In this document: positions 1 to 64,000 of the stretch, piece by piece | How positions within the stretch are numbered: the first letter of the stretch is position 1 | Layout: each line of letters starts with the position of its first letter | Source: an uncultured Chloroflexia bacterium | GTDB taxonomy: Bacteria > Chloroflexota > Limnocylindria > Limnocylindrales > CSP1-4 | NCBI GenBank assembly: GCA_963819655.1 | Contig: CAWFXA010000002.1 | Location: forward strand, 1,015,361-1,079,360 | Reading direction: 5' to 3' | Length of the DNA: 64,000 nt | Position numbers and translations under genes: made by a program | The notes under the pieces: model-generated | Seen by the model: the letters and a program-made list of their open reading frames with translations, nothing else | What the model was told of the DNA's origin: nothing | Database searches by the model: none

Positions 1-975
1 GGGGTCGATCTGGAGCAGGCCGCGGTTGGCCGTCGTGCCGCCGTGGCCGTCGCCGTACGTTTCGAGCATCGCGCCGGTGAAGTTCTCGAGGACGCCGTCC
101 ATCATCAACTTGACGCTCGTCGGCGCGTACCGCCCGATGGCCGTCGCGCGCCGCCGTTCGATGAACTCCTCGATCTGCTCGGGGCCGCGGTTGCGATCCC
201 ACCACAGCGCGCCCACGACGCGACCGGTCAGCTCGCCGCGGGCGGCCAACGTCAAATACGCGCGCTCCTCCGTGTGCGGCTCGACGATCGCATCCTGCCA
301 GGCAGTGATGCCGAACCCGTGCAGGTGCCGCTGGCCCAGGCGAAGAGCTTCCTCGAGCTCGGCGGGCGTGTTGTCTGGCAGCAGCCGGGCGACCAGGTCC
401 ATGGCGCCTTCGTGGAGCGTGCCGCTCGGGGTCCCGTCCGGGTCGCGCTCGATCCGCCCGTCAGACGGATCGAGGGTCGCTGCCGTCACGCCGGCGAGCT
501 CCAGCGCCTTCGTGTTCACCCATGCGCCGTGGCCGTCCCGGTTCGTCAGGAACACCGGGCGATCCGGGAGGATCCGATCCAAAACCTCCCGACGCGGCGT
601 GCCGCCATCGAATGCCGCCATGTACCAGCCGCCGCCGCGGATCCATGCCTCGTCCGGGTGTGACCGTGCGTATGCCTCGATGACGTCGATGTCCTTTCCG
701 GACTCCGCGTCCGCATGGAGATCGCACCGAAGCATCGCGAGACCGCCGTGGACCGGATGCACGTGGGCATCCTGGAACCCGGGCGTGACCGTTCGTCCGC
801 GAAGGTCGATGACGCGCGATCGCGGCCCGATCAGGCCCTCGACCACTCGATCGGGCCCCACCGCCACGATCCGGCCATCACGAACAGCGAGGGCGGTCGC
901 CCACGAGCGTGCCGTGTCCATCGTCGCGATGCGGCCGTCACGGAGGATGAGGTCGGCGGGCTGTTCGGTCGTCAT
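1..975 (-). CDS. Amidohydrolase-family (metal-dependent hydrolase, YtcJ-like) protein, 3'-partial (C-terminus lies beyond window start)
   Basis: Manual reverse-strand translation from ATG at 975 gives MTTEQPADLILRDGRIATMDTARSWATALAVRDGRIVAVGPDRVVEGLIGPRSRVIDLRGRTVTPGFQDAHVHPVHGG..., a typical amidohydrolase N-terminus with the HxH metal motif. It is absent from the ORF track because there is no in-window stop. Confidence 0.7.
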   Translation of the reverse strand, partial: MTTEQPADLILRDGRIATMDTARSWATALAVRDGRIVAVGPDRVVEGLIGPRSRVIDLRGRTVTPGFQDAHVHPVHGGLAMLRCDLHADAESGKDIDVIEAYARSHPDEAWIRGGGWYMAAFDGGTPRREVLDRILPDRPVFLTNRDGHGAWVNTKALELAGVTAATLDPSDGRIERDPDGTPSGTLHEGAMDLVARLLPDNTPAELEEALRLGQRHLHGFGITAWQDAIVEPHTEERAYLTLAARGELTGRVVGALWWDRNRGPEQIEEFIERRRATAIGRYAPTSVKLMMDGVLENFTGAMLETYGDGHGGTTANRGLLQIDP

Positions 976-1049
976 CAGCGGAGTCTGGCGGGTCGCGCCG
1001 TGCGCCCCGACCGCATCCCACCCGGCGCGACGGCGTAGCATCGCCGCCC

Positions 1050-1598
1050 ATGGCATCGGTCCACCTCCTCCACGCCGGCTACTCGGGCGAGCGGACGGCA
1101 TCGTCGATCGTGCTGGTGCGCGACGGTGACGCACTCATCGTCAGCGATCCGGGGATGGTCGCGCGCCGCTCGCTGATCCTCGATCCCCTGGCGGAGCTCG
1201 GGATCGATCCGGCAGCGGTGACGCACGTCTTCCTCAGCCATCACCACCCCGACCACACGATCAACGTGGCGCTCTTTCCGAACGCCGAGGTGGTCGATTT
1301 CTGGGCCCGCTACCGCGACGACCTGTGGCTCGACATGCCGGGTGACGGGTACCGCCTCTCCCCGAACGCCCAGTTGTGGCTGACCCCCGGCCACACGGCC
1401 GAGGACGCGTCGTTGATCGTCGAAGCGGACGACGGCGTCTACGCGATGACCCATCTGTGGTGGCACGCGGACCGCACTCCCGAGTTCGATCCGGTCGCCG
1501 ACGACCAGGGGGCGATCGCGGCCGGTCGCGAGCGCGTGCTGGCGGTCGCCGACGTGGTCATCCCTGGTCATGGCGGCGCTTTCCGGGTGGCCCGCTAG
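1050..1598 (+). CDS. MBL-fold metallo-hydrolase
   Basis: HHHPDH (HxHxDH) zinc-binding motif; the 182-aa length fits a beta-lactamase-fold hydrolase. Confidence 0.8.
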   Translation: MASVHLLHAGYSGERTASSIVLVRDGDALIVSDPGMVARRSLILDPLAELGIDPAAVTHVFLSHHHPDHTINVALFPNAEVVDFWARYRDDLWLDMPGDGYRLSPNAQLWLTPGHTAEDASLIVEADDGVYAMTHLWWHADRTPEFDPVADDQGAIAAGRERVLAVADVVIPGHGGAFRVAR

Positions 1599-1623
1599 GA
1601 ACCGGCGAATCGGCGAATCCAGA

Positions 1624-2373
1624 TCAGTGCGATCCGCGTCGACGGGCCGTGATGTTCAATCGGACGTAATCGATCACAGGCTCGCCGACCGCGTCGGCGA
1701 CGGCGCGGACGAAGCCCTCGTGCTCGTCCGCCGGCAGTCGATCGAGGTGTGGCCCCAGCACGACCGCCTTTAGGTAGGTCTCGAACGGCTCCCCGGGCTC
1801 GAGCCTCGTGGGCTCGTCGGTCAGCCAGCATTCGACGTCCACGTAGCCGGCTGCCTCGAGCCGGCGTGCGGTCGCCAGCGGCGTCTCGTAGTGAGCCGGC
1901 CCGAGCCACCCGTCGCCGACCGTCGCCAGGGCCCGCTTGATCCGGCCGATATTGCCGGCGCCGCCACACTGCGCGACCAGCCAGCCGGCGGGACGGGTGA
2001 CGGCCGCGAGGTTGTGGAAGAGCGCATCGTGGTCGGGGACCCAGTGGAAGGTCGCCGTCGAGAAGACGGCATCGAGCAGTCCATCGACCGGCAGCGGTCG
2101 ACCGAGGTCGGCGACGATGTACTCGATCCGATCCCCGAAGCGGTCCAGCCGCGCGTGGGCGGCGTCGATCATGGCCGGCGATCCGTCGAGGGCGACGACC
2201 CTGCCTCGCGGGAGGCGTTCAGCGAGCTGCTCGGTCACGCGGCCGGTCCCGCAGCCGGCATCCATCACCCGCTCATCGCCCGCCAGCGGGAGGCGGTCGA
2301 GGGTCCCCATGCCCCAGCGCGTCATCGGATCGGCGACGCGGTCGTACGTGCGAGCGTCCCAGTCGCGCGCCAT
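1624..2373 (-). CDS. Class I SAM-dependent methyltransferase (trans-aconitate methyltransferase-like)
   Basis: VMDAGCGTGRVT glycine-rich SAM-binding motif. The likely true start MARDWDARTY at 2373 overlaps the stop of the upstream MFS gene in a TGATG arrangement. Confidence 0.8.
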   Translation of the reverse strand: MARDWDARTYDRVADPMTRWGMGTLDRLPLAGDERVMDAGCGTGRVTEQLAERLPRGRVVALDGSPAMIDAAHARLDRFGDRIEYIVADLGRPLPVDGLLDAVFSTATFHWVPDHDALFHNLAAVTRPAGWLVAQCGGAGNIGRIKRALATVGDGWLGPAHYETPLATARRLEAAGYVDVECWLTDEPTRLEPGEPFETYLKAVVLGPHLDRLPADEHEGFVRAVADAVGEPVIDYVRLNITARRRGSH

Positions 2374-3920
2374 CAGTCGCTTAACCTCTCGGGTCGGAGG
2401 CCGACCCATGAGACCGTCCCACCGACGGCGACGAGCGCCGCGGCCACGCCCATCGCCAGGTGGAACGCCTCGATCGAGGCGCTGGCCGCGGCGGCGATCT
2501 GGTCCGGCGTCGCCCCCGGCCGTGGCGGGTTCAGCGGCGGGAATGCGGCCCTGACGGCCGCCGACGACGTGTCGAGTTCCGGCGCCGTCGCCGCCAGGTT
2601 CGCGTAAAAGGTGTTGCTCAACGCGAGGAAGATGACGGCGCCGAGGAGCGGCTGTCCGACCCGGGCGATGGCGTTGTTGATCGCCGAGCCGAGGCCCGAG
2701 AAGCGTGCCGGGATCGAGCCCATCAGGGTGTTCGTGAGCGGGGCGACGACGCAGGCGATGCCGACCCCGAACAGCACGACGGCCGGCAGGACGTCGGTGA
2801 GGACAGCCGCCGGCGGGATGAGGGAGGCCGGCTCATCCACGCTCGCTTGCCAGGGGGTGGAGGTCACAGGGAGGCGCGTGAACCACAACAGGCCGAGCGC
2901 CATCAACGCGGGCCCGAGCGTGAGGAAACGCCGCGCACCGGTACGTCCCGCGAGCGCGCCGATGCGCGTCGACAACGTGATGAGGCAGATCCCCATCGGC
3001 AGGACCGCCGCGCCAGCAGCGATCGCCGTGTAGCCGAGCGCGCCCTGGAGGGTGATGCTCAGGTAGCTGAGCATCACGTACAGGCCGCCGTAGACGAAGA
3101 ACGTCGCGATGTTGACCGTCGTGAACACCCGTGACCGGAACAGCCCGAGTGGGACGAGCGGGTCGGGGCGCGTGGCCATCAGCACCGGGAAGGCGACGAG
3201 AGCGATGGCCCCGATCGCGATCGCGATCCACGCGGCGGCATCCTGCCACTCGTTCGCGCCGCCACGGATCACGCCGAACGACAGGCCGCCCACGGCGAGA
3301 GCCGCGACGATGGAGCCCAGCCAATCGAACCGGCGCCGCGAATCGATGTCGCGTGACTCGGCGACGTGGCGCAACGTGATCACCAGCGCGATGGCGAGGA
3401 TCGGGACGTTGACGAGGAAGGCGATCCGCCAGCCGATCGTGTCGACGAGCAGACCGCCGACGAGCGGTCCGACCAGGGCAAGAGCCGACGTCGCCGAGGT
3501 CCACAGGCCGAACGCGCGACCGCGCTCGGACTCCGAGAACGTCTGCGTGATGATCGAGAGTGCGCCCGGCACCATGAGGGCGCCGGCCGCGCCCTGGAGG
3601 AGGCGCGCGACGATCAGGACCTCGAGCGTCGGGGCGAGACCGCACAGGCCCGACGTGATCGCAAACCCGGCGAGACCGATGGCGTAGACCCGGCGCCGGC
3701 CGTACCGATCGGACAGTGCCCCGGCCAGGATCAGGAGCGCGGCAAGGACTGCCAGGTAGCCGCTGATGACGTAGGTCTGACCCTCGAGGACGCCGACCAG
3801 CGTGGCCGGCAACTCGCGCCCGATCCGGGGCAGCGCGGAGTTGACGATCGTCCCGTCGAGGAACACGGCGCCGGACCCGATGACCGTCGCGACGAGGGTC
3901 CATCGTTGGCGCGGCGTCAT
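2373..3920 (-). CDS. MFS transporter, DHA2-like (14-TMS drug:H+ antiporter family)
   Basis: 515 aa with many hydrophobic helices; MFS motifs including ALSDRYGRRRV after TM2. Confidence 0.85.
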   Translation of the reverse strand: MTPRQRWTLVATVIGSGAVFLDGTIVNSALPRIGRELPATLVGVLEGQTYVISGYLAVLAALLILAGALSDRYGRRRVYAIGLAGFAITSGLCGLAPTLEVLIVARLLQGAAGALMVPGALSIITQTFSESERGRAFGLWTSATSALALVGPLVGGLLVDTIGWRIAFLVNVPILAIALVITLRHVAESRDIDSRRRFDWLGSIVAALAVGGLSFGVIRGGANEWQDAAAWIAIAIGAIALVAFPVLMATRPDPLVPLGLFRSRVFTTVNIATFFVYGGLYVMLSYLSITLQGALGYTAIAAGAAVLPMGICLITLSTRIGALAGRTGARRFLTLGPALMALGLLWFTRLPVTSTPWQASVDEPASLIPPAAVLTDVLPAVVLFGVGIACVVAPLTNTLMGSIPARFSGLGSAINNAIARVGQPLLGAVIFLALSNTFYANLAATAPELDTSSAAVRAAFPPLNPPRPGATPDQIAAAASASIEAFHLAMGVAAALVAVGGTVSWVGLRPERLSD

Positions 3921-3952
3921 CGCGGCAGTGTCGCAGATAGACTCTCGGCGCT

Positions 3953-4660
3953 ATGCCCGGACCTGTGGCACTCGTCGGCGCCGGCGAGTTCCTCCCATCG
4001 ATGTCGTCGTTCGACGCCAGCCTGCTCGCCGCGACCGGCGTGGCGCGCCCGCGTGTGGTAATCCTGCCGACCGCCTCATTCCCCGACGGCGAGGCCGTCT
4101 TCAAGCGCTGGGCGGAGATGGGTGTGGCGCATTTCGCGGGTCTCGGCGCGGAGGTCGAACCGGTCATGGTGCGCGATCGTGCCGATGCCGACGACCCGGC
4201 AGCGGTCCAGGCCGTCGGCGAGGCGGACGTCGTCTACCTGTCCGGCGGGAAACCGTCCTACCTCCTCAAGGCGCTGGCCGGGAGCGCGGTCGGTGAGGCG
4301 TTGGCCGGTGCCCACCAGCGCGGCGCGGCGTTGGCCGGCTGCTCGGCCGGGGCGATGGCGCTGGCCGGGCATTCGTTCGACTTCCGCGTCCGCCTCATGC
4401 CGTTCCCGCTGCGCTGGGGGAGTGGCCTGGGGTTCGCGCCGGACGTGTCGGTGGTGCCGCACTACGACGCCTGGCCGGAGCCGTTCTCGGCCCTGATCGC
4501 GTTCCAGGCACCGCGCGGCTCGACCGTGCTCGGGATCGACGAGGACACGGCCGTCGTTGGTCACGAAGGCGGCTGGCAGGTGCACGGAGCGTCGCGGGTC
4601 ACCGTCTGGCGTGGCCGTCGCAGGGAGCGCTTCCGCGCGGGCGAGGTGTTCCGGGTCTAG
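3953..4660 (+). CDS. Type 1 glutamine amidotransferase-like / peptidase E (S51, cyanophycinase-like) family protein
   Basis: 235 aa; VVILPTAS...YLSGGKPSY...GCSAGAMA pattern typical of S51 dipeptidase E-like proteins. Confidence 0.65.
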   Translation: MPGPVALVGAGEFLPSMSSFDASLLAATGVARPRVVILPTASFPDGEAVFKRWAEMGVAHFAGLGAEVEPVMVRDRADADDPAAVQAVGEADVVYLSGGKPSYLLKALAGSAVGEALAGAHQRGAALAGCSAGAMALAGHSFDFRVRLMPFPLRWGSGLGFAPDVSVVPHYDAWPEPFSALIAFQAPRGSTVLGIDEDTAVVGHEGGWQVHGASRVTVWRGRRRERFRAGEVFRV

Positions 4661-4701
4661 GTCGTGGCCGGCGCGGGGCTCGCTCCCCTCCCGGGACCTG
4701 G

Positions 4702-5040
4702 TCAGTCGGGCCGCACCGTCCGGAAGCAGTCCGAGCAGTACACGGGGCGGTCCATCCGGGGTCGGAACGGGACCTGCGCCTGGTTGCCGCACGACGAGCA
4801 GACCACCGCGAAGTACTCGCGATCGGGGCGCTCGACGCTCCGCTCGTAGCCGCGCGGGCCGCCGATCTCGCGGACGTCGTAGCCCCCATCGCGAGCCGCC
4901 CGACGGCTGGCGCGGCAGCTCGTGCATCGCTTCGGGTCGGAGGCGAAACCCTTCTGGACGTAATACTCCTGATCGGCCGCCGAATGGATGAATTCGACGC
5001 CGCAGTCGACACATGTGAGGGTCCGATCAGCGTAGGTCAC
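4702..5040 (-). CDS. Zinc-ribbon domain protein (four CxxC pairs)
   Basis: CVDCG...CTSCR...CSSCG...CSDC motifs. The ORF-track ORF (4702..5232) appears over-extended; a GTG at 5040 is preceded by GGAGGAG 5 nt upstream, giving a 112-aa product. Confidence 0.6.
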   Translation of the reverse strand: MTYADRTLTCVDCGVEFIHSAADQEYYVQKGFASDPKRCTSCRASRRAARDGGYDVREIGGPRGYERSVERPDREYFAVVCSSCGNQAQVPFRPRMDRPVYCSDCFRTVRPD

Positions 5041-5259
5041 GTTGCTCCTCCGGGACGCGATGGTCGGCTGGGTGCGCCTGCGGAGGGCGACCGCATCGGC
5101 AGTCGGGAAAGCGAGGTCTGGCGAGAGAAGCCGGGCCCCGGCGACCCAGGTGCCGATGTCGGAATCCCTGTCTGCGGGGCGCACCGGTTCGTTCGTGCGG
5201 CGCAGGATACAACGGCTTCGAAAATCGGACATGCCAGCGGCGTAGGCTGGCTGGCGGCC

Positions 5260-5278
5260 GTGACAACGTACCTGTCAC
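5260..5278. promoter_or_regulatory. Perfect palindrome GTGACA-N7-TGTCAC in the divergent promoter region between the zinc-ribbon gene and sbcD
   Basis: Read directly from the sequence; ~130 bp upstream of the sbcD start. Confidence 0.25.
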
Positions 5279-5406
5279 AATGGCGCGCGAGGATCCGGGG
5301 TGGCGAGCGGGGAGTCATGGGGGCGCCTCGCTCGCGCCATACCACCAGGGTAGCGCCGGATCGTGATCGCCCGAGCCGTCAGCAATGAGAGGGCAGACCC
5401 GAGCGG

Positions 5407-6597
5407 ATGCTACGGATCATCCACACCGCGGACGTCCACCTCGGCGCGCGCCACGACGACCTCGGTGAGCAGGCCAGCGCCCAACGCGAGCGCCAATTCG
5501 CCGCCTTCGCGGCCACCGTCGATCTGGCGCTGGCCGAGAAGGTCGACCTCGTCCTGATCGCCGGCGACCTGTTCGACAGCAACGTCCAGCCGCGGCGGTC
5601 GGTCGAACGCGTCGCTGCGGAGATCAAGCGGCTCGCGGGCGGCAAGATCCGGACCGTGATCGTGCCCGGGACCCACGACGCATACGACCGGTCGTCGATA
5701 TACCGCGCGTACGACCTGAAGGCCATGTCCGGAAGCACGCCGGACGACGACTGGGTGACGGTCCTGACGCCCGAGCTGCCGCGGATCCACCTGTCCGCCT
5801 GCGACGTCGTCGTTCATGGCCCCGTCTTCGCGACGAAGCGTGCGCCGCACAGCCCTCTACGCGACCTCGATGTCGCGTCCCACAAGGGCACCGCGGCGTG
5901 GCAGGTCGGCGTGCTCCACGGCTCGGTCGCGATCCCCGGCAAGACGGACCGCGACGACGTCGTCATCACGACCGACGAGATCGGTGCGAGCGGTCTCGAC
6001 TACCTCGCCCTCGGCCACTGGCATTCGGCGCGCCAAGGCAAGTCCGGCGGCGTGACCTTCGCCTATTCGGGCGCGCCAGAGCCTGTCGCGCTCAACCAGG
6101 ATCGTGCCGGCAGGGTCCTGCACGTCCAGCTCGAACAGACGGGTCCCGGGCGCAGCGTCGGCGTCACGGAGCGAGCGGTCGGCAAGACGCGTTTCGAGAA
6201 ATTGGAGCTCGATGCCGCCGGGGTGACGACCCAGCCTGCGCTGATCGACAGCCTCAAGCGCAAGGGCGATCCCGACCTGGTCCTCGACGCCCGGATCGTC
6301 GGCGTGCGCCCGGACGAGCTCGACCTCCACCCCGAGGAGATCGAGACTGCCCTCGCTCCATCGTTCCTGAAGGTGCGCGTGCGCGACCTGAGCTCGCCCG
6401 CATTGACCGAGGGAATCCTCCCGTCGCCCGACACCATCGCCGGCGCCTTCATCCGCGATCTCGAGGCGCGCATCGCCGAGCTCGAGGCGGCGCCCGCGTC
6501 CGGATCCGAGGTCGACACCGCGGTCGAGGCGGCCGAGTTGCGCGACTCGCTCCGGCTCGGCCGGCTCCTGTTGGACGGCCACGAGGTGTCCCTGTGA
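5407..6597 (+). CDS. sbcD: DNA repair exonuclease SbcD/Mre11-family (YhaO/SbcF-like metallophosphoesterase)
   Basis: N-terminal IHTADVHLG and GDLFD calcineurin-like phosphoesterase motifs; GTGA overlap with the downstream ATPase gene. Confidence 0.85.
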   Translation: MLRIIHTADVHLGARHDDLGEQASAQRERQFAAFAATVDLALAEKVDLVLIAGDLFDSNVQPRRSVERVAAEIKRLAGGKIRTVIVPGTHDAYDRSSIYRAYDLKAMSGSTPDDDWVTVLTPELPRIHLSACDVVVHGPVFATKRAPHSPLRDLDVASHKGTAAWQVGVLHGSVAIPGKTDRDDVVITTDEIGASGLDYLALGHWHSARQGKSGGVTFAYSGAPEPVALNQDRAGRVLHVQLEQTGPGRSVGVTERAVGKTRFEKLELDAAGVTTQPALIDSLKRKGDPDLVLDARIVGVRPDELDLHPEEIETALAPSFLKVRVRDLSSPALTEGILPSPDTIAGAFIRDLEARIAELEAAPASGSEVDTAVEAAELRDSLRLGRLLLDGHEVSL

Positions 6598-8805
6598 GGA
6601 TCCGCCGGCTGCAGGTGCGGGATATGCGCCGGTACCGCGAGCTCGATATCGACCTTGCCCCTGGCGTCACCGTCGTCCGCGGCCCGAACGAGGCCGGCAA
6701 GAGCACCATCCAGCGAGCCATCGAGCTCGCCCTCACCCGCCGGGTGACAAGCAACGCGGGCGACCTCGAGACCCTGCGACCGTGGGATGCCGCCGCCGAC
6801 GCACGTCCGTGGGTCTCGATCGAATTCGAGCAGGACGAGGAGGACGGGCGCACCGCGACCGGAACGCTCGAGAAGTGGTTCGGGGGCCAGAAGGGCACCG
6901 TCGATCTCGTGTACGACGGTCAGCGCGTCACCGACCCGGCGCTCGCGGACCAGGTCCTTGCCGAGCTCTCCGGCATCCCGACCGAGGCATTCTTCCGGTC
7001 GACCGCGTCGGTCCGCCATCACGAGCTGAGCGATGTCGCCCGTGACGAGGCGGCGCTCCGGGACCGGCTCCAGGCGAGCATCAGCGGCGCCGATCGCGGC
7101 ACCGGGCGCGCCAAGAAGAAGCTCGAGCGGGCGATCTTCGAGCTGACGACGAAGGGTGACAAGAACCCTGGCAGGCTCAAGGTCGCGGAGGCGACAGTCG
7201 CCCAGGCGGTGGTAGCGGTCGAGAAGGGCGAGCTCGACCTGGCCCAGCTCGAGCGCGACCGCGACACGCTGTCGGGCGCGCGCGAGCGCCGGACCGAAGC
7301 GGAGGGCGGCCTGGCGGAGCGCCGGGCCATGCTCGAGAAGGCCCGTCAGGCCGAGCGTCTCGAGGCGGAGCGAACGTCCGCTCGCGAACGGTATGAGCGC
7401 TTCCGCGAAGCGGTCGAGGTCTCGACCGAGCTCGACGAGCTCGCACAGACCCACCCCTCGCCGAACCCGTTGCCGGTGATCCGCCAGGCAGTCGAGCGTC
7501 TGCGCGTGCTCGACACCCGGATCGCGCGAGCTGCGGGCAGCGCTCGCAGGCGAGATCGACGTCAACTTCGACGTGGCCCCCGAGCCGACCTGGCGGCCGC
7601 TCTCGCGCTGGGGTCTGTTCGCCGTCCTGATCGGGGCGCTGGTGGCCGGCGGCAGCTTCGTCTTGCAGACGCTCGGGATCGTCAACCTTGGCATGGCGCC
7701 CTTGTACATCGGCGCGGCCGTGGCGCTGATCGGTGGGATCCTGAGCGCCGTCGCGCTGTGGCTGCGACGGGGCTCGTCGATGCAGGAGCAGCTCCGCGGC
7801 GACGAGATCGACCGTCGGCTGCGCGGCCGCTCGGAGATGGAGGCGGAGCTCCGCCAGGCGGAGCTCGATGCGGAGCAGCAGCTCGGGACGCTCGGCCTGG
7901 ACGACCTCGCGGCTGCCGAGGACCTCCTCGCACGCGAGGAGGCGCACGTCGCGCGGATGGACCAGATGACCGCACAGCTCGATGGGCTTGTCGGCAAGGA
8001 GCCGCGCGAGACGTTGCCGAAGCTACGCGATGCGGCGGCCCTCGAGATCGAACAGAAGACCAGCGCGCTCGATGCGCTCGGGCCGATCGCCAAGGAATCC
8101 CGGGCGCGTGAGCGCCTCGAGGTCGAGGTCCGTGACGGCGAGGCCGCGCTCGACCGCGCGCGCGACGACGAGGCCAATGCCCGCGCGCGCGTCGAGAACA
8201 ATCGCGTGGACGCGGAGGAGGTCGCGGCCGAGGCAGAGCGCCTGGCCGTCTGGCGTGAGCAGCTCGCGCTCCTGCAGCGCCGGCACCGTGTGCTCGAGAC
8301 CACCTTGCGCGCGATCGAGCGCGCCGAGACCGCGACGATGAAGACCGCCACGCGCTATCTCGAGGGCCACATGGTCCGCGACGTCGCGACCGTCACGGGC
8401 GGCCGCTATCGACGTGTGCGGGTCGACGACAAGACGCTCGACATCGACGTCCACGCCCCCGAGCGGGGCGACTGGGTGCCGGTCGGCACACTCAGCCAGG
8501 GCACGCTGGACCTCGTGTACCTGACGGCGCGCCTCGGACTGGTGCGCCTCGTGACCGGGGATCGGCGCCCGCCGCTCGTCCTCGATGACCCGTTCGTGAC
8601 GCTCGATGACGAGCGCGCGACGCGCGCCCTGGCGCTCCTGAAGCGCGTCGCAGACGACTTCCAGATCATCTATCTGACGACATCGGACCGGTACGACGGC
8701 GCGGCGCATGCCGTCGTCGAGCTGCCCGGTCCGGCCACGATCGACGACGGGGTCGCCGATCCGTCGCTCACACCGGTCGAGAGCGCGAGCGGGGCCAGAG
8801 CCTGA
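6594..8805 (+). CDS. sbcC: SbcC-like AAA/ABC-type ATPase with central transmembrane hairpin (YhaN/SbcE-like); apparent frameshift near 7530
   Basis: Walker A GPNEAGKST at the N-terminus, long coiled-coil, two hydrophobic helices (LFAVLIGALVAGGSF...LYIGAAVALIGGILSAVALWL), and C-terminal Walker B/D-loop LVLDDPFVTLDDERA. The N-terminal half reads in frame 0 and the C-terminal half in frame 1, joining around 7525-7535. Confidence 0.8.
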
Positions 8806-8819
8806 TCGACACCCTCCCG

Positions 8820-9668
8820 GTGGGGACCCTGACCGTGGTCTTCGGCCTGGCCGCGGCCGTGGCCTGGGGCGCGGGCGATTTCGGTGGCGGCCTGGCGAGC
8901 CGTCGGGTGCCCGTCTACGGCGTCGTCCTCGTCTCCCAGGCGACCGGCCTCGTCATGTGCGTCGCGGCAGCGACGATCCTCGGCGAAGCCTTTCCGACCG
9001 GGAACGACCTCATCGTCTGCGCGATCGGCGGGGTCCTGGGCGCGTTCGGGATCACGATGCTCTATCGCGGCCTCGCGATCGGTCGGATGGGGATCGTGGC
9101 CCCGGTCACGGGCGTCCTCGCCGCGGTGATCCCGGTCGTCGCCGGGTTCGTCATCGAGGGCGTGCCGCCGCCGCTGGTCATCGTGGGGATCGTCATCGCA
9201 GTCGTGGCGGTGATCCTGGTCTCACGGGTGGCCGACGAGACCGGCAGTCGCGCCGGGCTCACGGAAGCGCTGACCGGGGGGACCGCGATCGGCCTGTTCG
9301 GCGTCGCCATCTCGCAGCTGAGCCCGGGCGACGTGTTCGGTGACCTGGCGGTCATCCGGCTGGTCCAGGGCGTCCTCGTGGCGGGGGCGGTCCTCGTGAT
9401 GCGAGCGGCGTGGCGGCCGGGCCGATCGCTCCTGCTCCCGCTGATCCTCATCGGCGTCCTGGACACGGCAGGCAATGGGTTCTACCTGGCCGCCGTGCAG
9501 ACCGGCCAGCTTGCGATCGCGTCTGTGCTCTCGGCGATGTATCCGGTCGCCACGGTCGTCCTCGCCGCGGTCGTGCTGCGCGAACCGGTGACGCGCGATC
9601 ATTCGATCGGGATCCTCCTGGCCGGTGTGGCGATCGCGCTGATCGGCGTCGGGGGCGCCCAGACCTAG
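8820..9668 (+). CDS. DMT-family (EamA-like) transporter
   Basis: 282 aa with ~10 TMS and EamA-like repeats; GTG start. Confidence 0.8.
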   Translation: MGTLTVVFGLAAAVAWGAGDFGGGLASRRVPVYGVVLVSQATGLVMCVAAATILGEAFPTGNDLIVCAIGGVLGAFGITMLYRGLAIGRMGIVAPVTGVLAAVIPVVAGFVIEGVPPPLVIVGIVIAVVAVILVSRVADETGSRAGLTEALTGGTAIGLFGVAISQLSPGDVFGDLAVIRLVQGVLVAGAVLVMRAAWRPGRSLLLPLILIGVLDTAGNGFYLAAVQTGQLAIASVLSAMYPVATVVLAAVVLREPVTRDHSIGILLAGVAIALIGVGGAQT

Positions 9669-9672
9669 ACAC

Positions 9673-10206
9673 CTAGGCGCTGCCGCCCGGCCCTCCGCGC
9701 ACGACGATCAGCGCTGCCGCCTCGAGCGGACTGCGCAGGATGACCACCGGGTCGAAGCCCTCGAGCGTCAGCAGCCCGCCGTCGACCGTCGTGCGGATGG
9801 CCGCCAGGTGTCGGTCGACGACGTCGGGGTCGACGGTCCGCCGTCGCGCGGCGTTCTGGGCCAGGACCGTCTCGGCGTCGAGGTCGAGCACGATCGCTGC
9901 CGCCGGGAAGCCCAGGCCTTGCGCCCGTCGGATCAAGGGACGGCGCGCGCTGGCCGCGAGGTTCGTCGCATCGACGACGGTCAGTCGGCCAGCCCCGAGC
10001 CGCCTATCCACGGTCCGATGAAGGATGCGGAACGCCAACTTCGACGCGGTCTGGTCGTCTTCGTCACCGGACACCACGGCGCGCAGCGCGTCGGACGAGA
10101 CGATCTCGTCGGGCGCGAACAGTCGCGCCGCGAGAGTCGATTTGCCCGCGCCGGCCGCCCCGACGAGCACGACGAGCGACGGATCCGGGATGACCAGGGT
10201 CGACAC
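9673..10206 (-). CDS. P-loop NTPase / AAA_33-type kinase-like protein
   Basis: Walker A GAAGAGKST near the N-terminus; 177 aa. Confidence 0.7.
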   Translation of the reverse strand: MSTLVIPDPSLVVLVGAAGAGKSTLAARLFAPDEIVSSDALRAVVSGDEDDQTASKLAFRILHRTVDRRLGAGRLTVVDATNLAASARRPLIRRAQGLGFPAAAIVLDLDAETVLAQNAARRRTVDPDVVDRHLAAIRTTVDGGLLTLEGFDPVVILRSPLEAAALIVVRGGPGGSA

Positions 10207-10265
10207 CCGTCGATGATGCCGCGCCGGGGCCGGTCGGGTGATCGGCCGGCGCTATGACCTGGACG

Positions 10266-11138
10266 CTACGCCGTCGCCGCTCGGCGGACCTCGTAGCCGC
10301 CTCCCTCCGCGGGACGGATCTCATAGCTCGGCTGGTCGTAGACGGTCGGGCCTCGTCGAGCGAGGCCGTCGACCAGTCGGTATCGCGAGAAGTGCCAGGG
10401 GCACTCGATGCAGCCGTCGACCAGCCGGCCCTCGTTCAAGGGGCCCCCGGCATGAGCGCACACGTTGTGCATCGCGTGAAGGGTGCCCCCGATGCGCACC
10501 ACCACGAGGTCGTTGATGCCGGCGCGCATCTTGGTCGGCGTCGCCTCGGGAAGGTGATCGAGATCGGTCACGGTGCCCGTATCGAGACGGACCCATCTGG
10601 TGCCCGCCCCGCGGAACGCATGGCGGCTGACCATGTTGCCGAGCAGGTACACGACGTCTCCGCCGACGAACGCCCCTGCGCTCACGATCAGGAACCCGAT
10701 GATCGACAGCGCGATCGGCACGGTCCGGTCGACGGGCGCGCCGGCGCGCATCAGTGCTGACACGATCAGCACGAGCAGGGTCACGGTCATCAAGGACGCG
10801 TGCAGCGTCGCTCGGGTCAGTGGCGTGCCGGTCGTCTCGCTGTAGTCGGCCAGGCCCGACAGCGCCGCGAGGACCATGAACACGATCGTCCCGATCAGGA
10901 CGATGTCAGCCGCGGTCGGCTGGCCGAGCACATCCAGGATGACGACCCCGAGCAGCATGCCGATCGGGATGTCGGTCGACGCCGCATGGAGTGGGTGGCC
11001 GAGCCAGCGGCCGTTGAGCAGGTCCCGGATCGGCGGCATCGCGCGGAACAGCGCCGAGGTCCAGCGGTGGTTGAACTCCCCGAACGGCCGTGCCCAGCCG
11101 TCGTTCAGTGATACCAGTCGAGCCAGCAGTCGTGCCAT
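10266..11138 (-). CDS. Membrane protein (DUF2231-like N-terminus) fused to a Rieske [2Fe-2S] domain
   Basis: Four TM helices followed by CAHAGGPL...CIECPWHFS (CxH...CxxH Rieske ligands); GGGAGG RBS before the ATG at 11138. Confidence 0.75.
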   Translation of the reverse strand: MARLLARLVSLNDGWARPFGEFNHRWTSALFRAMPPIRDLLNGRWLGHPLHAASTDIPIGMLLGVVILDVLGQPTAADIVLIGTIVFMVLAALSGLADYSETTGTPLTRATLHASLMTVTLLVLIVSALMRAGAPVDRTVPIALSIIGFLIVSAGAFVGGDVVYLLGNMVSRHAFRGAGTRWVRLDTGTVTDLDHLPEATPTKMRAGINDLVVVRIGGTLHAMHNVCAHAGGPLNEGRLVDGCIECPWHFSRYRLVDGLARRGPTVYDQPSYEIRPAEGGGYEVRRAATA

Positions 11139-12071
11139 CGACCCACCTCCCGTTGAAGGAATCTACGCCGCGCGGGTCGTGTATGGATGCTGCAAGCGTG
11201 GCCGTCCACATTCCGTCCACACTCGGGGGAATCTCGGGGATAAGCCATCGACCATTCAGACGAAGTTCGTGGATAAGGCGGTTGTGGCCGTATCGACCCG
11301 GCGGGTACATTTCGTCCTGCCCGAAGGGGCAGGTGCGAACCGCCAGACCGCACCGAGGAGCGATCCTCGGGACGGTCCCGGAAGCCGGGTTCGATAGTCG
11401 CAAGGCCGTCGAGCGAGGATTTCGGGCGGAGCGTAATGACTCCGGACTTGTTCGGAGCCGTTGCGAGACGACGGGCGGTCCTCCCACCAGTTCCTTCGGG
11501 CGCTTTCGTGTGCGCGGGAGTCTCTTGTCGCGCTCCGATGCGCCGAAAACGTGGTTCCTGGACTGCACGACTGGGCCGAAGCGAGCGCGCCGCTGACGCT
11601 CCGCAGCGCCCGACCGTGTCTGTGAGCGCGGAATCACGCCGCAGCGCCCGATCGTCTTTGAAGCACGGATCTCGCCGCAGCGTCGGTCCGACCATGAACT
11701 ACGCGGATGGCAGCGTCCTTAGGTCCGGAAGAGGTCGGTTAGACCTCGCTCTGGCCCCTACCGACCAGCCATAACGCCGCTATGGATGCGCGATGTGCAT
11801 GGTCGACGGCTGTGAAGGAGTCGATGGCGGCCCGGATCTCGACATTGCGTCGCTGGGATGCGCGTACTTCATGGTTGGGGAGGGGATTCGGGAGGCCGGG
11901 CGTGATTGGGAGTCCGGGCGGGTCGCGGGCGGCCGGGCGTGGATTCGGGCGCCCGGGCGGCCAAAAGCCGTGCTCGTATCTCGCCTCGAGCCTGATCTGC
12001 AGTCTGCCAGGCATACGTTCGACCGATCGCGCCGTGTGCGCCGACATGCTCGGCACGGTAGCCTCGCGCCG
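11139..12071. other. Unusually long non-coding region; candidate structured RNA or leader
   Basis: No protein-like ORF on either strand. Contains several stable hairpins with tetraloops (CCTGCCC-GAAG-GGGCAGG near 11318; CCCGG-AAG-CCGGG near 11366; C-UUCG-G near 11492), three ~40-bp imperfect repeats of CGCCGCAGCG(C/T)C (11598-11690), and GC-rich repeats of GGCCGGGCGTG(G)ATT(C)GGG (11880-11965). Confidence 0.3.
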
Positions 12072-13331
12072 GTGACCCCGCCTCTTGACGTCCGCCCCGC
12101 CGAGGACTGGCGCCGCCTACTCGTGGTCTTCTGGCTCACGTCGATGGTCGAGGCCCTCGGCGTCAGCCAGATCTTCGCCCTGGTCCCCTCGTACCTGCGG
12201 GAGATGGGCGTTCCACAGGACGAGCGGCTGGCTTTCGTCGGCTTGTTCTCTTCACTGATCTTCGTCGTGGGCATGCCGCTCGTCCCGCTGTGGGGCGTGT
12301 GGGCCGATAAATACAGCCGCAAGGCCGTCATCGTGCGGAGCGCGCTCGTCGAGGCAGTCGTGTTCGCCGGCGTCGCTCTGTCGCGCGAACCCTGGCAGCT
12401 CGCACTGAGCATGCTGCTGATCGGCTTCCAGCTGGGCAACACCGGGGTGATGCTGGCCGGCATCCGGGACGTCACGCCACTCGCCCGACTCGGCACTGTC
12501 ATGGGCATCTTCGGTGCCTCGACCGCTGTCGGTTTGGCGCTCGGCCCGACACTCGCCGGACTGCTCATCGACGGGTTCGGCTGGTCGCTGTCGGCAGTGT
12601 TCTGGTTGTCGGCCGGCCTCTCGATCGCGACGGCCTTGCTGGTCACGTTCGGCTCACGCGAGGTGCGCCCGTCCGTGATCCCGCAGGGGCGGATCGTCAC
12701 CCTCGCGTTCGGGGCGATGCGGGCCGTTCTGACGGACGCGACCGTCCGGCGGATCTTCCTGATCTTCGGTGTCTCGTTCCTGGCGACCCAGATGAGCCGG
12801 CCATACCTTCCGGTCGTCGTGGAAGGGCTCGCCGGGACCGGCGCCGGCCTCGCGTCGGCGATCGCGCTCGTCATGGGCACTGCGGCGCTGGTCGGCGGGC
12901 TCATCGCGCCGCTCGGTGGCTGGCTGGGCGACCGCGTCGGTTTTCGACCCGTCCTCGTGGCGGCCCTCGCGGGTGGTGGCGTGGTCCTGGCACTGATGCC
13001 GTTCGTGCCGTCGGTGGCCGCGCTGGCGGGCCTCGCCGTCATCCTCGCGGCCGCGACGGCCACGGTCAGCGCGATGGTGTTCGGCATGCTTGCGACCGAC
13101 GTGCCGGCCGACCGCCGCTCCGCCACGCTCAATCTCGTCTACCTGCCGCTGTACACGGCTGGGATCATCGGGCCGGCGCTCGGCGCCGCGGTCGTCGGGC
13201 TCGGTGGATTACCCGCGCCATTCGTCCTCGGCGCGGCGGTGTTTATCGCGGGCGCGATCGTGATCGCCACGCGCCGGGCGTCGAGCACGGCGGTCGCCGC
13301 CGCTCCTGGTGCGGTCAGCCTCGATCCCTGA
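12072..13331 (+). CDS. MFS transporter (12 TMS)
   Basis: The long ORF 11793..13331 has a non-protein-like N-terminal extension. The hydrophobic MFS body begins after a GTG at 12072 (VTPPLDVRPAEDWRRLLVVFWLTSMVEALGV...). Confidence 0.75.
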   Translation: MTPPLDVRPAEDWRRLLVVFWLTSMVEALGVSQIFALVPSYLREMGVPQDERLAFVGLFSSLIFVVGMPLVPLWGVWADKYSRKAVIVRSALVEAVVFAGVALSREPWQLALSMLLIGFQLGNTGVMLAGIRDVTPLARLGTVMGIFGASTAVGLALGPTLAGLLIDGFGWSLSAVFWLSAGLSIATALLVTFGSREVRPSVIPQGRIVTLAFGAMRAVLTDATVRRIFLIFGVSFLATQMSRPYLPVVVEGLAGTGAGLASAIALVMGTAALVGGLIAPLGGWLGDRVGFRPVLVAALAGGGVVLALMPFVPSVAALAGLAVILAAATATVSAMVFGMLATDVPADRRSATLNLVYLPLYTAGIIGPALGAAVVGLGGLPAPFVLGAAVFIAGAIVIATRRASSTAVAAAPGAVSLDP

Positions 13332-13599
13332 CAGCCGGCCGGAAACGGAGGCGCCGACGGACGTCCCCCAGACGAACCGTCGGCGCATGGATGGAGCAGC
13401 CCTCTCACGCATCCATACGACGCAGCGTCGCCATCGGATCACCGGCGCGCAAGCCGTCTCATCCCGACCGACCGTTCGGGGGTTTCCCGGACGTCGCCGG
13501 GGGCAGGGCCTCTGCTAGTGTCGGGTTGAGCTCGCGGCTCGCGCGATCCGCGAGGGTTGGCTCGAGGTGCCGCCGGGTCGGGGCTAGGCCGGGTCGCGC

Positions 13600-14490
13600 C
13601 TAGATAGGCTCGACCGCAGCGTGGCTCGGCGCCCGGCCGGCCGGCCGCATTGGTGCCACAGGTTCGCGCAGCGCGATGACTGCGAGGAGCATCGACAGCC
13701 CGCCGTACCACAGGGCAGGCAGGGCCAGCATCCCGGAGACCGGCACCGTCCAGCGGCGGCCCGTCCAGGCGCCCCACACGACCAGCGCGATCGCGAACGG
13801 CAGCCGCACGACGAACGGGATCGGGATGGCGGCCCAGGTCCCGTCCCGACCCGCGACTCGGCTCAGGACCTCGCCCCATGCGAGCCAGGCATCGGGCCAC
13901 ACGAGGAACGACACCGCCACGATGGCCGCCGTGGCTCCGAGGGCGATCGCCAAGTCCCGCCATTCGCGCCGGACGACGTACCACAGCAAGCCGATGCCGG
14001 GCGTGATCTTCGTCAGCAGCACGAGCGCCCACATCCATGGCCAGCGGAACGAGAGCACGATGGCGGCGGCCAGCAGAAGGTGGATGTTCCCGCCGGCAAG
14101 TTCCATCGCACCGAGCACGATGCCGACTGCCAGCCAGCGTCGACCGGTCAGCACGTACGTCGCCCCGAGGAGGATCGCCGTCCAGGCGGCCATGAACGCC
14201 TGCCACGGCAGCACCCGGATGGGCTGCAGCAACTGCAGGAACGCCGGCGAGTAGACGTAGGCGATCGGATCGGTCCAGTCGGACCGGGCGTACGGGTCTG
14301 CGAGGGTCGGGAACCAGTAGCAGTAGGCGTCCTGGCCGGTCCCCCACAGGCGACCCCACGGGGACGAGAACGCGACGATCGCCGCCCACGCGACGACGGC
14401 CATGCCCGGGCCGACCCATGGATGCCGATCGAGCCAGTGCCCGAGGCCCCTGGTCCACCCCTGGAACCGGTCGGCGAGGGGTCCGGTCAT
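13600..14490 (-). CDS. Glycosyltransferase family 87 / DUF2029 integral membrane protein (mannosyltransferase-like)
   Basis: 296 aa, polytopic and Trp-rich, as in GT87/PimE-like proteins. Confidence 0.65.
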   Translation of the reverse strand: MTGPLADRFQGWTRGLGHWLDRHPWVGPGMAVVAWAAIVAFSSPWGRLWGTGQDAYCYWFPTLADPYARSDWTDPIAYVYSPAFLQLLQPIRVLPWQAFMAAWTAILLGATYVLTGRRWLAVGIVLGAMELAGGNIHLLLAAAIVLSFRWPWMWALVLLTKITPGIGLLWYVVRREWRDLAIALGATAAIVAVSFLVWPDAWLAWGEVLSRVAGRDGTWAAIPIPFVVRLPFAIALVVWGAWTGRRWTVPVSGMLALPALWYGGLSMLLAVIALREPVAPMRPAGRAPSHAAVEPI

Positions 14491-14582
14491 CGCATCCCGT
14501 GCCGTACCATTCCGCCGTGCCCAACCTGCCTTTTCCGCGCGGCCCGCGCCGTCGTCGCCCCGGTGACGAGGCGGACGTCGTC

Positions 14583-15512
14583 ATGCCCGAGATCGTGGCG
14601 GATCCGGACATCATCGAGGCTGCCGGCATCCGCTGGATCCACATCGAGTCGCCGCGCACCGCCGACCGCGACTGGTTGGAAGAGCACTACGATTTCCACC
14701 CGCTCGACTATGAGGACGTCTTCTCGCGCAACCAGCGCCCGAAGCTCGACCAGTACGACGACTACGTCTTCATCGTGCTGCACTTCCCACTCTTCGACAA
14801 GGACAGCGGGCGCATCCTGACGGCCGAGCTCGACCTGTTCATGGGGCCCGACTACGTCATCACACTGCCCAACATCCCGCTGCCGCCGCTGTCGGCCATG
14901 TTCGAGCGCTACCGGGAGAAGGACGACCTGCGCCAGGAGATCTTTGCGCAGGGCCCTGGCTACCTCCTGTACAAGATCGTCGACACCGGGGTCGATGCGT
15001 CGTTCCCCATGCTGCGCAAGACGCTGCTCAAGCTGGAGCGGCTCGAGGACGACATCTTCGAGGGCCGCTCGTCGGAGATCGTGCGCGACCTGTCCGACAC
15101 CAAGCAGGAGATCATCAACTTCCGCAAGATCGTCCGTCCGCAGCGCGCGGTGTTGCGCGATCTCGAGCGCACGAAGCAGCGCTACCTCCAGGAAGGGCTG
15201 GAGATCTATTTCGATGACATCTCGGACGCGGCCGAGCGGATCTGGGAGCTGCTCGAGAATTACAAGGAGGTCATCGAGGGGCTCGAGTCGACGAACGAGT
15301 CGGTGCTGTCACATCAGCTGAACGAGTCGTTCCGGGTCCTCACCGCGGCGAGCGTCGTGCTGCTGCCGCTGACGCTCATCGCGAGCATCTTCGGGATGAA
15401 CGTGCAGTTCCCCGGCGAGGGCCAGACCATCGCGTTCTACCTGATCCTCGCGCTCATGGCGTCCGTGCTCGTCGGGCTCGTGATCCTGTTCCGCCGCCGC
15501 GGGTGGTTGTAG
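14583..15512 (+). CDS. corA: Magnesium/cobalt transporter CorA
   Basis: C-terminal two TM helices with GMN motif (FGMNVQFP). Start chosen at MPEIVADPD to avoid overlap with the divergent upstream gene. Confidence 0.85.
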   Translation: MPEIVADPDIIEAAGIRWIHIESPRTADRDWLEEHYDFHPLDYEDVFSRNQRPKLDQYDDYVFIVLHFPLFDKDSGRILTAELDLFMGPDYVITLPNIPLPPLSAMFERYREKDDLRQEIFAQGPGYLLYKIVDTGVDASFPMLRKTLLKLERLEDDIFEGRSSEIVRDLSDTKQEIINFRKIVRPQRAVLRDLERTKQRYLQEGLEIYFDDISDAAERIWELLENYKEVIEGLESTNESVLSHQLNESFRVLTAASVVLLPLTLIASIFGMNVQFPGEGQTIAFYLILALMASVLVGLVILFRRRGWL

Positions 15513-15684
15513 GCCCTGCGCCCTCCCGCATGGCCGGCGCCCTCCAGCCTGGCCTGGTGCAAATGTCAGATGCGATCCTCGAACAGATCCTTCATGACGG
15601 CTCGCCCAGACGTCATCGGTCTGCTGCCTGGGATTCGGCCACGCTCATCCATCGTGAATGTGCATCCCAGGCTTGCGCGGCCGA

Positions 15685-15754
15685 GTCGGTGGCCGCGCCG
15701 GAGACGGCCGCGCGTCAGTCGGTGGCCGCGCCGGAGACGGCGCCCCGCGTCTGA
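15685..15754. repeat. Tandem direct repeat (2 x ~33 bp: GTCGGTGGCCGCGCCGGAGACGGC...)
   Basis: Read directly in the convergent intergenic region between corA and the citrate synthase gene; followed by a short inverted repeat CTGAC-CGGC-GTCAG. Confidence 0.5.
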
Positions 15755-15760
15755 CCGGCG

Positions 15761-16894
15761 TCAGGCCGGCAGGTCGCGCTCCGCGGCGCCGACATAATTC
15801 ACGTCCGGGCGGATGAGGCGATTGTTGGCCGCCTGCTCCAGGATGTGGGCGGTCCAGCCCGCGTGGCGCGCCAGCGAGAACGTCGCCGGGAACAGGTCCG
15901 GGCTCAAGCCGACCCCCATGAGGACCGGCGCCGCATAGAACTCCACGTTCGTCTTCAATGGGCGCTCGGGGTGCGTCTCGGCAAGGACCCGCAGGGCGAC
16001 GTCCTCGACCTCGATGGCGAGCTGCAGCCAGTCGGGCTTGTGCTCCATGCCCTCGGCCACCTTCCGGAGGGCCGCGGCGCGCGGGTCGTAGGCCCGGTAC
16101 ACCCGGTGACCGAAACCCATCAACCGCTCCCCGCGCTCAAGGGCATCGCGGATCCATGCCTCGGCGTGATCTGCTGAACCGACCTGCGCCAGCTGGTCGA
16201 CCACCTCCGACGGGGCCCCACCGTGGAGCGGCCCCTTCATCGTGCCGATCGCGCCGACGACGGCAGACGCGATATCGGACCGGGTCGAGGTGATCACGCG
16301 CGCCGCGAACGTCGAGGCGTTGAAGCTGTGCTCCGCCCCGACGATGAAGTACGCGTCGAGCGCCTTGGCGGTGCTCGCGTCGGGCCGCTGCCCGGTGAGC
16401 TGGTACAGGAACCCGGCGGTCAGATCGAGCTCCGGATCGGGATCGACCGGCTCCTTGCCGGCGCGCAGCCGGGCGAAGGCCGCCAGCGCCGACGGCGAGA
16501 AGGCGGTGAGGGCCCGTGCCTGCTCGACGGTCGGTGGCCAGGGCAGATCCTGCGTCGCCCCCCATGCCGACACCGCCGTCCGGAGCGCATCCATCGGCTT
16601 GGCATCCGAAGGCAGCGCACGCAAGACGTCCATGACGGCTTTCGGGACGGGCGTGGTCGGGAGCCGCTGGGACGGATCCCAGTCGCCGGTCCACAGGAGG
16701 TGCGCGACGGCCGCATACGTGCCGCGTTCGACGAGGTCGCCGATCCGATACCCGCGGTACAGCAGGCGGCCTGCGGCGCCATCGACGAACGACAGGCTGG
16801 TCTCGCCGGCGATCACGCCTTCCAGACCGGGGGAGAACGGCCGCGCGGCCTGGAGGTCCTCGGTCGAGGCGTCGGCAGGGGGAGAGTCGGTCAA
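15761..16894 (-). CDS. Citrate synthase
   Basis: 377 aa; conserved GFGHRVY and HSFNAST citrate synthase motifs. Confidence 0.9.
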   Translation of the reverse strand: MTDSPPADASTEDLQAARPFSPGLEGVIAGETSLSFVDGAAGRLLYRGYRIGDLVERGTYAAVAHLLWTGDWDPSQRLPTTPVPKAVMDVLRALPSDAKPMDALRTAVSAWGATQDLPWPPTVEQARALTAFSPSALAAFARLRAGKEPVDPDPELDLTAGFLYQLTGQRPDASTAKALDAYFIVGAEHSFNASTFAARVITSTRSDIASAVVGAIGTMKGPLHGGAPSEVVDQLAQVGSADHAEAWIRDALERGERLMGFGHRVYRAYDPRAAALRKVAEGMEHKPDWLQLAIEVEDVALRVLAETHPERPLKTNVEFYAAPVLMGVGLSPDLFPATFSLARHAGWTAHILEQAANNRLIRPDVNYVGAAERDLPA

Positions 16895-17151
16895 CGGTCC
16901 CTGTCCAGGGCGTTGAGGATGAGCCGGACGATGATCGATCCGAGCGTGGCCGCGACGACGGCGGCGATCAGCCCGTTGACCGGGCCGAAGCCCATCGACT
17001 GCGCGAGCCAGCCACCGACGATCCCTCCGACGATGCCGACGACGACGTTCGGCAGGCAGCCGCGCGCCGTCCGACCGCCGACCAGCGCGCCCGAGATGGC
17101 GCCCGCGAGGAGGCCGACGAAGATCCAGCCGAAGATCCCCAGATCAAGCAC
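16891..17151 (-). CDS. GlsB/YeaQ/YmgE-family stress-response membrane protein
   Basis: 86 aa, Gly-rich with three TM helices; 4-nt overlap with the citrate synthase start. Confidence 0.8.
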   Translation of the reverse strand: MLDLGIFGWIFVGLLAGAISGALVGGRTARGCLPNVVVGIVGGIVGGWLAQSMGFGPVNGLIAAVVAATLGSIIVRLILNALDRDR

Positions 17152-17219
17152 GGTCGGAGTATCCCACGGCTATGCCGCGCTCGGCGGACGGTGCGACGAC
17201 CGTCGCCGTCACGGTGGCT

Positions 17220-18038
17220 TCACGGCTCGGCGAGGAACGTGGCGATCACCTCGACCATCGCGTCGGGGTGGGTGTGATGGGCGGCGTGGCGCGCCCCGTC
17301 GATCACGACGACCCGCCCGTCCGCCAGTCGCTCGTCGAGCGCGACCGTGGCCTCATGGAAGGCTGGCACGCTGTCGCCGCCCAGGATCTGGAGCACCGGC
17401 TGGCGGACCCGACCGAGCGCGTCGAGCCCCGCTGCACCTGCCTTACCCTCGGCCGACAGCTCCCGTGGGATGGTGTGCGCGGCGGCGACCCGCAGCGGCC
17501 AGACGGGGTCTGCTCGGTAGGCCGCGAGAGCCGCGTCATCCATCCCGACCACGCGGCGCAGGAAGGCTTCGAGCACCGCCTCTGGGCGACCGGCGCGATC
17601 GAGATCCGCCAGCTCGCCCGCCAGGGCCGCGTCGCCATAGCGCACGTCCGGCGCCGACGGCGCCCCCTCGTAGGACACGACCCGACGGATGGACTCTGTC
17701 AGAAGCGCGGCCCCGAGGGCGCAACGACCGCCATAGGAATGACCGATCACATCGACGCGCGCCCTTGTCTCGGTGGCCACGGTGTCGGCGACGGCCGCCA
17801 CGTCCTCGAACTCCCGCTCGATGGCGTACGGCAGCGTGTCGCCCGAAGCGCCGCGACCGCGGCGGTCGATGGCCTGGACGGTGAACAGCTCGGCGAGCAT
17901 CGGCCCGATCACCCGGAAGGTGGTGTGGTCGGCAGCGGCGCCATGGACCAGGACGACCGACGGCCCCGCACCGCTCGTGAAGACGGCGATCGGCGTGCGG
18001 TCGCGCGACTCGACCAGCCGCGAGGGTGCGGCCGTCAT
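17220..18038 (-). CDS. Alpha/beta hydrolase
   Basis: GHSYGG nucleophile elbow; VVLVHGAAADH. Confidence 0.8.
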   Translation of the reverse strand: MTAAPSRLVESRDRTPIAVFTSGAGPSVVLVHGAAADHTTFRVIGPMLAELFTVQAIDRRGRGASGDTLPYAIEREFEDVAAVADTVATETRARVDVIGHSYGGRCALGAALLTESIRRVVSYEGAPSAPDVRYGDAALAGELADLDRAGRPEAVLEAFLRRVVGMDDAALAAYRADPVWPLRVAAAHTIPRELSAEGKAGAAGLDALGRVRQPVLQILGGDSVPAFHEATVALDERLADGRVVVIDGARHAAHHTHPDAMVEVIATFLAEP

Positions 18039-18538
18039 GCAGGGGGCTCGGCCGCCACCACACCACCCTCCGGACGCCAGCGGTAGAGGACATCCGGCTG
18101 GCGCTCCTCATTGCCGGACCCGTCCCCGAACGCGATGGGCACGAACCCATGGCTCTCGTAGAACCGACGGGCGTAGGCGTTGACCTGGAAGCAGTACAGG
18201 TCGAGTCCCTCCGGCCGGCGCGCCTTGGCGAGCGCGATGAAACGCCGGCCGAGACCGAGGCCGATCCACTCGGGGGCGACGTACAGCTGCTCCACCTTCG
18301 TGTCCGACAGCGCCATCACGGCGACGACCCGGCCGTCATCCCGCCGGTCTTCGGCGACCCATGTCTCGTGCTTCGGCACGAGCTCGGTCGCCAGCCAGCG
18401 GCGGACGTCGTCGTCGGGATGACTCGGCGGGAAGTCGAACGTGGCCCGCCAGGACGCCAGCCACACCTCGCCGATGTCGGGCGCGTCATCGACCTCTGCC
18501 CTCCGGATGACCAGTCGATCGCTCTCGGACGACGTCAC
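18035..18538 (-). CDS. GNAT-family N-acetyltransferase
   Basis: Acetyl-CoA binding pattern GLGLGRRFI. GTG start at 18538 overlaps the pgl stop; the ORF-track N-terminal extension is non-protein-like. Confidence 0.7.
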   Translation of the reverse strand: MTSSESDRLVIRRAEVDDAPDIGEVWLASWRATFDFPPSHPDDDVRRWLATELVPKHETWVAEDRRDDGRVVAVMALSDTKVEQLYVAPEWIGLGLGRRFIALAKARRPEGLDLYCFQVNAYARRFYESHGFVPIAFGDGSGNEERQPDVLYRWRPEGGVVAAEPPA

Positions 18539-19338
18539 CGGGCAAGTCGCGCCGCGGCCGCCTCGTCGAGAAGCCAGGTCGCGCCGTCGCGCAGCGCCAG
18601 CTGCGCGGGGAGCGCGGCCGGATCGACATCCGGCGCGAAGATGCGGCCGATGATGTCGGCCTTGCCGGCACCGGAGGCGACGACCAATACACGCTCGGCG
18701 ACCGCGACAACGGCCGGGTTGAGCGTCACGCGCTCCACATGCGGCTCGATGTGGGTCGGCGCCGGGATCGCCAGAGCCCACCGCTTCGATTCGAATGCCG
18801 CCGACCCGGGGAAGACCGACAGGATGTGCCCGTCACTGCCGACGCCGAGGAGGATGAGGTCGAAGACCGGCCAGCCATCGGTCTCCCGGAGGCCCGCCGC
18901 CCGAAGCTCCTCCACCAGCTCTGCCGCACAGGCCGCGGCGCTGCGGCCCTGGCCGATCGCCTCACCCGTCTGGAACGGGTGGACGTTGGCGACCGGGATC
19001 CGGACCCTGTCGCGATGGTCGTCCGAATGGACGCTCTCCCAACCGCCCGCCTCGAGGAGGATGTCGTCGAATGGCCGGACATTCGAGAGGGGGTGGTCCC
19101 CGGGCACGAACCGGTCGTCGCCCCACCAGGTGTGGACGTCACGCCATGGCATCCGGGCCCGGAGATCCGGTGTGAGCATCGCCTTGTAGATCCCGATCGG
19201 GGCGGTACCGCCGGTCGTCGCCCAGTCGGCGCGACCGCGCCGTGCGACGGCGCCGCTCAGCGTGTCCGCGATGATCGACGCGGCGCGAGCCGCGCCGGTC
19301 GCCTGATCCGGGACGACGACGACCTCTCGTCCGGTCAC
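18535..19338 (-). CDS. pgl: 6-phosphogluconolactonase
   Basis: DLILLGVGSDGHILSVFPGS motif; the ORF-track extension upstream of the GTG at 19338 is Arg/Gly-rich and non-protein-like. Confidence 0.8.
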   Translation of the reverse strand: MTGREVVVVPDQATGAARAASIIADTLSGAVARRGRADWATTGGTAPIGIYKAMLTPDLRARMPWRDVHTWWGDDRFVPGDHPLSNVRPFDDILLEAGGWESVHSDDHRDRVRIPVANVHPFQTGEAIGQGRSAAACAAELVEELRAAGLRETDGWPVFDLILLGVGSDGHILSVFPGSAAFESKRWALAIPAPTHIEPHVERVTLNPAVVAVAERVLVVASGAGKADIIGRIFAPDVDPAALPAQLALRDGATWLLDEAAAARLAR

Positions 19339-20575
19339 GAGCGGCCGCCTGCCGCCGGTGCCTCGCCGACCAGTCGCGCCGCCGTCCGTAACGTCCCGAC
19401 CGAGACCGGATCGCGGCGACCCGCCTCGATCGCCTCCGCGAGGAGGTCGACGTCCCCGCGACGGGGGGCGAGGAAGTGCCGCTCCAGCGCCTCGACGCCG
19501 TCCTGCCAGACCCGGACGTGGACCGTCTCGGCTTCGGCGGTCACGTCGGCCCGGAGCTCCGAGCCGCGACGCTCGCACAGCAGCTCGACGCGCAGCGTCG
19601 TGCCGGAGGGCATCGACGAGACGACCGGCCTGATCACCACGGACACCTCGGCTCGCCCATCGGACAGGGTGGCTGCCATCCCCCGACTCAGCGTCGGCCG
19701 GCTCGACGAGCCGGCCCGCGGCTTCGATGTGCCCTGGCCCGGTCCCGTCGCGACGGCCAGCGGCTTGACGACGTTCAGCCCGAGGCGCGACGCCAACCAG
19801 GCCACGTGGTAGACAGGTTTCACGAGGTTTGTCGTCCCGGGCGCGCCCGTCTCGTCGTGGGTCCCATACGTCACCGAGATCCGCCGAAGGGAGCGCAGGT
19901 ACGGCAGGAAGTCCGGGTCGTCGAAGATCGATGCGATCGCCTCGCGCCAGCGCGATTGGCGCATCAGGGCGAAATCGCTCACGGCCAGGTTTGCCTTTTC
20001 TGCGACCGACGCCATCTCCGCGAGCCGTGCGAGTCCGTCACCGTCCCACGTCGAGCCGTCCACGACGAGCCTGTCCGACGCCTCGAACAGGTCGATCGAC
20101 GCTTGGGATGAGAACGGCGGCTCGCCCGGCCACCAGACCGTCGTCGGCAGGTCGTGGATTATCAGCGGCGTCACGATCGCCGAGAGGTGTCGCCCGGCTT
20201 CGCCGCCCGCGATCAGGTGGATGGTCTCGGCGCACGTCTCCGGGGCGTCCTCACGCGGCAGGATGCAATGCGCCTCCACGCGCGCGTCGATCCACGACGG
20301 GCCGTCGGGATCCGCTGATTGGACGACGATCGTCCGCGACGGATGTTTGCCGGTCAGCGCCTGGATCGTGGCAGCTCCCCGTTCCGCGATCTCCGGCCGT
20401 CGCGCGATGACGACCAGGTTCATCACGCTCGATCTGGCCGCGACGTGACGGCCGGGCTTGCCCTCCATCCGGGTGGTCAGGTCCTGCCTGGCCCAGATCC
20501 TCGACAGCTCCTTCTCGATGTCGGGGATGCTCCGCGCCCGCGCCGACCAGCGCAGGACCGGCTCGTTGAGTGCGA

Positions 20576-20591
<16 letters not shown>
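19335..20591 (-). CDS. opcA: Glucose-6-phosphate dehydrogenase assembly protein OpcA
   Basis: Sits between zwf and pgl as in actinobacterial OPP operons; start at MATDLVALNE. Confidence 0.75.
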
Positions 20592-22252
<1,661 letters not shown>

Positions 22253-22292
22253 GGCTACGAAACCTCGGGCCGATGGCGTCGCGGGGCTCCGC

Positions 22293-23207
22293 TCATTCCG
22301 TCCTGACCTCGTGGCCGCCGAACTCGTTTCGCAGGGCAGCCAGCACCTTGGCCCCATACGAGTCGTCCTGTCGGGAGCGGAACCTGGTCAGGAGCGACAG
22401 CGTTATCACCGGCGCCGGGACGTCCTTGTCGATGGCCTCCTGGACCGTCCAGCGGCCCTCCCCCAAATCGGCGACCCAGCCCTTCAGGTGCTCGAGGTCC
22501 TGGCCGTTCGTCTTGAAGGCGCGAGCCGCCAGCTCGAGCAGCCACGAGCGCACGACCGAGCCCTGCATCCAGAGGTCAGAGATGGCAGCGAGGTCGAGCG
22601 TGTAGTCGCTCGCGTGCATGATCTCGAAGCCCTCGGCGTACGCCTGCATGAGGCCGTACTCGATGCCGTTGTGGACCATCTTCACGTAGTGCCCGGCGCC
22701 TGGTCCCCCGACATGGAGATAGCCGCCCGGCGGCGCCAGGGTCGTGAAGATCGGCTCGAGCGGTCGGACGGCCTCCTCGTCGCCGCCGACCATCAGGCAA
22801 TAGCCGACCTGCAGGCCCCACACCCCGCCCGATGTCCCCGCATCGACGTAATGGACGCCGTGCTCCTTCAGGGCGTCGTGGCGGCGGACGTCGTCGTGGA
22901 AGTTGGTGTTGCCCCCGTCGATGATCGTGTCGCCCGGCTCGAGGTGCTCGAGCAGCTCGGTGATCTGGGCCTCCGTGGCATCGCCCGCCGGGACCATCAC
23001 CCAGACGGCCCGCGGCTTCTCGAGCTTGGCCACCAGCTCCTCGATCGAGAAGGTCGCCTTCGCTCCGTCGCCCTCTCCCTCGATCTCCTTCGACTTCTCC
23101 GGTGTCCGGTTGTAGACCATGATCTCGTGGCCGTCGCGGACCAGGCGGCGGACCATGTTCGCGCCCATCCGACCGAGACCGATGAAGCCGAGTCGCATGT
23201 GCGTCAC
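22293..23207 (-). CDS. gnd: 6-phosphogluconate dehydrogenase (decarboxylating), short ~300-aa form
   Basis: GFIGLGRMGANM Rossmann motif; GGDEEAVRPLEPIF. Confidence 0.85.
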   Translation of the reverse strand: MTHMRLGFIGLGRMGANMVRRLVRDGHEIMVYNRTPEKSKEIEGEGDGAKATFSIEELVAKLEKPRAVWVMVPAGDATEAQITELLEHLEPGDTIIDGGNTNFHDDVRRHDALKEHGVHYVDAGTSGGVWGLQVGYCLMVGGDEEAVRPLEPIFTTLAPPGGYLHVGGPGAGHYVKMVHNGIEYGLMQAYAEGFEIMHASDYTLDLAAISDLWMQGSVVRSWLLELAARAFKTNGQDLEHLKGWVADLGEGRWTVQEAIDKDVPAPVITLSLLTRFRSRQDDSYGAKVLAALRNEFGGHEVRTE

Positions 23208-24931
23208 ACCTCCGGCAGGTTGGCGAGCGCGCCGTCGAGTGCGCGCTCAAGGGCGGCGAGCCCGGCGTCCACGTCGGCGCCGAGATGGATCCGCAGGATC
23301 GGCAGGTCGTGCGCGGCGATCGCGGCGTGATCGCCGTCGGCCTGCGCGTGGATGAGCTGGCCGAAGGTATACGGCCAGCCCGGGATCGGCCGATCGTTCG
23401 TGTGATCCGCTGTGAGCTGGAGAAACCACCCGATCGGCGGGCCGCCCTTGTGGAGTTGGCCCGTCGAATGGAGGAAACGAGGCCCATAGCCGGCCGTCGT
23501 CGCGTTGCGGGTCGCGTCACGGAGGCGGGACCGGATCCGGGTCATCGCCGCGTCGCGGTCCGACGTCGGGGCGATGAACGCCTGGACGGCAAGGTAGGCG
23601 TGCGGTACCCGCCGGCCGAGGTGATCGCGCAGCCGGTCGGCGAGATTCGCATCGGCGGCGCTCACCTCGGCGTCGTGCGACACCATGCGCTCGCCGAGAT
23701 CGGCCTTGGCGAACGCCTGGCGGGTCATCTCCTTGGACTCCTCGACATTGGGCTGGTCGAACGGGTCGATGCCGAGGACGATGCCGGCGATCGCCGTGGC
23801 CACCTCCCACCGAACGAACTCGGCGCCGAGATCGATCGGATCGGGGACCGTGATTCGGATGACCGGGTGGCCGGCCTTCTCGAGCGCGTCGGCGAGGGCG
23901 TCGCGGCCCCCGTCGGTGCCTCCCTCGAGGGCCATACGAACGATGACCCTGTCGTCACCGTAGGACTCCGGCCGGCCGAGCGGCTCGAGGTCCACAGGCA
24001 CGATCCCAACACCATGCTTGCCTGTGCTCTCGGCGATGAGCTGTTCCGCCCAGGCCCCGAAGGACGCGATGTCGTCGTCGGGCAGGAACGTCAGCTTGTC
24101 GCGGCCGGCGCGAGCCAGCGTGCCGATCGCGATCCCGAGGGACACGCCGGGGTTGGCGTCCGGATCCGGTTCCCGGCACGCGCCGAGCATCGCGCCAGCG
24201 GACGCCAGCAGCGCGTCGAGGTCCAGCCCGATCAATGACGCCGGCACCAGCCCGACGTACGACAGCGCGCTGTAGCGACCGCCGATGTCGGGTGGGTTGA
24301 GGAACACTTCCCGGAAGGCGTCGTGGTGGGGGATCGCCTCGAGGCTTTTCCCGGGATCGGTGATCGCGACGATGAAGGCGCCGGGAGTCTCGTAGACGTG
24401 GTGCTTGACCTTGTCGAGCGCCTCGCTCCCGCGATGCCAGGCCTCCGCGAGGAACGCGTTCGGCTCGACGGTCGTGCCCGACTTGCTCGCCACGATCACG
24501 AGCGTGCGAAACGGATCGAGGTCATCGAAGACGGCCCCGACGGCCTCCGGATCGGTCGAGTCGAGGATGCGCAGGGCGAGGTAGCCATCGGTCGAGCCGA
24601 ATGTCCGATGGAGGACATCCGGTGCGAGGCTGCTGCCCCCCATCCCGGCCACGACGGCGGTCGTGAGGCCGGCGTCGACCACTGCATCGCCGAACCCCTC
24701 GAGAGCCGGGATGTTGTCGATGAAGTCGATCGGGGCGTCGAGCCAGCCCAGGCGATCCGCGATGGCCGCGGCGACCGTCGGGTCGTCCGTCCACAGCGAC
24801 GTGTCGCGGTCGAACAGCCGGACGGCCCATTCGGCGTCGCGGGCGTCATCGACGACCGAGCGATACGCGGCAGCGCCGTCCCCGAGCGCGAATGTCGGGA
24901 CCTGGACGGGGGACGAGACGGGCTCGGTCAT
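23204..24931 (-). CDS. pgi: Glucose-6-phosphate isomerase
   Basis: PGI signatures DIGGRYS and IDPFDQPNVEESKE; SKSGTT motif. Start at MTEPV (24931) with a GGAGG RBS. Confidence 0.85.
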   Translation of the reverse strand: MTEPVSSPVQVPTFALGDGAAAYRSVVDDARDAEWAVRLFDRDTSLWTDDPTVAAAIADRLGWLDAPIDFIDNIPALEGFGDAVVDAGLTTAVVAGMGGSSLAPDVLHRTFGSTDGYLALRILDSTDPEAVGAVFDDLDPFRTLVIVASKSGTTVEPNAFLAEAWHRGSEALDKVKHHVYETPGAFIVAITDPGKSLEAIPHHDAFREVFLNPPDIGGRYSALSYVGLVPASLIGLDLDALLASAGAMLGACREPDPDANPGVSLGIAIGTLARAGRDKLTFLPDDDIASFGAWAEQLIAESTGKHGVGIVPVDLEPLGRPESYGDDRVIVRMALEGGTDGGRDALADALEKAGHPVIRITVPDPIDLGAEFVRWEVATAIAGIVLGIDPFDQPNVEESKEMTRQAFAKADLGERMVSHDAEVSAADANLADRLRDHLGRRVPHAYLAVQAFIAPTSDRDAAMTRIRSRLRDATRNATTAGYGPRFLHSTGQLHKGGPPIGWFLQLTADHTNDRPIPGWPYTFGQLIHAQADGDHAAIAAHDLPILRIHLGADVDAGLAALERALDGALANLPEV

Positions 24932-25010
24932 CGTGGCCTCCGAAGGATTTCCGGGGACCTGCATGGTACTTCCCTCACATCACCCCCGGCCGTGCGTCAC
25001 ACTGCGAGGG

Positions 25011-26165
25011 ATGCGGCGGCCTTGGCTTCGCTTGGGTTCCTTGGCGATCGCGTCGGCGGTGCTGGGCTGCACGCCGGCCCCGTCACCGACCCCACCGATG
25101 ACCCCGCCACCCGTGCCGGCCGACGTCGTGCCGTGGCCGGACGTCGTGTGGTCGACGGCAGAAGTGACCGGTGGCGGACCGGCCGACGACCCGGGCGGCG
25201 GCGAGATGGTCGCCGCAGTCACGGCGGGCCCGAACGGCTTCGTGGCGGTCGGCTACCGGGAGCACGACGCTGTCCGCGACGGCCTGATCTGGTTCTCCGA
25301 GGATGGCGTGTCGTGGACCTCCGTCGGGGCGCCCGGCGCGTTCGACGCCGTGGAGCTGGTCGACGTGGCGACGTCGCCGCGCGGCTTCGTGGCGCTCGGG
25401 GTCGGGCTGTTCGCACCGGCCGCCGACCGCCCGCATGCGGTGTTCCTGCATTCCCCCGACGGCCTCGCGTGGGAGCGCATCGGGGGGGTGCCCGGATCCG
25501 CCGACACGTACCCGGCCTGGGTGACAGGCGGTCTCGACGGTTTCGTGGCGGCCGGCAGCGATGAGAACGGCGCTCCGGCAGTCTGGAGATCCCCGGACGG
25601 AACGACGTTCGAGCGCATGACGATCGAGCTCGCGGCGGACCTGTCGGTCACCGATCCGCATGCCGTCGACGGCGGCTACGTCGCGCTCGGCGGCAGCGGC
25701 AGCCCGCCCGTCCTGCTGCGATCGCCCGATGCGGTCCGCTGGACCGCCACGCCCATCGACATGGCCCCGGACGTCTCTGCGGCACGGCTGATCCCGGGTC
25801 GCTGGGGACTGGTCGTCCAGGGGGCCTGGGCACCGACATGCGCGGCGAACGCGTCCTGCCCGGCCAGCTCGATCGCCTGGTGGTCCGAGGACGGGTCCGC
25901 GTGGGGCCGGCTGCCGGGCGACGGATCGCCCATGTCGAACGGTGGCAGCATCGTCGTCCCGGCCGGCACGCACGGCCTCCTGGCGATCGACGGCGCGAGC
26001 GCCTGGGCGAGCCCCGACGGCTGGGCGTGGCGTCCGTTGCCCGAGCCTGGGGATGGATCGATGCTGATCACCGACGCGGCCGTCGTCGGCGACGAGATCG
26101 TCGCGGTCGGAGCCGTGTATGGCGAGGACGGCATCAGCCGGGGGGCCATCGTCGTTGCGAAGTGA
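25011..26165 (+). CDS. Lipoprotein with repeated beta-propeller-like SPDGxxW/WxSxDG motifs
   Basis: Signal peptide with lipobox MRRPWLRLGSLAIASAVLGC; at least six repeats of the form (F/W)xSxDGxxW. Its stop abuts the convergent rpiB stop with zero spacer. Confidence 0.65.
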   Translation: MRRPWLRLGSLAIASAVLGCTPAPSPTPPMTPPPVPADVVPWPDVVWSTAEVTGGGPADDPGGGEMVAAVTAGPNGFVAVGYREHDAVRDGLIWFSEDGVSWTSVGAPGAFDAVELVDVATSPRGFVALGVGLFAPAADRPHAVFLHSPDGLAWERIGGVPGSADTYPAWVTGGLDGFVAAGSDENGAPAVWRSPDGTTFERMTIELAADLSVTDPHAVDGGYVALGGSGSPPVLLRSPDAVRWTATPIDMAPDVSAARLIPGRWGLVVQGAWAPTCAANASCPASSIAWWSEDGSAWGRLPGDGSPMSNGGSIVVPAGTHGLLAIDGASAWASPDGWAWRPLPEPGDGSMLITDAAVVGDEIVAVGAVYGEDGISRGAIVVAK

Positions 26166-26624
26166 CTAGCGGCCGGCCGCCTCGATCGCCAGGACCTTGG
26201 CGAGTCGTCGCTTGTGCCGCGGCTCGCCGCTGAACGTCGCCGCGAGGAAGGCCAGCGAGCACTCGACGGCGGGCTCCGGTCCGATGACGCGGGCACCGAG
26301 CGTCAGGACGTTCATGTCGTCGTGCTCGACGCCCTGGTGGGCCGAATACGTGTCATGGCATACCGCCGACCTGATCCCGCGCATCTTGTTCGCCGCCACG
26401 CTGGCGCCGACACCCGACCCGCAGATGAGGATCCCGCGATCGGCCTCCCCGGACAGGATCGACTCGCCCAGCCGCTGGGCGAAGTCCGGGTAGTCGTCGT
26501 TCGGGTCGGAGCCGTCGCCGCCCAGGTCGATCAGCTCGTGCCCGACGCCGGCCGCCGCGATCCGCGCGATCAGCTCGTCCTTGAGCCGGGCTCCGGCGTG
26601 ATCCGCCGAGAACGCGACGCGCAT
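26166..26624 (-). CDS. rpiB: Ribose-5-phosphate isomerase B
   Basis: 152 aa: [20 protein letters not shown]...[14 protein letters not shown]; ATGA overlap with the tkt stop. Confidence 0.85.
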
Positions 26625-28764
26625 CAGCTGTGGCCCGGATCGGAGTCGTCGGTGCGGTCCACGCCCGCCTCGCCGGAGCGCAGCGTCGGGTGGGCACCGC
26701 TGCCCATGTGGGCAAAGTGCCCGCCCTCGATGGTCCCGATCCGCCCGCGCAGCCCGTCGCGCACGACCCGCCGGCCGACGTCCGCGACGCGGGCCACGGT
26801 GAAGCCGAAGTGCTCGAAGATCGTGCCTGCCGGGAGCCGAGGCGCCGAAGTGGTCGAGCCCGATGATCGCGCCCTCGTCGCCGACCCAGCGCTCCCACCC
26901 GAGCGACACGCCGACCTCGACGCTGACCCGCTTGCGAACGGACGGTGGCAGGACCTCGTCGCGATACGACGCGTCCTGCGCCTCGAAGCGCTCCCAGCAG
27001 GGGAGCGACACGACTCGGGTCGGGATCCCGTCGTCTTCGAGCGCCTCGGCCGCCCCGAAGCCGAGCTGGAGCTCGGAGCCTGTGGCGATGAGGATCAGCG
27101 TCGGCGCACCGCCCTCTGCGTCGACGGAGCACGTAGCCGCCGCGCGCGACGCCCTCGCGCGCCTTGTCGGCCGTGCCGGGGAGGACAGGCAGCTTCTGCC
27201 GGGTGAGGGCCAGTGCGACCGGTCCGTCACGCCGCTCGATCGCAAGGGCCCACGCCGCCGACGTCTCGTTCGCGTCGCCGGGGCGCACGAACCACAGGTT
27301 GGGGATCGCCCGCAACGCCGCGTAATGCTCGACCGGCTGGTGGGTCGGCCCGTCCTCGCCGAGCCCGACCGAGTCGTGCGTCCAGACGTGGATCACGTGC
27401 AACCCGGCCAAGGCGGAAAGGCGGACCGCGCCCCGCATGTAATCGCTGAACGTCAGGAACGTCGCGTCGTACGGGATGAACCCGCCGTGGTAGGCGATGC
27501 CGTTCGCGATCCCGCCCATACCGTGCTCCCGAACCCCGAAGCGCAGGTTCCGACCCGGCTCTTCGGCGCTGAAGTTCGGCTCACCCTTGACGTCGGTCAG
27601 GTTGGACTCGGAGAGGTCCGCCGCACCGCCGAACAGCTCCGGCACCGGCCCGGCAAGTGCCAGGATCGCGTCCTGCGATGCGTTCCGGGTGGCCAGCTCG
27701 GTCCCCGCCTCGTACGTCTTAAGCCCGCCGTCCCACCCAGGCCGCAGCCGCCGGTCCACGCGCCGCAGGAATTCCTCCGCGCGCGCCACGTCGGTCGCCC
27801 CGTACCGGGCCAGCTTCTCGTTCCATTCGTCGACGAGCCGCTCCCCGGCCGGGACCGCCTCGCGGAACACGGCCAATGCGTCGGCCGGCACGTGGAACGT
27901 GGCATCCGGGTTCCAGCCGTAGGCCACCTTCGTCAGGCGCACCTCGTCGGGACCCAGCGGCGCTCCGTGCGCCTTCTGCGAGTCCTGCTTGTTCGGGCTG
28001 CCGTAGCCGATGTGGGTCCGAACGGCGATGAGGCTCGGCCGGTCGTCGGCGTCGCGAGCCGTTTGGATCGCCGATTCGATGGCCGCGATGTCGTTGCCGT
28101 CGGCGACGCGCTGGGTGTGCCAGCCGTAGGCGTCGAAGCGCTTCGGCACGTCCTCCGAGAACGCCATCGCGGTCGGGCCGTCGAGCTGGATGTGGTTGTC
28201 GTCGTACAGGACGATCAACTTGCCGAGGCGCAAGTGGCCCGCGAGGCTCGCCGCCTCCGAGGCGATGCCCTCCTGGAGGTCGCCATCGCTGGCGATCACG
28301 TACGTCCGGTGATCGACGATCCTGCCGCCGTCGCCGTTGAACTCCGCCCCGAGCCTCCGCTCGGCGATGGCCATGCCGACCGCGTTCGCGAAGCCCTGAC
28401 CGAGCGGCCCGGTCGTGGCCTCGACCCCCGGCGTCAGCCCCGACTCCGGATGACCCGGCGTCCGCGAGCCCCACTGGCGGAACCTCGTCAACTCGTCGAG
28501 CGGGAGGTCGTAGCCGGTCAGGTGGAGGAGCGAGTAGAGCAGCATCGAGGCGTGCCCGGCCGACAGGACGAAGCGGTCGCGATCCGGCCAGTCGGGCTGC
28601 GTCGGGGCGTGTCGGAGGAAACGCGTCCAGAGCACGTACGCCATCGGGGCGGCGCCCATCGGGGCGCCCGGGTGTCCTGAGTTCGCCTGCTGGACCGCGT
28701 CGATCGAGAGGGTGCGGATCGTGTCGATCGCGAGGCGGTCGAGGTCGGTCGTCACGGCGGCCAT
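26624..28764 (-). CDS. tkt: Transketolase, with two apparent single-base frameshifts (near 27125 and 26830)
   Basis: The N-terminal ~550 aa are in one frame ([10 protein letters not shown]..., [18 protein letters not shown]). The C-terminal domain continues in a second frame ([18 protein letters not shown]...FGASAP) and finishes in a third ([14 protein letters not shown]...). Both junctions are 1-nt insertions at short homopolymers (CTCCGTC, CCCGGCAGG). Confidence 0.85.
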
Positions 28765-28858
28765 GGGCGGGACTCCGATCGTCGGTGGCGTGAGGGAACC
28801 GAAGGATCTGGAAGGTCCATTGTAGGTGTCACGGTCATCACCGCCTCACGCTCGGACG

Positions 28859-30488
28859 TCACCCGTCGTCCCGCGCTCGATAGGCTGCGGCGATCCGTGC
28901 CGCTTCGTCGGCGGCCCCTTCCGATGCCGTGATCGCCCGCAGGAACGCATCGCGTTCGAGGGCCTGCAACGCGACGTCCGTGACCGCAACGACCGACGCG
29001 GTGCGTGGGATATCGCGGATCAGGGCGAGCTCACCGAACGACGATCCGGGACCGAGCCGGCCGATCACTCTGGCGCCCTGCGAGACCTGGACCTCGCCCT
29101 CCTCGATCGCGTAGAAGTGGTCCCCGACCTCGCCCTCGGTGATCACGGCTGTCCCCGCGGGCAGCGCCTCGGCGGAGAGGGCGGCTGCGGCCGCCTCGAG
29201 CGCCGGCGGTGCCAGCGGTGCGAACAACGGAAGGCGCCGCAACAGCGCGATCTGGCGGAACGGGATCGGATGGGCCGCTTCATCGCGCCCGACGGTCCGG
29301 AAGATGGCCAGTGCGACGAGCGGCAGGGTCAAGGCCGCCGCGACGATGGCGCCACCGAGCCCGACCACGGCGACCAAGGCACCGGCGACCAGCGCCCCCG
29401 TCGCGGCTCCACCCATCGACGCGCCCTCCGCCAGGCCGAAGACGCGCGGAAGGTCCTCGACCGGGACCAGCCGCTGCAACACGGTCCGCACCGCGACGTC
29501 GACGACGGCGAGCCCGATCCCCGCCCCGACCAGCAGGACGAGCGCTGCGGTGCCCTCGCTCACGCGTGCGACCCCGACCACCGGGACGGCCCAGATGCAT
29601 GCACCGATGAGAAGAAGAGGGGTCAGGTGCGGGCGCCCGACGAGGCCAACGGTCAGGGCACCACCGACGACCCAGCCGACTCCGATGGCAGCGGACAGGA
29701 AGCCGGCACCGGCCTGCCCCATGCCGAGGACCTCGATCGACGCAAAGACGAGCAGGACATCCATCGCTGCGGCCACGCCGAACCGCGCAGCGAGCAGCGC
29801 GACGGCCAGGGCCCGTCCCGGCTCCGCCGCACGACTGGATCCGGCTCCGGCGCGCTTCGGTCTGTGCGGGCGGCACAACATCCGATGCCACGTGCACGAC
29901 CGGTCGACTGGCAAGCGAGTGCAAGGGACCGACCAGCAGCGCGGCGATCAGGGTCGCGACGCCGGCGCCCGCGTAGACGGCGGCCGGCGATGCCACCGTC
30001 AGGACCAGGCCACACAGGAGCGGCCCGATCAGGACACCCGTTCCCTCGAGGAGCGTCGAAAGTGCGTTCGCCGCGGTCAGGTGTTCCGCCCGCCCGACGA
30101 CTGCAGGGAGGATCGCGCTCTGGATGGGTCGGATGCTCGTATAGGCCACGACCACGCTGGCGGCGAGGACGTACACGATGAGCGGCGGCAGGCCCACGAA
30201 CATCGCCAACCCGGTGGCGAGCATCGCGGCCCCGGTCGTCGCATATGCCAGCGTCAGCGCGCGGCCGCGCGGCATCCGATCGCCGATCTTCGCCGTCAAC
30301 GGCGCAGCGATGGCGGCAGGCAGCAATTGGGCCACTGCGACGATGCCGACGGACGCCGGGCCGCTCGCCGTGTACGCGTAGACCAGGATGGCGACCCAGA
30401 TCGCCCACTCGCCCGCATTGAAAGCGAGCCATGCGGCTTCGACTCGCCGAACGTCCGCGATCCTCAGCACATCGCGGAACACGGTCAA
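28859..30488 (-). CDS. MFS transporter fused to a C-terminal cyclic-nucleotide-binding domain; apparent frameshift near 29850
   Basis: ORF 29280..30488 encodes TM1-6; ORF 28859..29914 encodes TM7-12 plus a cNMP-binding domain (GSSFGELALIRDIPRTASVVA). The two overlap in different frames. Confidence 0.75.
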
Positions 30489-30627
30489 GGAGCCGGGGAT
30501 TCGGCTGGTCGCGGTCAGTGGGCCATCCTTGCTCGATCGATGACGGAGTGGTCGCGGTCAGGTTAGCCGGATACCCAGAGCGCATTCCGGCACTACCATC
30601 AGGCGGATGCCACGACTGCGGCCAGCC

Positions 30628-31567
30628 ATGTCCCGCCGACCGTCAGCGAGGCCGCGGATCGTGGTCCTCGGCGATCTCGTCGTCGACGTCGTGCTCAAGC
30701 CGGAACGGTCTCTCGAGCATGGGACCGACGTCCCCGGCCGGGTCTTCTTCGTCCAGGGTGGGTCGGCCGCGACTGCGGCTCGCTGGCTCGGGCGGCTCGG
30801 GGCGCGTTCGTCGCTCATCGCGGCGATCGGGCGGGACGCAGCGGGCAGGGCGCTCGTCGAGGCGATCCGCAGCGACGGCGTGACCCCGCGAGTCGTCCGG
30901 GTCGCGGGCGCTCGCACGGGGAGGATCGGCGTCCTCGTCACGCCCGACAGCGAGCGGTCCTTCGTCACCGACCGCGGGGCGGCGCTCGAGCTCCAGCCAG
31001 GCGATCTCAAGCCTGCCTGGTTCGCGCGGTGCAGACGCGCTCCACCTGCCGCTGTACTCGCTCATCGACGAGCCCTTGAGCCTGGCGGGGCGTCGGGCGA
31101 TCGAGCTCGCCCGTGGCTCGAACGCCGCGGTGAGCGTCGATCTCGCGTCGATCGGTCCGTTGCTCTCGCGCGGGCGACGGGCGGCGCGGACCCTCATCGA
31201 GGAGATCGCGCCCGACTTCCTGTTCGCGACCGCCTCGGAGGCGGAGGGTCTCCTCGGCCGGTACGCCGTCGAAGGCCTGCTGGACCTCGCCGGGATCGCC
31301 GTCGTGAAGCGCGGCTCCAAGGGCGCGACGGTCCTGGCGCGCGAGGGCGATGCGCGGCTGCGTTTCGAGGTCGCCACGGAGCCGATCGCGGCGACCGACA
31401 CGACCGGCGCCGGCGACGCGTTCGACGCGGGGTTCCTGGTCGGGTGGTTCACCGCCCGCGCAAGCGGACGGTCGCTGCCGGCGGCGCTCCAGCGAGCTGC
31501 ACTCGCCGGCCACCGCGCGGCGGCGAAGCAGCTCACGTCACCGCGACAGGAGCTTGTCCTCGGCTAG
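30628..31567 (+). CDS. PfkB-family carbohydrate kinase (ribokinase-like); apparent frameshift near 31025
   Basis: N-terminal IVVLGDLVVDVV...GGSAATAA in one frame; C-terminal signature DTTGAGDAFDAGF in the other. Confidence 0.75.
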
Positions 31568-31577
31568 ATCGAGGTCG

Positions 31578-33188
31578 CTAGGTGCCTCGCGTGATGCGCA
31601 CGTCCTCGAGCTGGACCTCGAGGAGGCTGTTCGACGCACCGTCGACAGCCTCGAACACGATGCGGATCGTCTGGCCCTTCCAGGTATCGACCGGGATGTA
31701 GGTGCTCCGCCAGACGCCGTCGACGTCAGTGGCGGCCCCGGCCTTCGTGAAGACAGGCGTCCGTGCCCCACCCGAGGTTTCGATGCTCGCGACCAGCCGG
31801 TCGGCCGAGGACGAATTCGAGCCGTGCGCAAAGACATAACGGAAGTACAGCTGCTGCCCAGTCGTGTTGAACAACTTGATCGGCGCCGATCGCACGCTCG
31901 TCGACCCGTCGAGGTCGTTGGCGTTGGCCGACGAACCGGCGAGCAGGCCCGTCACCATGGCGCGCGAACCGGACGGCACCGTCCCGAGCTGCTTTGGGCC
32001 GCTCGCCGACGTGGACTCCGGGTTGCCGCGAGCGAAGGCACCGCTGGTCGCGGTGTCGGTCCCGTCGGGGTTCGTCGTCCAGCCCCGGGCCGCCTCGAAG
32101 TCGTCGTCGAACGAGCCGCACCGCCAATGGACATACGACGTCCCGAGGACCGCATACGGGCACCACGCGCGCTCTGCCAGGTACAGGACGGCGGCCTTGT
32201 TCCGGCCGGTCTCCGACGCGATCAGGCTGTCGTCCATGTAGTCGCGGTTCGACAGCTCGAACGTGTAGCTGAAGATCCGGTACACGCCGTACGCGTAGTC
32301 GCGCGTCGTGCCCGACGTGATGTACAGGTCGCTCGCCTGCTGGGGTCTGTAGCCGTTGGTCCTGGCCATCTGGCGGCCCATGTGGACCAACGCGAGGCGA
32401 TCGGCGCTGGTCATGTCGGCCGGCTGGTCCGCGTACGTGTAGCCGTACGGCCACATCACGAGCCGGCCGGCCTCGTGGAACGTGATGTGCATGCGGATCT
32501 GCTGCTTGCTGTCGACGACCCGGCTCGCCAGGAAGTCGCGCACCGCGCGCACCTCCGGGGCCGACCACGCCCTGGGGCCGCGGTAGGTGATCGCCGCCGG
32601 GTTCGGGCTCGTCCGGCCCCCACCGCCCCAGCGATAGCCGTAGTTCCGGTTGAGGTCGGTGCCGATGTAGCTGGTTCCGGGCGTCGGCTGGCGGTTCTTG
32701 CGCCAATAGTGGAATCGACCGTTCGCGATGTCGTACTCGGCGCCATCCGGGTTGACGAGGAAGATGATCCAGATCTCGCGGCCGTTGACGATGTTGGTGA
32801 TGCGCGTGTCGCTGCCGTAGCCATCGACGAGCCAGCGCATGATGCGCAGCGCCATCTCGACACCCATGTGCTCGTCAGCGTGGTGGCCGCCGTCGTAGAG
32901 GACCTCGGGCTCGTTCTCGTCGGTCCCGACGTTGTCCGAGATCTTCATCGCCCACAGCTCGCGGCCCTGGTAGCTCTTGCCGATGCTGAAGCGCGACGCG
33001 ATCGCCGGGTGAGCAGCAGCGACCGCCTGGGTCGCGGCGCCGATTTCGGCGTACGTGTGGTAGCCGGTGTAGCCCCTCGGGAAGTCGGCCGCTGCGACGG
33101 CTGTGGTCGAGGCGACGAGGAGGACGACCAGCGTCGCGGCGATCGCCGCTGGGACGGAGCGTCGGAAGCGGCGATCGGGAAGGGTCAT
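31578..33188 (-). CDS. M14-family zinc carboxypeptidase (signal peptide)
   Basis: 536 aa; Zn-binding region GGHHADEH; signal peptide with RRFRRS. Confidence 0.85.
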   Translation of the reverse strand: MTLPDRRFRRSVPAAIAATLVVLLVASTTAVAAADFPRGYTGYHTYAEIGAATQAVAAAHPAIASRFSIGKSYQGRELWAMKISDNVGTDENEPEVLYDGGHHADEHMGVEMALRIMRWLVDGYGSDTRITNIVNGREIWIIFLVNPDGAEYDIANGRFHYWRKNRQPTPGTSYIGTDLNRNYGYRWGGGGRTSPNPAAITYRGPRAWSAPEVRAVRDFLASRVVDSKQQIRMHITFHEAGRLVMWPYGYTYADQPADMTSADRLALVHMGRQMARTNGYRPQQASDLYITSGTTRDYAYGVYRIFSYTFELSNRDYMDDSLIASETGRNKAAVLYLAERAWCPYAVLGTSYVHWRCGSFDDDFEAARGWTTNPDGTDTATSGAFARGNPESTSASGPKQLGTVPSGSRAMVTGLLAGSSANANDLDGSTSVRSAPIKLFNTTGQQLYFRYVFAHGSNSSSADRLVASIETSGGARTPVFTKAGAATDVDGVWRSTYIPVDTWKGQTIRIVFEAVDGASNSLLEVQLEDVRITRGT

Positions 33189-33267
33189 CGGTCGATGATG
33201 ACCCCCATGTCCAGCCGGCGCGATGCCGGGATGGGGCCAGTCGACCGTGGCCGAAACGTCCCGGCGG

Positions 33268-35337
33268 TCAGCGGAGGTACCGGTCGAACCAGTCGAGCAC
33301 CCGCTTGTTGCGGTCGATGCGGCGGTCGGGCCGGCCTGCGTTTGCGTAGACGTGGAACTCGTCCGGGTACAGCACGTACTCGACCGTCCGGCCGAGGTGA
33401 CGCAGCGCGATGAAGAACTGCTCGTTGTCCGCGGCGGGGCAGCGGTGATCGGCCTCCCCTTGGAGCATCAGGAGCGGGGTCCGGACGTTCGCAACGTGAC
33501 GCAGCGGTGATTGCCGCCAGAGCTTGTCGACCCCTTCGGGTGAGAGCGTGTCGCCCAGCAGGGCGGCCCGGCTGTACTCGGGGCCGCCGTCGGAGTTCGC
33601 CCAGTCCGCCACCTGGTTCGTGACGCCGTTCTCCGAGACCGCCGCCTTGAAGCGATCGCTCGTGCCGACCAGCCAGTTCGTCATGTACCCGCCGTAGCTC
33701 AGGCCCATCACGCCGAGCCGCTCTGGGTCCGCCAGACCGATCGCGACGACGTGATCGACAGCTGCATGGACGTCGGCGGCATCGACTCCACCCCAGTCGC
33801 CGAGCTGCGGGCGGATCCAGTCGGCGCCGTACGTGGCCGAACCCCGGATGTTCGGCAGGATGACGCGGTACCCGTGCGCGACGAGAAGGATGACCTCGAT
33901 GTGCGGCGCCGGCGCCCACGCACCCATCGGGCCGCCGTGGACGTTGACGATCGCCGGGAGCGGCGTGAGGCGTGCGCCGGCCGGCGACGCGATCCAGACA
34001 TCGATCGGCCCGCCGGCCCCGGGCGCCCGGACGAGGCGCATCTCCGGCATCTCGAAGGCGTCCTGCCAACGCGAGCCCAGCCGCGAGCGGGTATGGAGGG
34101 TCGCCTCGCCGGCGCTGTCGTCGTTGCCGAAATCGAGAGTCTGCAGCTCCATCGCGCGCGTGCCGTCGGTCCCGAGCGTCGCGATCCGACCGCCTCCCGC
34201 CACAGCGACGGTGTGCGTCGTGATGTCCCCACCGGCAAGGCGCCGAGAGCTGCGTTCCTCACCGGTCTTCGGATCGATAGTGAAGACGTATGGATGCGAC
34301 CGTCCCTGGTCCGAGATCGTCGCGGCGATCCGCTCGTCGTCGAGCCAGAACGGCCCGTGGCGGCCATCGACGAACCAGCCGTTGAGATCGGTATCGACCC
34401 AGTTGCCGATCGGCCGGTCGAGGTCAGGCGCGAGCAGCCACGGCTGTCCGGAGCCGTCGGCCGGCCCGACGACCACGCCCGGGATCACGTCGTCGAGCGG
34501 CTCTGGCTCGAGCAGGCCGCGGGCCGCGATCCAGCGTCCGTCGGGCGACCAGGCGGGGTGGCTCGCCCAGCCCGGTCGGAGCACCTCGGTCGGCTCCGCG
34601 TCGCGCTCATCGACATCGACCGCCCAGATCGTCGTCCGCCAATGGAGGTCGGGCTCCGGCCCGCGGTCAGTGGTGAAGGCGATCGTGCGGTTGTCGGGAT
34701 GCCACGCGATGTCGGAAACGCCCCAGTCGCCGCTCGTGATCTGGCGCGGCTTGCCCGAAGGCAGGTCGGTCACGAAGAGGTGCGACCACCGGTCTCGATG
34801 GCCCTCCTCGTCCCATCGCCAGTCTGTCCGGGTGATGTGGCGGGCGACGGGGGTCTCATCCGAGCCCGCCTTCCCGCGCCGCCAGATCGGCCTGGCCTTG
34901 CCGGCGATGAAGCGGGGCGGGTCGACCTCGGCGGTGAACGCGAGGCGGCGGCCGTCGGGCGACCAGGCGATCTCGCCGACCGCGCCATGGCGGCCGATCT
35001 TCGCGGGCCACGGGCTGGCGGTGCGCAGCAGATCGAGCAGCATGATCGCCGCCACCGAGTCGTCGTCGGTCGGGTCGGTCCGGACGAAGGCGAGCGTGTG
35101 GCCGTCCGGGCAGAGCCGCGGCCGCGTGTCGCGGATCTTCCCCCGGGTCAGCTGGCGCGGTGTCGGGATGGCGCGCCCGGCCCCCACGTCGATGGCGAAC
35201 AGGTGGCTGACGTAGCGGTTCCCCCGGATCGATCGCCGCACGACGACGGCAGTCCGCCCGTCGACGGACAGGTCGAGCTCTTCGACGACGACGATGCGGC
35301 GGATGTCCTCAGGGGTCATGGTCCGGCGTGCAGCCAT
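33268..35337 (-). CDS. S9-family peptidase (prolyl oligopeptidase / acylaminoacyl-peptidase-like)
   Basis: 689 aa; N-terminal beta-propeller repeats and C-terminal GLSYGGYMT nucleophile motif. Confidence 0.85.
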   Translation of the reverse strand: MAARRTMTPEDIRRIVVVEELDLSVDGRTAVVVRRSIRGNRYVSHLFAIDVGAGRAIPTPRQLTRGKIRDTRPRLCPDGHTLAFVRTDPTDDDSVAAIMLLDLLRTASPWPAKIGRHGAVGEIAWSPDGRRLAFTAEVDPPRFIAGKARPIWRRGKAGSDETPVARHITRTDWRWDEEGHRDRWSHLFVTDLPSGKPRQITSGDWGVSDIAWHPDNRTIAFTTDRGPEPDLHWRTTIWAVDVDERDAEPTEVLRPGWASHPAWSPDGRWIAARGLLEPEPLDDVIPGVVVGPADGSGQPWLLAPDLDRPIGNWVDTDLNGWFVDGRHGPFWLDDERIAATISDQGRSHPYVFTIDPKTGEERSSRRLAGGDITTHTVAVAGGGRIATLGTDGTRAMELQTLDFGNDDSAGEATLHTRSRLGSRWQDAFEMPEMRLVRAPGAGGPIDVWIASPAGARLTPLPAIVNVHGGPMGAWAPAPHIEVILLVAHGYRVILPNIRGSATYGADWIRPQLGDWGGVDAADVHAAVDHVVAIGLADPERLGVMGLSYGGYMTNWLVGTSDRFKAAVSENGVTNQVADWANSDGGPEYSRAALLGDTLSPEGVDKLWRQSPLRHVANVRTPLLMLQGEADHRCPAADNEQFFIALRHLGRTVEYVLYPDEFHVYANAGRPDRRIDRNKRVLDWFDRYLR

Positions 35338-35372
35338 GCGCGACAGACTAGCCGCGCCGCTACCCTTCCGGT

Positions 35373-36329
35373 ATGCCCGTCCCGCCCTCGGTCGCCGACC
35401 GATTGATCATCGCGCCGGAGGTGGCCGGGGCTCTCGCCGAGGGCCGGCCCGTCGTCGCGCTCGAGTCAACATTGATCAGTCACGGATTGCCCTATCCGCA
35501 GAACCTCGACGTGGCCTCGGCCTCCGAGACCGCCGTCCGTGAGACGCCAGGCGCCGTGCCGGCCACGGTCGCGATCCGCGATGGGCGGCTGCTGGTCGGG
35601 CTCGACGCCGGGGCGCTGGAGGCGCTGGCCACGGCCCCGGCCGGCTCTGTCCGGAAGGCAGCGCGCCCAAGCCTGGCCGTCGCCCTCGCCGAGGGCGGGT
35701 GGGCGGCCACGACTGTGTCGGCCACCATGATCGCCGCCTTCGCTGCCGGGATCCGCGTCTTCGCGACCGGCGGCATCGGCGGGGTGCATCGCGGGGCCCT
35801 CGACGCGTCGGGTGCGGGCGTGCCCGCGTCGTTCGACATCTCGTCGGATCTCGAGGAACTCGGCCGGACCGCGATGGCCGTGGTCTGCGCTGGCCCAAAG
35901 GCCATCCTCGACGTGCCGGCTACGATCGAGTACCTCGAGACACGGGGCGTGCCGGTCATCGTGGTCGGTCAAACGGACGTGCCCGGGTTCTTCGCCCGGT
36001 CATCGGGGGTCCCGGCGCCGGCCGTCGCCGCTGACGCGGCCGAGGCAGCCCGGATCGTTGCGGCGCATCTCGGCCTGGGCTTGGGGAGCGGCGCTCTGGT
36101 CTGCGTGCCAGTGCCCGCCGACGAGGCACTCCCCGATGACGTCGCACGGGACGCCGTGACTCGCGCGGTCGAAGACGCCGAGGTCGCCGGCATCCATGGA
36201 CCGGCCCTCACGCCGTGGCTTCTCGCGCGGATCGCCGAACTGACCGACGGTCGGTCGGTGCCCGCGAACACCGCGTTGATCGTGAACAATGCGCGCGTTG
36301 CCGCGTCGCTGGCGGCCCACCTGCGCTAA
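35373..36329 (+). CDS. psuG: Pseudouridine-5'-phosphate glycosidase
   Basis: 318 aa; characteristic LESTLISHGLPYP...VVCAGPKAILD. Confidence 0.85.
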   Translation: MPVPPSVADRLIIAPEVAGALAEGRPVVALESTLISHGLPYPQNLDVASASETAVRETPGAVPATVAIRDGRLLVGLDAGALEALATAPAGSVRKAARPSLAVALAEGGWAATTVSATMIAAFAAGIRVFATGGIGGVHRGALDASGAGVPASFDISSDLEELGRTAMAVVCAGPKAILDVPATIEYLETRGVPVIVVGQTDVPGFFARSSGVPAPAVAADAAEAARIVAAHLGLGLGSGALVCVPVPADEALPDDVARDAVTRAVEDAEVAGIHGPALTPWLLARIAELTDGRSVPANTALIVNNARVAASLAAHLR

Positions 36330-36489
36330 CGCACGGTTCCAAGCCGCATTCGACCCCTTCCTGATATTGCCGCGCGCCCGGCCGGTCGGTACACTCGCCG
36401 GACTCGCGAGGCATCCGGGGTGGGCGGTGCTGCGCCATGGTGGTGTGGGCCGCGCGACCGAGCCACCGGGTCGTGGAGGATGGCGCGCC

Positions 36490-37026
36490 ATGCGCATCTA
36501 CGAGGGCAGCCCGCGCCAGGACTTCGAGGAAGTCTTCAGGTCCATCGGCGCGTTCCTCGACCAGCGCGGCATGAAGGACGTCCTTCTCGTGGAGGCCCCC
36601 GACGGTTTCATCGTCCAGGGCCTCGTCGTGTCCGGCTCGTCGGTCGGTGCCTGGTCCGAGTCGATCGGGACGCAGGCCAAGGAGACGTTGACCTTCCTCG
36701 ACGATGACATCGCCCGCTTCATGGAGGAAGCCGCCGCGCGTCGCGGTCGGTCGGCCCCGGTGCCGACGCACGACGCCGGCTATTACGAGACGGCCTTCCG
36801 CGTCCTCGGTCGTTACATGGACGACCAGAAACCGAAGGACGTGTTCTTCTTCGAGCAGGACGGCGCGTTCGTCGTCAGGCTCCTGCTGTCCGGCCAGGCC
36901 GGCAGCCAGCACCAGCTCTCGGAGTTCACGCGCGAGGACATCGCCCAGATGGTGGCCAAGGGGCCAGCGCTCCGGAGCCCGGTCTCGATCCCCGGCGCGA
37001 GTAGCAGCACGACTACCAGCGCCTGA
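36490..37026 (+). CDS. Hypothetical protein with internal duplication
   Basis: MRIYEGSPRQDFEEVF...; two similar halves (DVLLVEAPDGFIVQGLVV / DVFFFEQDGAFVVRLLL). The ORF-track N-terminal extension is non-protein-like. Confidence 0.5.
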   Translation: MRIYEGSPRQDFEEVFRSIGAFLDQRGMKDVLLVEAPDGFIVQGLVVSGSSVGAWSESIGTQAKETLTFLDDDIARFMEEAAARRGRSAPVPTHDAGYYETAFRVLGRYMDDQKPKDVFFFEQDGAFVVRLLLSGQAGSQHQLSEFTREDIAQMVAKGPALRSPVSIPGASSSTTTSA

Positions 37027-37043
37027 CCTCGGAGGTATCGCCC

Positions 37044-37199
37044 ATGAAAGCCCTCAAGACCGTCGCCGTCGCTCTCGGCATCACGCTCGCGGCGCTCATC
37101 GTCATCCCGCTGGCCGTGCTGGCCGGCCTGTTCGTCTGGTTGAAGCTCACCGAAGAGGACGACGAGGAGCTCCTCGAGCTCGACCGCGACACCGTCTGA
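37044..37199 (+). CDS. Small membrane protein (51 aa), not in the ORF track
   Basis: Manual translation MKALKTVAVALGITLAALIVIPLAVLAGLFVWLKLTEEDDEELLELDRDTV; GGAGG RBS 7 nt upstream; one TM helix and an acidic tail. Confidence 0.45.
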   Translation: MKALKTVAVALGITLAALIVIPLAVLAGLFVWLKLTEEDDEELLELDRDTV

Positions 37200-37326
37200 T
37201 CGATCGCGACGGCGACTGATCGACCCCGACATCCCCGCCGCACCACCGACGCCCGCCGATCGACCGGCGGGCGTTGCGCTTCTGTCCGTCGACCGCCGTC
37301 TCGCCGAGGCGGCGGTCATCGGCGTC

Positions 37327-38196
37327 ATGGTCATCTGGGCCGCGAACTTCATCGTCGTGAAGGGCGCCATCGCGGTCCTCCCGCCTGTCGGCTTCACGAT
37401 GCTGCGCTACGGCCTGGCGTCGATCGCGCTGCTCGCGATCCTGCGCTGGTCCGAAGGGACCATCCGGTTGCCCCGACCCGACGTGGTCCGGATCCTCGTC
37501 CTCGGCGGGCTGGGTTTCGGGCTGTACCAGATCCTGTGGACGACCGGCCTCACGTCGATCCCGGCCGGCGACAGCGCACTGATCATCGCCTCGACCCCGG
37601 TCCTCGTCGCCGTCCTCGCTGGGATCATCGGCGTCGACACGCTGACGCCGCAGAAGTTCGCCGGCGCCGCGCTGTCGTTCCTGGGTGTCGTCGTGGTCAT
37701 CGCGGCGGGCGTCGGCATCTCGATGAGCGGCTCTGCCGTGGGAAGCCTCCTGACGCTGGCTGCCGCAGCATGCTGGGCGTCGTACACGGCCTTCGCGGCG
37801 CCCGTCCTCCGCCGCCACTCCCCGCTCGTGCTGACGACGTGGGCGACGATCGGCGGGACGCTGGTGCTGATCCTGCCCGGCGTTGCGCAGCTCACGGCGC
37901 CGGGGGCGCTCGGCCCGGAGCAGTCCGCGCAGCTCGTGCCGATCGTCCTGGCGATCGCGTATTCCGGGATCCTCGCGGCCGCGGTCGCGAACGTCGTGGT
38001 CTTCAACGGCGTTCGATTGCTCGGCCCGACCCGGGTCATCACGCTCCAGTCATTCGTGCCGCCCATGGCTGTGGTCCTTGCGTTCATCTTCCTGCATGAG
38101 CCGATCCGTCCGGCGCAGGTCGTCGGCGGGCTGATCATCGTGTTGGGCGTGGCGTTGACACGTCGCGCTTCGGTTCGCCCGGCCGCGCGCTCATGA
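37327..38196 (+). CDS. DMT-family (EamA-like) transporter
   Basis: 289 aa, 10 TMS; no alternative in-frame ATG/GTG/TTG upstream. Confidence 0.8.
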   Translation: MVIWAANFIVVKGAIAVLPPVGFTMLRYGLASIALLAILRWSEGTIRLPRPDVVRILVLGGLGFGLYQILWTTGLTSIPAGDSALIIASTPVLVAVLAGIIGVDTLTPQKFAGAALSFLGVVVVIAAGVGISMSGSAVGSLLTLAAAACWASYTAFAAPVLRRHSPLVLTTWATIGGTLVLILPGVAQLTAPGALGPEQSAQLVPIVLAIAYSGILAAAVANVVVFNGVRLLGPTRVITLQSFVPPMAVVLAFIFLHEPIRPAQVVGGLIIVLGVALTRRASVRPAARS

Positions 38197-39065
38197 CGGA
38201 CGAGGCGCCGCCTCTCCCACCACTCGTCGAGGGGACGCCGCCGCTCGCGATTCTCGTCGACTACGACGGGACGATCTCGCTGACCGACGTCACCGACCAG
38301 GTCATGGCCACGCATGCGCCTGCCATCTGGGAGGAGGCCGAGCGGCTCTACGCGGCGGGCGCGATGGGATCACGCCGGCTCATGGCCTGGGAGATGTCGA
38401 TGGTCGACGCGGATCCCGATGCGCTCCGGGCGACCGCCGCGGCCCAGCCGCACGATCCCGGGTTCGTCCCCTTCGTCCGCCGCGCTCAGGCGGCCGGCAT
38501 CCCGGTCGAGGTCGTGTCCGACGGATTCGGATTCTTCATCCGCCCGGCCCTGGAGCGACTCGGGGTGGGGGAGCTCCCGGTGGTGACCGCGCGGACAGAT
38601 TTCGATGACCGACGACCCTCGCTGCATTTCCCCAACGGCCACCCGACCTGCCTCGTCTGCGGGACGTGCAAGCGACAGCGAGTCCTGGCCCATCGGGCCG
38701 CGGGTCGACTCGTCGTGTTCATCGGCGACGGCGACAGCGATCGGTATGCCGCCGGTTACAGCGACATCGTGTTCGCGAAGCGAGCACTGGAACGGATCTG
38801 CCTCGAGGCGGGCTGGGCGTACCGCCGCTGGACCGCGTTCAGCGAGCTGGAAGGGTGGCTGGCGGAGACGCTCGTGGGATGGGCGCGCGATCCCTCCAGC
38901 CTGACGCCGCCGGAGCCGGGTCCCCCGCGTGGCTATTTCTGCGGCCCCGAGGTGTGGGGCGACGGCCTGGAGGATCCGCCCCCAGGTTCGTGGCCGCCGC
39001 CGGAACCAACAGGCGTTACGTCAAAGGTGACAAGCGACGAGAGACCCGGCGGCGTTGAGCCCTAG
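38193..39065 (+). CDS. HAD-IB-family hydrolase (MtnX-like phosphatase)
   Basis: LVDYDGTIS HAD motif I, GDGDSD motif IV, and a CLVCGTCK motif; ATGA overlap with the upstream DMT gene. Confidence 0.65.
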   Translation: MTDEAPPLPPLVEGTPPLAILVDYDGTISLTDVTDQVMATHAPAIWEEAERLYAAGAMGSRRLMAWEMSMVDADPDALRATAAAQPHDPGFVPFVRRAQAAGIPVEVVSDGFGFFIRPALERLGVGELPVVTARTDFDDRRPSLHFPNGHPTCLVCGTCKRQRVLAHRAAGRLVVFIGDGDSDRYAAGYSDIVFAKRALERICLEAGWAYRRWTAFSELEGWLAETLVGWARDPSSLTPPEPGPPRGYFCGPEVWGDGLEDPPPGSWPPPEPTGVTSKVTSDERPGGVEP

Positions 39066-39073
39066 AAGCTGAG

Positions 39074-39092
39074 TGTCACGCGTGCCGTGACA
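39074..39092. promoter_or_regulatory. Perfect palindrome TGTCACG-N5-CGTGACA upstream of pyrG (immediately after the HAD gene stop)
   Basis: Read directly; same half-sites (TGTCAC/GTGACA) and 7-bp spacing as the palindrome at 5260, but everted. Confidence 0.25.
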
Positions 39093-39216
39093 TCCGAGGG
39101 GGGAAGGTCGACCTGCTCGGCTGCGTTCGTCCGTTGTGACACCAATGGCCAACACCGCGGATTCGCGTCCGGGGCCTCTTTCCGATAGCATCAGAAAAAC
39201 CCCGGAGGAACCCTGA

Positions 39217-40899
<1,683 letters not shown>

Positions 40900-40952
40900 G
40901 TCGGGGCTGACAGGCCAGACCTGACGGCGTGGCCTGATCCCGGAGCACGCCG

Positions 40953-41840
40953 ATGGCCACGCCGACGTTTCGCGACCGAGAGTGTCGGGAGCTCCTGGCA
41001 TTCGACGAGGTTCGCCACCGACTCGGCTTAGGGACTCGTCTCCCGGGGGGCCGGCGCGAGGTCGCCGTCGCCGACATCATCGGGTCGGTCGGCCGGGTGT
41101 CCGATTTCGACGGCTGCTTCCGGCCCAGGAACCGACGCCTTCGTGATGAGATCCGTATCCGTGCGGCGAGTCCGGTGGTGGTCGACATGCCGCTCTCGCT
41201 GCTCCAGGTGGATCACGCCTTCTTCGTCGAGGACGGCCACAAGCGGCTCTCGGCGGCGATCGCCGACGGTCGTCAGTACGTCGATGCGAACGTCGACCAA
41301 TTCGAGACGCGCTTCCACGTCGCGCCCGGGACGACCATGGCATCCATCCGGGTCACCGCCAGCGAGCGTAGGTTCCGGAAGGTGACCGGCCTCGATGCGG
41401 CAGTCCCGCGACGACGGTTCCCGCTCTCGGATCCGGACGGCTACCTCGAGCTCCAGGAGTCCGTGAAGGCGCACACGCTCGACTACTCCCGGGCCGAGGC
41501 GCGACTCGTCTCCCCGGAGGAGGGCGCCCGGCACTGGTACGAGACCGTGTTCGTGCCGATCCTCGAGCTGATCGACTCGACCGGCATGGGCAAGCTTCTC
41601 GAGTCGATGACCGACGCGGACCGCTTCCTGTTGTTCAGGCGTGGCATCGACGTGCCGATGTTGCCCGGCTGGCGCATCCCTCGTGCCGCGGCCGAGCGAG
41701 GGGTGGAGAACATCACGGATCGAACGCAGGTCACGCGGACCAAGCGACTTGCCTCGCTCGCTCGACGCCCCAAGAAGCGCAACGCACCGCTCCTGCCGGA
41801 GGAGACTCAGGGCGACGATGGCGGGTCGTCAGCGCCCTGA
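40953..41840 (+). CDS. Hypothetical protein, possible ParB/sulfiredoxin-like N-terminal domain
   Basis: VVDMPLSLLQVDHAFFVEDGHKRLSAAIADG resembles the DGHHR-type ParB/Srx fold motif. Confidence 0.45.
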   Translation: MATPTFRDRECRELLAFDEVRHRLGLGTRLPGGRREVAVADIIGSVGRVSDFDGCFRPRNRRLRDEIRIRAASPVVVDMPLSLLQVDHAFFVEDGHKRLSAAIADGRQYVDANVDQFETRFHVAPGTTMASIRVTASERRFRKVTGLDAAVPRRRFPLSDPDGYLELQESVKAHTLDYSRAEARLVSPEEGARHWYETVFVPILELIDSTGMGKLLESMTDADRFLLFRRGIDVPMLPGWRIPRAAAERGVENITDRTQVTRTKRLASLARRPKKRNAPLLPEETQGDDGGSSAP

Positions 41841-42047
41841 CCCGCCGTCATTGGTGGTGCCGCCGCGCACCGTCCCGCACGGGAGCGGGTCAGCGCCACG
41901 CGACGCGACCCGCCACCAGGGGTCAGACTAGCCAGCACTCAACGGTGGGTCGCGCGGTCCGGACGACGTCGATGACCCCAAAGACATCACGTCGTCGATC
42001 GCACCCCAGCGACCCTCCATGGACCACGCCTGGTAGGAGGAGAGTCC

Positions 42048-43331
42048 ATGCGTAGGCTGGCCATCCTGGCCGTATCCATCCTGATGCTCGCTGCCGTTCC
42101 GGCGGCATCCGCACGCACGACCGACGCGTACGACGCGCCAACCGCGAGTGGACTGTGCGAGGCCTTCTTCGGCGTCAGCGCCGGACCGGAGCCGCTGTCC
42201 GCGTGTCAGTGGGATATGCGGTACATCAACGCCAATGCCGCCTCCCGCGCCCTCGCCACAGGCGATGGCGTGACCGTCGGCGTCATCGACAGCGGAATCG
42301 ACTTCACGCACCCGGACCTCGACAACATCGACGTCGGGCTCTCGTGTTCGTTCATCAACACCGATACGCCGACCGCCGATCCAGCCGAGATCGCGAACGG
42401 CGACTGTTCGAACAAATCGGCAGTCCAGGACCTGAACGGTCATGGGACCCATGTCGCAACGACGATCGCGGGTGCGCTCGATGGCACCGGCATCGTCGGC
42501 GTGGCCCCGGACGCAACGATCGTAAGCCTCAAGGCCTGCACGATCATCGGCTTCTGTTTCGTCGATTCGGTCGCGGCCGCGCTGCGCTATGCAGGCGACC
42601 AAGGCATCGATGTCGTCAACCTCAGCCTGTTCGCCGACCCGTACCTCTACTACTGCAGCAACGACGCGGGCCAGCGGGCGATGTACCAGGAGATGAAGAA
42701 CGCGGCGAAGTACGCGCAGCAGCGCGGCACCGTCGTGGTCGCCGCGGCCGGCAACGAGCTGCACGACCTCGGTCACCCCGTGACCGACGAGATCAGCCCC
42801 GACTGGCCGCCTGACACAGCCGAGAGCCGTCGGATCCACAACAACTGCCGCGTCGCCCCCGCAGAGCTGCCGGGCGTCGTGACGGTATCGGCCTCCGGCG
42901 TGAACACGCTGGCGGGCTACTCCAACGTCGGCAGCCCGATCGATGTCACGGCCCCGGGCGGCGATGCCGCTCAGACGCCGGGCACGACCTTCGGTCGGAT
43001 CCTGGCGGGTTGGTCCAGCACAGACGGAACCGGCTCGTGGGAGTTCTTCGCTGCCACCGGCCGAGCCGTCCTCGACGACGGCGGTCGATACGTCTGGATC
43101 AGCGGGACGTCGATGGCGTCACCGCACGCCGCGGGTGTCGCAGCGTTGATCATCGAGAACCACCCGGGCTGGAACCAGGGAGCCGTGGCGGCTGCAGTGC
43201 GGTCCACCGCGACGCCGATGGCCTGCCCGAGCCCAGCCGATCCGAACCTCCCCCGCTGCTTTGGCGGTCGTGGCAACACGACCTTCTTCGGCGCCGGCAT
43301 GGTGAACGCCCTGGCGGCCGCCTCGAAGTAA
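42048..43331 (+). CDS. S8-family serine peptidase (subtilisin-like), secreted
   Basis: Catalytic triad contexts VIDSGID, NGHGTHVA, GTSMASPH; Sec signal peptide. Confidence 0.9.
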   Translation: MRRLAILAVSILMLAAVPAASARTTDAYDAPTASGLCEAFFGVSAGPEPLSACQWDMRYINANAASRALATGDGVTVGVIDSGIDFTHPDLDNIDVGLSCSFINTDTPTADPAEIANGDCSNKSAVQDLNGHGTHVATTIAGALDGTGIVGVAPDATIVSLKACTIIGFCFVDSVAAALRYAGDQGIDVVNLSLFADPYLYYCSNDAGQRAMYQEMKNAAKYAQQRGTVVVAAAGNELHDLGHPVTDEISPDWPPDTAESRRIHNNCRVAPAELPGVVTVSASGVNTLAGYSNVGSPIDVTAPGGDAAQTPGTTFGRILAGWSSTDGTGSWEFFAATGRAVLDDGGRYVWISGTSMASPHAAGVAALIIENHPGWNQGAVAAAVRSTATPMACPSPADPNLPRCFGGRGNTTFFGAGMVNALAAASK

Positions 43332-43412
43332 AGACTTGTTCGCTCCGCGAACCCCAGGAAGGGCCGCCGGCATAGCCGGCGGCCCAGAGCCACATGAAGT
43401 GGAGGAGGCCGT

Positions 43413-44930
43413 ATGCGCTCTCGACGGATCGCCGCGCTGTCGATCGTTCTGACGATCGGCGCGCTTGTTGCCGCGCTCGCCCCACCGGCGTTCGCCGCAG
43501 ACATCAATGAATCAAAGGGCTTTCGCAAGGCGGTGACGCTCGCCGGCATCCGCGAGCATCAGGCCGCTCTCCAGGAGATCGCCGACGACAACGACGGCAC
43601 ACGATCGTCGGGTACGCCCGGCTATCGCGCGTCGGCCGACTATGTCGCGGGGAAGCTCGAGGCTGCCGGTTACGACGCCACGCTCCAGCCCTTCCCGTTC
43701 GCGTTCTATCGACAGCTTGCGCCGTCGACGTTCGAGCGCGTGTCGCCGAACCCGACCACGTACACGGAAGGTGCCGGGGCCGATTACACCCCGATGACCT
43801 ATTCGGGTTCCGGGAATGTGACGGCCTCGGTATCGACCGTCGCGGCGCTTGGTTGCGAGAGCGCCAACTTCGCCGGTTTCCCTGCAGGCAATATCGCGCT
43901 CATCTCACGCGGTGCCTGCACGTTCGGGATCAAGGCCGCCAATGCCCAAACCGCGGGGGCGTCCGCGGTCGTCATCTACAACAACGCCGCCGGTCCGCTC
44001 AACGGCACGCTCGGGGCGCCGAACTACACGATCCCGGTCCTTGGCACGACCCAGGCGATCGGCGTGGAGAATGCGGCCCTCGTTCCCGGGGGATTGACGT
44101 TCCACGTCATGACCTCGACCGACAGCGAGACAAGGACGACATGGAACGTGATCGCCGAGACCGCGTCTGGTGATCCGAACCGCGTGGTCGTCGTCGGCGC
44201 CCACCTCGACAGCGTCCTGCCGGGACCGGGCATCAACGACAACGGGTCGGGTTCGGCGACGATCCTCGAGATCGCCGAGGTCTTCGCCGCGCAGAACCGT
44301 GTCGCCCGCAACAAGCTCCGGTTCATGTGGTACGGCGCCGAGGAGTTCAATCTCCTGGGCTCGGCGTTCTACGTGAATGGTCTGTCGGTGGCCGAGCGGG
44401 ACAAGATCATGGCGATGATCAACTTCGACATGGTCGGGTCGCCCAACTATGTTCGCTTCGTCTACGACGGCGACAACTCCGCCTTCCCCGTCGGGCCAGG
44501 AGCGGCCGAGGGTCCTCCGGGCTCCGCCTACCTGGAAACGCTGTTCGTCGACTACTTCAACGCCGTTGGTCTCGCCAGCGATCCCACGCCATTCAGTGGT
44601 CGCTCCGACTACGGCCCGTTCATCGCGGTCGGTGTCCCGGCCGGCGGGCTGTTCACGGGCGCCGAAGGGATCAAGACGGCCGCCCAGGCTGCGACATACG
44701 GGGGCACGGCGGGCACGGCCTACGACCCGTGCTACCACCAGGCGTGCGATACGTACGCCAACAACAGCAACACCGGCCTCGATCAGATGTCCGATGCCGC
44801 CGCGCACGTCGCCCTGACGCTGTCACGGGTGAAGGTCGACGTTCGCCAGACGGATGCAGTGGCCGCGCTGCGGACGTCCGGTAGCCGCGTGGCCGACGCG
44901 CCGGGTCCGGAGGAACTCCCCGACCGGTAG
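43413..44930 (+). CDS. M28-family aminopeptidase with PA domain, secreted
   Basis: Signal peptide; GAHLDSV, NDNGSGSA, MWYGAEEFNLLGS and FDMVGS metal-ligand motifs. Confidence 0.85.
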   Translation: MRSRRIAALSIVLTIGALVAALAPPAFAADINESKGFRKAVTLAGIREHQAALQEIADDNDGTRSSGTPGYRASADYVAGKLEAAGYDATLQPFPFAFYRQLAPSTFERVSPNPTTYTEGAGADYTPMTYSGSGNVTASVSTVAALGCESANFAGFPAGNIALISRGACTFGIKAANAQTAGASAVVIYNNAAGPLNGTLGAPNYTIPVLGTTQAIGVENAALVPGGLTFHVMTSTDSETRTTWNVIAETASGDPNRVVVVGAHLDSVLPGPGINDNGSGSATILEIAEVFAAQNRVARNKLRFMWYGAEEFNLLGSAFYVNGLSVAERDKIMAMINFDMVGSPNYVRFVYDGDNSAFPVGPGAAEGPPGSAYLETLFVDYFNAVGLASDPTPFSGRSDYGPFIAVGVPAGGLFTGAEGIKTAAQAATYGGTAGTAYDPCYHQACDTYANNSNTGLDQMSDAAAHVALTLSRVKVDVRQTDAVAALRTSGSRVADAPGPEELPDR

Positions 44931-44952
44931 CCAGTCGATCAAGTCAAGTGGA

Positions 44953-45009
44953 GAGCGGGTCTGGTCCCCAGGCCCGCTCTTCGTTTCCTCAGCGGCTCAG
45001 ATGAGCCGC
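44953..45009 (+). terminator. Two consecutive GC-rich hairpins after the M28 gene (putative intrinsic terminator)
   Basis: GAGCGGGTCTGG-TCC-CCAGGCCCGCTC followed by TTCGTTTCCTC, then GCGGCTCA-GA-TGAGCCGC followed by TTCC. Confidence 0.45.
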
Positions 45010-45124
45010 TTCCCGTCCAACGCGAGTCGCCTAACGACTGAACCGAAAGCAGGCTCATTCCGAGACGGCCCGCAACCTCGCCCCAGCGTAGAATCAGGGT
45101 CCCTTCGCCGAATGGAGCCCTGCC

Positions 45125-45832
45125 ATGAAGCTCTTCCTGGACACCGCTGACATCGAAGAGATCCGCACCGTCGCCCGCTGGGGCGTGCTCGACGGTGTGA
45201 CCACCAACCCGACGCTGTTCTCCAAGACCACCGGCCGGACCTACGAGGAGGTCCTCAAGGAGATCTGCACGATCACCAGCGGCCCGGTCTCCGCGGAGGT
45301 CGTCGCCGACGAAGTCGAGGGGATGCTCACCGAAGGACGTGCGTTCGCCAAGCTCGCCCCGAACATCGTCGTCAAGGTCCCGATGAGCGTCGAAGGCCTC
45401 GAGGCGATGAGCCGCTTCGCCGAAGAGGGGATCAAGACCAACTGCACGCTGATCTTCACCGCGAACCAAGGACTGCTCGCAGCCAAGGCCGGCGCCAGCC
45501 TGCTATCGCCGTTCGTCGGGCGCCTCGATGACATCAACCAGGACGGGATGATCGTCGTCCGCGAACTCGTGGAGATCGTCGAGCTCCATCAGCTCGAGAC
45601 AGAGGTCCTCGCGGCGTCGATCCGGAACCCGGTCCACATGACCCAGGCGGCCCTCGCAGGCGCGCACGTGGCGACGCTGCCCTTCAAGATCCTCGAGCAG
45701 ATGGTCCACCACCCGCTCACCGACAAGGGCATCACCCAGTTCCGGTCGGACTGGGACAAGGCGCGCAAGGCGCTTGCCGAGAAGGCGGGAGCCGCCCAGA
45801 GCGACATCAAGCCGACCGAGGCGCGCGCCTAA
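45125..45832 (+). CDS. tal: Transaldolase (Tal type 3B / fructose-6-phosphate aldolase family)
   Basis: 235 aa; MKLFLDTADIEEIR...GVTTNPTLF; Schiff-base Lys context VVKVP. Confidence 0.85.
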   Translation: MKLFLDTADIEEIRTVARWGVLDGVTTNPTLFSKTTGRTYEEVLKEICTITSGPVSAEVVADEVEGMLTEGRAFAKLAPNIVVKVPMSVEGLEAMSRFAEEGIKTNCTLIFTANQGLLAAKAGASLLSPFVGRLDDINQDGMIVVRELVEIVELHQLETEVLAASIRNPVHMTQAALAGAHVATLPFKILEQMVHHPLTDKGITQFRSDWDKARKALAEKAGAAQSDIKPTEARA

Positions 45833-45865
45833 CGCCTCGCTGAGGCCACCGGAGGAGGGAAGCGC

Positions 45866-47660
45866 GTGGCTGCGACGGAGGAGGTCCTCGGCCAGTTCCT
45901 CGGCGACGACACGTTCCCGGTGTCATGGGATTCGGAGGTCGAGAAGGACTTCTTCTGGGTCTACGACGACCTCCACATCCCCCATCCGGTCAGCCCGATG
46001 TTCTTCGACATCGGTGGTTGGTGGCTCAGCTGCGACCACATGTTCCGCCGGTTCGGGACGCCGTTCGCGGTCGACTGGCTGGCCAAGAACGTCAACGGCT
46101 ACGTGTACACCACGGCCATTCCAGGCCGACCCTGACGTCCGCATCGAGGGCACCGAGTACAGCTCGCGCTACCAGGCACGCGTCCCGCGAGATGACACGT
46201 TCGCCACGTCGATGGGCGCCTATCTCGACACGGTCCTACCCGTCTACGGTGAGCACTTCGCCGACTGGTGGCACGACCGGCTCGTGCCCGAGATGCAACG
46301 CAACTTCGCGTACCTCGAGGAGCGCCTCGACGCCGCCGACGACATGTCGCTGGCCGAGACCGCGACCCTCCTCGAGGACGCGATCGACATCCACGACCGG
46401 CACTGGAAGATCCACTGGATGCTCAACTTCGCCCAGCTGTCGGCGACGCTGAAGCTGCGCGCGGTGATGGAGAAGACCCGTGGCTCGGTTGACGAGGAGC
46501 TATTGGGACGGCTCCAGAATTCGGCCTCGGACCGCAACTGGGACTCGATCGGGGCGCTCTGGCGGATGAAGAACGAGGTCCGCGACGAACCCGAGCTGCG
46601 GACGGCGTTCGAGCCCGACGACGTCGACCGGATCGCCGCAGCCCTCCGCGCGTCGGAGCGAGGCCGACGCTTCATCAGCGAACGCGTCGAGCCGTACCAG
46701 CGCGAATTCGGCTGGCACGCCGTGTGGAGCCACGAGTTCATCTTCCCGACGGTGCGCGAAGAGATGAGGCCGGTCCTCGAGCTGATCCGCGGCTACCTCG
46801 TCAGCGACTACGACTTCCCGAGCGCGATCGAGGCGATGCGCCGGGACATCACGGCCGCCTCGCAGGAGATCCTGAGCGGACTCGCCGGGGAGGCGCTCGA
46901 GGAGATGCGGGAGTCGAACGCGGTGAACCTCCGGATGGCGCCGCTGACGCCCGATCACCACTTCTACATCGACCAGGGCGCGAACGCCCACGTCCGGCTC
47001 GTGCTCCTGGCGGTCGGCAGGAAGCTCGTCGAATCCGGACGGCTCGATCAGCCCGACGACGTCCTGTTCCTGCGTTACAACGAGCTGCGGGCGCTCATCG
47101 GCAGCGCGGATGCGCTCGATGCCCGGACGCTCGTCTCCACGCGGCGTGCCGAGCGCGACGCCGCTCGGGAGCTCCACCCGCGGGATTGGGTCGGCACGGT
47201 CACGCCGTCGCAGCTGGCCTTCCCATACCTCGTCAATTGGGGCTATCCGGAGCGCTTCCACCGCCAGCAGTCCGACGACGAAAGCGTGATCAGCGGCATC
47301 GCGGGCTCGCCCGGCACGATCGAGGGGATCGCGCGCGTCGTCACCACGGTCGATGAGTTCGACGAGGTGCGCGACGGCGACATCCTCGTGTGCCAGATGA
47401 CGAATCCCGCGTGGGTCGTGCTGTTCACCAAGATCGCGGGGCTCGTGACCGACACCGGTGGGACGACATCGCATCCGGCCGTGCTCGCGCGGGAGTTCGG
47501 GATCCCGGCCGTCATCGGGACGTCCGTGGCGACGCGTCGGATCAAGACCGGCGACCGTCTCCGGGTCGACGGGGGCGCCGGCCGCGTCGAGATCCTCGCC
47601 GCTGAACCCGCGGCGCCAGCCGCACCCGCACCGTCAGCGGTCGAGGCGATCGGGCGTTGA
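45866..47660 (+). CDS. PEP-utilizing-enzyme family protein: large N-terminal domain of unknown function plus C-terminal phosphohistidine swivel domain, no ATP-grasp; apparent frameshift near 46125
   Basis: C-terminus GGTTSHPAVLAREFGIPAVIG (PEP-utilizers mobile-domain His). The first ~89 aa (ORF 45866..46135) are in a different frame from the rest (ORF 45774..47660). Confidence 0.7.
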
Positions 47661-47705
47661 GCGCGGCCCGGGACCAGGTGGATCGGGTCCGGTAGGGCCG
47701 GACCC

Positions 47706-48561
47706 ATGCGTGCGTTCGCCTACGAGCGGCCGAGCGAACTGGCCGAGGTCATCGGCCTGCTCGCCGATCAGGGACCGGACGTGCGCCTTCTCGCGGGCGG
47801 CACCGACCTCATCATCCGCATCCGGGACGGCTCGATCCAGCCGCGCACAGTGGTCGACGTCAAGGGCGTCGCCGAGCTGGAGCGGGGCATCCGGGAGGTC
47901 GACGGTCATCTCTCCATCGGGGCGCGGACCGTGATGACCGACCTGCTGCGCGACGAGCGCATCCGGCGTGACTACGCGGCGCTGGCAGAGGCGGCCGCCG
48001 TCGTTGGAGCAGTGCAGATCAGGAACCGGGCGACCCTGGCCGGCAACATCTGCAACGCGTCCCCGGCAGCCGACACGGCGCCCGCCCTGCTCGCATTCGG
48101 CGCGCGCGTCGTCGCGGTCGGGCCCGATGGCCACCGTGTCATCCCGCTCGACGCGTTCTTCGTGCGCTCCGGTGTCACGACGCTGGCGGCCGGCGAGCTT
48201 GTGTCCGCGATCGAGCTTCCGCTGCCGGTGACGCCGCGCGGATCTGTCCATGTCCGGCGCACGCGCCGACGAGGCCATGATCTCGCCTCGGTCACGCTGG
48301 CGTGCACGGTCGACGCCGAGGGGGTCACGCGGATCGCGTATGGCAGCCTGGGTCCGCGGCCGCTGCTCGTCGTCGACGAGACCGGCGTCCTCGCGGATCC
48401 CGCAGCGACGGACGCGGCGCGTGAAGCACGACTCGCTGAGCTGTTCTCCGACGCGGCACCGTCGCCGACGATCGATGCGGGCGAGCCCCGAGTACCGCCT
48501 CGCGATGCTTCGGGTCCTGGGGCTGCGCGCGGTTCGCAGGACCATCGAGCGGCTGGCATGA
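47706..48561 (+). CDS. Xanthine-dehydrogenase-family FAD-binding subunit (CoxM/XdhB-like); apparent frameshift near 48475
   Basis: LLAGGTDLI FAD-binding motif. The true C-terminus ASPEYRLAMLRVLGLRAVRRTIERLA is in another frame (ORF 48250..48561), with an ATGA overlap to the next gene. Confidence 0.75.
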
Positions 48562-49114
48562 CCACCCGCCGCATCGAGCTCACCGTCAACGGGCGCGCCC
48601 GAGCGGTCGACGTCCAGCCGCACCACACGCTGCTCGAGGTCCTCCGCGACGACCTCGGCCTCACGGGCACGAAAGAGTGCTGCCTGGTTGGGGAGTGCGG
48701 CGCCTGTACGGTCCTGGTCGACGATGTGAGCGTCGATTCGTGCCTGATGCTCGGCGTCGAGGCGGACGGCGCGTCGATCACGACGGTCGAAGGGCTCGCC
48801 CTCGGCGACCGGCTGCATCCGCTCCAGCAGGCATTCCTCGACACGGGCGCGGCCCAGTGCGGCTTCTGCATCCCTGGTCAGCTCCTGTCCGCGGCCGCGT
48901 TACTGGCAGAGATCCCGCACCCGACTCGCCCCGAGATCGAGGAGGGGCTTGCCGGCAACCTGTGCCGCTGCGCTGGCTACGAGCAGATCATCGAAGCGGT
49001 TGCAGCCGCGGCCACGCCGGCGACCGAAGCGGCGCTTCGCGAGCACGCCACGCTGGGCTCCCTGCGGTCGGCGACCGCGCGTCGACGCCGGATGCGGAGC
49101 TTGCACCGCAATGA
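48559..49114 (+). CDS. Xanthine-dehydrogenase-family (2Fe-2S)-binding subunit (CoxS-like); C-terminus uncertain
   Basis: CxxGxCGACTV and CGFCIPG...CRCAGY cysteine motifs. The reading frame runs past the coxL start; a shift into the frame ending at the ATGA overlap at 49111-49114 would restore a normal length. Confidence 0.7.
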
Positions 49115-51355
49115 CGGTCGTCGGCAGCTCACCGGCGCGGGTCGGCGGGGTGGATCGCGTGACCGGCCGACAGGCGTATGTCGCCGACATCCACATCGAG
49201 GACACCCTCCACGTGAAGCTCGTGACGCTCGACGTGGCTCGCGCGCGGATCGGCTCGATCGACACGAGTGCGGCACGTGACGTCCCGGGCGTCCGCCTCG
49301 TCATGACGGCCGCGGACCTGCCCAAGCCGATGCCGCGATTCGGTCCGCAACGGCGCGACCGGCCGGTCCTCGCGGTCGACGAGACCAAGTACCACGGCGA
49401 CCCCGTGGCCGCAGTGGCCGCCGACTCCCGGGATGCCGCCGAGGAGGCAGCCCGCCTCGTGCGGGTCGAGTTCGAGGAGCTGCCCGCCCTCCACACACTC
49501 GCCGCGGCGCTCGCGCCAGACGCGCCCCTTGTGCAGGATCCCGCACTGCGCCCGAACGATCCCCAGGCCGAGACCAACGTGCTCCACGAACACCGCCACA
49601 GCTGGGGCGACCTTGACGCCGCCGAACGCGAGGCGGAGATCGTGGTCGAGGGCACGTACACGTTCCCGATGGTCACCCAGTTCGCGATCGAGCCGCACGC
49701 GTTCATGGCCGCCCCGGACGGCGATGGCATCGCCATCTGGAGCGCGATCCAGCACCCGAACTGGCTGCAGCGCGTCATCGGCGAGCTCCTAGGTCTGCCC
49801 CTCGCCAAGGTGCGCGTCCACGCGCCCGACCCGGGCGGCGCATTCGGGGGCAAGCAGCACGCGAAGTACGAGCCGCTGCTGGCGTTCATGGCGCTCGCCA
49901 CCGGCCGGCCGGTCAAGCTGGTTCTATCGCTCGAGGAGACGTTCCAGGCGGTCCGCCGTGGCGCGGCCGAGGTCCACGTCCGAACCGGTTTCCGACGCGA
50001 CGGCACGCTCGTCTTCCGCGACCTCGAGGCGAACTACCTGATCGGTGCCTACGCCGACATCGCGGACCGGACCGTGGCGAAGGGCAGCTACACCTCGATG
50101 GGTCCGTACCGCTGTCCGGCGGTCCGGATCGTCGCCCGCAGCGTGCTGTCGCACACCGTGCCGTCCACCGCGTTCCGTGGGTTCGGCAATCCCCAGCAGA
50201 TCTGGGCGGTCGAGTCGAACATGAACGAGGCGGCGCGGGCGCTCGGCATCGATCCGCTTGAGCTGCGGTTGCGCAACCTGGCAGGTCCCGGCGAGACGTT
50301 CATCCCCGGCGACACGCCGGCCGATGGCGACTGGGCGGTCGCGGTGCGACGGGCGGCCGAGATGATCGGCTGGGACTCGCCGCTGCCGGCGGGTCGAGGC
50401 CGAGGTCTCGCGCTCGGCTTGAAATCGGGGCCGACCACCGGCCTGTCGTATTCGACCGTCAGGCTGCTGGTCGATGGCAGCGTCGTCGTCTACGCCGGCA
50501 CGTCCGACATGGGGCAGGGCGCGCGGACGATCTTCGCCCAGATCGCCGCCGACGAGCTCGGCGCGCCGCTCGAGTGGGTGAAGGTCGTCTCGGGCGACAC
50601 GGCGGTCGTGCCGTACGACCAGCAGACCTCGGCCAGTCGGTCGTCGGTGTTCATGGGGAACGCGGTGCTGCGCGCCTGCCAGGACATCCAGGCCAAGGTC
50701 CGGTCGATGGCGGCGCGGCTGGAGTCGGTCGATGCGGCGGAGGTCACCGTGGAGCGCGGCGAGGTACGAATCGGCGATCGCAGTGCTCTCGATCCGCGAT
50801 GTCGTCCGGCGCGGCCTCGGTCGACTCGGTGGCGAGCTCATCGGCGTCGGTGAGATGCGCAAGGACGCCGAGCCCGACCATCCGCTCGGCGGCACCGCGG
50901 CGTTCTACGAGTTCAACGCGACGGCGGTCGAGGTCGAGGTCGATCGCGACACCGGCGATATCACGATCCCGAGGTATGTGACGGTGTCGGACGTCGGCAA
51001 GGCGCTGAATCCGCTGCAGGTCCGCGGCCAGGACGAGGGTGCCGCGGTGATGGGACTCGGGCACACGCTGATGGAGCACTACATCTGGGACGACGAGGGC
51101 CGGATCCGGAACCTCGGCGCCATCGACTACCGGATCCCGACGTCGATGGACCTGCCGCTCGAGATGGCGAGCGACATGGTCGAGAACGCCGACGGGCCCG
51201 GACCGTATGGCGCGAAGGGGATGAGCGAAGGGGCGCTCCTCCCGGTCGCTCCGGCCGTGGCCGCGGCGGTGCGCGACGCGACCGGTGTCTCGATCCGGGA
51301 CCTGCCGTTGACGCCGGAGCGGGTCTGGCGCGCGCTCCAGGATGCCGGCGAATGA
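49111..51355 (+). CDS. Xanthine-dehydrogenase-family molybdopterin-binding large subunit (CoxL-like); apparent frameshift near 50775
   Basis: N-terminal VGGVDRVTGRQAYVADI, GGAFGGK, and C-terminal Moco-domain motifs. The last ~195 aa are in a different frame (ORF 50732..51355). The stop overlaps the next gene as ATGA. Confidence 0.8.
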
Positions 51356-53460
51356 CGCACGCATACGCGCTCGACGGGGTCCCGGCAGCGACGCTCGACG
51401 AGGCCGTCGCGCTCGTCGGCGGCAAGGCCGCGAACCTCGGCGTGATGACCCGCGAGCTCCACCTGCCGGTCCCGCCCGGGTTCGTGATCACGACGGTGAC
51501 ATGCCGGACGTTCCTGGCCGATGGATGGCCGGATGGTCTTGACGAAGCGGTTCGCCGGGAGATGGCCGCGGTCGAAATCGCGGTCGGGCGGCGCTTCGGC
51601 GACCCTGGCGATCCGCTGCTGGTCAGCGTGCGGTCGGGGGCGCCGGTTTCGATGCCGGGGATGATGGATACGATCCTCAATCTGGGACTCAACGACGCGA
51701 CCACGCGGGGGCTGGGTGCGGTGGCCCGTGACGATGGGTTCGCCGAGGGATGCCGGGCGCGTTTCGTCGATTCCTTCCGCCTGATCGTCGGGGTCGTGGA
51801 CGTGCCGGACGACCCGTGGGCCCAGCTCCGGCTTGCGATCGAGGCAGTCTTCCGTTCGTGGCACAGCGATCGGGCGCGCGCCTATCGCGAGAAGGAGGGT
51901 ATCTCGCACGATCTCGGGACCGCCGTGACTGTGCAGGCGATGGTGTTCGGCAACCGTGGCGCCGACTCGGCGACCGGCGTCGTCTTCACCCGCAACCCGG
52001 CCACCGGCGAACCGGCTCTCTACGGAGACGTGCTGTTCGACGCCCAGGGCGAGGACGTCGTCGCCGGCACCCACCAGACCGAACCGATCGCTGTGCTCGA
52101 TACGCGGCTGCCGGCAGTGGCCCGCGAGCTGCGCGCTGCCGCCGAGCGGCTCGAGCGCCACTACGCCGACCTGTGCGACATCGAGTTCACCGTCGAAGCC
52201 GGGACGCTTTGGCTGCTCCAGGTGCGGGTCGGCAAGCGTTCGCCGCAGGCGGCGCTGCGGATCGCGGTCGACATGGCGCAGGACGAGGCGTTCCCGTTGA
52301 CGCGCGCGGAAGCGGTCCGGCGCGTCCTTCCGTTGCTGGCCGACCCGCCGAGGATCGCGACGGGCCGCGCCTCGGAGGCTCCCGCGCTGACGACGGGCCT
52401 TGCCGCATCACCGGGTGTGGCGAGCGGGCCGATCGCCACAGATCCGGAGGCGGCCGTGGCATCGGCAGACGCCGGCACACCGGCGATCCTTGTCCGCGCC
52501 CAGACCTCGCCCGACGACGTCCACGGCATGGCGAAGGCGGCCGGCATCCTGACGTCGCGCGGCGGGCTTGCGAGCCACGCGGCGGTGGTGGCTCGCGGCT
52601 GGGGCATCCCCGCCGTCGTCGGCGCGGAGTCGGTGGAGGTCGGTGACGGTGAGATCCGGATCGATGGGCGTGTCGTCCGCGCCGGCGATGTCATCACGAT
52701 CGACGGTGGCACCGGCGAGGTCTTCGAGGGCAAGGTCGATGGCTCGACCGTGATCGCGCCAGAGGCCGCGACGCTGCTCGCTTGGGCGCGTGAAGCTGGC
52801 GTCGACGTCGCACCGAGCGTCCGGCGCGAACCTGCGTCCCGAACACTTCCAGTAGACGCCGATCGCGTCCTGCGAGCCGTTGCCATCAAGGGCTTCGCGA
52901 CGACCCAGGGGATCGCCGACGCGGTCCTCGCGACTCCCGACGCCGTGCGACCCGTGCTCGAGGGACTTACGCGCGACGCCCTGATCGAGTTCGCCGCCGA
53001 TGCCTTCAAGCTGACGCCCGCCGGCCGCGAGCGTGCCGACGAGCTGTTGACTGCCGAGCGTGAGGCGTGGGGCGTCGACAGCGCCGCCGCAGCACTCGAC
53101 GCCTTCCTCGACATCGACCATCGCGTGAAGGAGGTCGTCACCGCCTGGCAGCTGCGCGACGACCAGACGGTCAACGACCACAGTGACCCGGCGTACGACG
53201 CCGACGTGCTCGACCGGCTCGCCGCGATCCACGCGGACGCGGTGGCCTGCCTCGAACCGAACGAACCGAAGCTCCCGCGTCTCGGCGACTACCGCGCTCG
53301 ACTCACGCGCGCGCTCGAGGCCGTCCAGGCCGGCGACAGCCGGTACGTCGCCTCACCCCGCGTCGACAGCTACCACGGCACCTGGTTCGAGCTGCATGAG
53401 GATCTGATCCAGCTCGCCGGCCGAACCCGCGAGGAAGAATCTGCCGCCGGCCGTGCATGA
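51352..53460 (+). CDS. Pyruvate-phosphate-dikinase-like protein: PPDK_N ATP-grasp plus phosphohistidine swivel domain, lacking the PEP/pyruvate TIM barrel; C-terminal ~230 aa of unknown function
   Basis: VGGKAANLGVM...LPVPPGFVIT (PPDK_N) and TSRGGLASHAAVVARGWGIPAVVG (His swivel); 702 aa. Confidence 0.75.
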   Translation: MTHAYALDGVPAATLDEAVALVGGKAANLGVMTRELHLPVPPGFVITTVTCRTFLADGWPDGLDEAVRREMAAVEIAVGRRFGDPGDPLLVSVRSGAPVSMPGMMDTILNLGLNDATTRGLGAVARDDGFAEGCRARFVDSFRLIVGVVDVPDDPWAQLRLAIEAVFRSWHSDRARAYREKEGISHDLGTAVTVQAMVFGNRGADSATGVVFTRNPATGEPALYGDVLFDAQGEDVVAGTHQTEPIAVLDTRLPAVARELRAAAERLERHYADLCDIEFTVEAGTLWLLQVRVGKRSPQAALRIAVDMAQDEAFPLTRAEAVRRVLPLLADPPRIATGRASEAPALTTGLAASPGVASGPIATDPEAAVASADAGTPAILVRAQTSPDDVHGMAKAAGILTSRGGLASHAAVVARGWGIPAVVGAESVEVGDGEIRIDGRVVRAGDVITIDGGTGEVFEGKVDGSTVIAPEAATLLAWAREAGVDVAPSVRREPASRTLPVDADRVLRAVAIKGFATTQGIADAVLATPDAVRPVLEGLTRDALIEFAADAFKLTPAGRERADELLTAEREAWGVDSAAAALDAFLDIDHRVKEVVTAWQLRDDQTVNDHSDPAYDADVLDRLAAIHADAVACLEPNEPKLPRLGDYRARLTRALEAVQAGDSRYVASPRVDSYHGTWFELHEDLIQLAGRTREEESAAGRA

Positions 53461-53820
53461 ATGGAGGGAGACGCCCGGCCTAGCATTGTGGCCATGACTC
53501 CCTCGCCCGCCCGACCGGTCATCACCGATGCGACCGCGCGCGAGCGCTATGAGGCCCACGTCGACGGCGAGCTCGCGGGCGTTCTCGAGTACATCGTCAA
53601 ACGCGGCCGGATCGCCCTCATCCACACGGAGGTGCTGCCCGACCACGAGGGCCAGGGCGTGGGGTCCGCACTGGTCCGCTTCGCGCTCGAGGACGCCCGC
53701 CGACGCGAGCTGCGGGTCATCGCGACCTGTCCATACGTTCAGGCCTATCTGTCACGCCACCCCGAGGACGACGACATCGTCGTCGGTCGGTCCGCCCCGT
53801 CGCCTGACTCGGTGTCCTGA
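53461..53820 (+). CDS. Small GNAT-family N-acetyltransferase (YjdJ-like)
   Basis: HTEVLPDHEGQGVGSALV acetyl-CoA binding pattern; the start may instead be at 53494 (MTPSP). Confidence 0.6.
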   Translation: MEGDARPSIVAMTPSPARPVITDATARERYEAHVDGELAGVLEYIVKRGRIALIHTEVLPDHEGQGVGSALVRFALEDARRRELRVIATCPYVQAYLSRHPEDDDIVVGRSAPSPDSVS

Positions 53821-54035
53821 AAACGACAGCGTCCTGCAACCTTGGGCACAGGGTGTCGGCGGGGAGGCGGCCACCAGTCGCGGTCGCTAACGGCCTCCCG
53901 CTCTACACGTGCAACCCGGGCGACTTCGCCGGCATCGACGACTTGACCATCCGAGCGGTTCCTGCTGCCGATTGATGGCCCAGACCGGAGCTCTCTGGTG
54001 CGCTCTCGTTCGATCGAGGCAGGTAAACGGCGTCC

Positions 54036-54926
54036 TCAGCTGCCCTGCTCGTATCCCGTGGCCGTGAGCTTGTCCCAGAGCGTGCCGGCGTTCTTGGTCT
54101 GGATGTGATCCATCATGTAGCCCTGTCCGACGTCGACCGGGCCGAAGACGTCATCGAACCGGATCCGCTCGACGGTCTCCTGGCGCGTCCAGCCCTTGGC
54201 CACGGCGTCGGCGACCGCGGCCTTCCACGCCAGTAGCACCGCCCGTTGCCGATCCACGGCTTCTAGCGTCGTCACCGGCCCGTGGCCCGGGACGAGGCGA
54301 TCGACGTCCAGTTGCCGGATCCGCTCCAGTGCCTCCAGCCATTGGTCGACGTTCGAGGTCATCAGCCAGGTCTGGACCTGATTGAAGATCGTGTCGCCGG
54401 TGAACACGACCCGCTCCTCCGGGATATGGACCGCTAGCTGGCCGGGCGTATGCCCCGGCGTCCACAGGCAGTGGAACGTATGGTCGCCGACGCGTAGCGT
54501 GAGGTCCCCGGTGAACACGATCGTCCCCTTGTTCGGGTCCTCGTAGTAGACCTCGCGGTCCGGGATGAGCGGAGCGGCGTCGGGGTCGTCGGTCGGGATC
54601 GCCTCGAGCGCGTACGCGAACGGATCGAGCTCGGCGTTCGGATCCATGAAGTTGTCGTACAACCCCTGGTTCATGACGACCTCGACGCCCTTGAACCAGT
54701 AGTTGCCGAAGATGTGGTCGACGTGGTGCTCGGTGTTGATGAGGTAGCGGATCGGGCCGTGGAGCTCGGCCTTGGCGCGCATCGCGACCGCGCGAGTCGG
54801 GAGCTGGGGCGTGTCGACCACGACGACGCCGTCCGACGTCACGACGAAGCTGGGGTTGCAGCCGCGCAGCTTGGTCGTGGTGAAGACGTTCGGAGTCACC
54901 TGCTCCATGTCGATGGTGGTCATTGC
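54036..54926 (-). CDS. MBL-fold metallo-hydrolase
   Basis: HHVDH motif; start at MTTIDMEQV. Confidence 0.8.
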   Translation of the reverse strand, partial: AMTTIDMEQVTPNVFTTTKLRGCNPSFVVTSDGVVVVDTPQLPTRAVAMRAKAELHGPIRYLINTEHHVDHIFGNYWFKGVEVVMNQGLYDNFMDPNAELDPFAYALEAIPTDDPDAAPLIPDREVYYEDPNKGTIVFTGDLTLRVGDHTFHCLWTPGHTPGQLAVHIPEERVVFTGDTIFNQVQTWLMTSNVDQWLEALERIRQLDVDRLVPGHGPVTTLEAVDRQRAVLLAWKAAVADAVAKGWTRQETVERIRFDDVFGPVDVGQGYMMDHIQTKNAGTLWDKLTATGYEQGS

Positions 54927-55705
54927 GTGGCTGTCAGCCCGCCATCGATGCCGAGCACCTGCCCGGTCACGAATGACGCGGCGTCCGACACGAGGAAGAT
55001 CGCTGGTCCGACGATGTCGCTCGTTTCGCCGACGCGGCCCAGCGGGATTCGGCCGACGATGCCGGCCTTGAACACCGGGTCCTCGAGCAGCGTCGCGACC
55101 TGGGGCGTGTCGACGAAGGTCGGCATGATCGCGTTGACCCGGATGCCGTGCTTCGCCCACTCGGTCGCCCATTGGCGAGTCAGCGACGAGATCGCGCCCT
55201 TCGCGGCGACGTAGGCCGAGTAGCCCGCGTTGATCCCAAGGTTGGCGCGGACCGACGAGATGTTCAGGATCCTGCCGCCCTCGCCCTGTTCGATCATGGC
55301 GCGCGCGACGGGCTGGGTCGCCACTAGCGTGCTCCGGACGTTGAGCTCCATGATCCAGTCCCATGCGTCGCGCGGGTAGGCCTCCGCGGGGTGGAGCACC
55401 TTGCCGGCGCCGCCGCCGACCGCGTTGACCAGGATGTCGATGCGGCCGAAGCGATCGATCGTCTCGTCGACCATCCGCTCGGCGTCGGCCTCGTTCGTCG
55501 CGTCACCCGTGACGGCGAGACCCTTGGAGCCGGCTGATTCGACCCGTTCCACCGCGGCCCGGAGCGGCTCGGCGTTCCGACCCGCCACCGCGACGAGGGC
55601 TCCGGCCTGCGCCAGGGCCTCGGCGATGGGCGCCCCGATGCCGCCCCCGCCGCCCGGGATCAGGGCGACCCGGCCCTGCAGGCTGAACATGTCGAGTTGG
55701 GCCAT
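54920..55705 (-). CDS. SDR-family oxidoreductase
   Basis: ALIPGGGGGIG Rossmann motif and YSAYVAAK catalytic motif. Confidence 0.85.
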   Translation of the reverse strand: MAQLDMFSLQGRVALIPGGGGGIGAPIAEALAQAGALVAVAGRNAEPLRAAVERVESAGSKGLAVTGDATNEADAERMVDETIDRFGRIDILVNAVGGGAGKVLHPAEAYPRDAWDWIMELNVRSTLVATQPVARAMIEQGEGGRILNISSVRANLGINAGYSAYVAAKGAISSLTRQWATEWAKHGIRVNAIMPTFVDTPQVATLLEDPVFKAGIVGRIPLGRVGETSDIVGPAIFLVSDAASFVTGQVLGIDGGLTATQ

Positions 55706-55810
55706 GCGGCCTCCTTCCGAAGTTCGAGCGTAGTGGCGCCCCCATCGTCGCGTCAAAACGCGAGTCCGGGCGTGCGGCCCCGTCGGCAGGCTCGGCGTAC
55801 GATCGCGTTG

Positions 55811-56527
55811 ATGTCCGTCGCGGCCCCATCGATCGGGATCCTTCGAGAGCGGCATCTGCACGCGTCCTTGAAACGGTGGTATGCGGAGCCCGGCGACCAG
55901 GTCGAGGTGGTCGTCGACGGGTACGTCGTGGATCTTCTCCGAGGCGAGCTGCTCATCGAGATCCAGACGCGTGGATTTGCCGGGATGCGGCCGAAGGTCC
56001 TCGCGCTGCTTGGGGCCGGCCACCAGATCCGGGTCGTCCATCCGATCGCGGTCGACCGGTGGATCGTGCAGGTGGATGACGATGGGCAATTCCTCGGCCG
56101 CCGGCGCTCGCCGCGCCACGGCGATCTCGTCGACCTGGCCGCGGAGTTGGTGACCTTTCCGGAGCTCCTCGACGATCCCGGGTTCGAGATCGAGGTGCTG
56201 CTGACCCGAGAGGAGGAGGTCCGGCGCCACGACCCCAGGCGGTGCTGGCGTCGCCGCGGCTGGACCGTGGTCGAGCGCCGCCTGATCGAGGTGCTGGATC
56301 GGATCACCCTGGCGCGGCCTGGCGACCTCACGCGCTGGCTCCCCGAGACGCTTTCGGAGCCGTTCACGACGGCCGAGCTGGCCGTCGCGCTCCATCGGCC
56401 CCGACGCACCGCGCAGCAGATGACCTACTGCCTGCGTCGGCTCGGCCTCATCGAGGCGATCGGCACGCGGGACCGCTCGGCCGCGTATCGCCTCGTCCCA
56501 CGGGAGGCTCCGGGCGACGTACTATAG
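55811..56527 (+). CDS. Hypothetical protein (possible PD-(D/E)xK-like fold)
   Basis: Start MSVAAPSIGILRERHLH; the DLLRGELLIEIQT segment resembles D...E.K nuclease-fold cores. Low confidence. Confidence 0.45.
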   Translation: MSVAAPSIGILRERHLHASLKRWYAEPGDQVEVVVDGYVVDLLRGELLIEIQTRGFAGMRPKVLALLGAGHQIRVVHPIAVDRWIVQVDDDGQFLGRRRSPRHGDLVDLAAELVTFPELLDDPGFEIEVLLTREEEVRRHDPRRCWRRRGWTVVERRLIEVLDRITLARPGDLTRWLPETLSEPFTTAELAVALHRPRRTAQQMTYCLRRLGLIEAIGTRDRSAAYRLVPREAPGDVL

Positions 56528-56579
56528 AAAACCATTACCGCCCACGTTCTGAACGACTGACGTCACCACGGAGAGGGGC

Positions 56580-57515
56580 ATGGCGCTGAACCTCGACGGG
56601 CTCATCCCGGCCACCGTCCTGCCGATGCATGGCGACGGGAGCATCGACGAACCCGCCCTCAGGACGTATATCGCCTGGGTCGTCGAACAGGGGCCGGTCG
56701 CTCTGGCGATCAACGTCGACACCGGCGAGGGACCGCATCTCACCCACGACGAGAAGGTCCGCATCATCCAGATCGTCCGCAACGTCACGGACACCCCCAT
56801 CGTGGCCGGGCTGGCCGGCCCATCGACGGACGCGGCCGTCCGCCAGGCCCGCGACTTCCAGGCCGCCGGCGCCGACGCGCTCCTCGTCTTCCCGATCCCG
56901 GCCTACCTGAGCCAGCCGCTCGATCCGCGGATCCCGGTCGCCTATCACAGGGCGATCGCGGAGGTCGGGCTGCCGCTCATCCTCTTCCAGCTGCAACCCG
57001 CCCTCGCGGGCGTGAACTACGAGGCCGACGTCCTCGAGGCGATGGCCCTGGTCGATGGCGTCGTCGCGATCAAGGAGGCGTCCTTCGACGCACGCCGGTT
57101 CGTCGATACCGCCCGGCTGCTCGAGCAGCTCCCGAAGAAGATCACCCTCCTCACCGGCAACGACAACTTCATCCTCGAGTCGTTCCTGCTGGGCGCGACC
57201 GGCGCCCTCATCGGTTTCGGCGCGGTCATGACCCGTGAGCAGGTCGACATGATCCGCGCGTGGCAGGAAGGTCGGACCGACGAAGCGATGGCGCTCGGCA
57301 GACGCGTCCAGCGGCTGGCCGACGTCGTGTTCGCTGCGCCGGTCGGCGACTATCGGGTCCGGCTCAAGGAGTGCCTGCGCATCCTCGGCGTGCTCGAGTT
57401 CGCGACCGTCCGGCAGCCGCTCCTGCCGATCTCCGACGCCGAGCGCGAGCACCTCACGGCCGTCCTGAAGGAGGTCGGCCTGCTCGCGCCGACCAACGCC
57501 CCCGCGCTCGTCTGA
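56580..57515 (+). CDS. Dihydrodipicolinate synthase family protein (DapA/NAL-like lyase)
   Basis: 311 aa; Schiff-base Lys context VVAIKEAS. Confidence 0.85.
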   Translation: MALNLDGLIPATVLPMHGDGSIDEPALRTYIAWVVEQGPVALAINVDTGEGPHLTHDEKVRIIQIVRNVTDTPIVAGLAGPSTDAAVRQARDFQAAGADALLVFPIPAYLSQPLDPRIPVAYHRAIAEVGLPLILFQLQPALAGVNYEADVLEAMALVDGVVAIKEASFDARRFVDTARLLEQLPKKITLLTGNDNFILESFLLGATGALIGFGAVMTREQVDMIRAWQEGRTDEAMALGRRVQRLADVVFAAPVGDYRVRLKECLRILGVLEFATVRQPLLPISDAEREHLTAVLKEVGLLAPTNAPALV

Positions 57516-59128
57516 TGGCCGAGGAGCCCGCGGACGTCCTGATCATCGGTGCCGGCGCGTCCGGCGGGGTGGTCGCGAAGCGCCTCTCGGAATCCGGTTT
57601 CGGCGTCGTCTGCCTCGAGCAGGGCGAGTGGCTCGACCGCGCGGACTACCCGGGCAACAAGCTCGACTGGGAGCTCAAGGCGCGCAAGGACTGGGCGACA
57701 AGCCCGAATATCCGCGGGCTGGCGCAGGACTACCCGATCGTCGAGGATGACACGCCTGTCTCGCCGCTCATGTACAACGCCGTGGGCGGCTCGACGATCA
57801 TCTTCGCGGGCGCCTGGCCACGCGCGCTGCCGTCCGATTTCCGCGTCCGATCGCTCGACGGCGTCGCCGATGACTGGCCGATCGACTACTTCGAGCTGCT
57901 GCCGTACTTCTACAGGACCGACCGCGATTTTGGCGTGTCGGGGCTGCCGGGCGATCCGGCCTACCCGCCCGATACCGAGGACGCGCCCATGCCGCCGCTC
58001 CCGATCGGGTCGGCCGGGCTCAAGGTCGCGCGCGGCATGACCAAGCTCGGTTGGCACTGGTGGCCGGAGTTCAATTCGATCAACTCGGTCGCCTATGACG
58101 GCCGCCGGCCGTGTGTCCAGCGCAGCACCTGCCAGTCCGGCTGCAATGAGGGCGCCAAGGCCTCGACCGACCTGACCCACTGGCCCAAGGCCATCGCCAG
58201 GGGCGCGCGCCTCGTGACGGGCGCACGCGTGCGGCGCATCGAGACCGACGCCAAGGGCCTGGCGACCGGCGCCACCTGGATCGACGCCGACGGGGCCGAC
58301 CATTTCCAGCCGGCGAAAGTCGTCGTCGTGGCGGCCAACGCGATCGGGACGCCCCGGCTGTTGTTGCTCTCCTCGAGCCCCCAGCACCCGGACGGCCTCG
58401 CCAACTCATCCGGCCTGGTCGGCAAGCGGCTGATGATGCATCCGTTCGCCAATGTCGCGGGCCTGTTCGAGGAGCCGCTGATGAGCTGGCAAGGGCAGTT
58501 CGGCGACCTCATCGAGTCGCTCGAGTTCTACGAGACCGACGAGAAGCGCGGGTTCGTCCGCGGCGCGCGTTGGGGTCTCGCCCCGACCGGCGGCCCGATC
58601 AACACCGCGCTCCCGAGCCGGGCCGGTGAGCAGATCTGGGGCGCCGAGCACCACGCCCACGTCCGGACGCACCTCGGCCACGGGGCGAACTGGGGTCTCT
58701 TCGCCGAGGACCTGCCCGACGAGGCGAACCACATCACGATCTCGTCGACGGTCACCGACTCGTCGGGGATCCCGGCGCCCGAGGTCCACTACGCGATGGC
58801 CGACAACGCGCGCCGCATGCTCGATTTCCACATCGAGCGAGCGACGGAATCGATGGAGGCTGCTGGCGCCTACAAGATCGAGGTCGACCGGCTGATGCGG
58901 TACTCCGGCTGGCACCTCCTTGGGACGGCGCGGATGGGCGACGACCCGACGACGTCCGTGCTGGATCGTTGGAACCGGGCCCACGACGTCCCGAACCTCT
59001 ACGTCGTCGACGGCTCGTGCTTTGTCACGTCGTCGGGCGTGAACCCGACGTCCACGATCGTGTCGATCGCCCTGCGAGCAGCCGACCACATGGTCGAGAC
59101 GCGCTTCGAGCAGCAGGTGCCGGTATGA
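57516..59128 (+). CDS. GMC-family FAD-dependent oxidoreductase (gluconate 2-dehydrogenase flavoprotein-subunit-like)
   Basis: DVLIIGAGASGGVVAKRL FAD motif and C-terminal GMC motif GTARMG; TGATGG overlap with the upstream gene. Confidence 0.85.
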
Positions 59129-59646
59129 CGGATCGCATGGACACCGGGGAGCGAGCGACCCTCGCGGCGATCGCCGACCACTTCATCCCGGCAGCGGACG
59201 GCATGCCGTCGGCGGCGGACATCCTGACCGACGATCGGCTCGCGTTCGTTGTTCGCGCTCGCCCCGACCTCGCGGAACCACTGAAAGATGCGCTGCGGTC
59301 GGAGCTCGGCGATGACGTTCGCGAGCGCCTCTCCGCGCTCGCCGACGAGCCGACCAACCTGGCCGCGCTCCAGCTGGCGATCGTCGGGGGCTACTACACC
59401 GACAAGCGCGTGCGGGAGCTCATCGGCTATCCGGGCCAGATGGCGCTCGAGCTGCGGTCGTGGGAGTACCCCGCCTACCTTGAAGAAGGGCTGATCGACG
59501 CCGTGCTCGCTCGCGGCCCCGTCTGGCGTGACCCGTCGACCGGCCGGCGAGCCGTCACGACGGATTCGCCACGTACCTACGCAGAACGCTGGTCGGGCGG
59601 TGCCGAGTCGCCCGAAGGAGGACGAGATGGCCGCGATCGCACCTGA
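59125..59646 (+). CDS. Gluconate 2-dehydrogenase subunit 3 family protein (small subunit of the GMC oxidoreductase)
   Basis: MTDRMDTGERATLAAIADHFIPAADGMPSAAD matches the family N-terminal pattern; ATGA overlap with the GMC gene. Confidence 0.6.
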   Translation: MTDRMDTGERATLAAIADHFIPAADGMPSAADILTDDRLAFVVRARPDLAEPLKDALRSELGDDVRERLSALADEPTNLAALQLAIVGGYYTDKRVRELIGYPGQMALELRSWEYPAYLEEGLIDAVLARGPVWRDPSTGRRAVTTDSPRTYAERWSGGAESPEGGRDGRDRT

Positions 59647-61105
59647 CACGACGAAGGCGTCGGCACCGGGCTGGCTCGGCACGTTCGTCGAGGCGTGGGA
59701 GCCGGGGACCGGGGCGCCGGTCGAGGACCACGAGCCCGCCACGGGCCGGCTGATCGCCACGGTCCGGGGTTCCACCGCCGACGACGTGGCCCGGGCTGCT
59801 GCCGCCGCCAAGGCGGCCCAACCGGCGTGGGCCGAGACGTCCTTCCAGGAACGCGCGCGAATCCTGCGCAAGGCCGCCGACATCTACGAGGCCAATCGCG
59901 AGGAATTCGGGACGTGGACGATGCGCGAGACCGGCGCGTCGCACAGCAAGATGCACCACGAGTCGAATTTCGCGTACGGCGAGATCCTGAGCGCCGCCAC
60001 GCTGCCGTGGCAGCCCTACGGCTCGCTCGTACCGACCGCCGTGAAGGGCCGCCTGTCGATGGTCCGGCGGATCCCGATCGGGGTCGTCGGTGCGATCACG
60101 CCGTGGAACTCACCGAGTGTGCTGGGCATGCGGGTCGTCGCGCCGGCACTCGCGCTCGGCAACGCCGTCGTCCTGAAGCCGGATCCCCAGACGCCGGTCA
60201 TCGGCGGGGCGATGTTCGAGGCGGTCTTTCGCGAAGCGGGCCTGCCGGAGGGCCTGCTCCAGATCGTCGTCGGTGGCGCCGACATCGGCGAGGGGCTGGT
60301 CACGGATCCCAATGTCAATCTCGTGTCGTTCACCGGTTCGACAGCGGCGGGCCGTCGGGTCGGCGAGCTCGCGGGCGCACGACTCAAGAAGGTGTCGCTC
60401 GAGCTCGGTGGCAACAACGCATTCATCGTGCTCGACGACGCTGATCTCGACGCCGCGACGGCTGCCGGCGCGTTCTCGTCGTTCCAGTTCCAGGGCCAGG
60501 TCTGTTTCGCGGCCGGCCGGCACATCGTCCACGAGAGCATCGCCGGCCACTACGTCGACGCGTTGCGCGACAAGGCGCAGAAGCTGCGACTGGGCGACCC
60601 GTACCGCGAGGACGTCCAGCTCGGTCCGATCGTCAACGAGAAGCAGATCAGACGCGTCGACGACATCGTGCGCCGTTCGGTGGACAGCGGCGCACGCCTC
60701 GTCACGGGCGGGACCTACGACGGCCTCTTCTACCAGCCGACGGTCCTTGCAGAGGTGACGCAGGAGATGCCGGCCTGGACCGACGAGATCTTCGGCCCAG
60801 TCGCGCCGGTCACGACGTTCCGGACCGACGAGGAGGCGCTGGCTCTGGCCAACAACAGCGCGTACGGGCTGGTCGGCGCGGTCTATTCGAAGTCGCTCTC
60901 GCGCGGCCTGTCGGTCGCCAACCGCATCAAGGCCGGGATGGTCCACGTCAACGACGGCACGCTGAACGACGAGGCGACCATCCCGTTCGGAGGGACGGGG
61001 CTGTCGGGCAACGGCAGCCGGTACGGTGGCGAGGCGAACCTCGACAACTTCACCGAGTGGCAGTGGGTCACCGTGCGCGACGAACCGCCGACGTTCCCGT
61101 TCTGA
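59627..61105 (+). CDS. Aldehyde dehydrogenase family protein
   Basis: LELGGNNAF and catalytic Cys region FQGQVCFAAGR; ~492 aa. Confidence 0.9.
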   Translation: MAAIAPDTTKASAPGWLGTFVEAWEPGTGAPVEDHEPATGRLIATVRGSTADDVARAAAAAKAAQPAWAETSFQERARILRKAADIYEANREEFGTWTMRETGASHSKMHHESNFAYGEILSAATLPWQPYGSLVPTAVKGRLSMVRRIPIGVVGAITPWNSPSVLGMRVVAPALALGNAVVLKPDPQTPVIGGAMFEAVFREAGLPEGLLQIVVGGADIGEGLVTDPNVNLVSFTGSTAAGRRVGELAGARLKKVSLELGGNNAFIVLDDADLDAATAAGAFSSFQFQGQVCFAAGRHIVHESIAGHYVDALRDKAQKLRLGDPYREDVQLGPIVNEKQIRRVDDIVRRSVDSGARLVTGGTYDGLFYQPTVLAEVTQEMPAWTDEIFGPVAPVTTFRTDEEALALANNSAYGLVGAVYSKSLSRGLSVANRIKAGMVHVNDGTLNDEATIPFGGTGLSGNGSRYGGEANLDNFTEWQWVTVRDEPPTFPF

Positions 61106-62160
61106 TGGCATCGATCACCGAGGTCGCACGCCTGGCGGGCGTCTCGACGGCGACCGCGTCGCGTGTCGTCTCGTCGGCCGATTACCCGGTCAGCGCCGCG
61201 ACCCGCGCCCGTGTCCTCGACGCGGCGCGGACGCTCGACTACGTCCCGAACGCGCTCGCGCGCGGGCTGCTCAAGAGCCAGATCCCGGTGGTCGCGGTGA
61301 TCGTCCACGACATCACCGACCCGTATTTCGCGGAGGTCGTGCGCGGCGTCGAGGATGCCGCCTCGCCCGCGGGCTACCTGGTGATCACCTGTTCGTCGGA
61401 GCGCGACGCGGAACGCGAGACGTCCTACGTCCGGCTGCTGCGATCGATGCGTGCCGCGAGCGTCATCTTCGCCGCGAGCGGCCTCGACGACCCCGAGTCG
61501 AACCGGGAGATCGAGAAGCACCTCGCCGCGATGCGCGCTGACGGAGCCGCCGTGGTGCACCTCTCGCCGCACGCGCTCGGCGACGCCGACGTTGGCGTCG
61601 ACAACGAGGCCGGGATGGCGCGGATGATCGCCGCGCTCGTCGAGCTCGGTCATCGGGAGATCGCGTTCCTCGCGGGTCCATCGACGCTCTTCGTCGCCCG
61701 GGCCCGCCTCGTCGGCTACCGCCGCGGTCTCGCGGAGGCCACCATCCCGTTCGACGAGCGGCTCGTGATCCATACGAGCTTCGACCGGGACGGTGGCGCT
61801 CTCGGAATCGACACGCTGCTCGGCGGTCTGGCACGGTTCACCGCCGTCGCGTGCGCCAACGATCCGCTGGCGATGGGCGCCCTGGCGCGCCTCGCCGAGC
61901 TCGGGATCGACGTTCCGGGGCAGGTCTCCGTCACGGGCTTCGACGACGTCCCGGTCGCCGCCATCACCTCGCCCAGCCTCTCGACCGTCCGGCTGCCGTT
62001 GCGGGAGATGGGTCGTCGCGGCTTCGCCGAGGCAGTGCGTGTCCTGGGCGGCGCGGAGCTGTCATCCACCGTCCTGCCCACCGAGCTGGCCATGCGCGCC
62101 TCGACCGCGCGACCTGCCGCCGTGCCGCTGGGCGCTGCCGTCGAAGGGGTCGGCGCTTGA
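61106..62160 (+). CDS. LacI-family transcriptional regulator
   Basis: N-terminal HTH ITEVARLAGVSTATASRV and a periplasmic-binding-like sugar domain. Confidence 0.85.
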
Positions 62161-62912
62161 CCGGGTCGCTCGCGGATCGCGTCGTGCTCGTGACCGGCAG
62201 CAGCCGGGGCATCGGCGCGGAGGTCGCGGTGAAGGCCGCCGCCGAAGGCGCGATCGTCGCCGTCCACTACCACCGCTCCGCGGATGCCGCGCAGCGGACC
62301 CTCGAACGCGTCCGCGCGGCCGGGGCGGAGGGTGACTGCTTCCCCGCGGACATCGCGGACGGCGGCCAGGCCGAGCGGCTCGTCGAACAGGTCATCGACC
62401 GGTTCGGGCGTGTCGACGGCCTGGTCAACAACGCCGGGCTCACCCAGGTGGGGCCGTTTCTCGAGATCGAGGCGGCCGAATGGGAGGAGATCATCCGGAC
62501 CGATCTGACGGCCGCGTTCCATACCTCTCGCGCCGTCCTGCCATCGATGCTTGAGCGCGGCGACGGGGCCATCGTCAACATCGCGTCGCGGCTCGCGCAG
62601 ATGGGCATCGCCGAGACCGCCGCATACAGCGCGGCAAAGGCCGGGCTGCTGGGTTTGACCCGGTCGCTCGCCCGCGAGTTCGGGCCGCGCGGGATCCGGA
62701 TCAACGCCGTCGCCCCGGGGGTCACGATCACCGAGATGACGACCGACCTCGTCGACAGTGAGGCGGGCAAGCAGCGGCTGCGCGACATGGCGCTCGGGCG
62801 GTTCGGCCGCGCCGAGGAGGTGGCCGAGGCGGTCGTCTTCCTGTTGTCCGACCGCGCGAGCCTGTTCCTCGGCCAGACGCTCAACCCCAACGCCGGGGGC
62901 TACATGCCGTGA
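62157..62912 (+). CDS. SDR-family oxidoreductase
   Basis: VLVTGSSRGIG and YSAAKAG motifs; likely TTG start overlapping the LacI stop. Confidence 0.8.
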   Translation: MTGSLADRVVLVTGSSRGIGAEVAVKAAAEGAIVAVHYHRSADAAQRTLERVRAAGAEGDCFPADIADGGQAERLVEQVIDRFGRVDGLVNNAGLTQVGPFLEIEAAEWEEIIRTDLTAAFHTSRAVLPSMLERGDGAIVNIASRLAQMGIAETAAYSAAKAGLLGLTRSLAREFGPRGIRINAVAPGVTITEMTTDLVDSEAGKQRLRDMALGRFGRAEEVAEAVVFLLSDRASLFLGQTLNPNAGGYMP

Positions 62913-63086
62913 GCAAGACCGCTGCCGCCGGCCGAATGCAGCAGATCGCCGCGCAGGTGGATCCGGCGCAAGGCGCCAACGAGCACGGGAGCGAGCGCAT
63001 CTGGATGATGCGTGAGCGAGCGCGCGCAGGCGGCAACGCGGCGACGGGTCCGCATCCGCGAGCGAGATGCAAATGGAGGTCGGCGG

Positions 63087-64000
63087 GTGCGGGCTAAGGT
63101 CCTGGACGTTCGTGATGCGGTCGCGCTGGTTCGTGACGGGAGCACGCTGCTGATCGGCGGGTCCGGTGCCGGCCACGCCGTCCCGCAGCGATTCATCGAC
63201 GAGCTCGCTGCGGTCTTCACCGCCGAAGGCAGGCCACGCGACCTGACGACGGTCCGCATCGTGGGCATCGGCGACTTCGCCGACCGCGGTTTCTCGCAGC
63301 TCGGCCTGCCCGGGCTGATGCGCCGCACGATCGGCAGCAACATCGGCAACGAGCCGCGGCTCGGTGCGCTGGTCGAGGCGAACGAGATCGAGTCGTATTC
63401 GTTCCCGCAGGGCGTGCTCTCGCAGCTCGTCCGCGAGATCGCCGCGGGTCGGCCGGGGCTCGTCACGCACGTCGGGCTGGGCACGTATGTGGACCCGCGC
63501 CAGACCGGTGGCAAGCAGAATGCCCGAACGACCGAGGATCTCGTCGAGGTGGTCACCCTGCGGGGTCGGGAGTGGCTCCTGTTCCACGCATTCCCGATCG
63601 ACGTCGCGGTCATCCGCGGCACGACCGCCGACGAGGACGGCAACCTCACGATGGAGGGCGAGGCCCTCCAGGGCGAGATGCTGGCGATGGCAATGGCCGC
63701 GCGGAACAGTGGCGGCATCGTCATCGCCCAGGTCCGGCGCCTGGCGCGTCGGGGCAGCTTGTCGATGCGCGACGTGAAGGTGCCGGGAGCGCTGGTCGAC
63801 CACGTGTTCGTCGACCCGGACCAGTGGCAGACCTACATCACCCAGGACTCGCCGTACTACGCGGGCGCGCTGCGCAAGCCCGTCACCGACGAGCCGCCAG
63901 CGCCGCTCGACGTCCGCAAGATCATCGCCCGGCGCTCCCTGCTCGAATTCCGGCGCGGGGCCATCTGCAACCTCGGGTTCGGCATCAGCCAGCTCATCGG
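63087..64000 (+). CDS. CoA-transferase family I protein (acyl-CoA:acetate/3-ketoacid CoA-transferase-like), 3'-partial
   Basis: GTG start after a GGAGG RBS; LLIGGSGAGHAVPQRFIDEL and SENGxxG-like region; continues beyond the window end. Confidence 0.7.
   Translation, partial: MRAKVLDVRDAVALVRDGSTLLIGGSGAGHAVPQRFIDELAAVFTAEGRPRDLTTVRIVGIGDFADRGFSQLGLPGLMRRTIGSNIGNEPRLGALVEANEIESYSFPQGVLSQLVREIAAGRPGLVTHVGLGTYVDPRQTGGKQNARTTEDLVEVVTLRGREWLLFHAFPIDVAVIRGTTADEDGNLTMEGEALQGEMLAMAMAARNSGGIVIAQVRRLARRGSLSMRDVKVPGALVDHVFVDPDQWQTYITQDSPYYAGALRKPVTDEPPAPLDVRKIIARRSLLEFRRGAICNLGFGISQLI

Follow-up and report, generated by a model that had tools for sequence, protein, structure and literature searches.

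Single-base frameshifts in eight conserved genes of a Limnocylindrales-like Chloroflexota contig are probably consensus errors of a long-read assembly

Introduction

Does the 64-kb stretch of DNA analysed here (the window) carry conserved genes that its host is beginning to lose, or genes that are intact in the organism and broken only in its assembled sequence? Nine frame-breaking sites are spread over eight conserved genes, including transketolase, and each of these genes has one or two 1-nt indels. We propose that the frameshifts are, with high probability, consensus (polishing) errors in a metagenome-assembled genome (MAG) built from long reads and belonging to a Limnocylindrales-like soil member of the Chloroflexota, and that the genes of the real organism are intact. 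A previous sequence-only reading had already suggested uncorrected long-read or homopolymer indel errors without genome decay. Its attribution to assembly error stands, as the lesions occur in the window alone, consist of 1-nt changes only, lie in genes under unrelaxed selection, and recur as a type in Nanopore-only and long-read-style relatives. The homopolymer slips that it invoked, however, give way to clustered lesions that are mostly single-base insertions outside homopolymers.

Results

Continuation of each gene in another frame was established by three-frame translation, by Pfam and NCBIfam profiles matching in complementary halves, and by tblastn with intact orthologues, and the lesions were placed by base-level alignment to close relatives. 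Every frame break listed in the sequence-only reading was present, within about 25 nt of where it had been put. If the gene for a major facilitator superfamily (MFS) transporter is counted with two −1 changes, there are ten individual lesions, and all ten are 1-nt indels. Seven of the nine sites are single-base insertions in mixed sequence context, with A or T inserted in four of these seven. The junctions had been described as short G/C runs, yet no site lies within a homopolymer of at least 4 nt, and the longest adjoining run is the CCC beside 26835. Eight of the nine lesions fall inside two 5-kb windows (P ~0.002, a post-hoc statistic).

A reference-free GC3-periodicity HMM scan, which recovers larger breaks, found no additional frame breaks in the 64 kb. 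Frame changes near 54923, 59560, 16895, 18043/18545, and 37005/37197 are ordinary gene boundaries with stop/start overlaps, as judged from stop positions and the gene calls of relatives. The more divergent alignments also contained paired +1/−1 gaps, for example at 33961/33968, 48228/48233, 48314/48325, and 48419/48430; these were discounted as natural variation that compensates itself or as artefacts of alignment. Nothing relevant came from scanning the window for Rfam families, tRNAs, and tandem repeats.

The transketolase gene tkt (26624..28764, minus strand) contains two extra bases, at 27123 (sense CGT[C]GAC, extra base bracketed) and 26835 (sense GGC[T]CCC), and is consequently read in three frames. 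Deletion of one base at each site yields a 712-aa protein that is 96% identical to the intact 713-aa Tkt of the short-read-style MAG L001, including the C-terminal tail. In the window as assembled, an open frame joins the Tkt C-terminus to RpiB. The adjacent gene for an MFS transporter fused to a cNMP-binding domain (28859..30500, minus strand) has two separate −1 changes at 29828 and 29835, 7 nt apart (net −2); its two MFS_1 halves and cNMP_binding domain are spread over two frames, and the L001 counterpart is an intact 543-aa ORF. A PfkB-family, ribokinase-like sugar kinase gene (30607..31567, plus strand) has one extra base at 31026 (CGC[G]CGG, plus strand), which puts PfkB profile positions 3-118 and 172-292 in different frames, and L001 again has an intact ORF, of 319 aa. 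Downstream of tkt, Pfam matches identify an intact pentose-phosphate set (rpiB, pgi, gnd, zwf, opcA, pgl; 18538..26621, minus strand) with no frame-breaking indels relative to L001 and dN/dS of 0.05-0.2. The intactness that the sequence-only reading had noted for neighbouring genes holds for pyrG, tal, zwf, gnd, pgi, opcA, pgl, rpiB, the peptidases, and PPDK.

A YhaN/SbcC-like AAA ATPase gene adjoining sbcD (6594..8805, plus strand) changes from frame +2 to +0 at one extra C at 7523 (GGAT[C]GCGCG). Its first part matches the Pfam N-terminal ATPase domain and its second part the SMC_N/Walker B region; full-length relatives have 724 aa with LDTRIRELRA uninterrupted across the junction, and the single extra base is seen in alignment to L164. 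In the gene for a PEP-utilising (Rph/PEP-synthase-like) enzyme (45866..47660, plus strand), one extra A lies at 46123 (TTCC[A]GGCC). The intact L083 orthologue has 597 aa, and as a tblastn query it is split into frames 2 and 3 at 46125-46132.

All three subunit genes of the following molybdoenzyme operon are hit. The gene 'coxM' (47706..48561, plus strand), for the FAD-binding medium subunit of a xanthine-dehydrogenase-family enzyme, has one extra A at 48470 (GACG[A]TCG). Its NCBIfam match ends at profile position 228 of 289, and the uncorrected frame continues into the next gene, giving an apparent CoxM-CoxS fusion. Without the extra A, translation proceeds through APSPTSMRASPEYRLAMLRVLGLRA to a stop and the C-terminus is exactly restored, as in L082 and L083. 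The gene 'coxS' (48558..49117, plus strand), for the 2Fe-2S small subunit, shows a net −1 somewhere in 49016-49045, within a variable linker (net gaps −1 relative to L082 and −4 relative to L083). This break had been listed only as possible. The last 21 conserved residues, HAGLPAVGDRASTPDAELAPQ before the stop, are identical to those of L082 and sit in frame +1, with the gene body in frame +2, and this confirms the break. The gene 'coxL' (49111..51355, plus strand), for the molybdopterin-binding large subunit, has one extra A at 50782 (ATCGC[A]GTG). Its NCBIfam profile positions 1-563 and 609-756 fall in two frames; relatives have 753 aa, and P0004, the database entry for the window's own protein, is truncated to 543 aa.

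The name CoxMSL, i.e., aerobic CO dehydrogenase (CODH), given to this operon in the sequence-only reading is a loose one. Neither active-site loop of CODH, AYXCSFR of form I or AYRGAGR of form II, occurs in large-subunit residues 1-551. The best NCBIfam score of the large subunit is 332 bits for an XdhA-type model (cut-off 780), and the CODH models score 183-229 bits, below their cut-offs of 950-991. Judged by these matches, the 'coxMSL' genes are best called putative xanthine-dehydrogenase-family subunits.

Each of the nine sites is found in the window alone when it is compared with L001, L082, L083, and L164, and the tkt lesions are private in comparison with 72 relatives; orthologues are single-frame at every site. 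In the alignment to L001 (92% nucleotide identity over 20.9 kb), uncompensated genic indels of a length other than a multiple of three are confined to the five at 26835-31026. Those seen against L082 and L083 are limited to 46123, 48470, ~49030, and 50782, and against L164 the lesion is that at 7523. Among JGI metagenome contigs, scanned for a nearly identical strain, nothing came closer than 91% amino acid identity.

This privacy bears on the proposal that the shifts are decoded, i.e., that full-length products are recovered through programmed +1 ribosomal frameshifting or transcriptional slippage. The direction of the shifts is in its favor, as seven of the nine sites need +1 and the net −2 of the MFS gene is equivalent to +1. 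A recoding site would be conserved, however, and since no relative is frameshifted at any of the sites, decoding is effectively refuted and its probability negligible. The 'coxS' shift, moreover, is −1, the sites share no slippery motif, common context, or A/T run for slippage, and the insertion bias of the window appears equally across sister contigs, intergenic DNA included. A common sequence or methylation motif was sought at the seven insertion sites, with nothing convincing in a set too small to judge. Two of the insertions create GATC and three create CpG.

Genuine, very recent mutations would mean early decay or relaxed selection at two loci, with loss of transketolase, a sugar kinase, an MFS transporter, a PEP-utilising enzyme, a three-subunit molybdoenzyme, and a YhaN-like ATPase. 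The distribution of the lesions lends itself to this proposal: they lie in two loci, in adjacent and possibly co-transcribed genes, and strike every subunit of one enzyme, as in decay of a dispensable operon, which counts against an origin in error. The site contexts, not being the homopolymers of textbook Nanopore error, count in the same direction. A second tkt locus exists in some relatives (L030 and L031 are from one MAG), so that a paralogue could in principle substitute for tkt.

The kind of lesion and the state of the flanking sequence nevertheless make such mutations highly improbable. In genuinely decaying genomes, frameshifts occur alongside nonsense codons, deletions, and insertions of mobile elements, and dN/dS rises. 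In the window, all ten lesions are 1-nt indels, alignments to relatives show no nonsense codon, larger deletion, or insertion element in the affected genes, and tblastn found no in-frame stops in 23 relatives' matching reading frames. On both sides of every shift, dN/dS is 0.05-0.2 per segment, the same as in intact neighbors, which upholds the claim of the sequence-only reading that conservation persists across the shifts without accumulation of stops. A relative-rate test of Tkt gave five residue changes unique to the window and five unique to L001, with equal identity to five outgroups, i.e., no acceleration; two independent indels in a single gene without excess substitutions are unexpected under neutral drift. 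The remainder of the pentose-phosphate operon is intact, and the lesion type follows long-read assemblies, not lineages. The chance that at least some lesions are real and fixed, namely the three hits in the molybdoenzyme operon plus its PEP-utilising neighbor, or the double hit in tkt, appears similarly slight. If true, a free-living soil member of the Limnocylindrales would have been caught at the onset of losing a molybdoenzyme operon or an operon-encoded transketolase, before substitutional decay became visible.

The same type of lesion occurs in other long-read or long-read-style assemblies. Frame-broken tkt was found in two of the 72 relatives (L007 and L026), both Microflora Danica (MFD) MAGs and both with +1 non-homopolymer insertions, and in none of the 59 relatives outside the Nanopore-only MFD MAGs. 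The MFD-LR catalogue was assembled from Nanopore data only with Flye and one round of Medaka, without short-read polishing (PMC12313526). Two sister long ENA contigs show the same preponderance of insertions per ~20 kb, with 27 single-base insertions versus 5 deletions in L081 and 33 versus 13 in L164; 22 of the 27 and 23 of the 33 insertions have no identical neighboring base. These indels are at positions unlike those of the window and split other genes, and the insertion bias extends into intergenic DNA. Two observations count against the error reading here. The inserted bases of the sister contigs are mostly C/G, with a CpG-creating bias, versus A/T in four of seven in the window; and a DUF8091 gene of the short-read-style L082 has a 1-nt deletion of its own, so that short-read-style assemblies are not lesion-free. 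As to the origin of the window itself, P0004 and P0121, which are 100% identical to window proteins, are encoded on a single 1,792,136-bp contig, and this 1.79-Mb length implies that the window would derive from a long-read assembly.

Discussion

Consensus error could have produced the observed pattern as follows. At modest read depth, the assembler or polisher may leave spurious single bases, and more rarely drop one, in GC-rich sequence outside homopolymers. Since both depth and read quality would vary at the scale of a read length (a few kb), the residual errors would remain in local clusters. Gene callers then output truncated or split proteins, as the public protein entries from the window's contig show: they are truncated at the same points, with 543 versus 753 aa and 410 versus 724 aa.

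A possible, although rather unlikely, variant is that the consensus is a mosaic of collapsed strains, with indels where the polisher averaged divergent haplotypes and not from raw read error. The kb-scale clustering of the sites is consistent with such averaging, as are the two deletions in the MFS gene, which are 7 nt apart and beside a substitution, and the identity to the DASTIG MAG, which shifts between the two loci (92% versus 83.5%). Synonymous divergence around the sites is ordinary, however, and the alignments examined contain no mosaic blocks. Collapse of strains is, in any case, a sub-type of assembly artefact and not a true alternative to it.

The main value of these findings is a quality flag, as annotation would show eight genes, transketolase among them, as truncated, split, or fused. 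Metabolic reconstruction from this MAG would then mistakenly conclude that the non-oxidative pentose-phosphate branch and a molybdoenzyme have been lost. In these long-read assemblies of Chloroflexota with 70% GC, residual errors are mostly single-base insertions outside homopolymers, in kb-scale clusters. Homopolymer-aware fixes and coding-density screens will therefore miss such errors; frameshift-aware annotation or polishing with short or HiFi reads is needed for such assemblies.

With decaying genomes of the Mycobacterium leprae type, the window shares a large number of frameshifted conserved genes over a short distance and repeated hits in one operon, but it differs from them in having no nonsense codons, deletions, mobile elements, or raised dN/dS. 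Programmed frameshifting of the prfB type likewise requires a frame change in the +1 direction, whereas the shifts of the window are unconserved in orthologues, have no slippery site or stimulatory element, and affect many unrelated genes. The literature on errors in Nanopore-only MAGs emphasizes homopolymer-associated indels and low-GC, low-coverage MAGs (PMC12313526; PMC9262707), unlike the window with its 70% GC and mainly insertions outside homopolymers. It is by lesion signature that the window resembles the Nanopore-only (Flye and Medaka) MAGs of the Microflora Danica catalogue: a very long contig with isolated 1-nt gene splits and conserved protein sequence on their flanks (PMC12313526; PMC9262707).

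Single-base frame breaks in the window

Because the genome is GC-rich, open reading frame lists were uninformative, and the whole window was instead scanned for third-position GC periodicity and then segmented by a 7-state Viterbi procedure that penalised stop codons. Same-strand frame changes without a coincident stop codon were placed at about 7523, 26820, 27126, 29826, 31033, 46119 and 50765; 47714-49111 was read as one single frame, and all remaining transitions were normal gene boundaries. Each affected gene continues in another frame, as seen in three-frame translations, Pfam and NCBIfam matches to complementary profile parts, and tblastn with intact orthologues.

Alignments to four relatives' loci (L001, L082, L083, L164) located the lesions at base level. 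The YhaN/SbcC-like ATPase gene carries an extra C at 7523 (GGAT[C]GCG), tkt has extra bases at 27123 (sense CGT[C]GAC) and 26835 (sense GGC[T]CCC), the MFS-cNMP transporter gene has two separate 1-nt deletions (29828 and 29835), the pfkB kinase gene an extra base at 31026, and the gene for a PEP-utilising enzyme an extra A at 46123. Further lesions affect the genes for the FAD-binding subunit (extra A at 48470), the 2Fe-2S subunit (net -1 in a variable linker, 49016-49045) and the Mo-binding subunit (extra A at 50782) of one enzyme. Relatives encode the intact proteins: YhaN-like ATPase (724 aa), Tkt (713 aa), MFS-cNMP (543 aa), PfkB (319 aa), PEP-utilising enzyme (597 aa), and CoxM-, CoxS- and CoxL-like subunits (284, 186 and 753 aa). 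All nine sites in eight genes proposed by the sequence-only reading were thus recovered by the combined evidence, including the coxS tail shift that it had called possible: the conserved final 21 residues match L082 exactly and sit in the other frame. No further frame-break sites were found in the periodicity/Viterbi scan of the window. The proposal that the junctions lie at short G/C runs did not hold, as no site is within a run of at least four, no run adjoining a site is longer than the CCC beside 26835, and the inserted base is A or T at four of the seven insertion sites.

Two open frames appear fusion-like, with the Tkt C-terminal domain continuing into RpiB (26166-27392, minus strand) and the CoxM-like into the CoxS-like subunit (47706-49277, plus strand). 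Both are by-products of the indels; in relatives these are separate genes with ATGA stop/start overlaps.

Comparison with relatives

GC content is 70% across the window, and the nearest relatives of the transketolase fragment are MAGs labelled Candidatus Limnocylindrales or Chloroflexota. The best of these, L001 (DASTIG010000010.1, a k141-named, short-read-style MAG; 97% protein identity), aligns to window positions 17855-38776 in one 20.9-kb block at 92.0% nucleotide identity. Against it, only five intragenic indels, all between 26835 and 31026, are uncompensated and of a length not divisible by three; the remaining gaps have lengths divisible by three, fall between genes, or form a compensated -1/+1 pair. 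This pair, 7 nt apart in an S9 peptidase gene (33961-33968), restores the frame after two codons and resembles natural variation or an artefact of alignment rather than a break. Across about 38-60.6 kb, L082 and L083 likewise reveal no such indels besides the window's listed sites. L164 reads through the 7523 site; the same gene is broken further upstream in L164.

The short-read-style MAG contig L082 (DASTIG010000094.1) has its own 1-nt deletion within 9402-10114 (window ~55800-56500), opposite window position 56087, which splits a DUF8091 gene into 130 and 109 aa; the gene is whole (238 aa) in the window and L083. Lesions in this lineage thus also occur in short-read-style assemblies. The DASTIG MAG (GCA_035717785.1) diverges unevenly from the window, with 92% nucleotide identity in the pentose-phosphate region (17855-38776) and 83-85% in the molybdoenzyme region (47111-60619), possibly through recombination, mis-binning or different selective regimes.

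Other features of the affected loci

The name coxMSL proposed for 47706-51355 proved loose. The large subunit lacks the CODH active-site loop and, among NCBIfam models, matches xanthine-dehydrogenase-type ones best, with scores far below cut-off; across these genes the best matches are xanthine dehydrogenase or 4-hydroxybenzoyl-CoA reductase-type models, all sub-cut-off. PEP-utilising/PPDK-like genes flank them on both sides (45866-47660 and 51352-53460), an arrangement kept in L082 and L083.

The YhaN/SbcC-like ATPase has a mid-protein hydrophobic, transmembrane-looking stretch (7620-7740; LFAVLIGALVAGGSFVLQTLGIVNLGMAPLYIGAAVALIGGILSAVALWL) that is kept in the 724-aa relatives and is unusual for SbcC proper. 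About 1 kb at 11109-12086 is without coding periodicity, contains short tandem repeats at 11601-11682 and 11885-11959 (periods 38 and 19) and has a higher indel content than any other part of the alignment to L164; Rfam and tRNA scans of it gave no matches.

Assembly error, mutation or recoding

Nei-Gojobori dN/dS, calculated per segment in its own frame, is 0.05-0.2 upstream and downstream of every shift and equal in intact neighbours. For none of the 23 relatives' reading frames with a match in the window was an in-frame stop seen there. Tkt has five unique residue changes in the window and five in L001 (polarised with five outgroups), with equal outgroup identities. Removal of two bases from tkt yields a 712-aa Tkt that is 96% identical to the L001 protein along its entire length, unusual C-terminal tail included. 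The gene heads an otherwise intact, selected pentose-phosphate set (rpiB, pgi, gnd, zwf, opcA, pgl), with tal elsewhere in the window, a context that argues against tkt loss.

Database proteins 100% identical to the window's products are truncated (P0004, 543 versus 753 aa in relatives; P0121, 410 versus 724 aa), hence the frameshifts are present in the public assembly. Both are encoded on one 1,792,136-bp contig (NCBI and ENA), a size that implies a long-read assembly.

Similar lesions occur in Nanopore-only MAGs and in long contigs of relatives. Among 72 relatives, 70 read tkt in one frame; the two broken copies (L007, L026) belong to the Microflora Danica (MFD) catalogue, which contributes 13 of the loci, and all 59 loci from outside it are unbroken. 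Both breaks are +1 insertions outside homopolymers, one being GGG[A]TTC. That catalogue was built from Nanopore data alone, with Flye for assembly and a single Medaka round for polishing (PMC12313526). In two long ENA contigs from close relatives, single-base insertions number about 1.3-1.8 per kb and lie mostly outside homopolymers. When L081 (174 kb; ERZ25039531 contig_5644) is compared with the intact JGI contig L083, 21 kb contain 27 such insertions and five deletions; when L164 (706 kb; ERZ25039504 contig_31891) is compared with the window, 19 kb contain 33 and 13. No identical base adjoins 22/27 and 23/33 of these insertions, respectively, and 35 of the 60 create a CpG with a neighbouring base (32% expected from composition). 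As a result many genes are split, including amidohydrolase (three pieces), CorA, CoxM-like, PPDK and GMC oxidoreductase genes, at positions other than the window's. Lesions in the window are of the same kind at roughly eight-fold lower density.

Genuine recent mutation, at the main sites at least, would accord with the presence of eight of the nine lesions within two 5-kb windows (simulated P ~0.002, for a statistic picked post hoc) and with damage to all three subunits of one enzyme, which resembles operon decay. Such kilobase-scale clustering would, however, also be expected if consensus quality tracked the few long reads over a region, and error density in L081 is also uneven, its dense patches being separated by 3-5 kb free of errors. 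Decay is defined by relaxed selection and a mixed lesion spectrum; no relaxation is seen here and the spectrum consists exclusively of 1-nt indels. Genuine mutation is very improbable. The directional bias (+1 at seven of nine sites) could also suggest recoding by programmed frameshifting, but insertion-biased error explains it better, because no orthologue has any of the shifts and no slippery motif is present.

The frameshifts are therefore very probably an assembly artefact, as the sequence-only reading had proposed in preference to genome decay: the lesions are private, of a long-read-linked type that recurs in MFD MAGs and long ENA contigs, and without signs of decay or relaxed selection, and the pentose-phosphate set is intact. 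Consequently, any interpretation of this genome should assume that tkt and the other seven genes are intact. From programmed frameshifting the window differs in both defining properties, conservation and a slippery site. Its lesions match the known class of indel errors left behind in MAGs built from long reads only, with one departure from textbook long-read error in that they are non-homopolymer insertions in high-GC DNA.

Follow-up and report, generated by a model that had tools for sequence, protein, structure and literature searches.

A conserved structured RNA with an upstream array of DnaA-box-like sites in Limnocylindria and related Chloroflexota

Several described systems resemble parts of the locus reported here. 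With 6S RNA (SsrS) and the actinobacterial Ms1 RNA it shares a length of about 190 nt, a stand-alone position, termini held in a closing stem and a housekeeping-like conservation. The orphan ncRNAs raiA-motif RNA, ROOL, GOLLD, HEARO and OLE are likewise stand-alone, multi-helix RNAs with GNRA tetraloops and strong covariation that occur in restricted lineages, and bacterial Y RNA (YrlA, the Ro60/Rsr-associated RNA) also has a sequence-conserved stem of its 5′ and 3′ ends with a branched domain at the far end. Junction riboswitches (lysine, M-box, cobalamin) are of similar length (about 190 nt) and have in common with it a closing P1, GNRA loops, a multi-way junction and, sometimes, transporter or Mg2+-related genes downstream. 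At the DNA level, the locus is similar to DnaA-box clusters and promoters (those of dnaA, of Bacillus subtilis, and E. coli datA and DARS) in having 9-mers that lie one or two mismatches from TTATCCACA or TTGTCCACA, stand in both orientations at spacings of whole helical turns and adjoin a promoter. The Limnocylindria (Ellin6529 or CSP1-4-type Chloroflexota), almost all uncultured, abound in soils and lakes, and we know of nothing reported on their RNA biology.

The stretch of DNA analysed (the window, 64,000 nt) contains a gap between genes that the sequence-only reading had singled out as being some 930 bp long and devoid of a credible ORF. The gap is real, measuring 933 nt (11139-12071), and is bounded by the following genes:

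10266-11138, minus strand: 290-aa membrane protein with DUF2231 and, C-terminally, a Rieske [2Fe-2S] domain, taken from the ORF list and divergent from the RNA described below
12072-13331, plus strand: MFS_1 transporter, 419 aa, with a GTG start

The Rieske-gene product matches Pfam Rieske (E 4e-15) and DUF2231 (E 3.5e-6) and its gene has strong codon periodicity; a look-up of the exact protein returned no record. The MFS protein (Pfam MFS_1, E 8e-34) is drug:H+ antiporter-like but falls below the NCBIfam cut-offs, and the codon periodicity of its gene begins near 12070. Over 11139-12071, GC content by codon position is flat (spread 0.04-0.22, versus 0.4-0.5 in the flanking genes), and of all stretches of low codon periodicity in the window the one here is the longest, at 1050 nt as opposed to 600 nt for the runner-up, in agreement with the lack of a credible ORF. 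The ORFs called within it are indeed Arg/Pro-rich, and none of the seven scanned has a Pfam match. Long open frames on both strands, which are usual at 67% G+C, might be read as a small protein-coding gene or a decayed pseudogene whose RNA structure is incidental. Against this, apart from the flat codon-position signal and the missing Pfam matches, the conserved element described below varies in length by steps of 1-2 nt (193-202 nt, evenly spread over all residues modulo 3, with no preference for multiples of three), and the substitutions in its helices are compensatory. We rejected a protein-coding gene on the absence of codon periodicity, frame-preserving indels and homologues, and regard a coding origin as highly improbable. 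ARAGORN predicted no tRNA or tmRNA gene in the window.

Of the gap, only about 11200-11518 matches 37 of 80 genome loci carrying an MFS orthologue (73-89% identity); the RNA also recurs in 120 metagenome contigs, its hosts being Chloroflexota of soil and freshwater. The other 43 MFS loci, which had no BLAST match, were searched with nhmmer and yielded no divergent copies of the RNA. Compared with four relatives, the RNA is 93-97% identical, versus 83-92% for coding sequences and 64-83% at third codon positions. IMG/VR, PLSDB and phage records contain nothing similar, so a viral or mobile origin is without support. The conserved RNA is composed of the following parts:

11318-11512, plus strand: structured ncRNA of about 195 nt, supported by covariance model, minimum free energy (MFE) fold and covariation, both ends being predicted
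11318-11344, plus strand: closing stem, 5′ strand; P1 is 11318-11330 (UGCCCGAAGGGGC), followed by P2 and P3
11346-11377, plus strand: hairpin A, 12 bp with internal loops and a GCGA (GNRA) tetraloop at 11360-11363
11378-11425, plus strand: hairpin B, 18 bp with internal loops and a GCAA tetraloop at 11400-11403
11427-11470, plus strand: hairpin C, 16 bp with a CUUG loop at 11447-11450
11474-11502, plus strand: closing stem, 3′ strand; P1 is 11490-11502 (GUUCCUUCGGGCG)
11503-11512, plus strand: conserved U-rich tail CUUUCGUGUG directly after P1, the likely transcript end

The first 13 nt of the RNA pair with its last 13 nt to form P1, and the 25-bp closing stem that joins the two ends carries three hairpins, two of them GNRA-capped. 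The MFE of this RNA is -110.3 kcal/mol, with a z-score of -4.68 on the plus strand versus -2.75 on the minus strand. A covariance model scores 217.5 bits on the plus strand versus 35.6 on the minus strand, as the single match in the window, and across members it scores 150-222 bits sense and 22-43 antisense. Three distant members (L177, L127 and L173) showed the same architecture when folded singly. The suggestion that the gap encodes a structured ncRNA therefore holds for 11318-11512, about 195 of the 933 nt, where conservation exceeds that of the coding flanks and covariation and strand preference are found, but not for the remainder. Two hairpins proposed at 11318-11336 (GAAG loop) and near 11492 (UUCG loop) do pair, not as separate hairpins but as the two strands of the 13-bp long-range helix that closes the 195-nt RNA; a third, at 11366-11380, lies outside the conserved fold.

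Covariation in support of this fold is strong, and strand preference is clear. We scored an alignment of 37 sequences made with MAFFT only (A2), using a structure derived from the window's own MFE fold, and a model-aligned set of 101 distinct sequences; alignment A5 was fitted to the covariance model. In A2, 92.5% of cells pair, versus 32-48% when partners are slid, and 23 pairs show double changes, versus 2-7 in the slid controls; in the model-aligned set the figures are 90.4% versus 32-50% of cells and 47 of 71 versus 20-28 pairs, although cell counts overstate the number of independent events because many sequences are closely related and most main-group loci lie in one synteny block. None of 500 shuffles reached the observed values in either set. 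Double changes affect 9 pairs in P2 and P3 (helix 1), 6 pairs in hairpin A (helix 2, 93% of cells paired), all 18 pairs of hairpin B (helices 3 and 4) and 14 of the 16 pairs of hairpin C (helices 5 and 6), the base of which varies between 2 and 5 bp by lineage. P1 is invariant in all 37 sequences of A2; the 36 genome loci in this alignment were located via the MFS protein and are the only ones unbiased for P1. Positions 2-12 of each P1 strand are also invariant in the 120 metagenome copies, because the retrieval pattern demanded them, and variants with another P1 would escape it. A crude all-against-all covariation screen for pseudoknots was too noisy for anything to be called. We conclude that the hairpin-rich part of the gap is far beyond chance.

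The U-rich tail reads GUUUUUUUGUG, i.e. U7, in the distant member L099. Together with P1 it could terminate transcription; in the window, a local 5′ hairpin, CUGCCC-GAAG-GGGCAG, competes with P1. Since all these positions are invariant, neither the putative P1/tail terminator nor the competing hairpin gains support from covariation. A consensus terminator scan made no call at the tail, its sole terminator-like site lying inside the MFS gene.

Rfam 15 (4227 families) gave no gathering-level match in the whole window, and permissive searches of 11300-11520 and 10500-12700 returned chance matches only (at most 19 bits, E at least 0.67); eight distant members had no match either. The Rfam scan advised in the sequence-only reading thus leaves no part of the gap accounted for by a family. 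Literature searches on Limnocylindria and Chloroflexota ncRNAs, Chloroflexi 6S RNA and DnaA-box sRNAs, together with a 50-genome survey (PMC11109978), likewise brought up no account of the RNA.

We considered whether the RNA could be an abundant, RNA polymerase-binding analogue of 6S RNA or Ms1 that the Rfam 6S model misses. Its size of about 195 nt, the long closing stem formed between its termini, its high conservation, its single copy per locus and its stand-alone gene with a putative sigma-70-like promoter would all suit such an analogue. However, in place of a rod opened by a large central bubble, the interior forms a covariation-supported junction of three stable hairpins (12, 18 and 16 bp) with compensatory changes in every one of them, and no 6S-family match was seen even at E = 10. 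An analogue of 6S RNA is, in our judgement, unlikely. Unlike Y RNA, the RNA is larger and its branched domain lacks tRNA-like T or D arms, there is no Rfam match, and no Ro/TROVE protein (rsr) was found among the neighbouring proteins scanned against Pfam or NCBIfam. From the orphan ncRNAs it differs by its smaller size, about 195 nt, and by the lack of any sequence or structure match; to our knowledge, a box-plus-promoter module such as that described next is not known for raiA-motif RNA, ROOL, GOLLD, HEARO or OLE. Being better conserved than the neighbouring proteins, having a supported fold and matching nothing in Rfam 15, the RNA represents a concrete new RNA class.

Conservation extends upstream of the RNA, where the following elements were recognized:

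11202-11210, plus strand: box 1, CCGTCCACA, TCCAC core, two mismatches to TTGTCCACA
11213-11221, plus strand: box 2, CCGTCCACA, a direct repeat of box 1 at an offset of 11 nt
11235-11243, minus strand: box 3, CGGGGATAA on the plus strand and TTATCCCCG on the minus strand, two mismatches to TTATCCACA
11268-11276, minus strand: box 4, CGTGGATAA on the plus strand and TTATCCACG on the minus strand, one mismatch to TTATCCACA
11282-11287, plus strand: putative -35 element TTGTGG
11306-11311, plus strand: putative -10 element TACATT (TAnnnT), separated from the -35 element by 18 nt and lying 7 nt ahead of the initial G of the closing stem

The four boxes share the TCCAC core and are phased, two as direct and two as inverted copies, at about -117, -106, -84 and -51. 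In the 133 unique upstream regions, box 1 invariably lies at -117 relative to the initial G of GCCCGAAGG, and box 3 reads GGGGATAA in 128 of them; box 4 starts 33 nt after box 3, and TTCGTGGATAAG is invariant in an alignment of 36 sequences (A1). Every one of the 133 regions carries 4-7 boxes (at most two mismatches to TTRTCCACA) per 140 nt at fixed positions, and the window-wide background for TTATCCACA alone is about 0.09 per 120 nt. Several 9-mers near TTATCCACA or TTGTCCACA thus stand together well over background, as in a DnaA-box cluster. As for the promoter, GTTGT of the -35 element is invariant in A1, and 130 of 132 unique sequences fit the arrangement TTG[TC][GC]N, 17-18 nt, TAnnnT, 6-7 nt and the GCC of P1; the spacer is variable in sequence and fixed in length. 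A scan with the sigma-70 consensus called no promoter at the gap, so the promoter is deduced from this conservation pattern. We also considered the boxes as part of the RNA, given that RNAalifold pairs TCCACA with TGTGG, and found no support for this, the positions being invariant and some cells broken. The upstream module always accompanies the RNA; in the sister clade, the Rieske-MFS spacers measure 50-80 nt and contain neither.

The boxes match TTATCCACA or TTGTCCACA, which would make DnaA the best candidate for the protein that binds them; an OmpR/PhoB-type regulator reading the direct TCCACA-N5-TCCACA repeats may bind instead. Compared with established DnaA-box clusters, the module has only four core boxes, these being putative sites recognized by sequence; it lacks an unwinding element and is not near dnaA, no dnaA gene being present in the window or at any of 200 loci. 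Boxes of this kind raise the question of whether the conserved unit is mainly a DNA element, that is, a replication origin or a DnaA-titrating or reactivating locus comparable to datA, DARS or the Bacillus clusters, with the RNA secondary; the folded RNA may, for example, be a transcript that activates an origin. The DnaA-box-like 9-mers (4-7, in both orientations, with spacings of 11 and 33 nt), their invariance across lineages and the divergent flanking genes in the window would fit such an element, as would the neighbours of the unit in other lineages, a DnaB_C-domain gene in one divergent group and a ParB-like ORF (seen by eye) in another. However, the region is 63-67% G+C without an AT-rich unwinding element, dnaA is absent, gene orientation does not switch at 11 kb, GC skew there shows a weak trend opposite in sign to that expected of an origin, and four boxes would be few for one. 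The RNA part, moreover, shows strand-specific covariation that relies on G.U pairs, for which a function in DNA only cannot account. Base composition, skew, gene orientation and the lack of dnaA in the window and at the 200 loci led us to reject an oriC, and we hold a predominantly DNA-level function to be improbable.

The sequence-only reading had offered a long 5′ leader of the MFS gene as an alternative to a structured ncRNA. A cis-regulatory leader (riboswitch or attenuator) of a transporter gene, with P1 and the U-tail as a ligand-dependent terminator, would be in keeping with the aptamer-like multi-helix junction with GNRA loops, with the U-rich tract immediately 3′ of P1 and with the main group, in which the MFS gene is co-oriented and usually begins 60-100 nt 3′ of the RNA. 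Elsewhere, co-oriented genes for inorganic pyrophosphatase and CorA, both linked to Mg2+ or pyrophosphate, lie downstream. Taken over all lineages, though, the genes 3′ of the RNA (MFS on the plus strand, a convergent GT87-like gene, pyrophosphatase and CorA) are unrelated in function, and some contigs that bear the RNA are devoid of an MFS gene. The sister clade, in turn, has MFS orthologues but no RNA beside them, and in the window 560 nt of unconserved spacer separate the RNA from the MFS start. A convergent gene comes next in L181, L126, L194 and 12 mid-group contigs, all of which retain a fully conserved RNA; in L165 only 63 nt lie between the end of the RNA and the stop codon of the convergent gene. 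A 13-bp, G+C-rich P1 would also form regardless of ligand, and we found no conserved alternative pairing (anti-terminator). Because the neighbours change between lineages and the downstream gene is convergent in one clade, the reading of the RNA as an MFS leader is not supported. The junction riboswitches differ from it in the same respects: it has no consistent downstream gene, no Rfam match and no expression platform that we could find. A riboswitch or other cis-regulatory leader was accordingly rejected on gene context, the element not being consistently 5′ of, and co-oriented with, one set of genes, and we consider it unlikely.

The genes on the 5′ side of the RNA vary as well, comprising the Rieske gene (minus strand), a gene for a DnaB_C-only protein (plus strand) and, by eye, a photolyase-like ORF (plus strand). 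Also by eye, ORFs resembling ParB, IS110 transposase and PIN proteins were read 3′ of the RNA in three contigs.

We favour the reading that 11202-11512 is one compact transcription unit for a stand-alone, trans-acting structured ncRNA under control of the boxes, to which we assign a probability of about 75%. The data establish that the RNA is conserved, its fold and strand, that it does not depend on its neighbouring genes and that it occurs together with the boxes; its ends, binding by DnaA and a protein-bound role in trans are predictions. In such a unit, the four boxes would be followed by the promoter TTGTGG-18 nt-TACATT, transcription would start at about 11318, and the transcript would end in the U-rich tail at about 11505-11512. 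The RNA has no conserved single-stranded seed suited to antisense pairing; it would act in trans in its folded form, probably bound by protein. The invariant terminal helix, with its tandem G.U pairs, could serve as a recognition and stabilizing element as well as a termination hairpin. RNA abundance would be governed by a DNA-binding protein, possibly DnaA, that occupies the four boxes. Our best guess is thus a trans-acting, protein-bound RNA transcribed under a box-binding protein that may be DnaA.

The fuller proposal, that DnaA acts through the four boxes to control directly the synthesis of a new housekeeping-type RNA class specific to Limnocylindria and related Chloroflexota, is tentative, and we think it doubtful rather than probable. 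If the boxes are DnaA sites, they would constitute an unusual regulatory link from the initiation of replication to an ncRNA, and DnaA control would connect the replication state of the chromosome to an RNA-based, probably ribonucleoprotein, function. We are aware of no ncRNA proven to be a direct DnaA target and of no precedent for a DnaA-regulated promoter whose product is an ncRNA. Since the unit is compact and delimited (boxes, promoter, RNA and U-tail), it could be synthesized and studied in vitro or in a surrogate host with no need for a culture.

The rest of the gap lies outside this unit and is made up as follows:

11139-11201: region upstream of the Rieske gene, unconserved
11513-11641: spacer segment, common only to the near relatives L001, L002, L096, L109 and L052, with no sign of constraint
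11642-11965: insertion of about 324 nt, lineage-specific and confined to the window, L001 and L002
11966-12071, plus strand: region just 5′ of the MFS gene, 79-84% identical to L096, L109 and L052

The two segments that flank the insertion are contiguous in L096, L109 and L052, and the insertion region cannot be aligned with L003. The insertion contains the later copies of a 38-nt repeat, the AGGTCCGGAAG motif and the whole of a 19-nt repeat. The GC-rich repeats pointed out at 11880-11965 were recovered by Tandem Repeats Finder as 3.9 copies of 19 nt (11885-11959), while the repeats of about 40 bp at 11598-11690, said to be three, proved to be 2.2 copies of 38 nt (11601-11682). AGGTCCGGAAG is present near 11720 as stated; it is no conserved element, its sequence being unconserved beyond the nearest relatives and without an Rfam match. 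SRP RNA, which this motif brings to mind, was rejected: no SRP match appeared at E values up to 10, and the motif sits in the insertion, which L096, L109 and L052 lack. The repeats cited as evidence for an ncRNA lie outside the conserved element, mostly in an insertion shared with the closest relatives only, and match no Rfam family either. Self-BLAST of the gap against the window found no further copies and hence no evidence for a multi-copy (MITE- or REP-like) element. We conclude that 11513-12071 is neutral spacer that includes a young insertion, which has grown partly by tandem duplication. Two thirds of the 930-bp gap are thus young and unconstrained, a lesson for annotation against over-reading such sequence. 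Its last segment, 11966-12071, presumably holds the promoter and ribosome-binding site of the MFS gene.

The host genome of the window belongs to Chloroflexota (~70% G+C). Its nearest relatives in public databases are MAGs that carry the label Candidatus Limnocylindrales or uncultured Chloroflexia. The gap under study separates two divergent genes:

10266-11138, minus strand: membrane protein with DUF2231 and Rieske domains, left flank
11139-12071: the gap
12072 (GTG start), plus strand: MFS_1 transporter, right flank

G+C content by codon position was flat across the gap (spread 0.04-0.22, versus 0.4-0.5 in both flanking genes), and no other low-periodicity stretch within the 64 kb was as long. 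The ORFs inside the gap gave no match in a Pfam scan; the sequence-only reading had described a long gap without a credible ORF. Tandem Repeats Finder confirmed a 38-nt unit in 2.2 copies (11601-11682) and a 19-nt unit in 3.9 copies (11885-11959). Collectively, these data show that the gap and its features are real. Shorter low-periodicity stretches of 450-600 nt each occur at 41676-42276, 38851-39326 and 5001-5451, in none of which a gathering-level Rfam scan of the whole window found anything. Between the MFS and CorA genes, a 296-aa ORF (13600-14490, minus strand) has clear codon periodicity and no match in an NCBIfam scan; periodicity is absent from the ~270 nt ahead of it (13332-13600).

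We compared the gap with 80 genome loci encoding MFS orthologues. Only about a third of it, ~11200-11518, matched widely (37 of 80 loci, 73-89% nucleotide identity), while the rest matched only two loci, L001 and L002, and in part a third, L052. Against four relatives, the RNA segment was 93-97% identical, compared to 83-92% for coding sequences and 64-83% for third codon positions. The spacer at 11513-12071 behaves as neutral sequence: its identity to the two closest relatives is 80-90%, interrupted by many indels, and no alignment with locus L003 could be made. In L096, L109 and L052, segments 11513-11641 and 11966-12071 are directly joined, so that ~11642-11965 is an insertion (~324 nt relative to these loci) confined to the lineage that comprises the window, L001 and L002. 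It holds the 19-nt repeats, the later copies of the 38-nt repeat, the AGGTCCGGAAG motif and a 28-nt inverted repeat (11688-11715 / 11851-11878), and has no second copy within the window. Judged from these alignments, the two sets of repeats and the motif are young, unconstrained and outside any conserved RNA; the repeats, which lie mostly in this insertion, do not bear the weight given to them earlier. The RNA-to-MFS distance in other loci ranges from ~60 to ~1500 nt, which suggests that this spacer gathers insertions.

The plus strand of 11311-11512 folded at -110.3 kcal/mol (z -4.68, versus -2.75 for the reverse strand), with the following predicted elements:

11318-11512, plus strand: the RNA, ~195 nt
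11318-11344 with 11474-11502, plus strand: closing stem, 25 bp, leading to a junction that bears three hairpins
Outer 13 bp of the closing stem, plus strand: P1, UGCCCGAAGGGGC paired with GUUCCUUCGGGCG
11346-11377, plus strand: hairpin with GCGA loop
11378-11425, plus strand: hairpin with GCAA loop
11427-11470, plus strand: third hairpin

The GAAG hairpin and UUCG loop noted earlier correspond to the two strands of P1. The window's own MFE structure was tested on 37 sequences aligned with MAFFT alone (the window and 36 genome loci). Standard pairs filled 92.5% of cells, versus 32-48% with partners slid by 1-3 columns, and double changes occurred in 23 pairs, versus 2-7 in the slid controls; none of 500 shuffles reached the observed values. 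A covariance model was then built, and 120 further contigs were gathered by an exact-pattern metagenome scan. Among 101 distinct sequences, aligned by fitting to the model and including, as in the first set, many close relatives, 90.4% of cells paired (32-50% in controls) and compensatory double changes were seen in 47 of 71 pairs (20-28 in controls), values again reached by 0 of 500 shuffles. Since the metagenome pattern demanded positions 2-12 of both P1 strands, only the 36 genome loci give an unbiased view of how invariant these positions are.

The model scored 150-222 bits on the sense strand against 22-43 bits on the antisense and found a single copy in the window. Scores were 106-120 bits in one more divergent group and 63-78 bits in another; of four members of these groups folded alone, three (L177, L127 and L173) gave the same architecture. 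RNA lengths of 193-202 nt do not favor multiples of three, which rules out a coding origin. These models indicate that the conserved segment encodes, on its plus strand, a structured RNA; the proposal of a structured ncRNA therefore holds for 195 nt, by conservation and a covariation-backed fold, and not for the rest of the gap. One 1.7-kb metagenome contig (L186) carries two full inverted copies, at 99-297 (plus) and 940-1139 (minus), separated by an MFS fragment and followed by a Rieske fragment; a true duplication is less likely here than a chimeric or palindromic assembly.

The proposed Rfam scan returned no family in Rfam 15 for the window or distant members, and the RNA was not found in viral, plasmid and phage collections. 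We found no description of it in the literature on Limnocylindria/Chloroflexota ncRNA, 6S RNA or DnaA-box sRNA, nor did the terms searched in a 50-genome ncRNA survey (PMC11109978) lead to one. It is a real structured RNA family, apparently undescribed, whose gene has clear limits within an otherwise ordinary, partly young spacer.

The module directly upstream is as conserved as the RNA itself:

11202-11210 and 11213-11221, plus strand: two direct boxes, CCGTCCACA, starts 11 nt apart
11235-11243, read on the minus strand: inverted box TTATCCCCG
11268-11276, read on the minus strand: inverted box TTATCCACG, its start 33 nt from that of the TTATCCCCG box
11282-11287, plus strand: candidate -35, TTGTGG, from the conservation pattern
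11306-11311, plus strand: candidate -10, TACATT, from the conservation pattern

The pattern TTG[TC][GC]N, 17-18 nt, TAnnnT, 6-7 nt, GCC fits 130 of 132 unique sequences, its GCC being bases 2-4 of P1. A spacer variable in sequence but fixed in length characterizes -35/-10 promoters, and transcription would start at base 1 or 2 of P1. A U-rich tail directly follows the P1 3' strand (CUUUCGUGUG in the window, U7 in locus L099). Simple consensus scans called neither promoter nor terminator at the RNA, so both are deduced from conservation. The four boxes lie at fixed positions farther upstream; all 133 unique upstream regions hold 4-7 boxes that differ from TTRTCCACA at no more than two positions, and in the window background TTATCCACA alone occurs ~0.09 times per 120 nt. 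In a sister clade the Rieske-MFS distance is only 50-80 nt and boxes and RNA are missing together, which argues that they form one unit. We infer that boxes, promoter, RNA and tail make up a complete, self-contained transcription unit.

This unit (boxes, promoter and RNA) stays intact while its neighbors change among lineages:

Genes flanking the RNA (upstream; downstream). "By eye" marks a reading of translated ORFs rather than a family scan.
Main group: Rieske (minus); MFS (plus)
Mid group, 12 contigs: Rieske (minus); GT87-like membrane protein, convergent
Far group: DnaB_C-only protein (plus); inorganic pyrophosphatase (plus)
L181, L194: photolyase-like ORF, by eye (plus); GT87-like, convergent
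L170: photolyase-like ORF, by eye (plus); MFS (plus)
L159: Rieske (minus); CorA-like ORF, by eye (plus)
L173: none called; ParB-like ORF, by eye (plus)
L118: contig end; IS110-like transposase ORF, by eye (plus)
L088: Rieske (minus); PIN-like ORF, by eye (plus)

The closest convergent case is L165 of the mid group, where the GT87-like stop lies 63 nt from the RNA end. A conserved RNA whose next gene is convergent cannot be a 5' leader, and the suggested long leader of the MFS gene is not supported; we therefore read the RNA as a stand-alone gene.

The strongly conserved unpaired positions are confined to tetraloops and junction nucleotides, and the lack of a single-stranded seed makes a base-pairing sRNA unlikely. 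A folded RNA that acts in trans, protein-bound or otherwise tertiary-structured, would fit the compact junction, the GNRA loops and the terminal helix, which is invariant and contains tandem G.U pairs. The RNA may play a 6S-like role, but its fold is not 6S-like. The boxes agree well with the DnaA-box consensus, lie in both orientations and are separated by whole helical turns. Control of the RNA promoter by DnaA is therefore our leading hypothesis, at a tentative probability of 35-40% from sequence comparison; another regulator with a TCCAC-core site may act on the boxes instead. DnaA-like boxes could also mark an origin of replication, but this is unlikely: the locus lacks an AT-rich unwinding element, neither the 64 kb nor any of the 200 loci contains dnaA, gene orientation does not switch, and the weak trend in GC skew is opposite in sign to that of an origin.

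In two far-group loci (L177 and L178), the protein directly upstream of the box and RNA unit, with inorganic pyrophosphatase downstream, has 373-416 aa and a DnaB_C domain only (Pfam E 6e-27), without the DnaB N-terminal domain. Such replication/partition-type neighbors beside DnaA-like boxes, including the ParB-like ORF of L173 (by eye), may be coincidence. The IS110-family-like transposase ORF of L118 (by eye) is inserted ~240 nt downstream of the RNA. Finally, a contig labelled "Patescibacteria group bacterium" (L006, DATNFQ010000076.1) has the same Rieske-RNA-MFS locus with 84% MFS identity, and probably comes from Chloroflexota, having been mis-binned or mislabelled.
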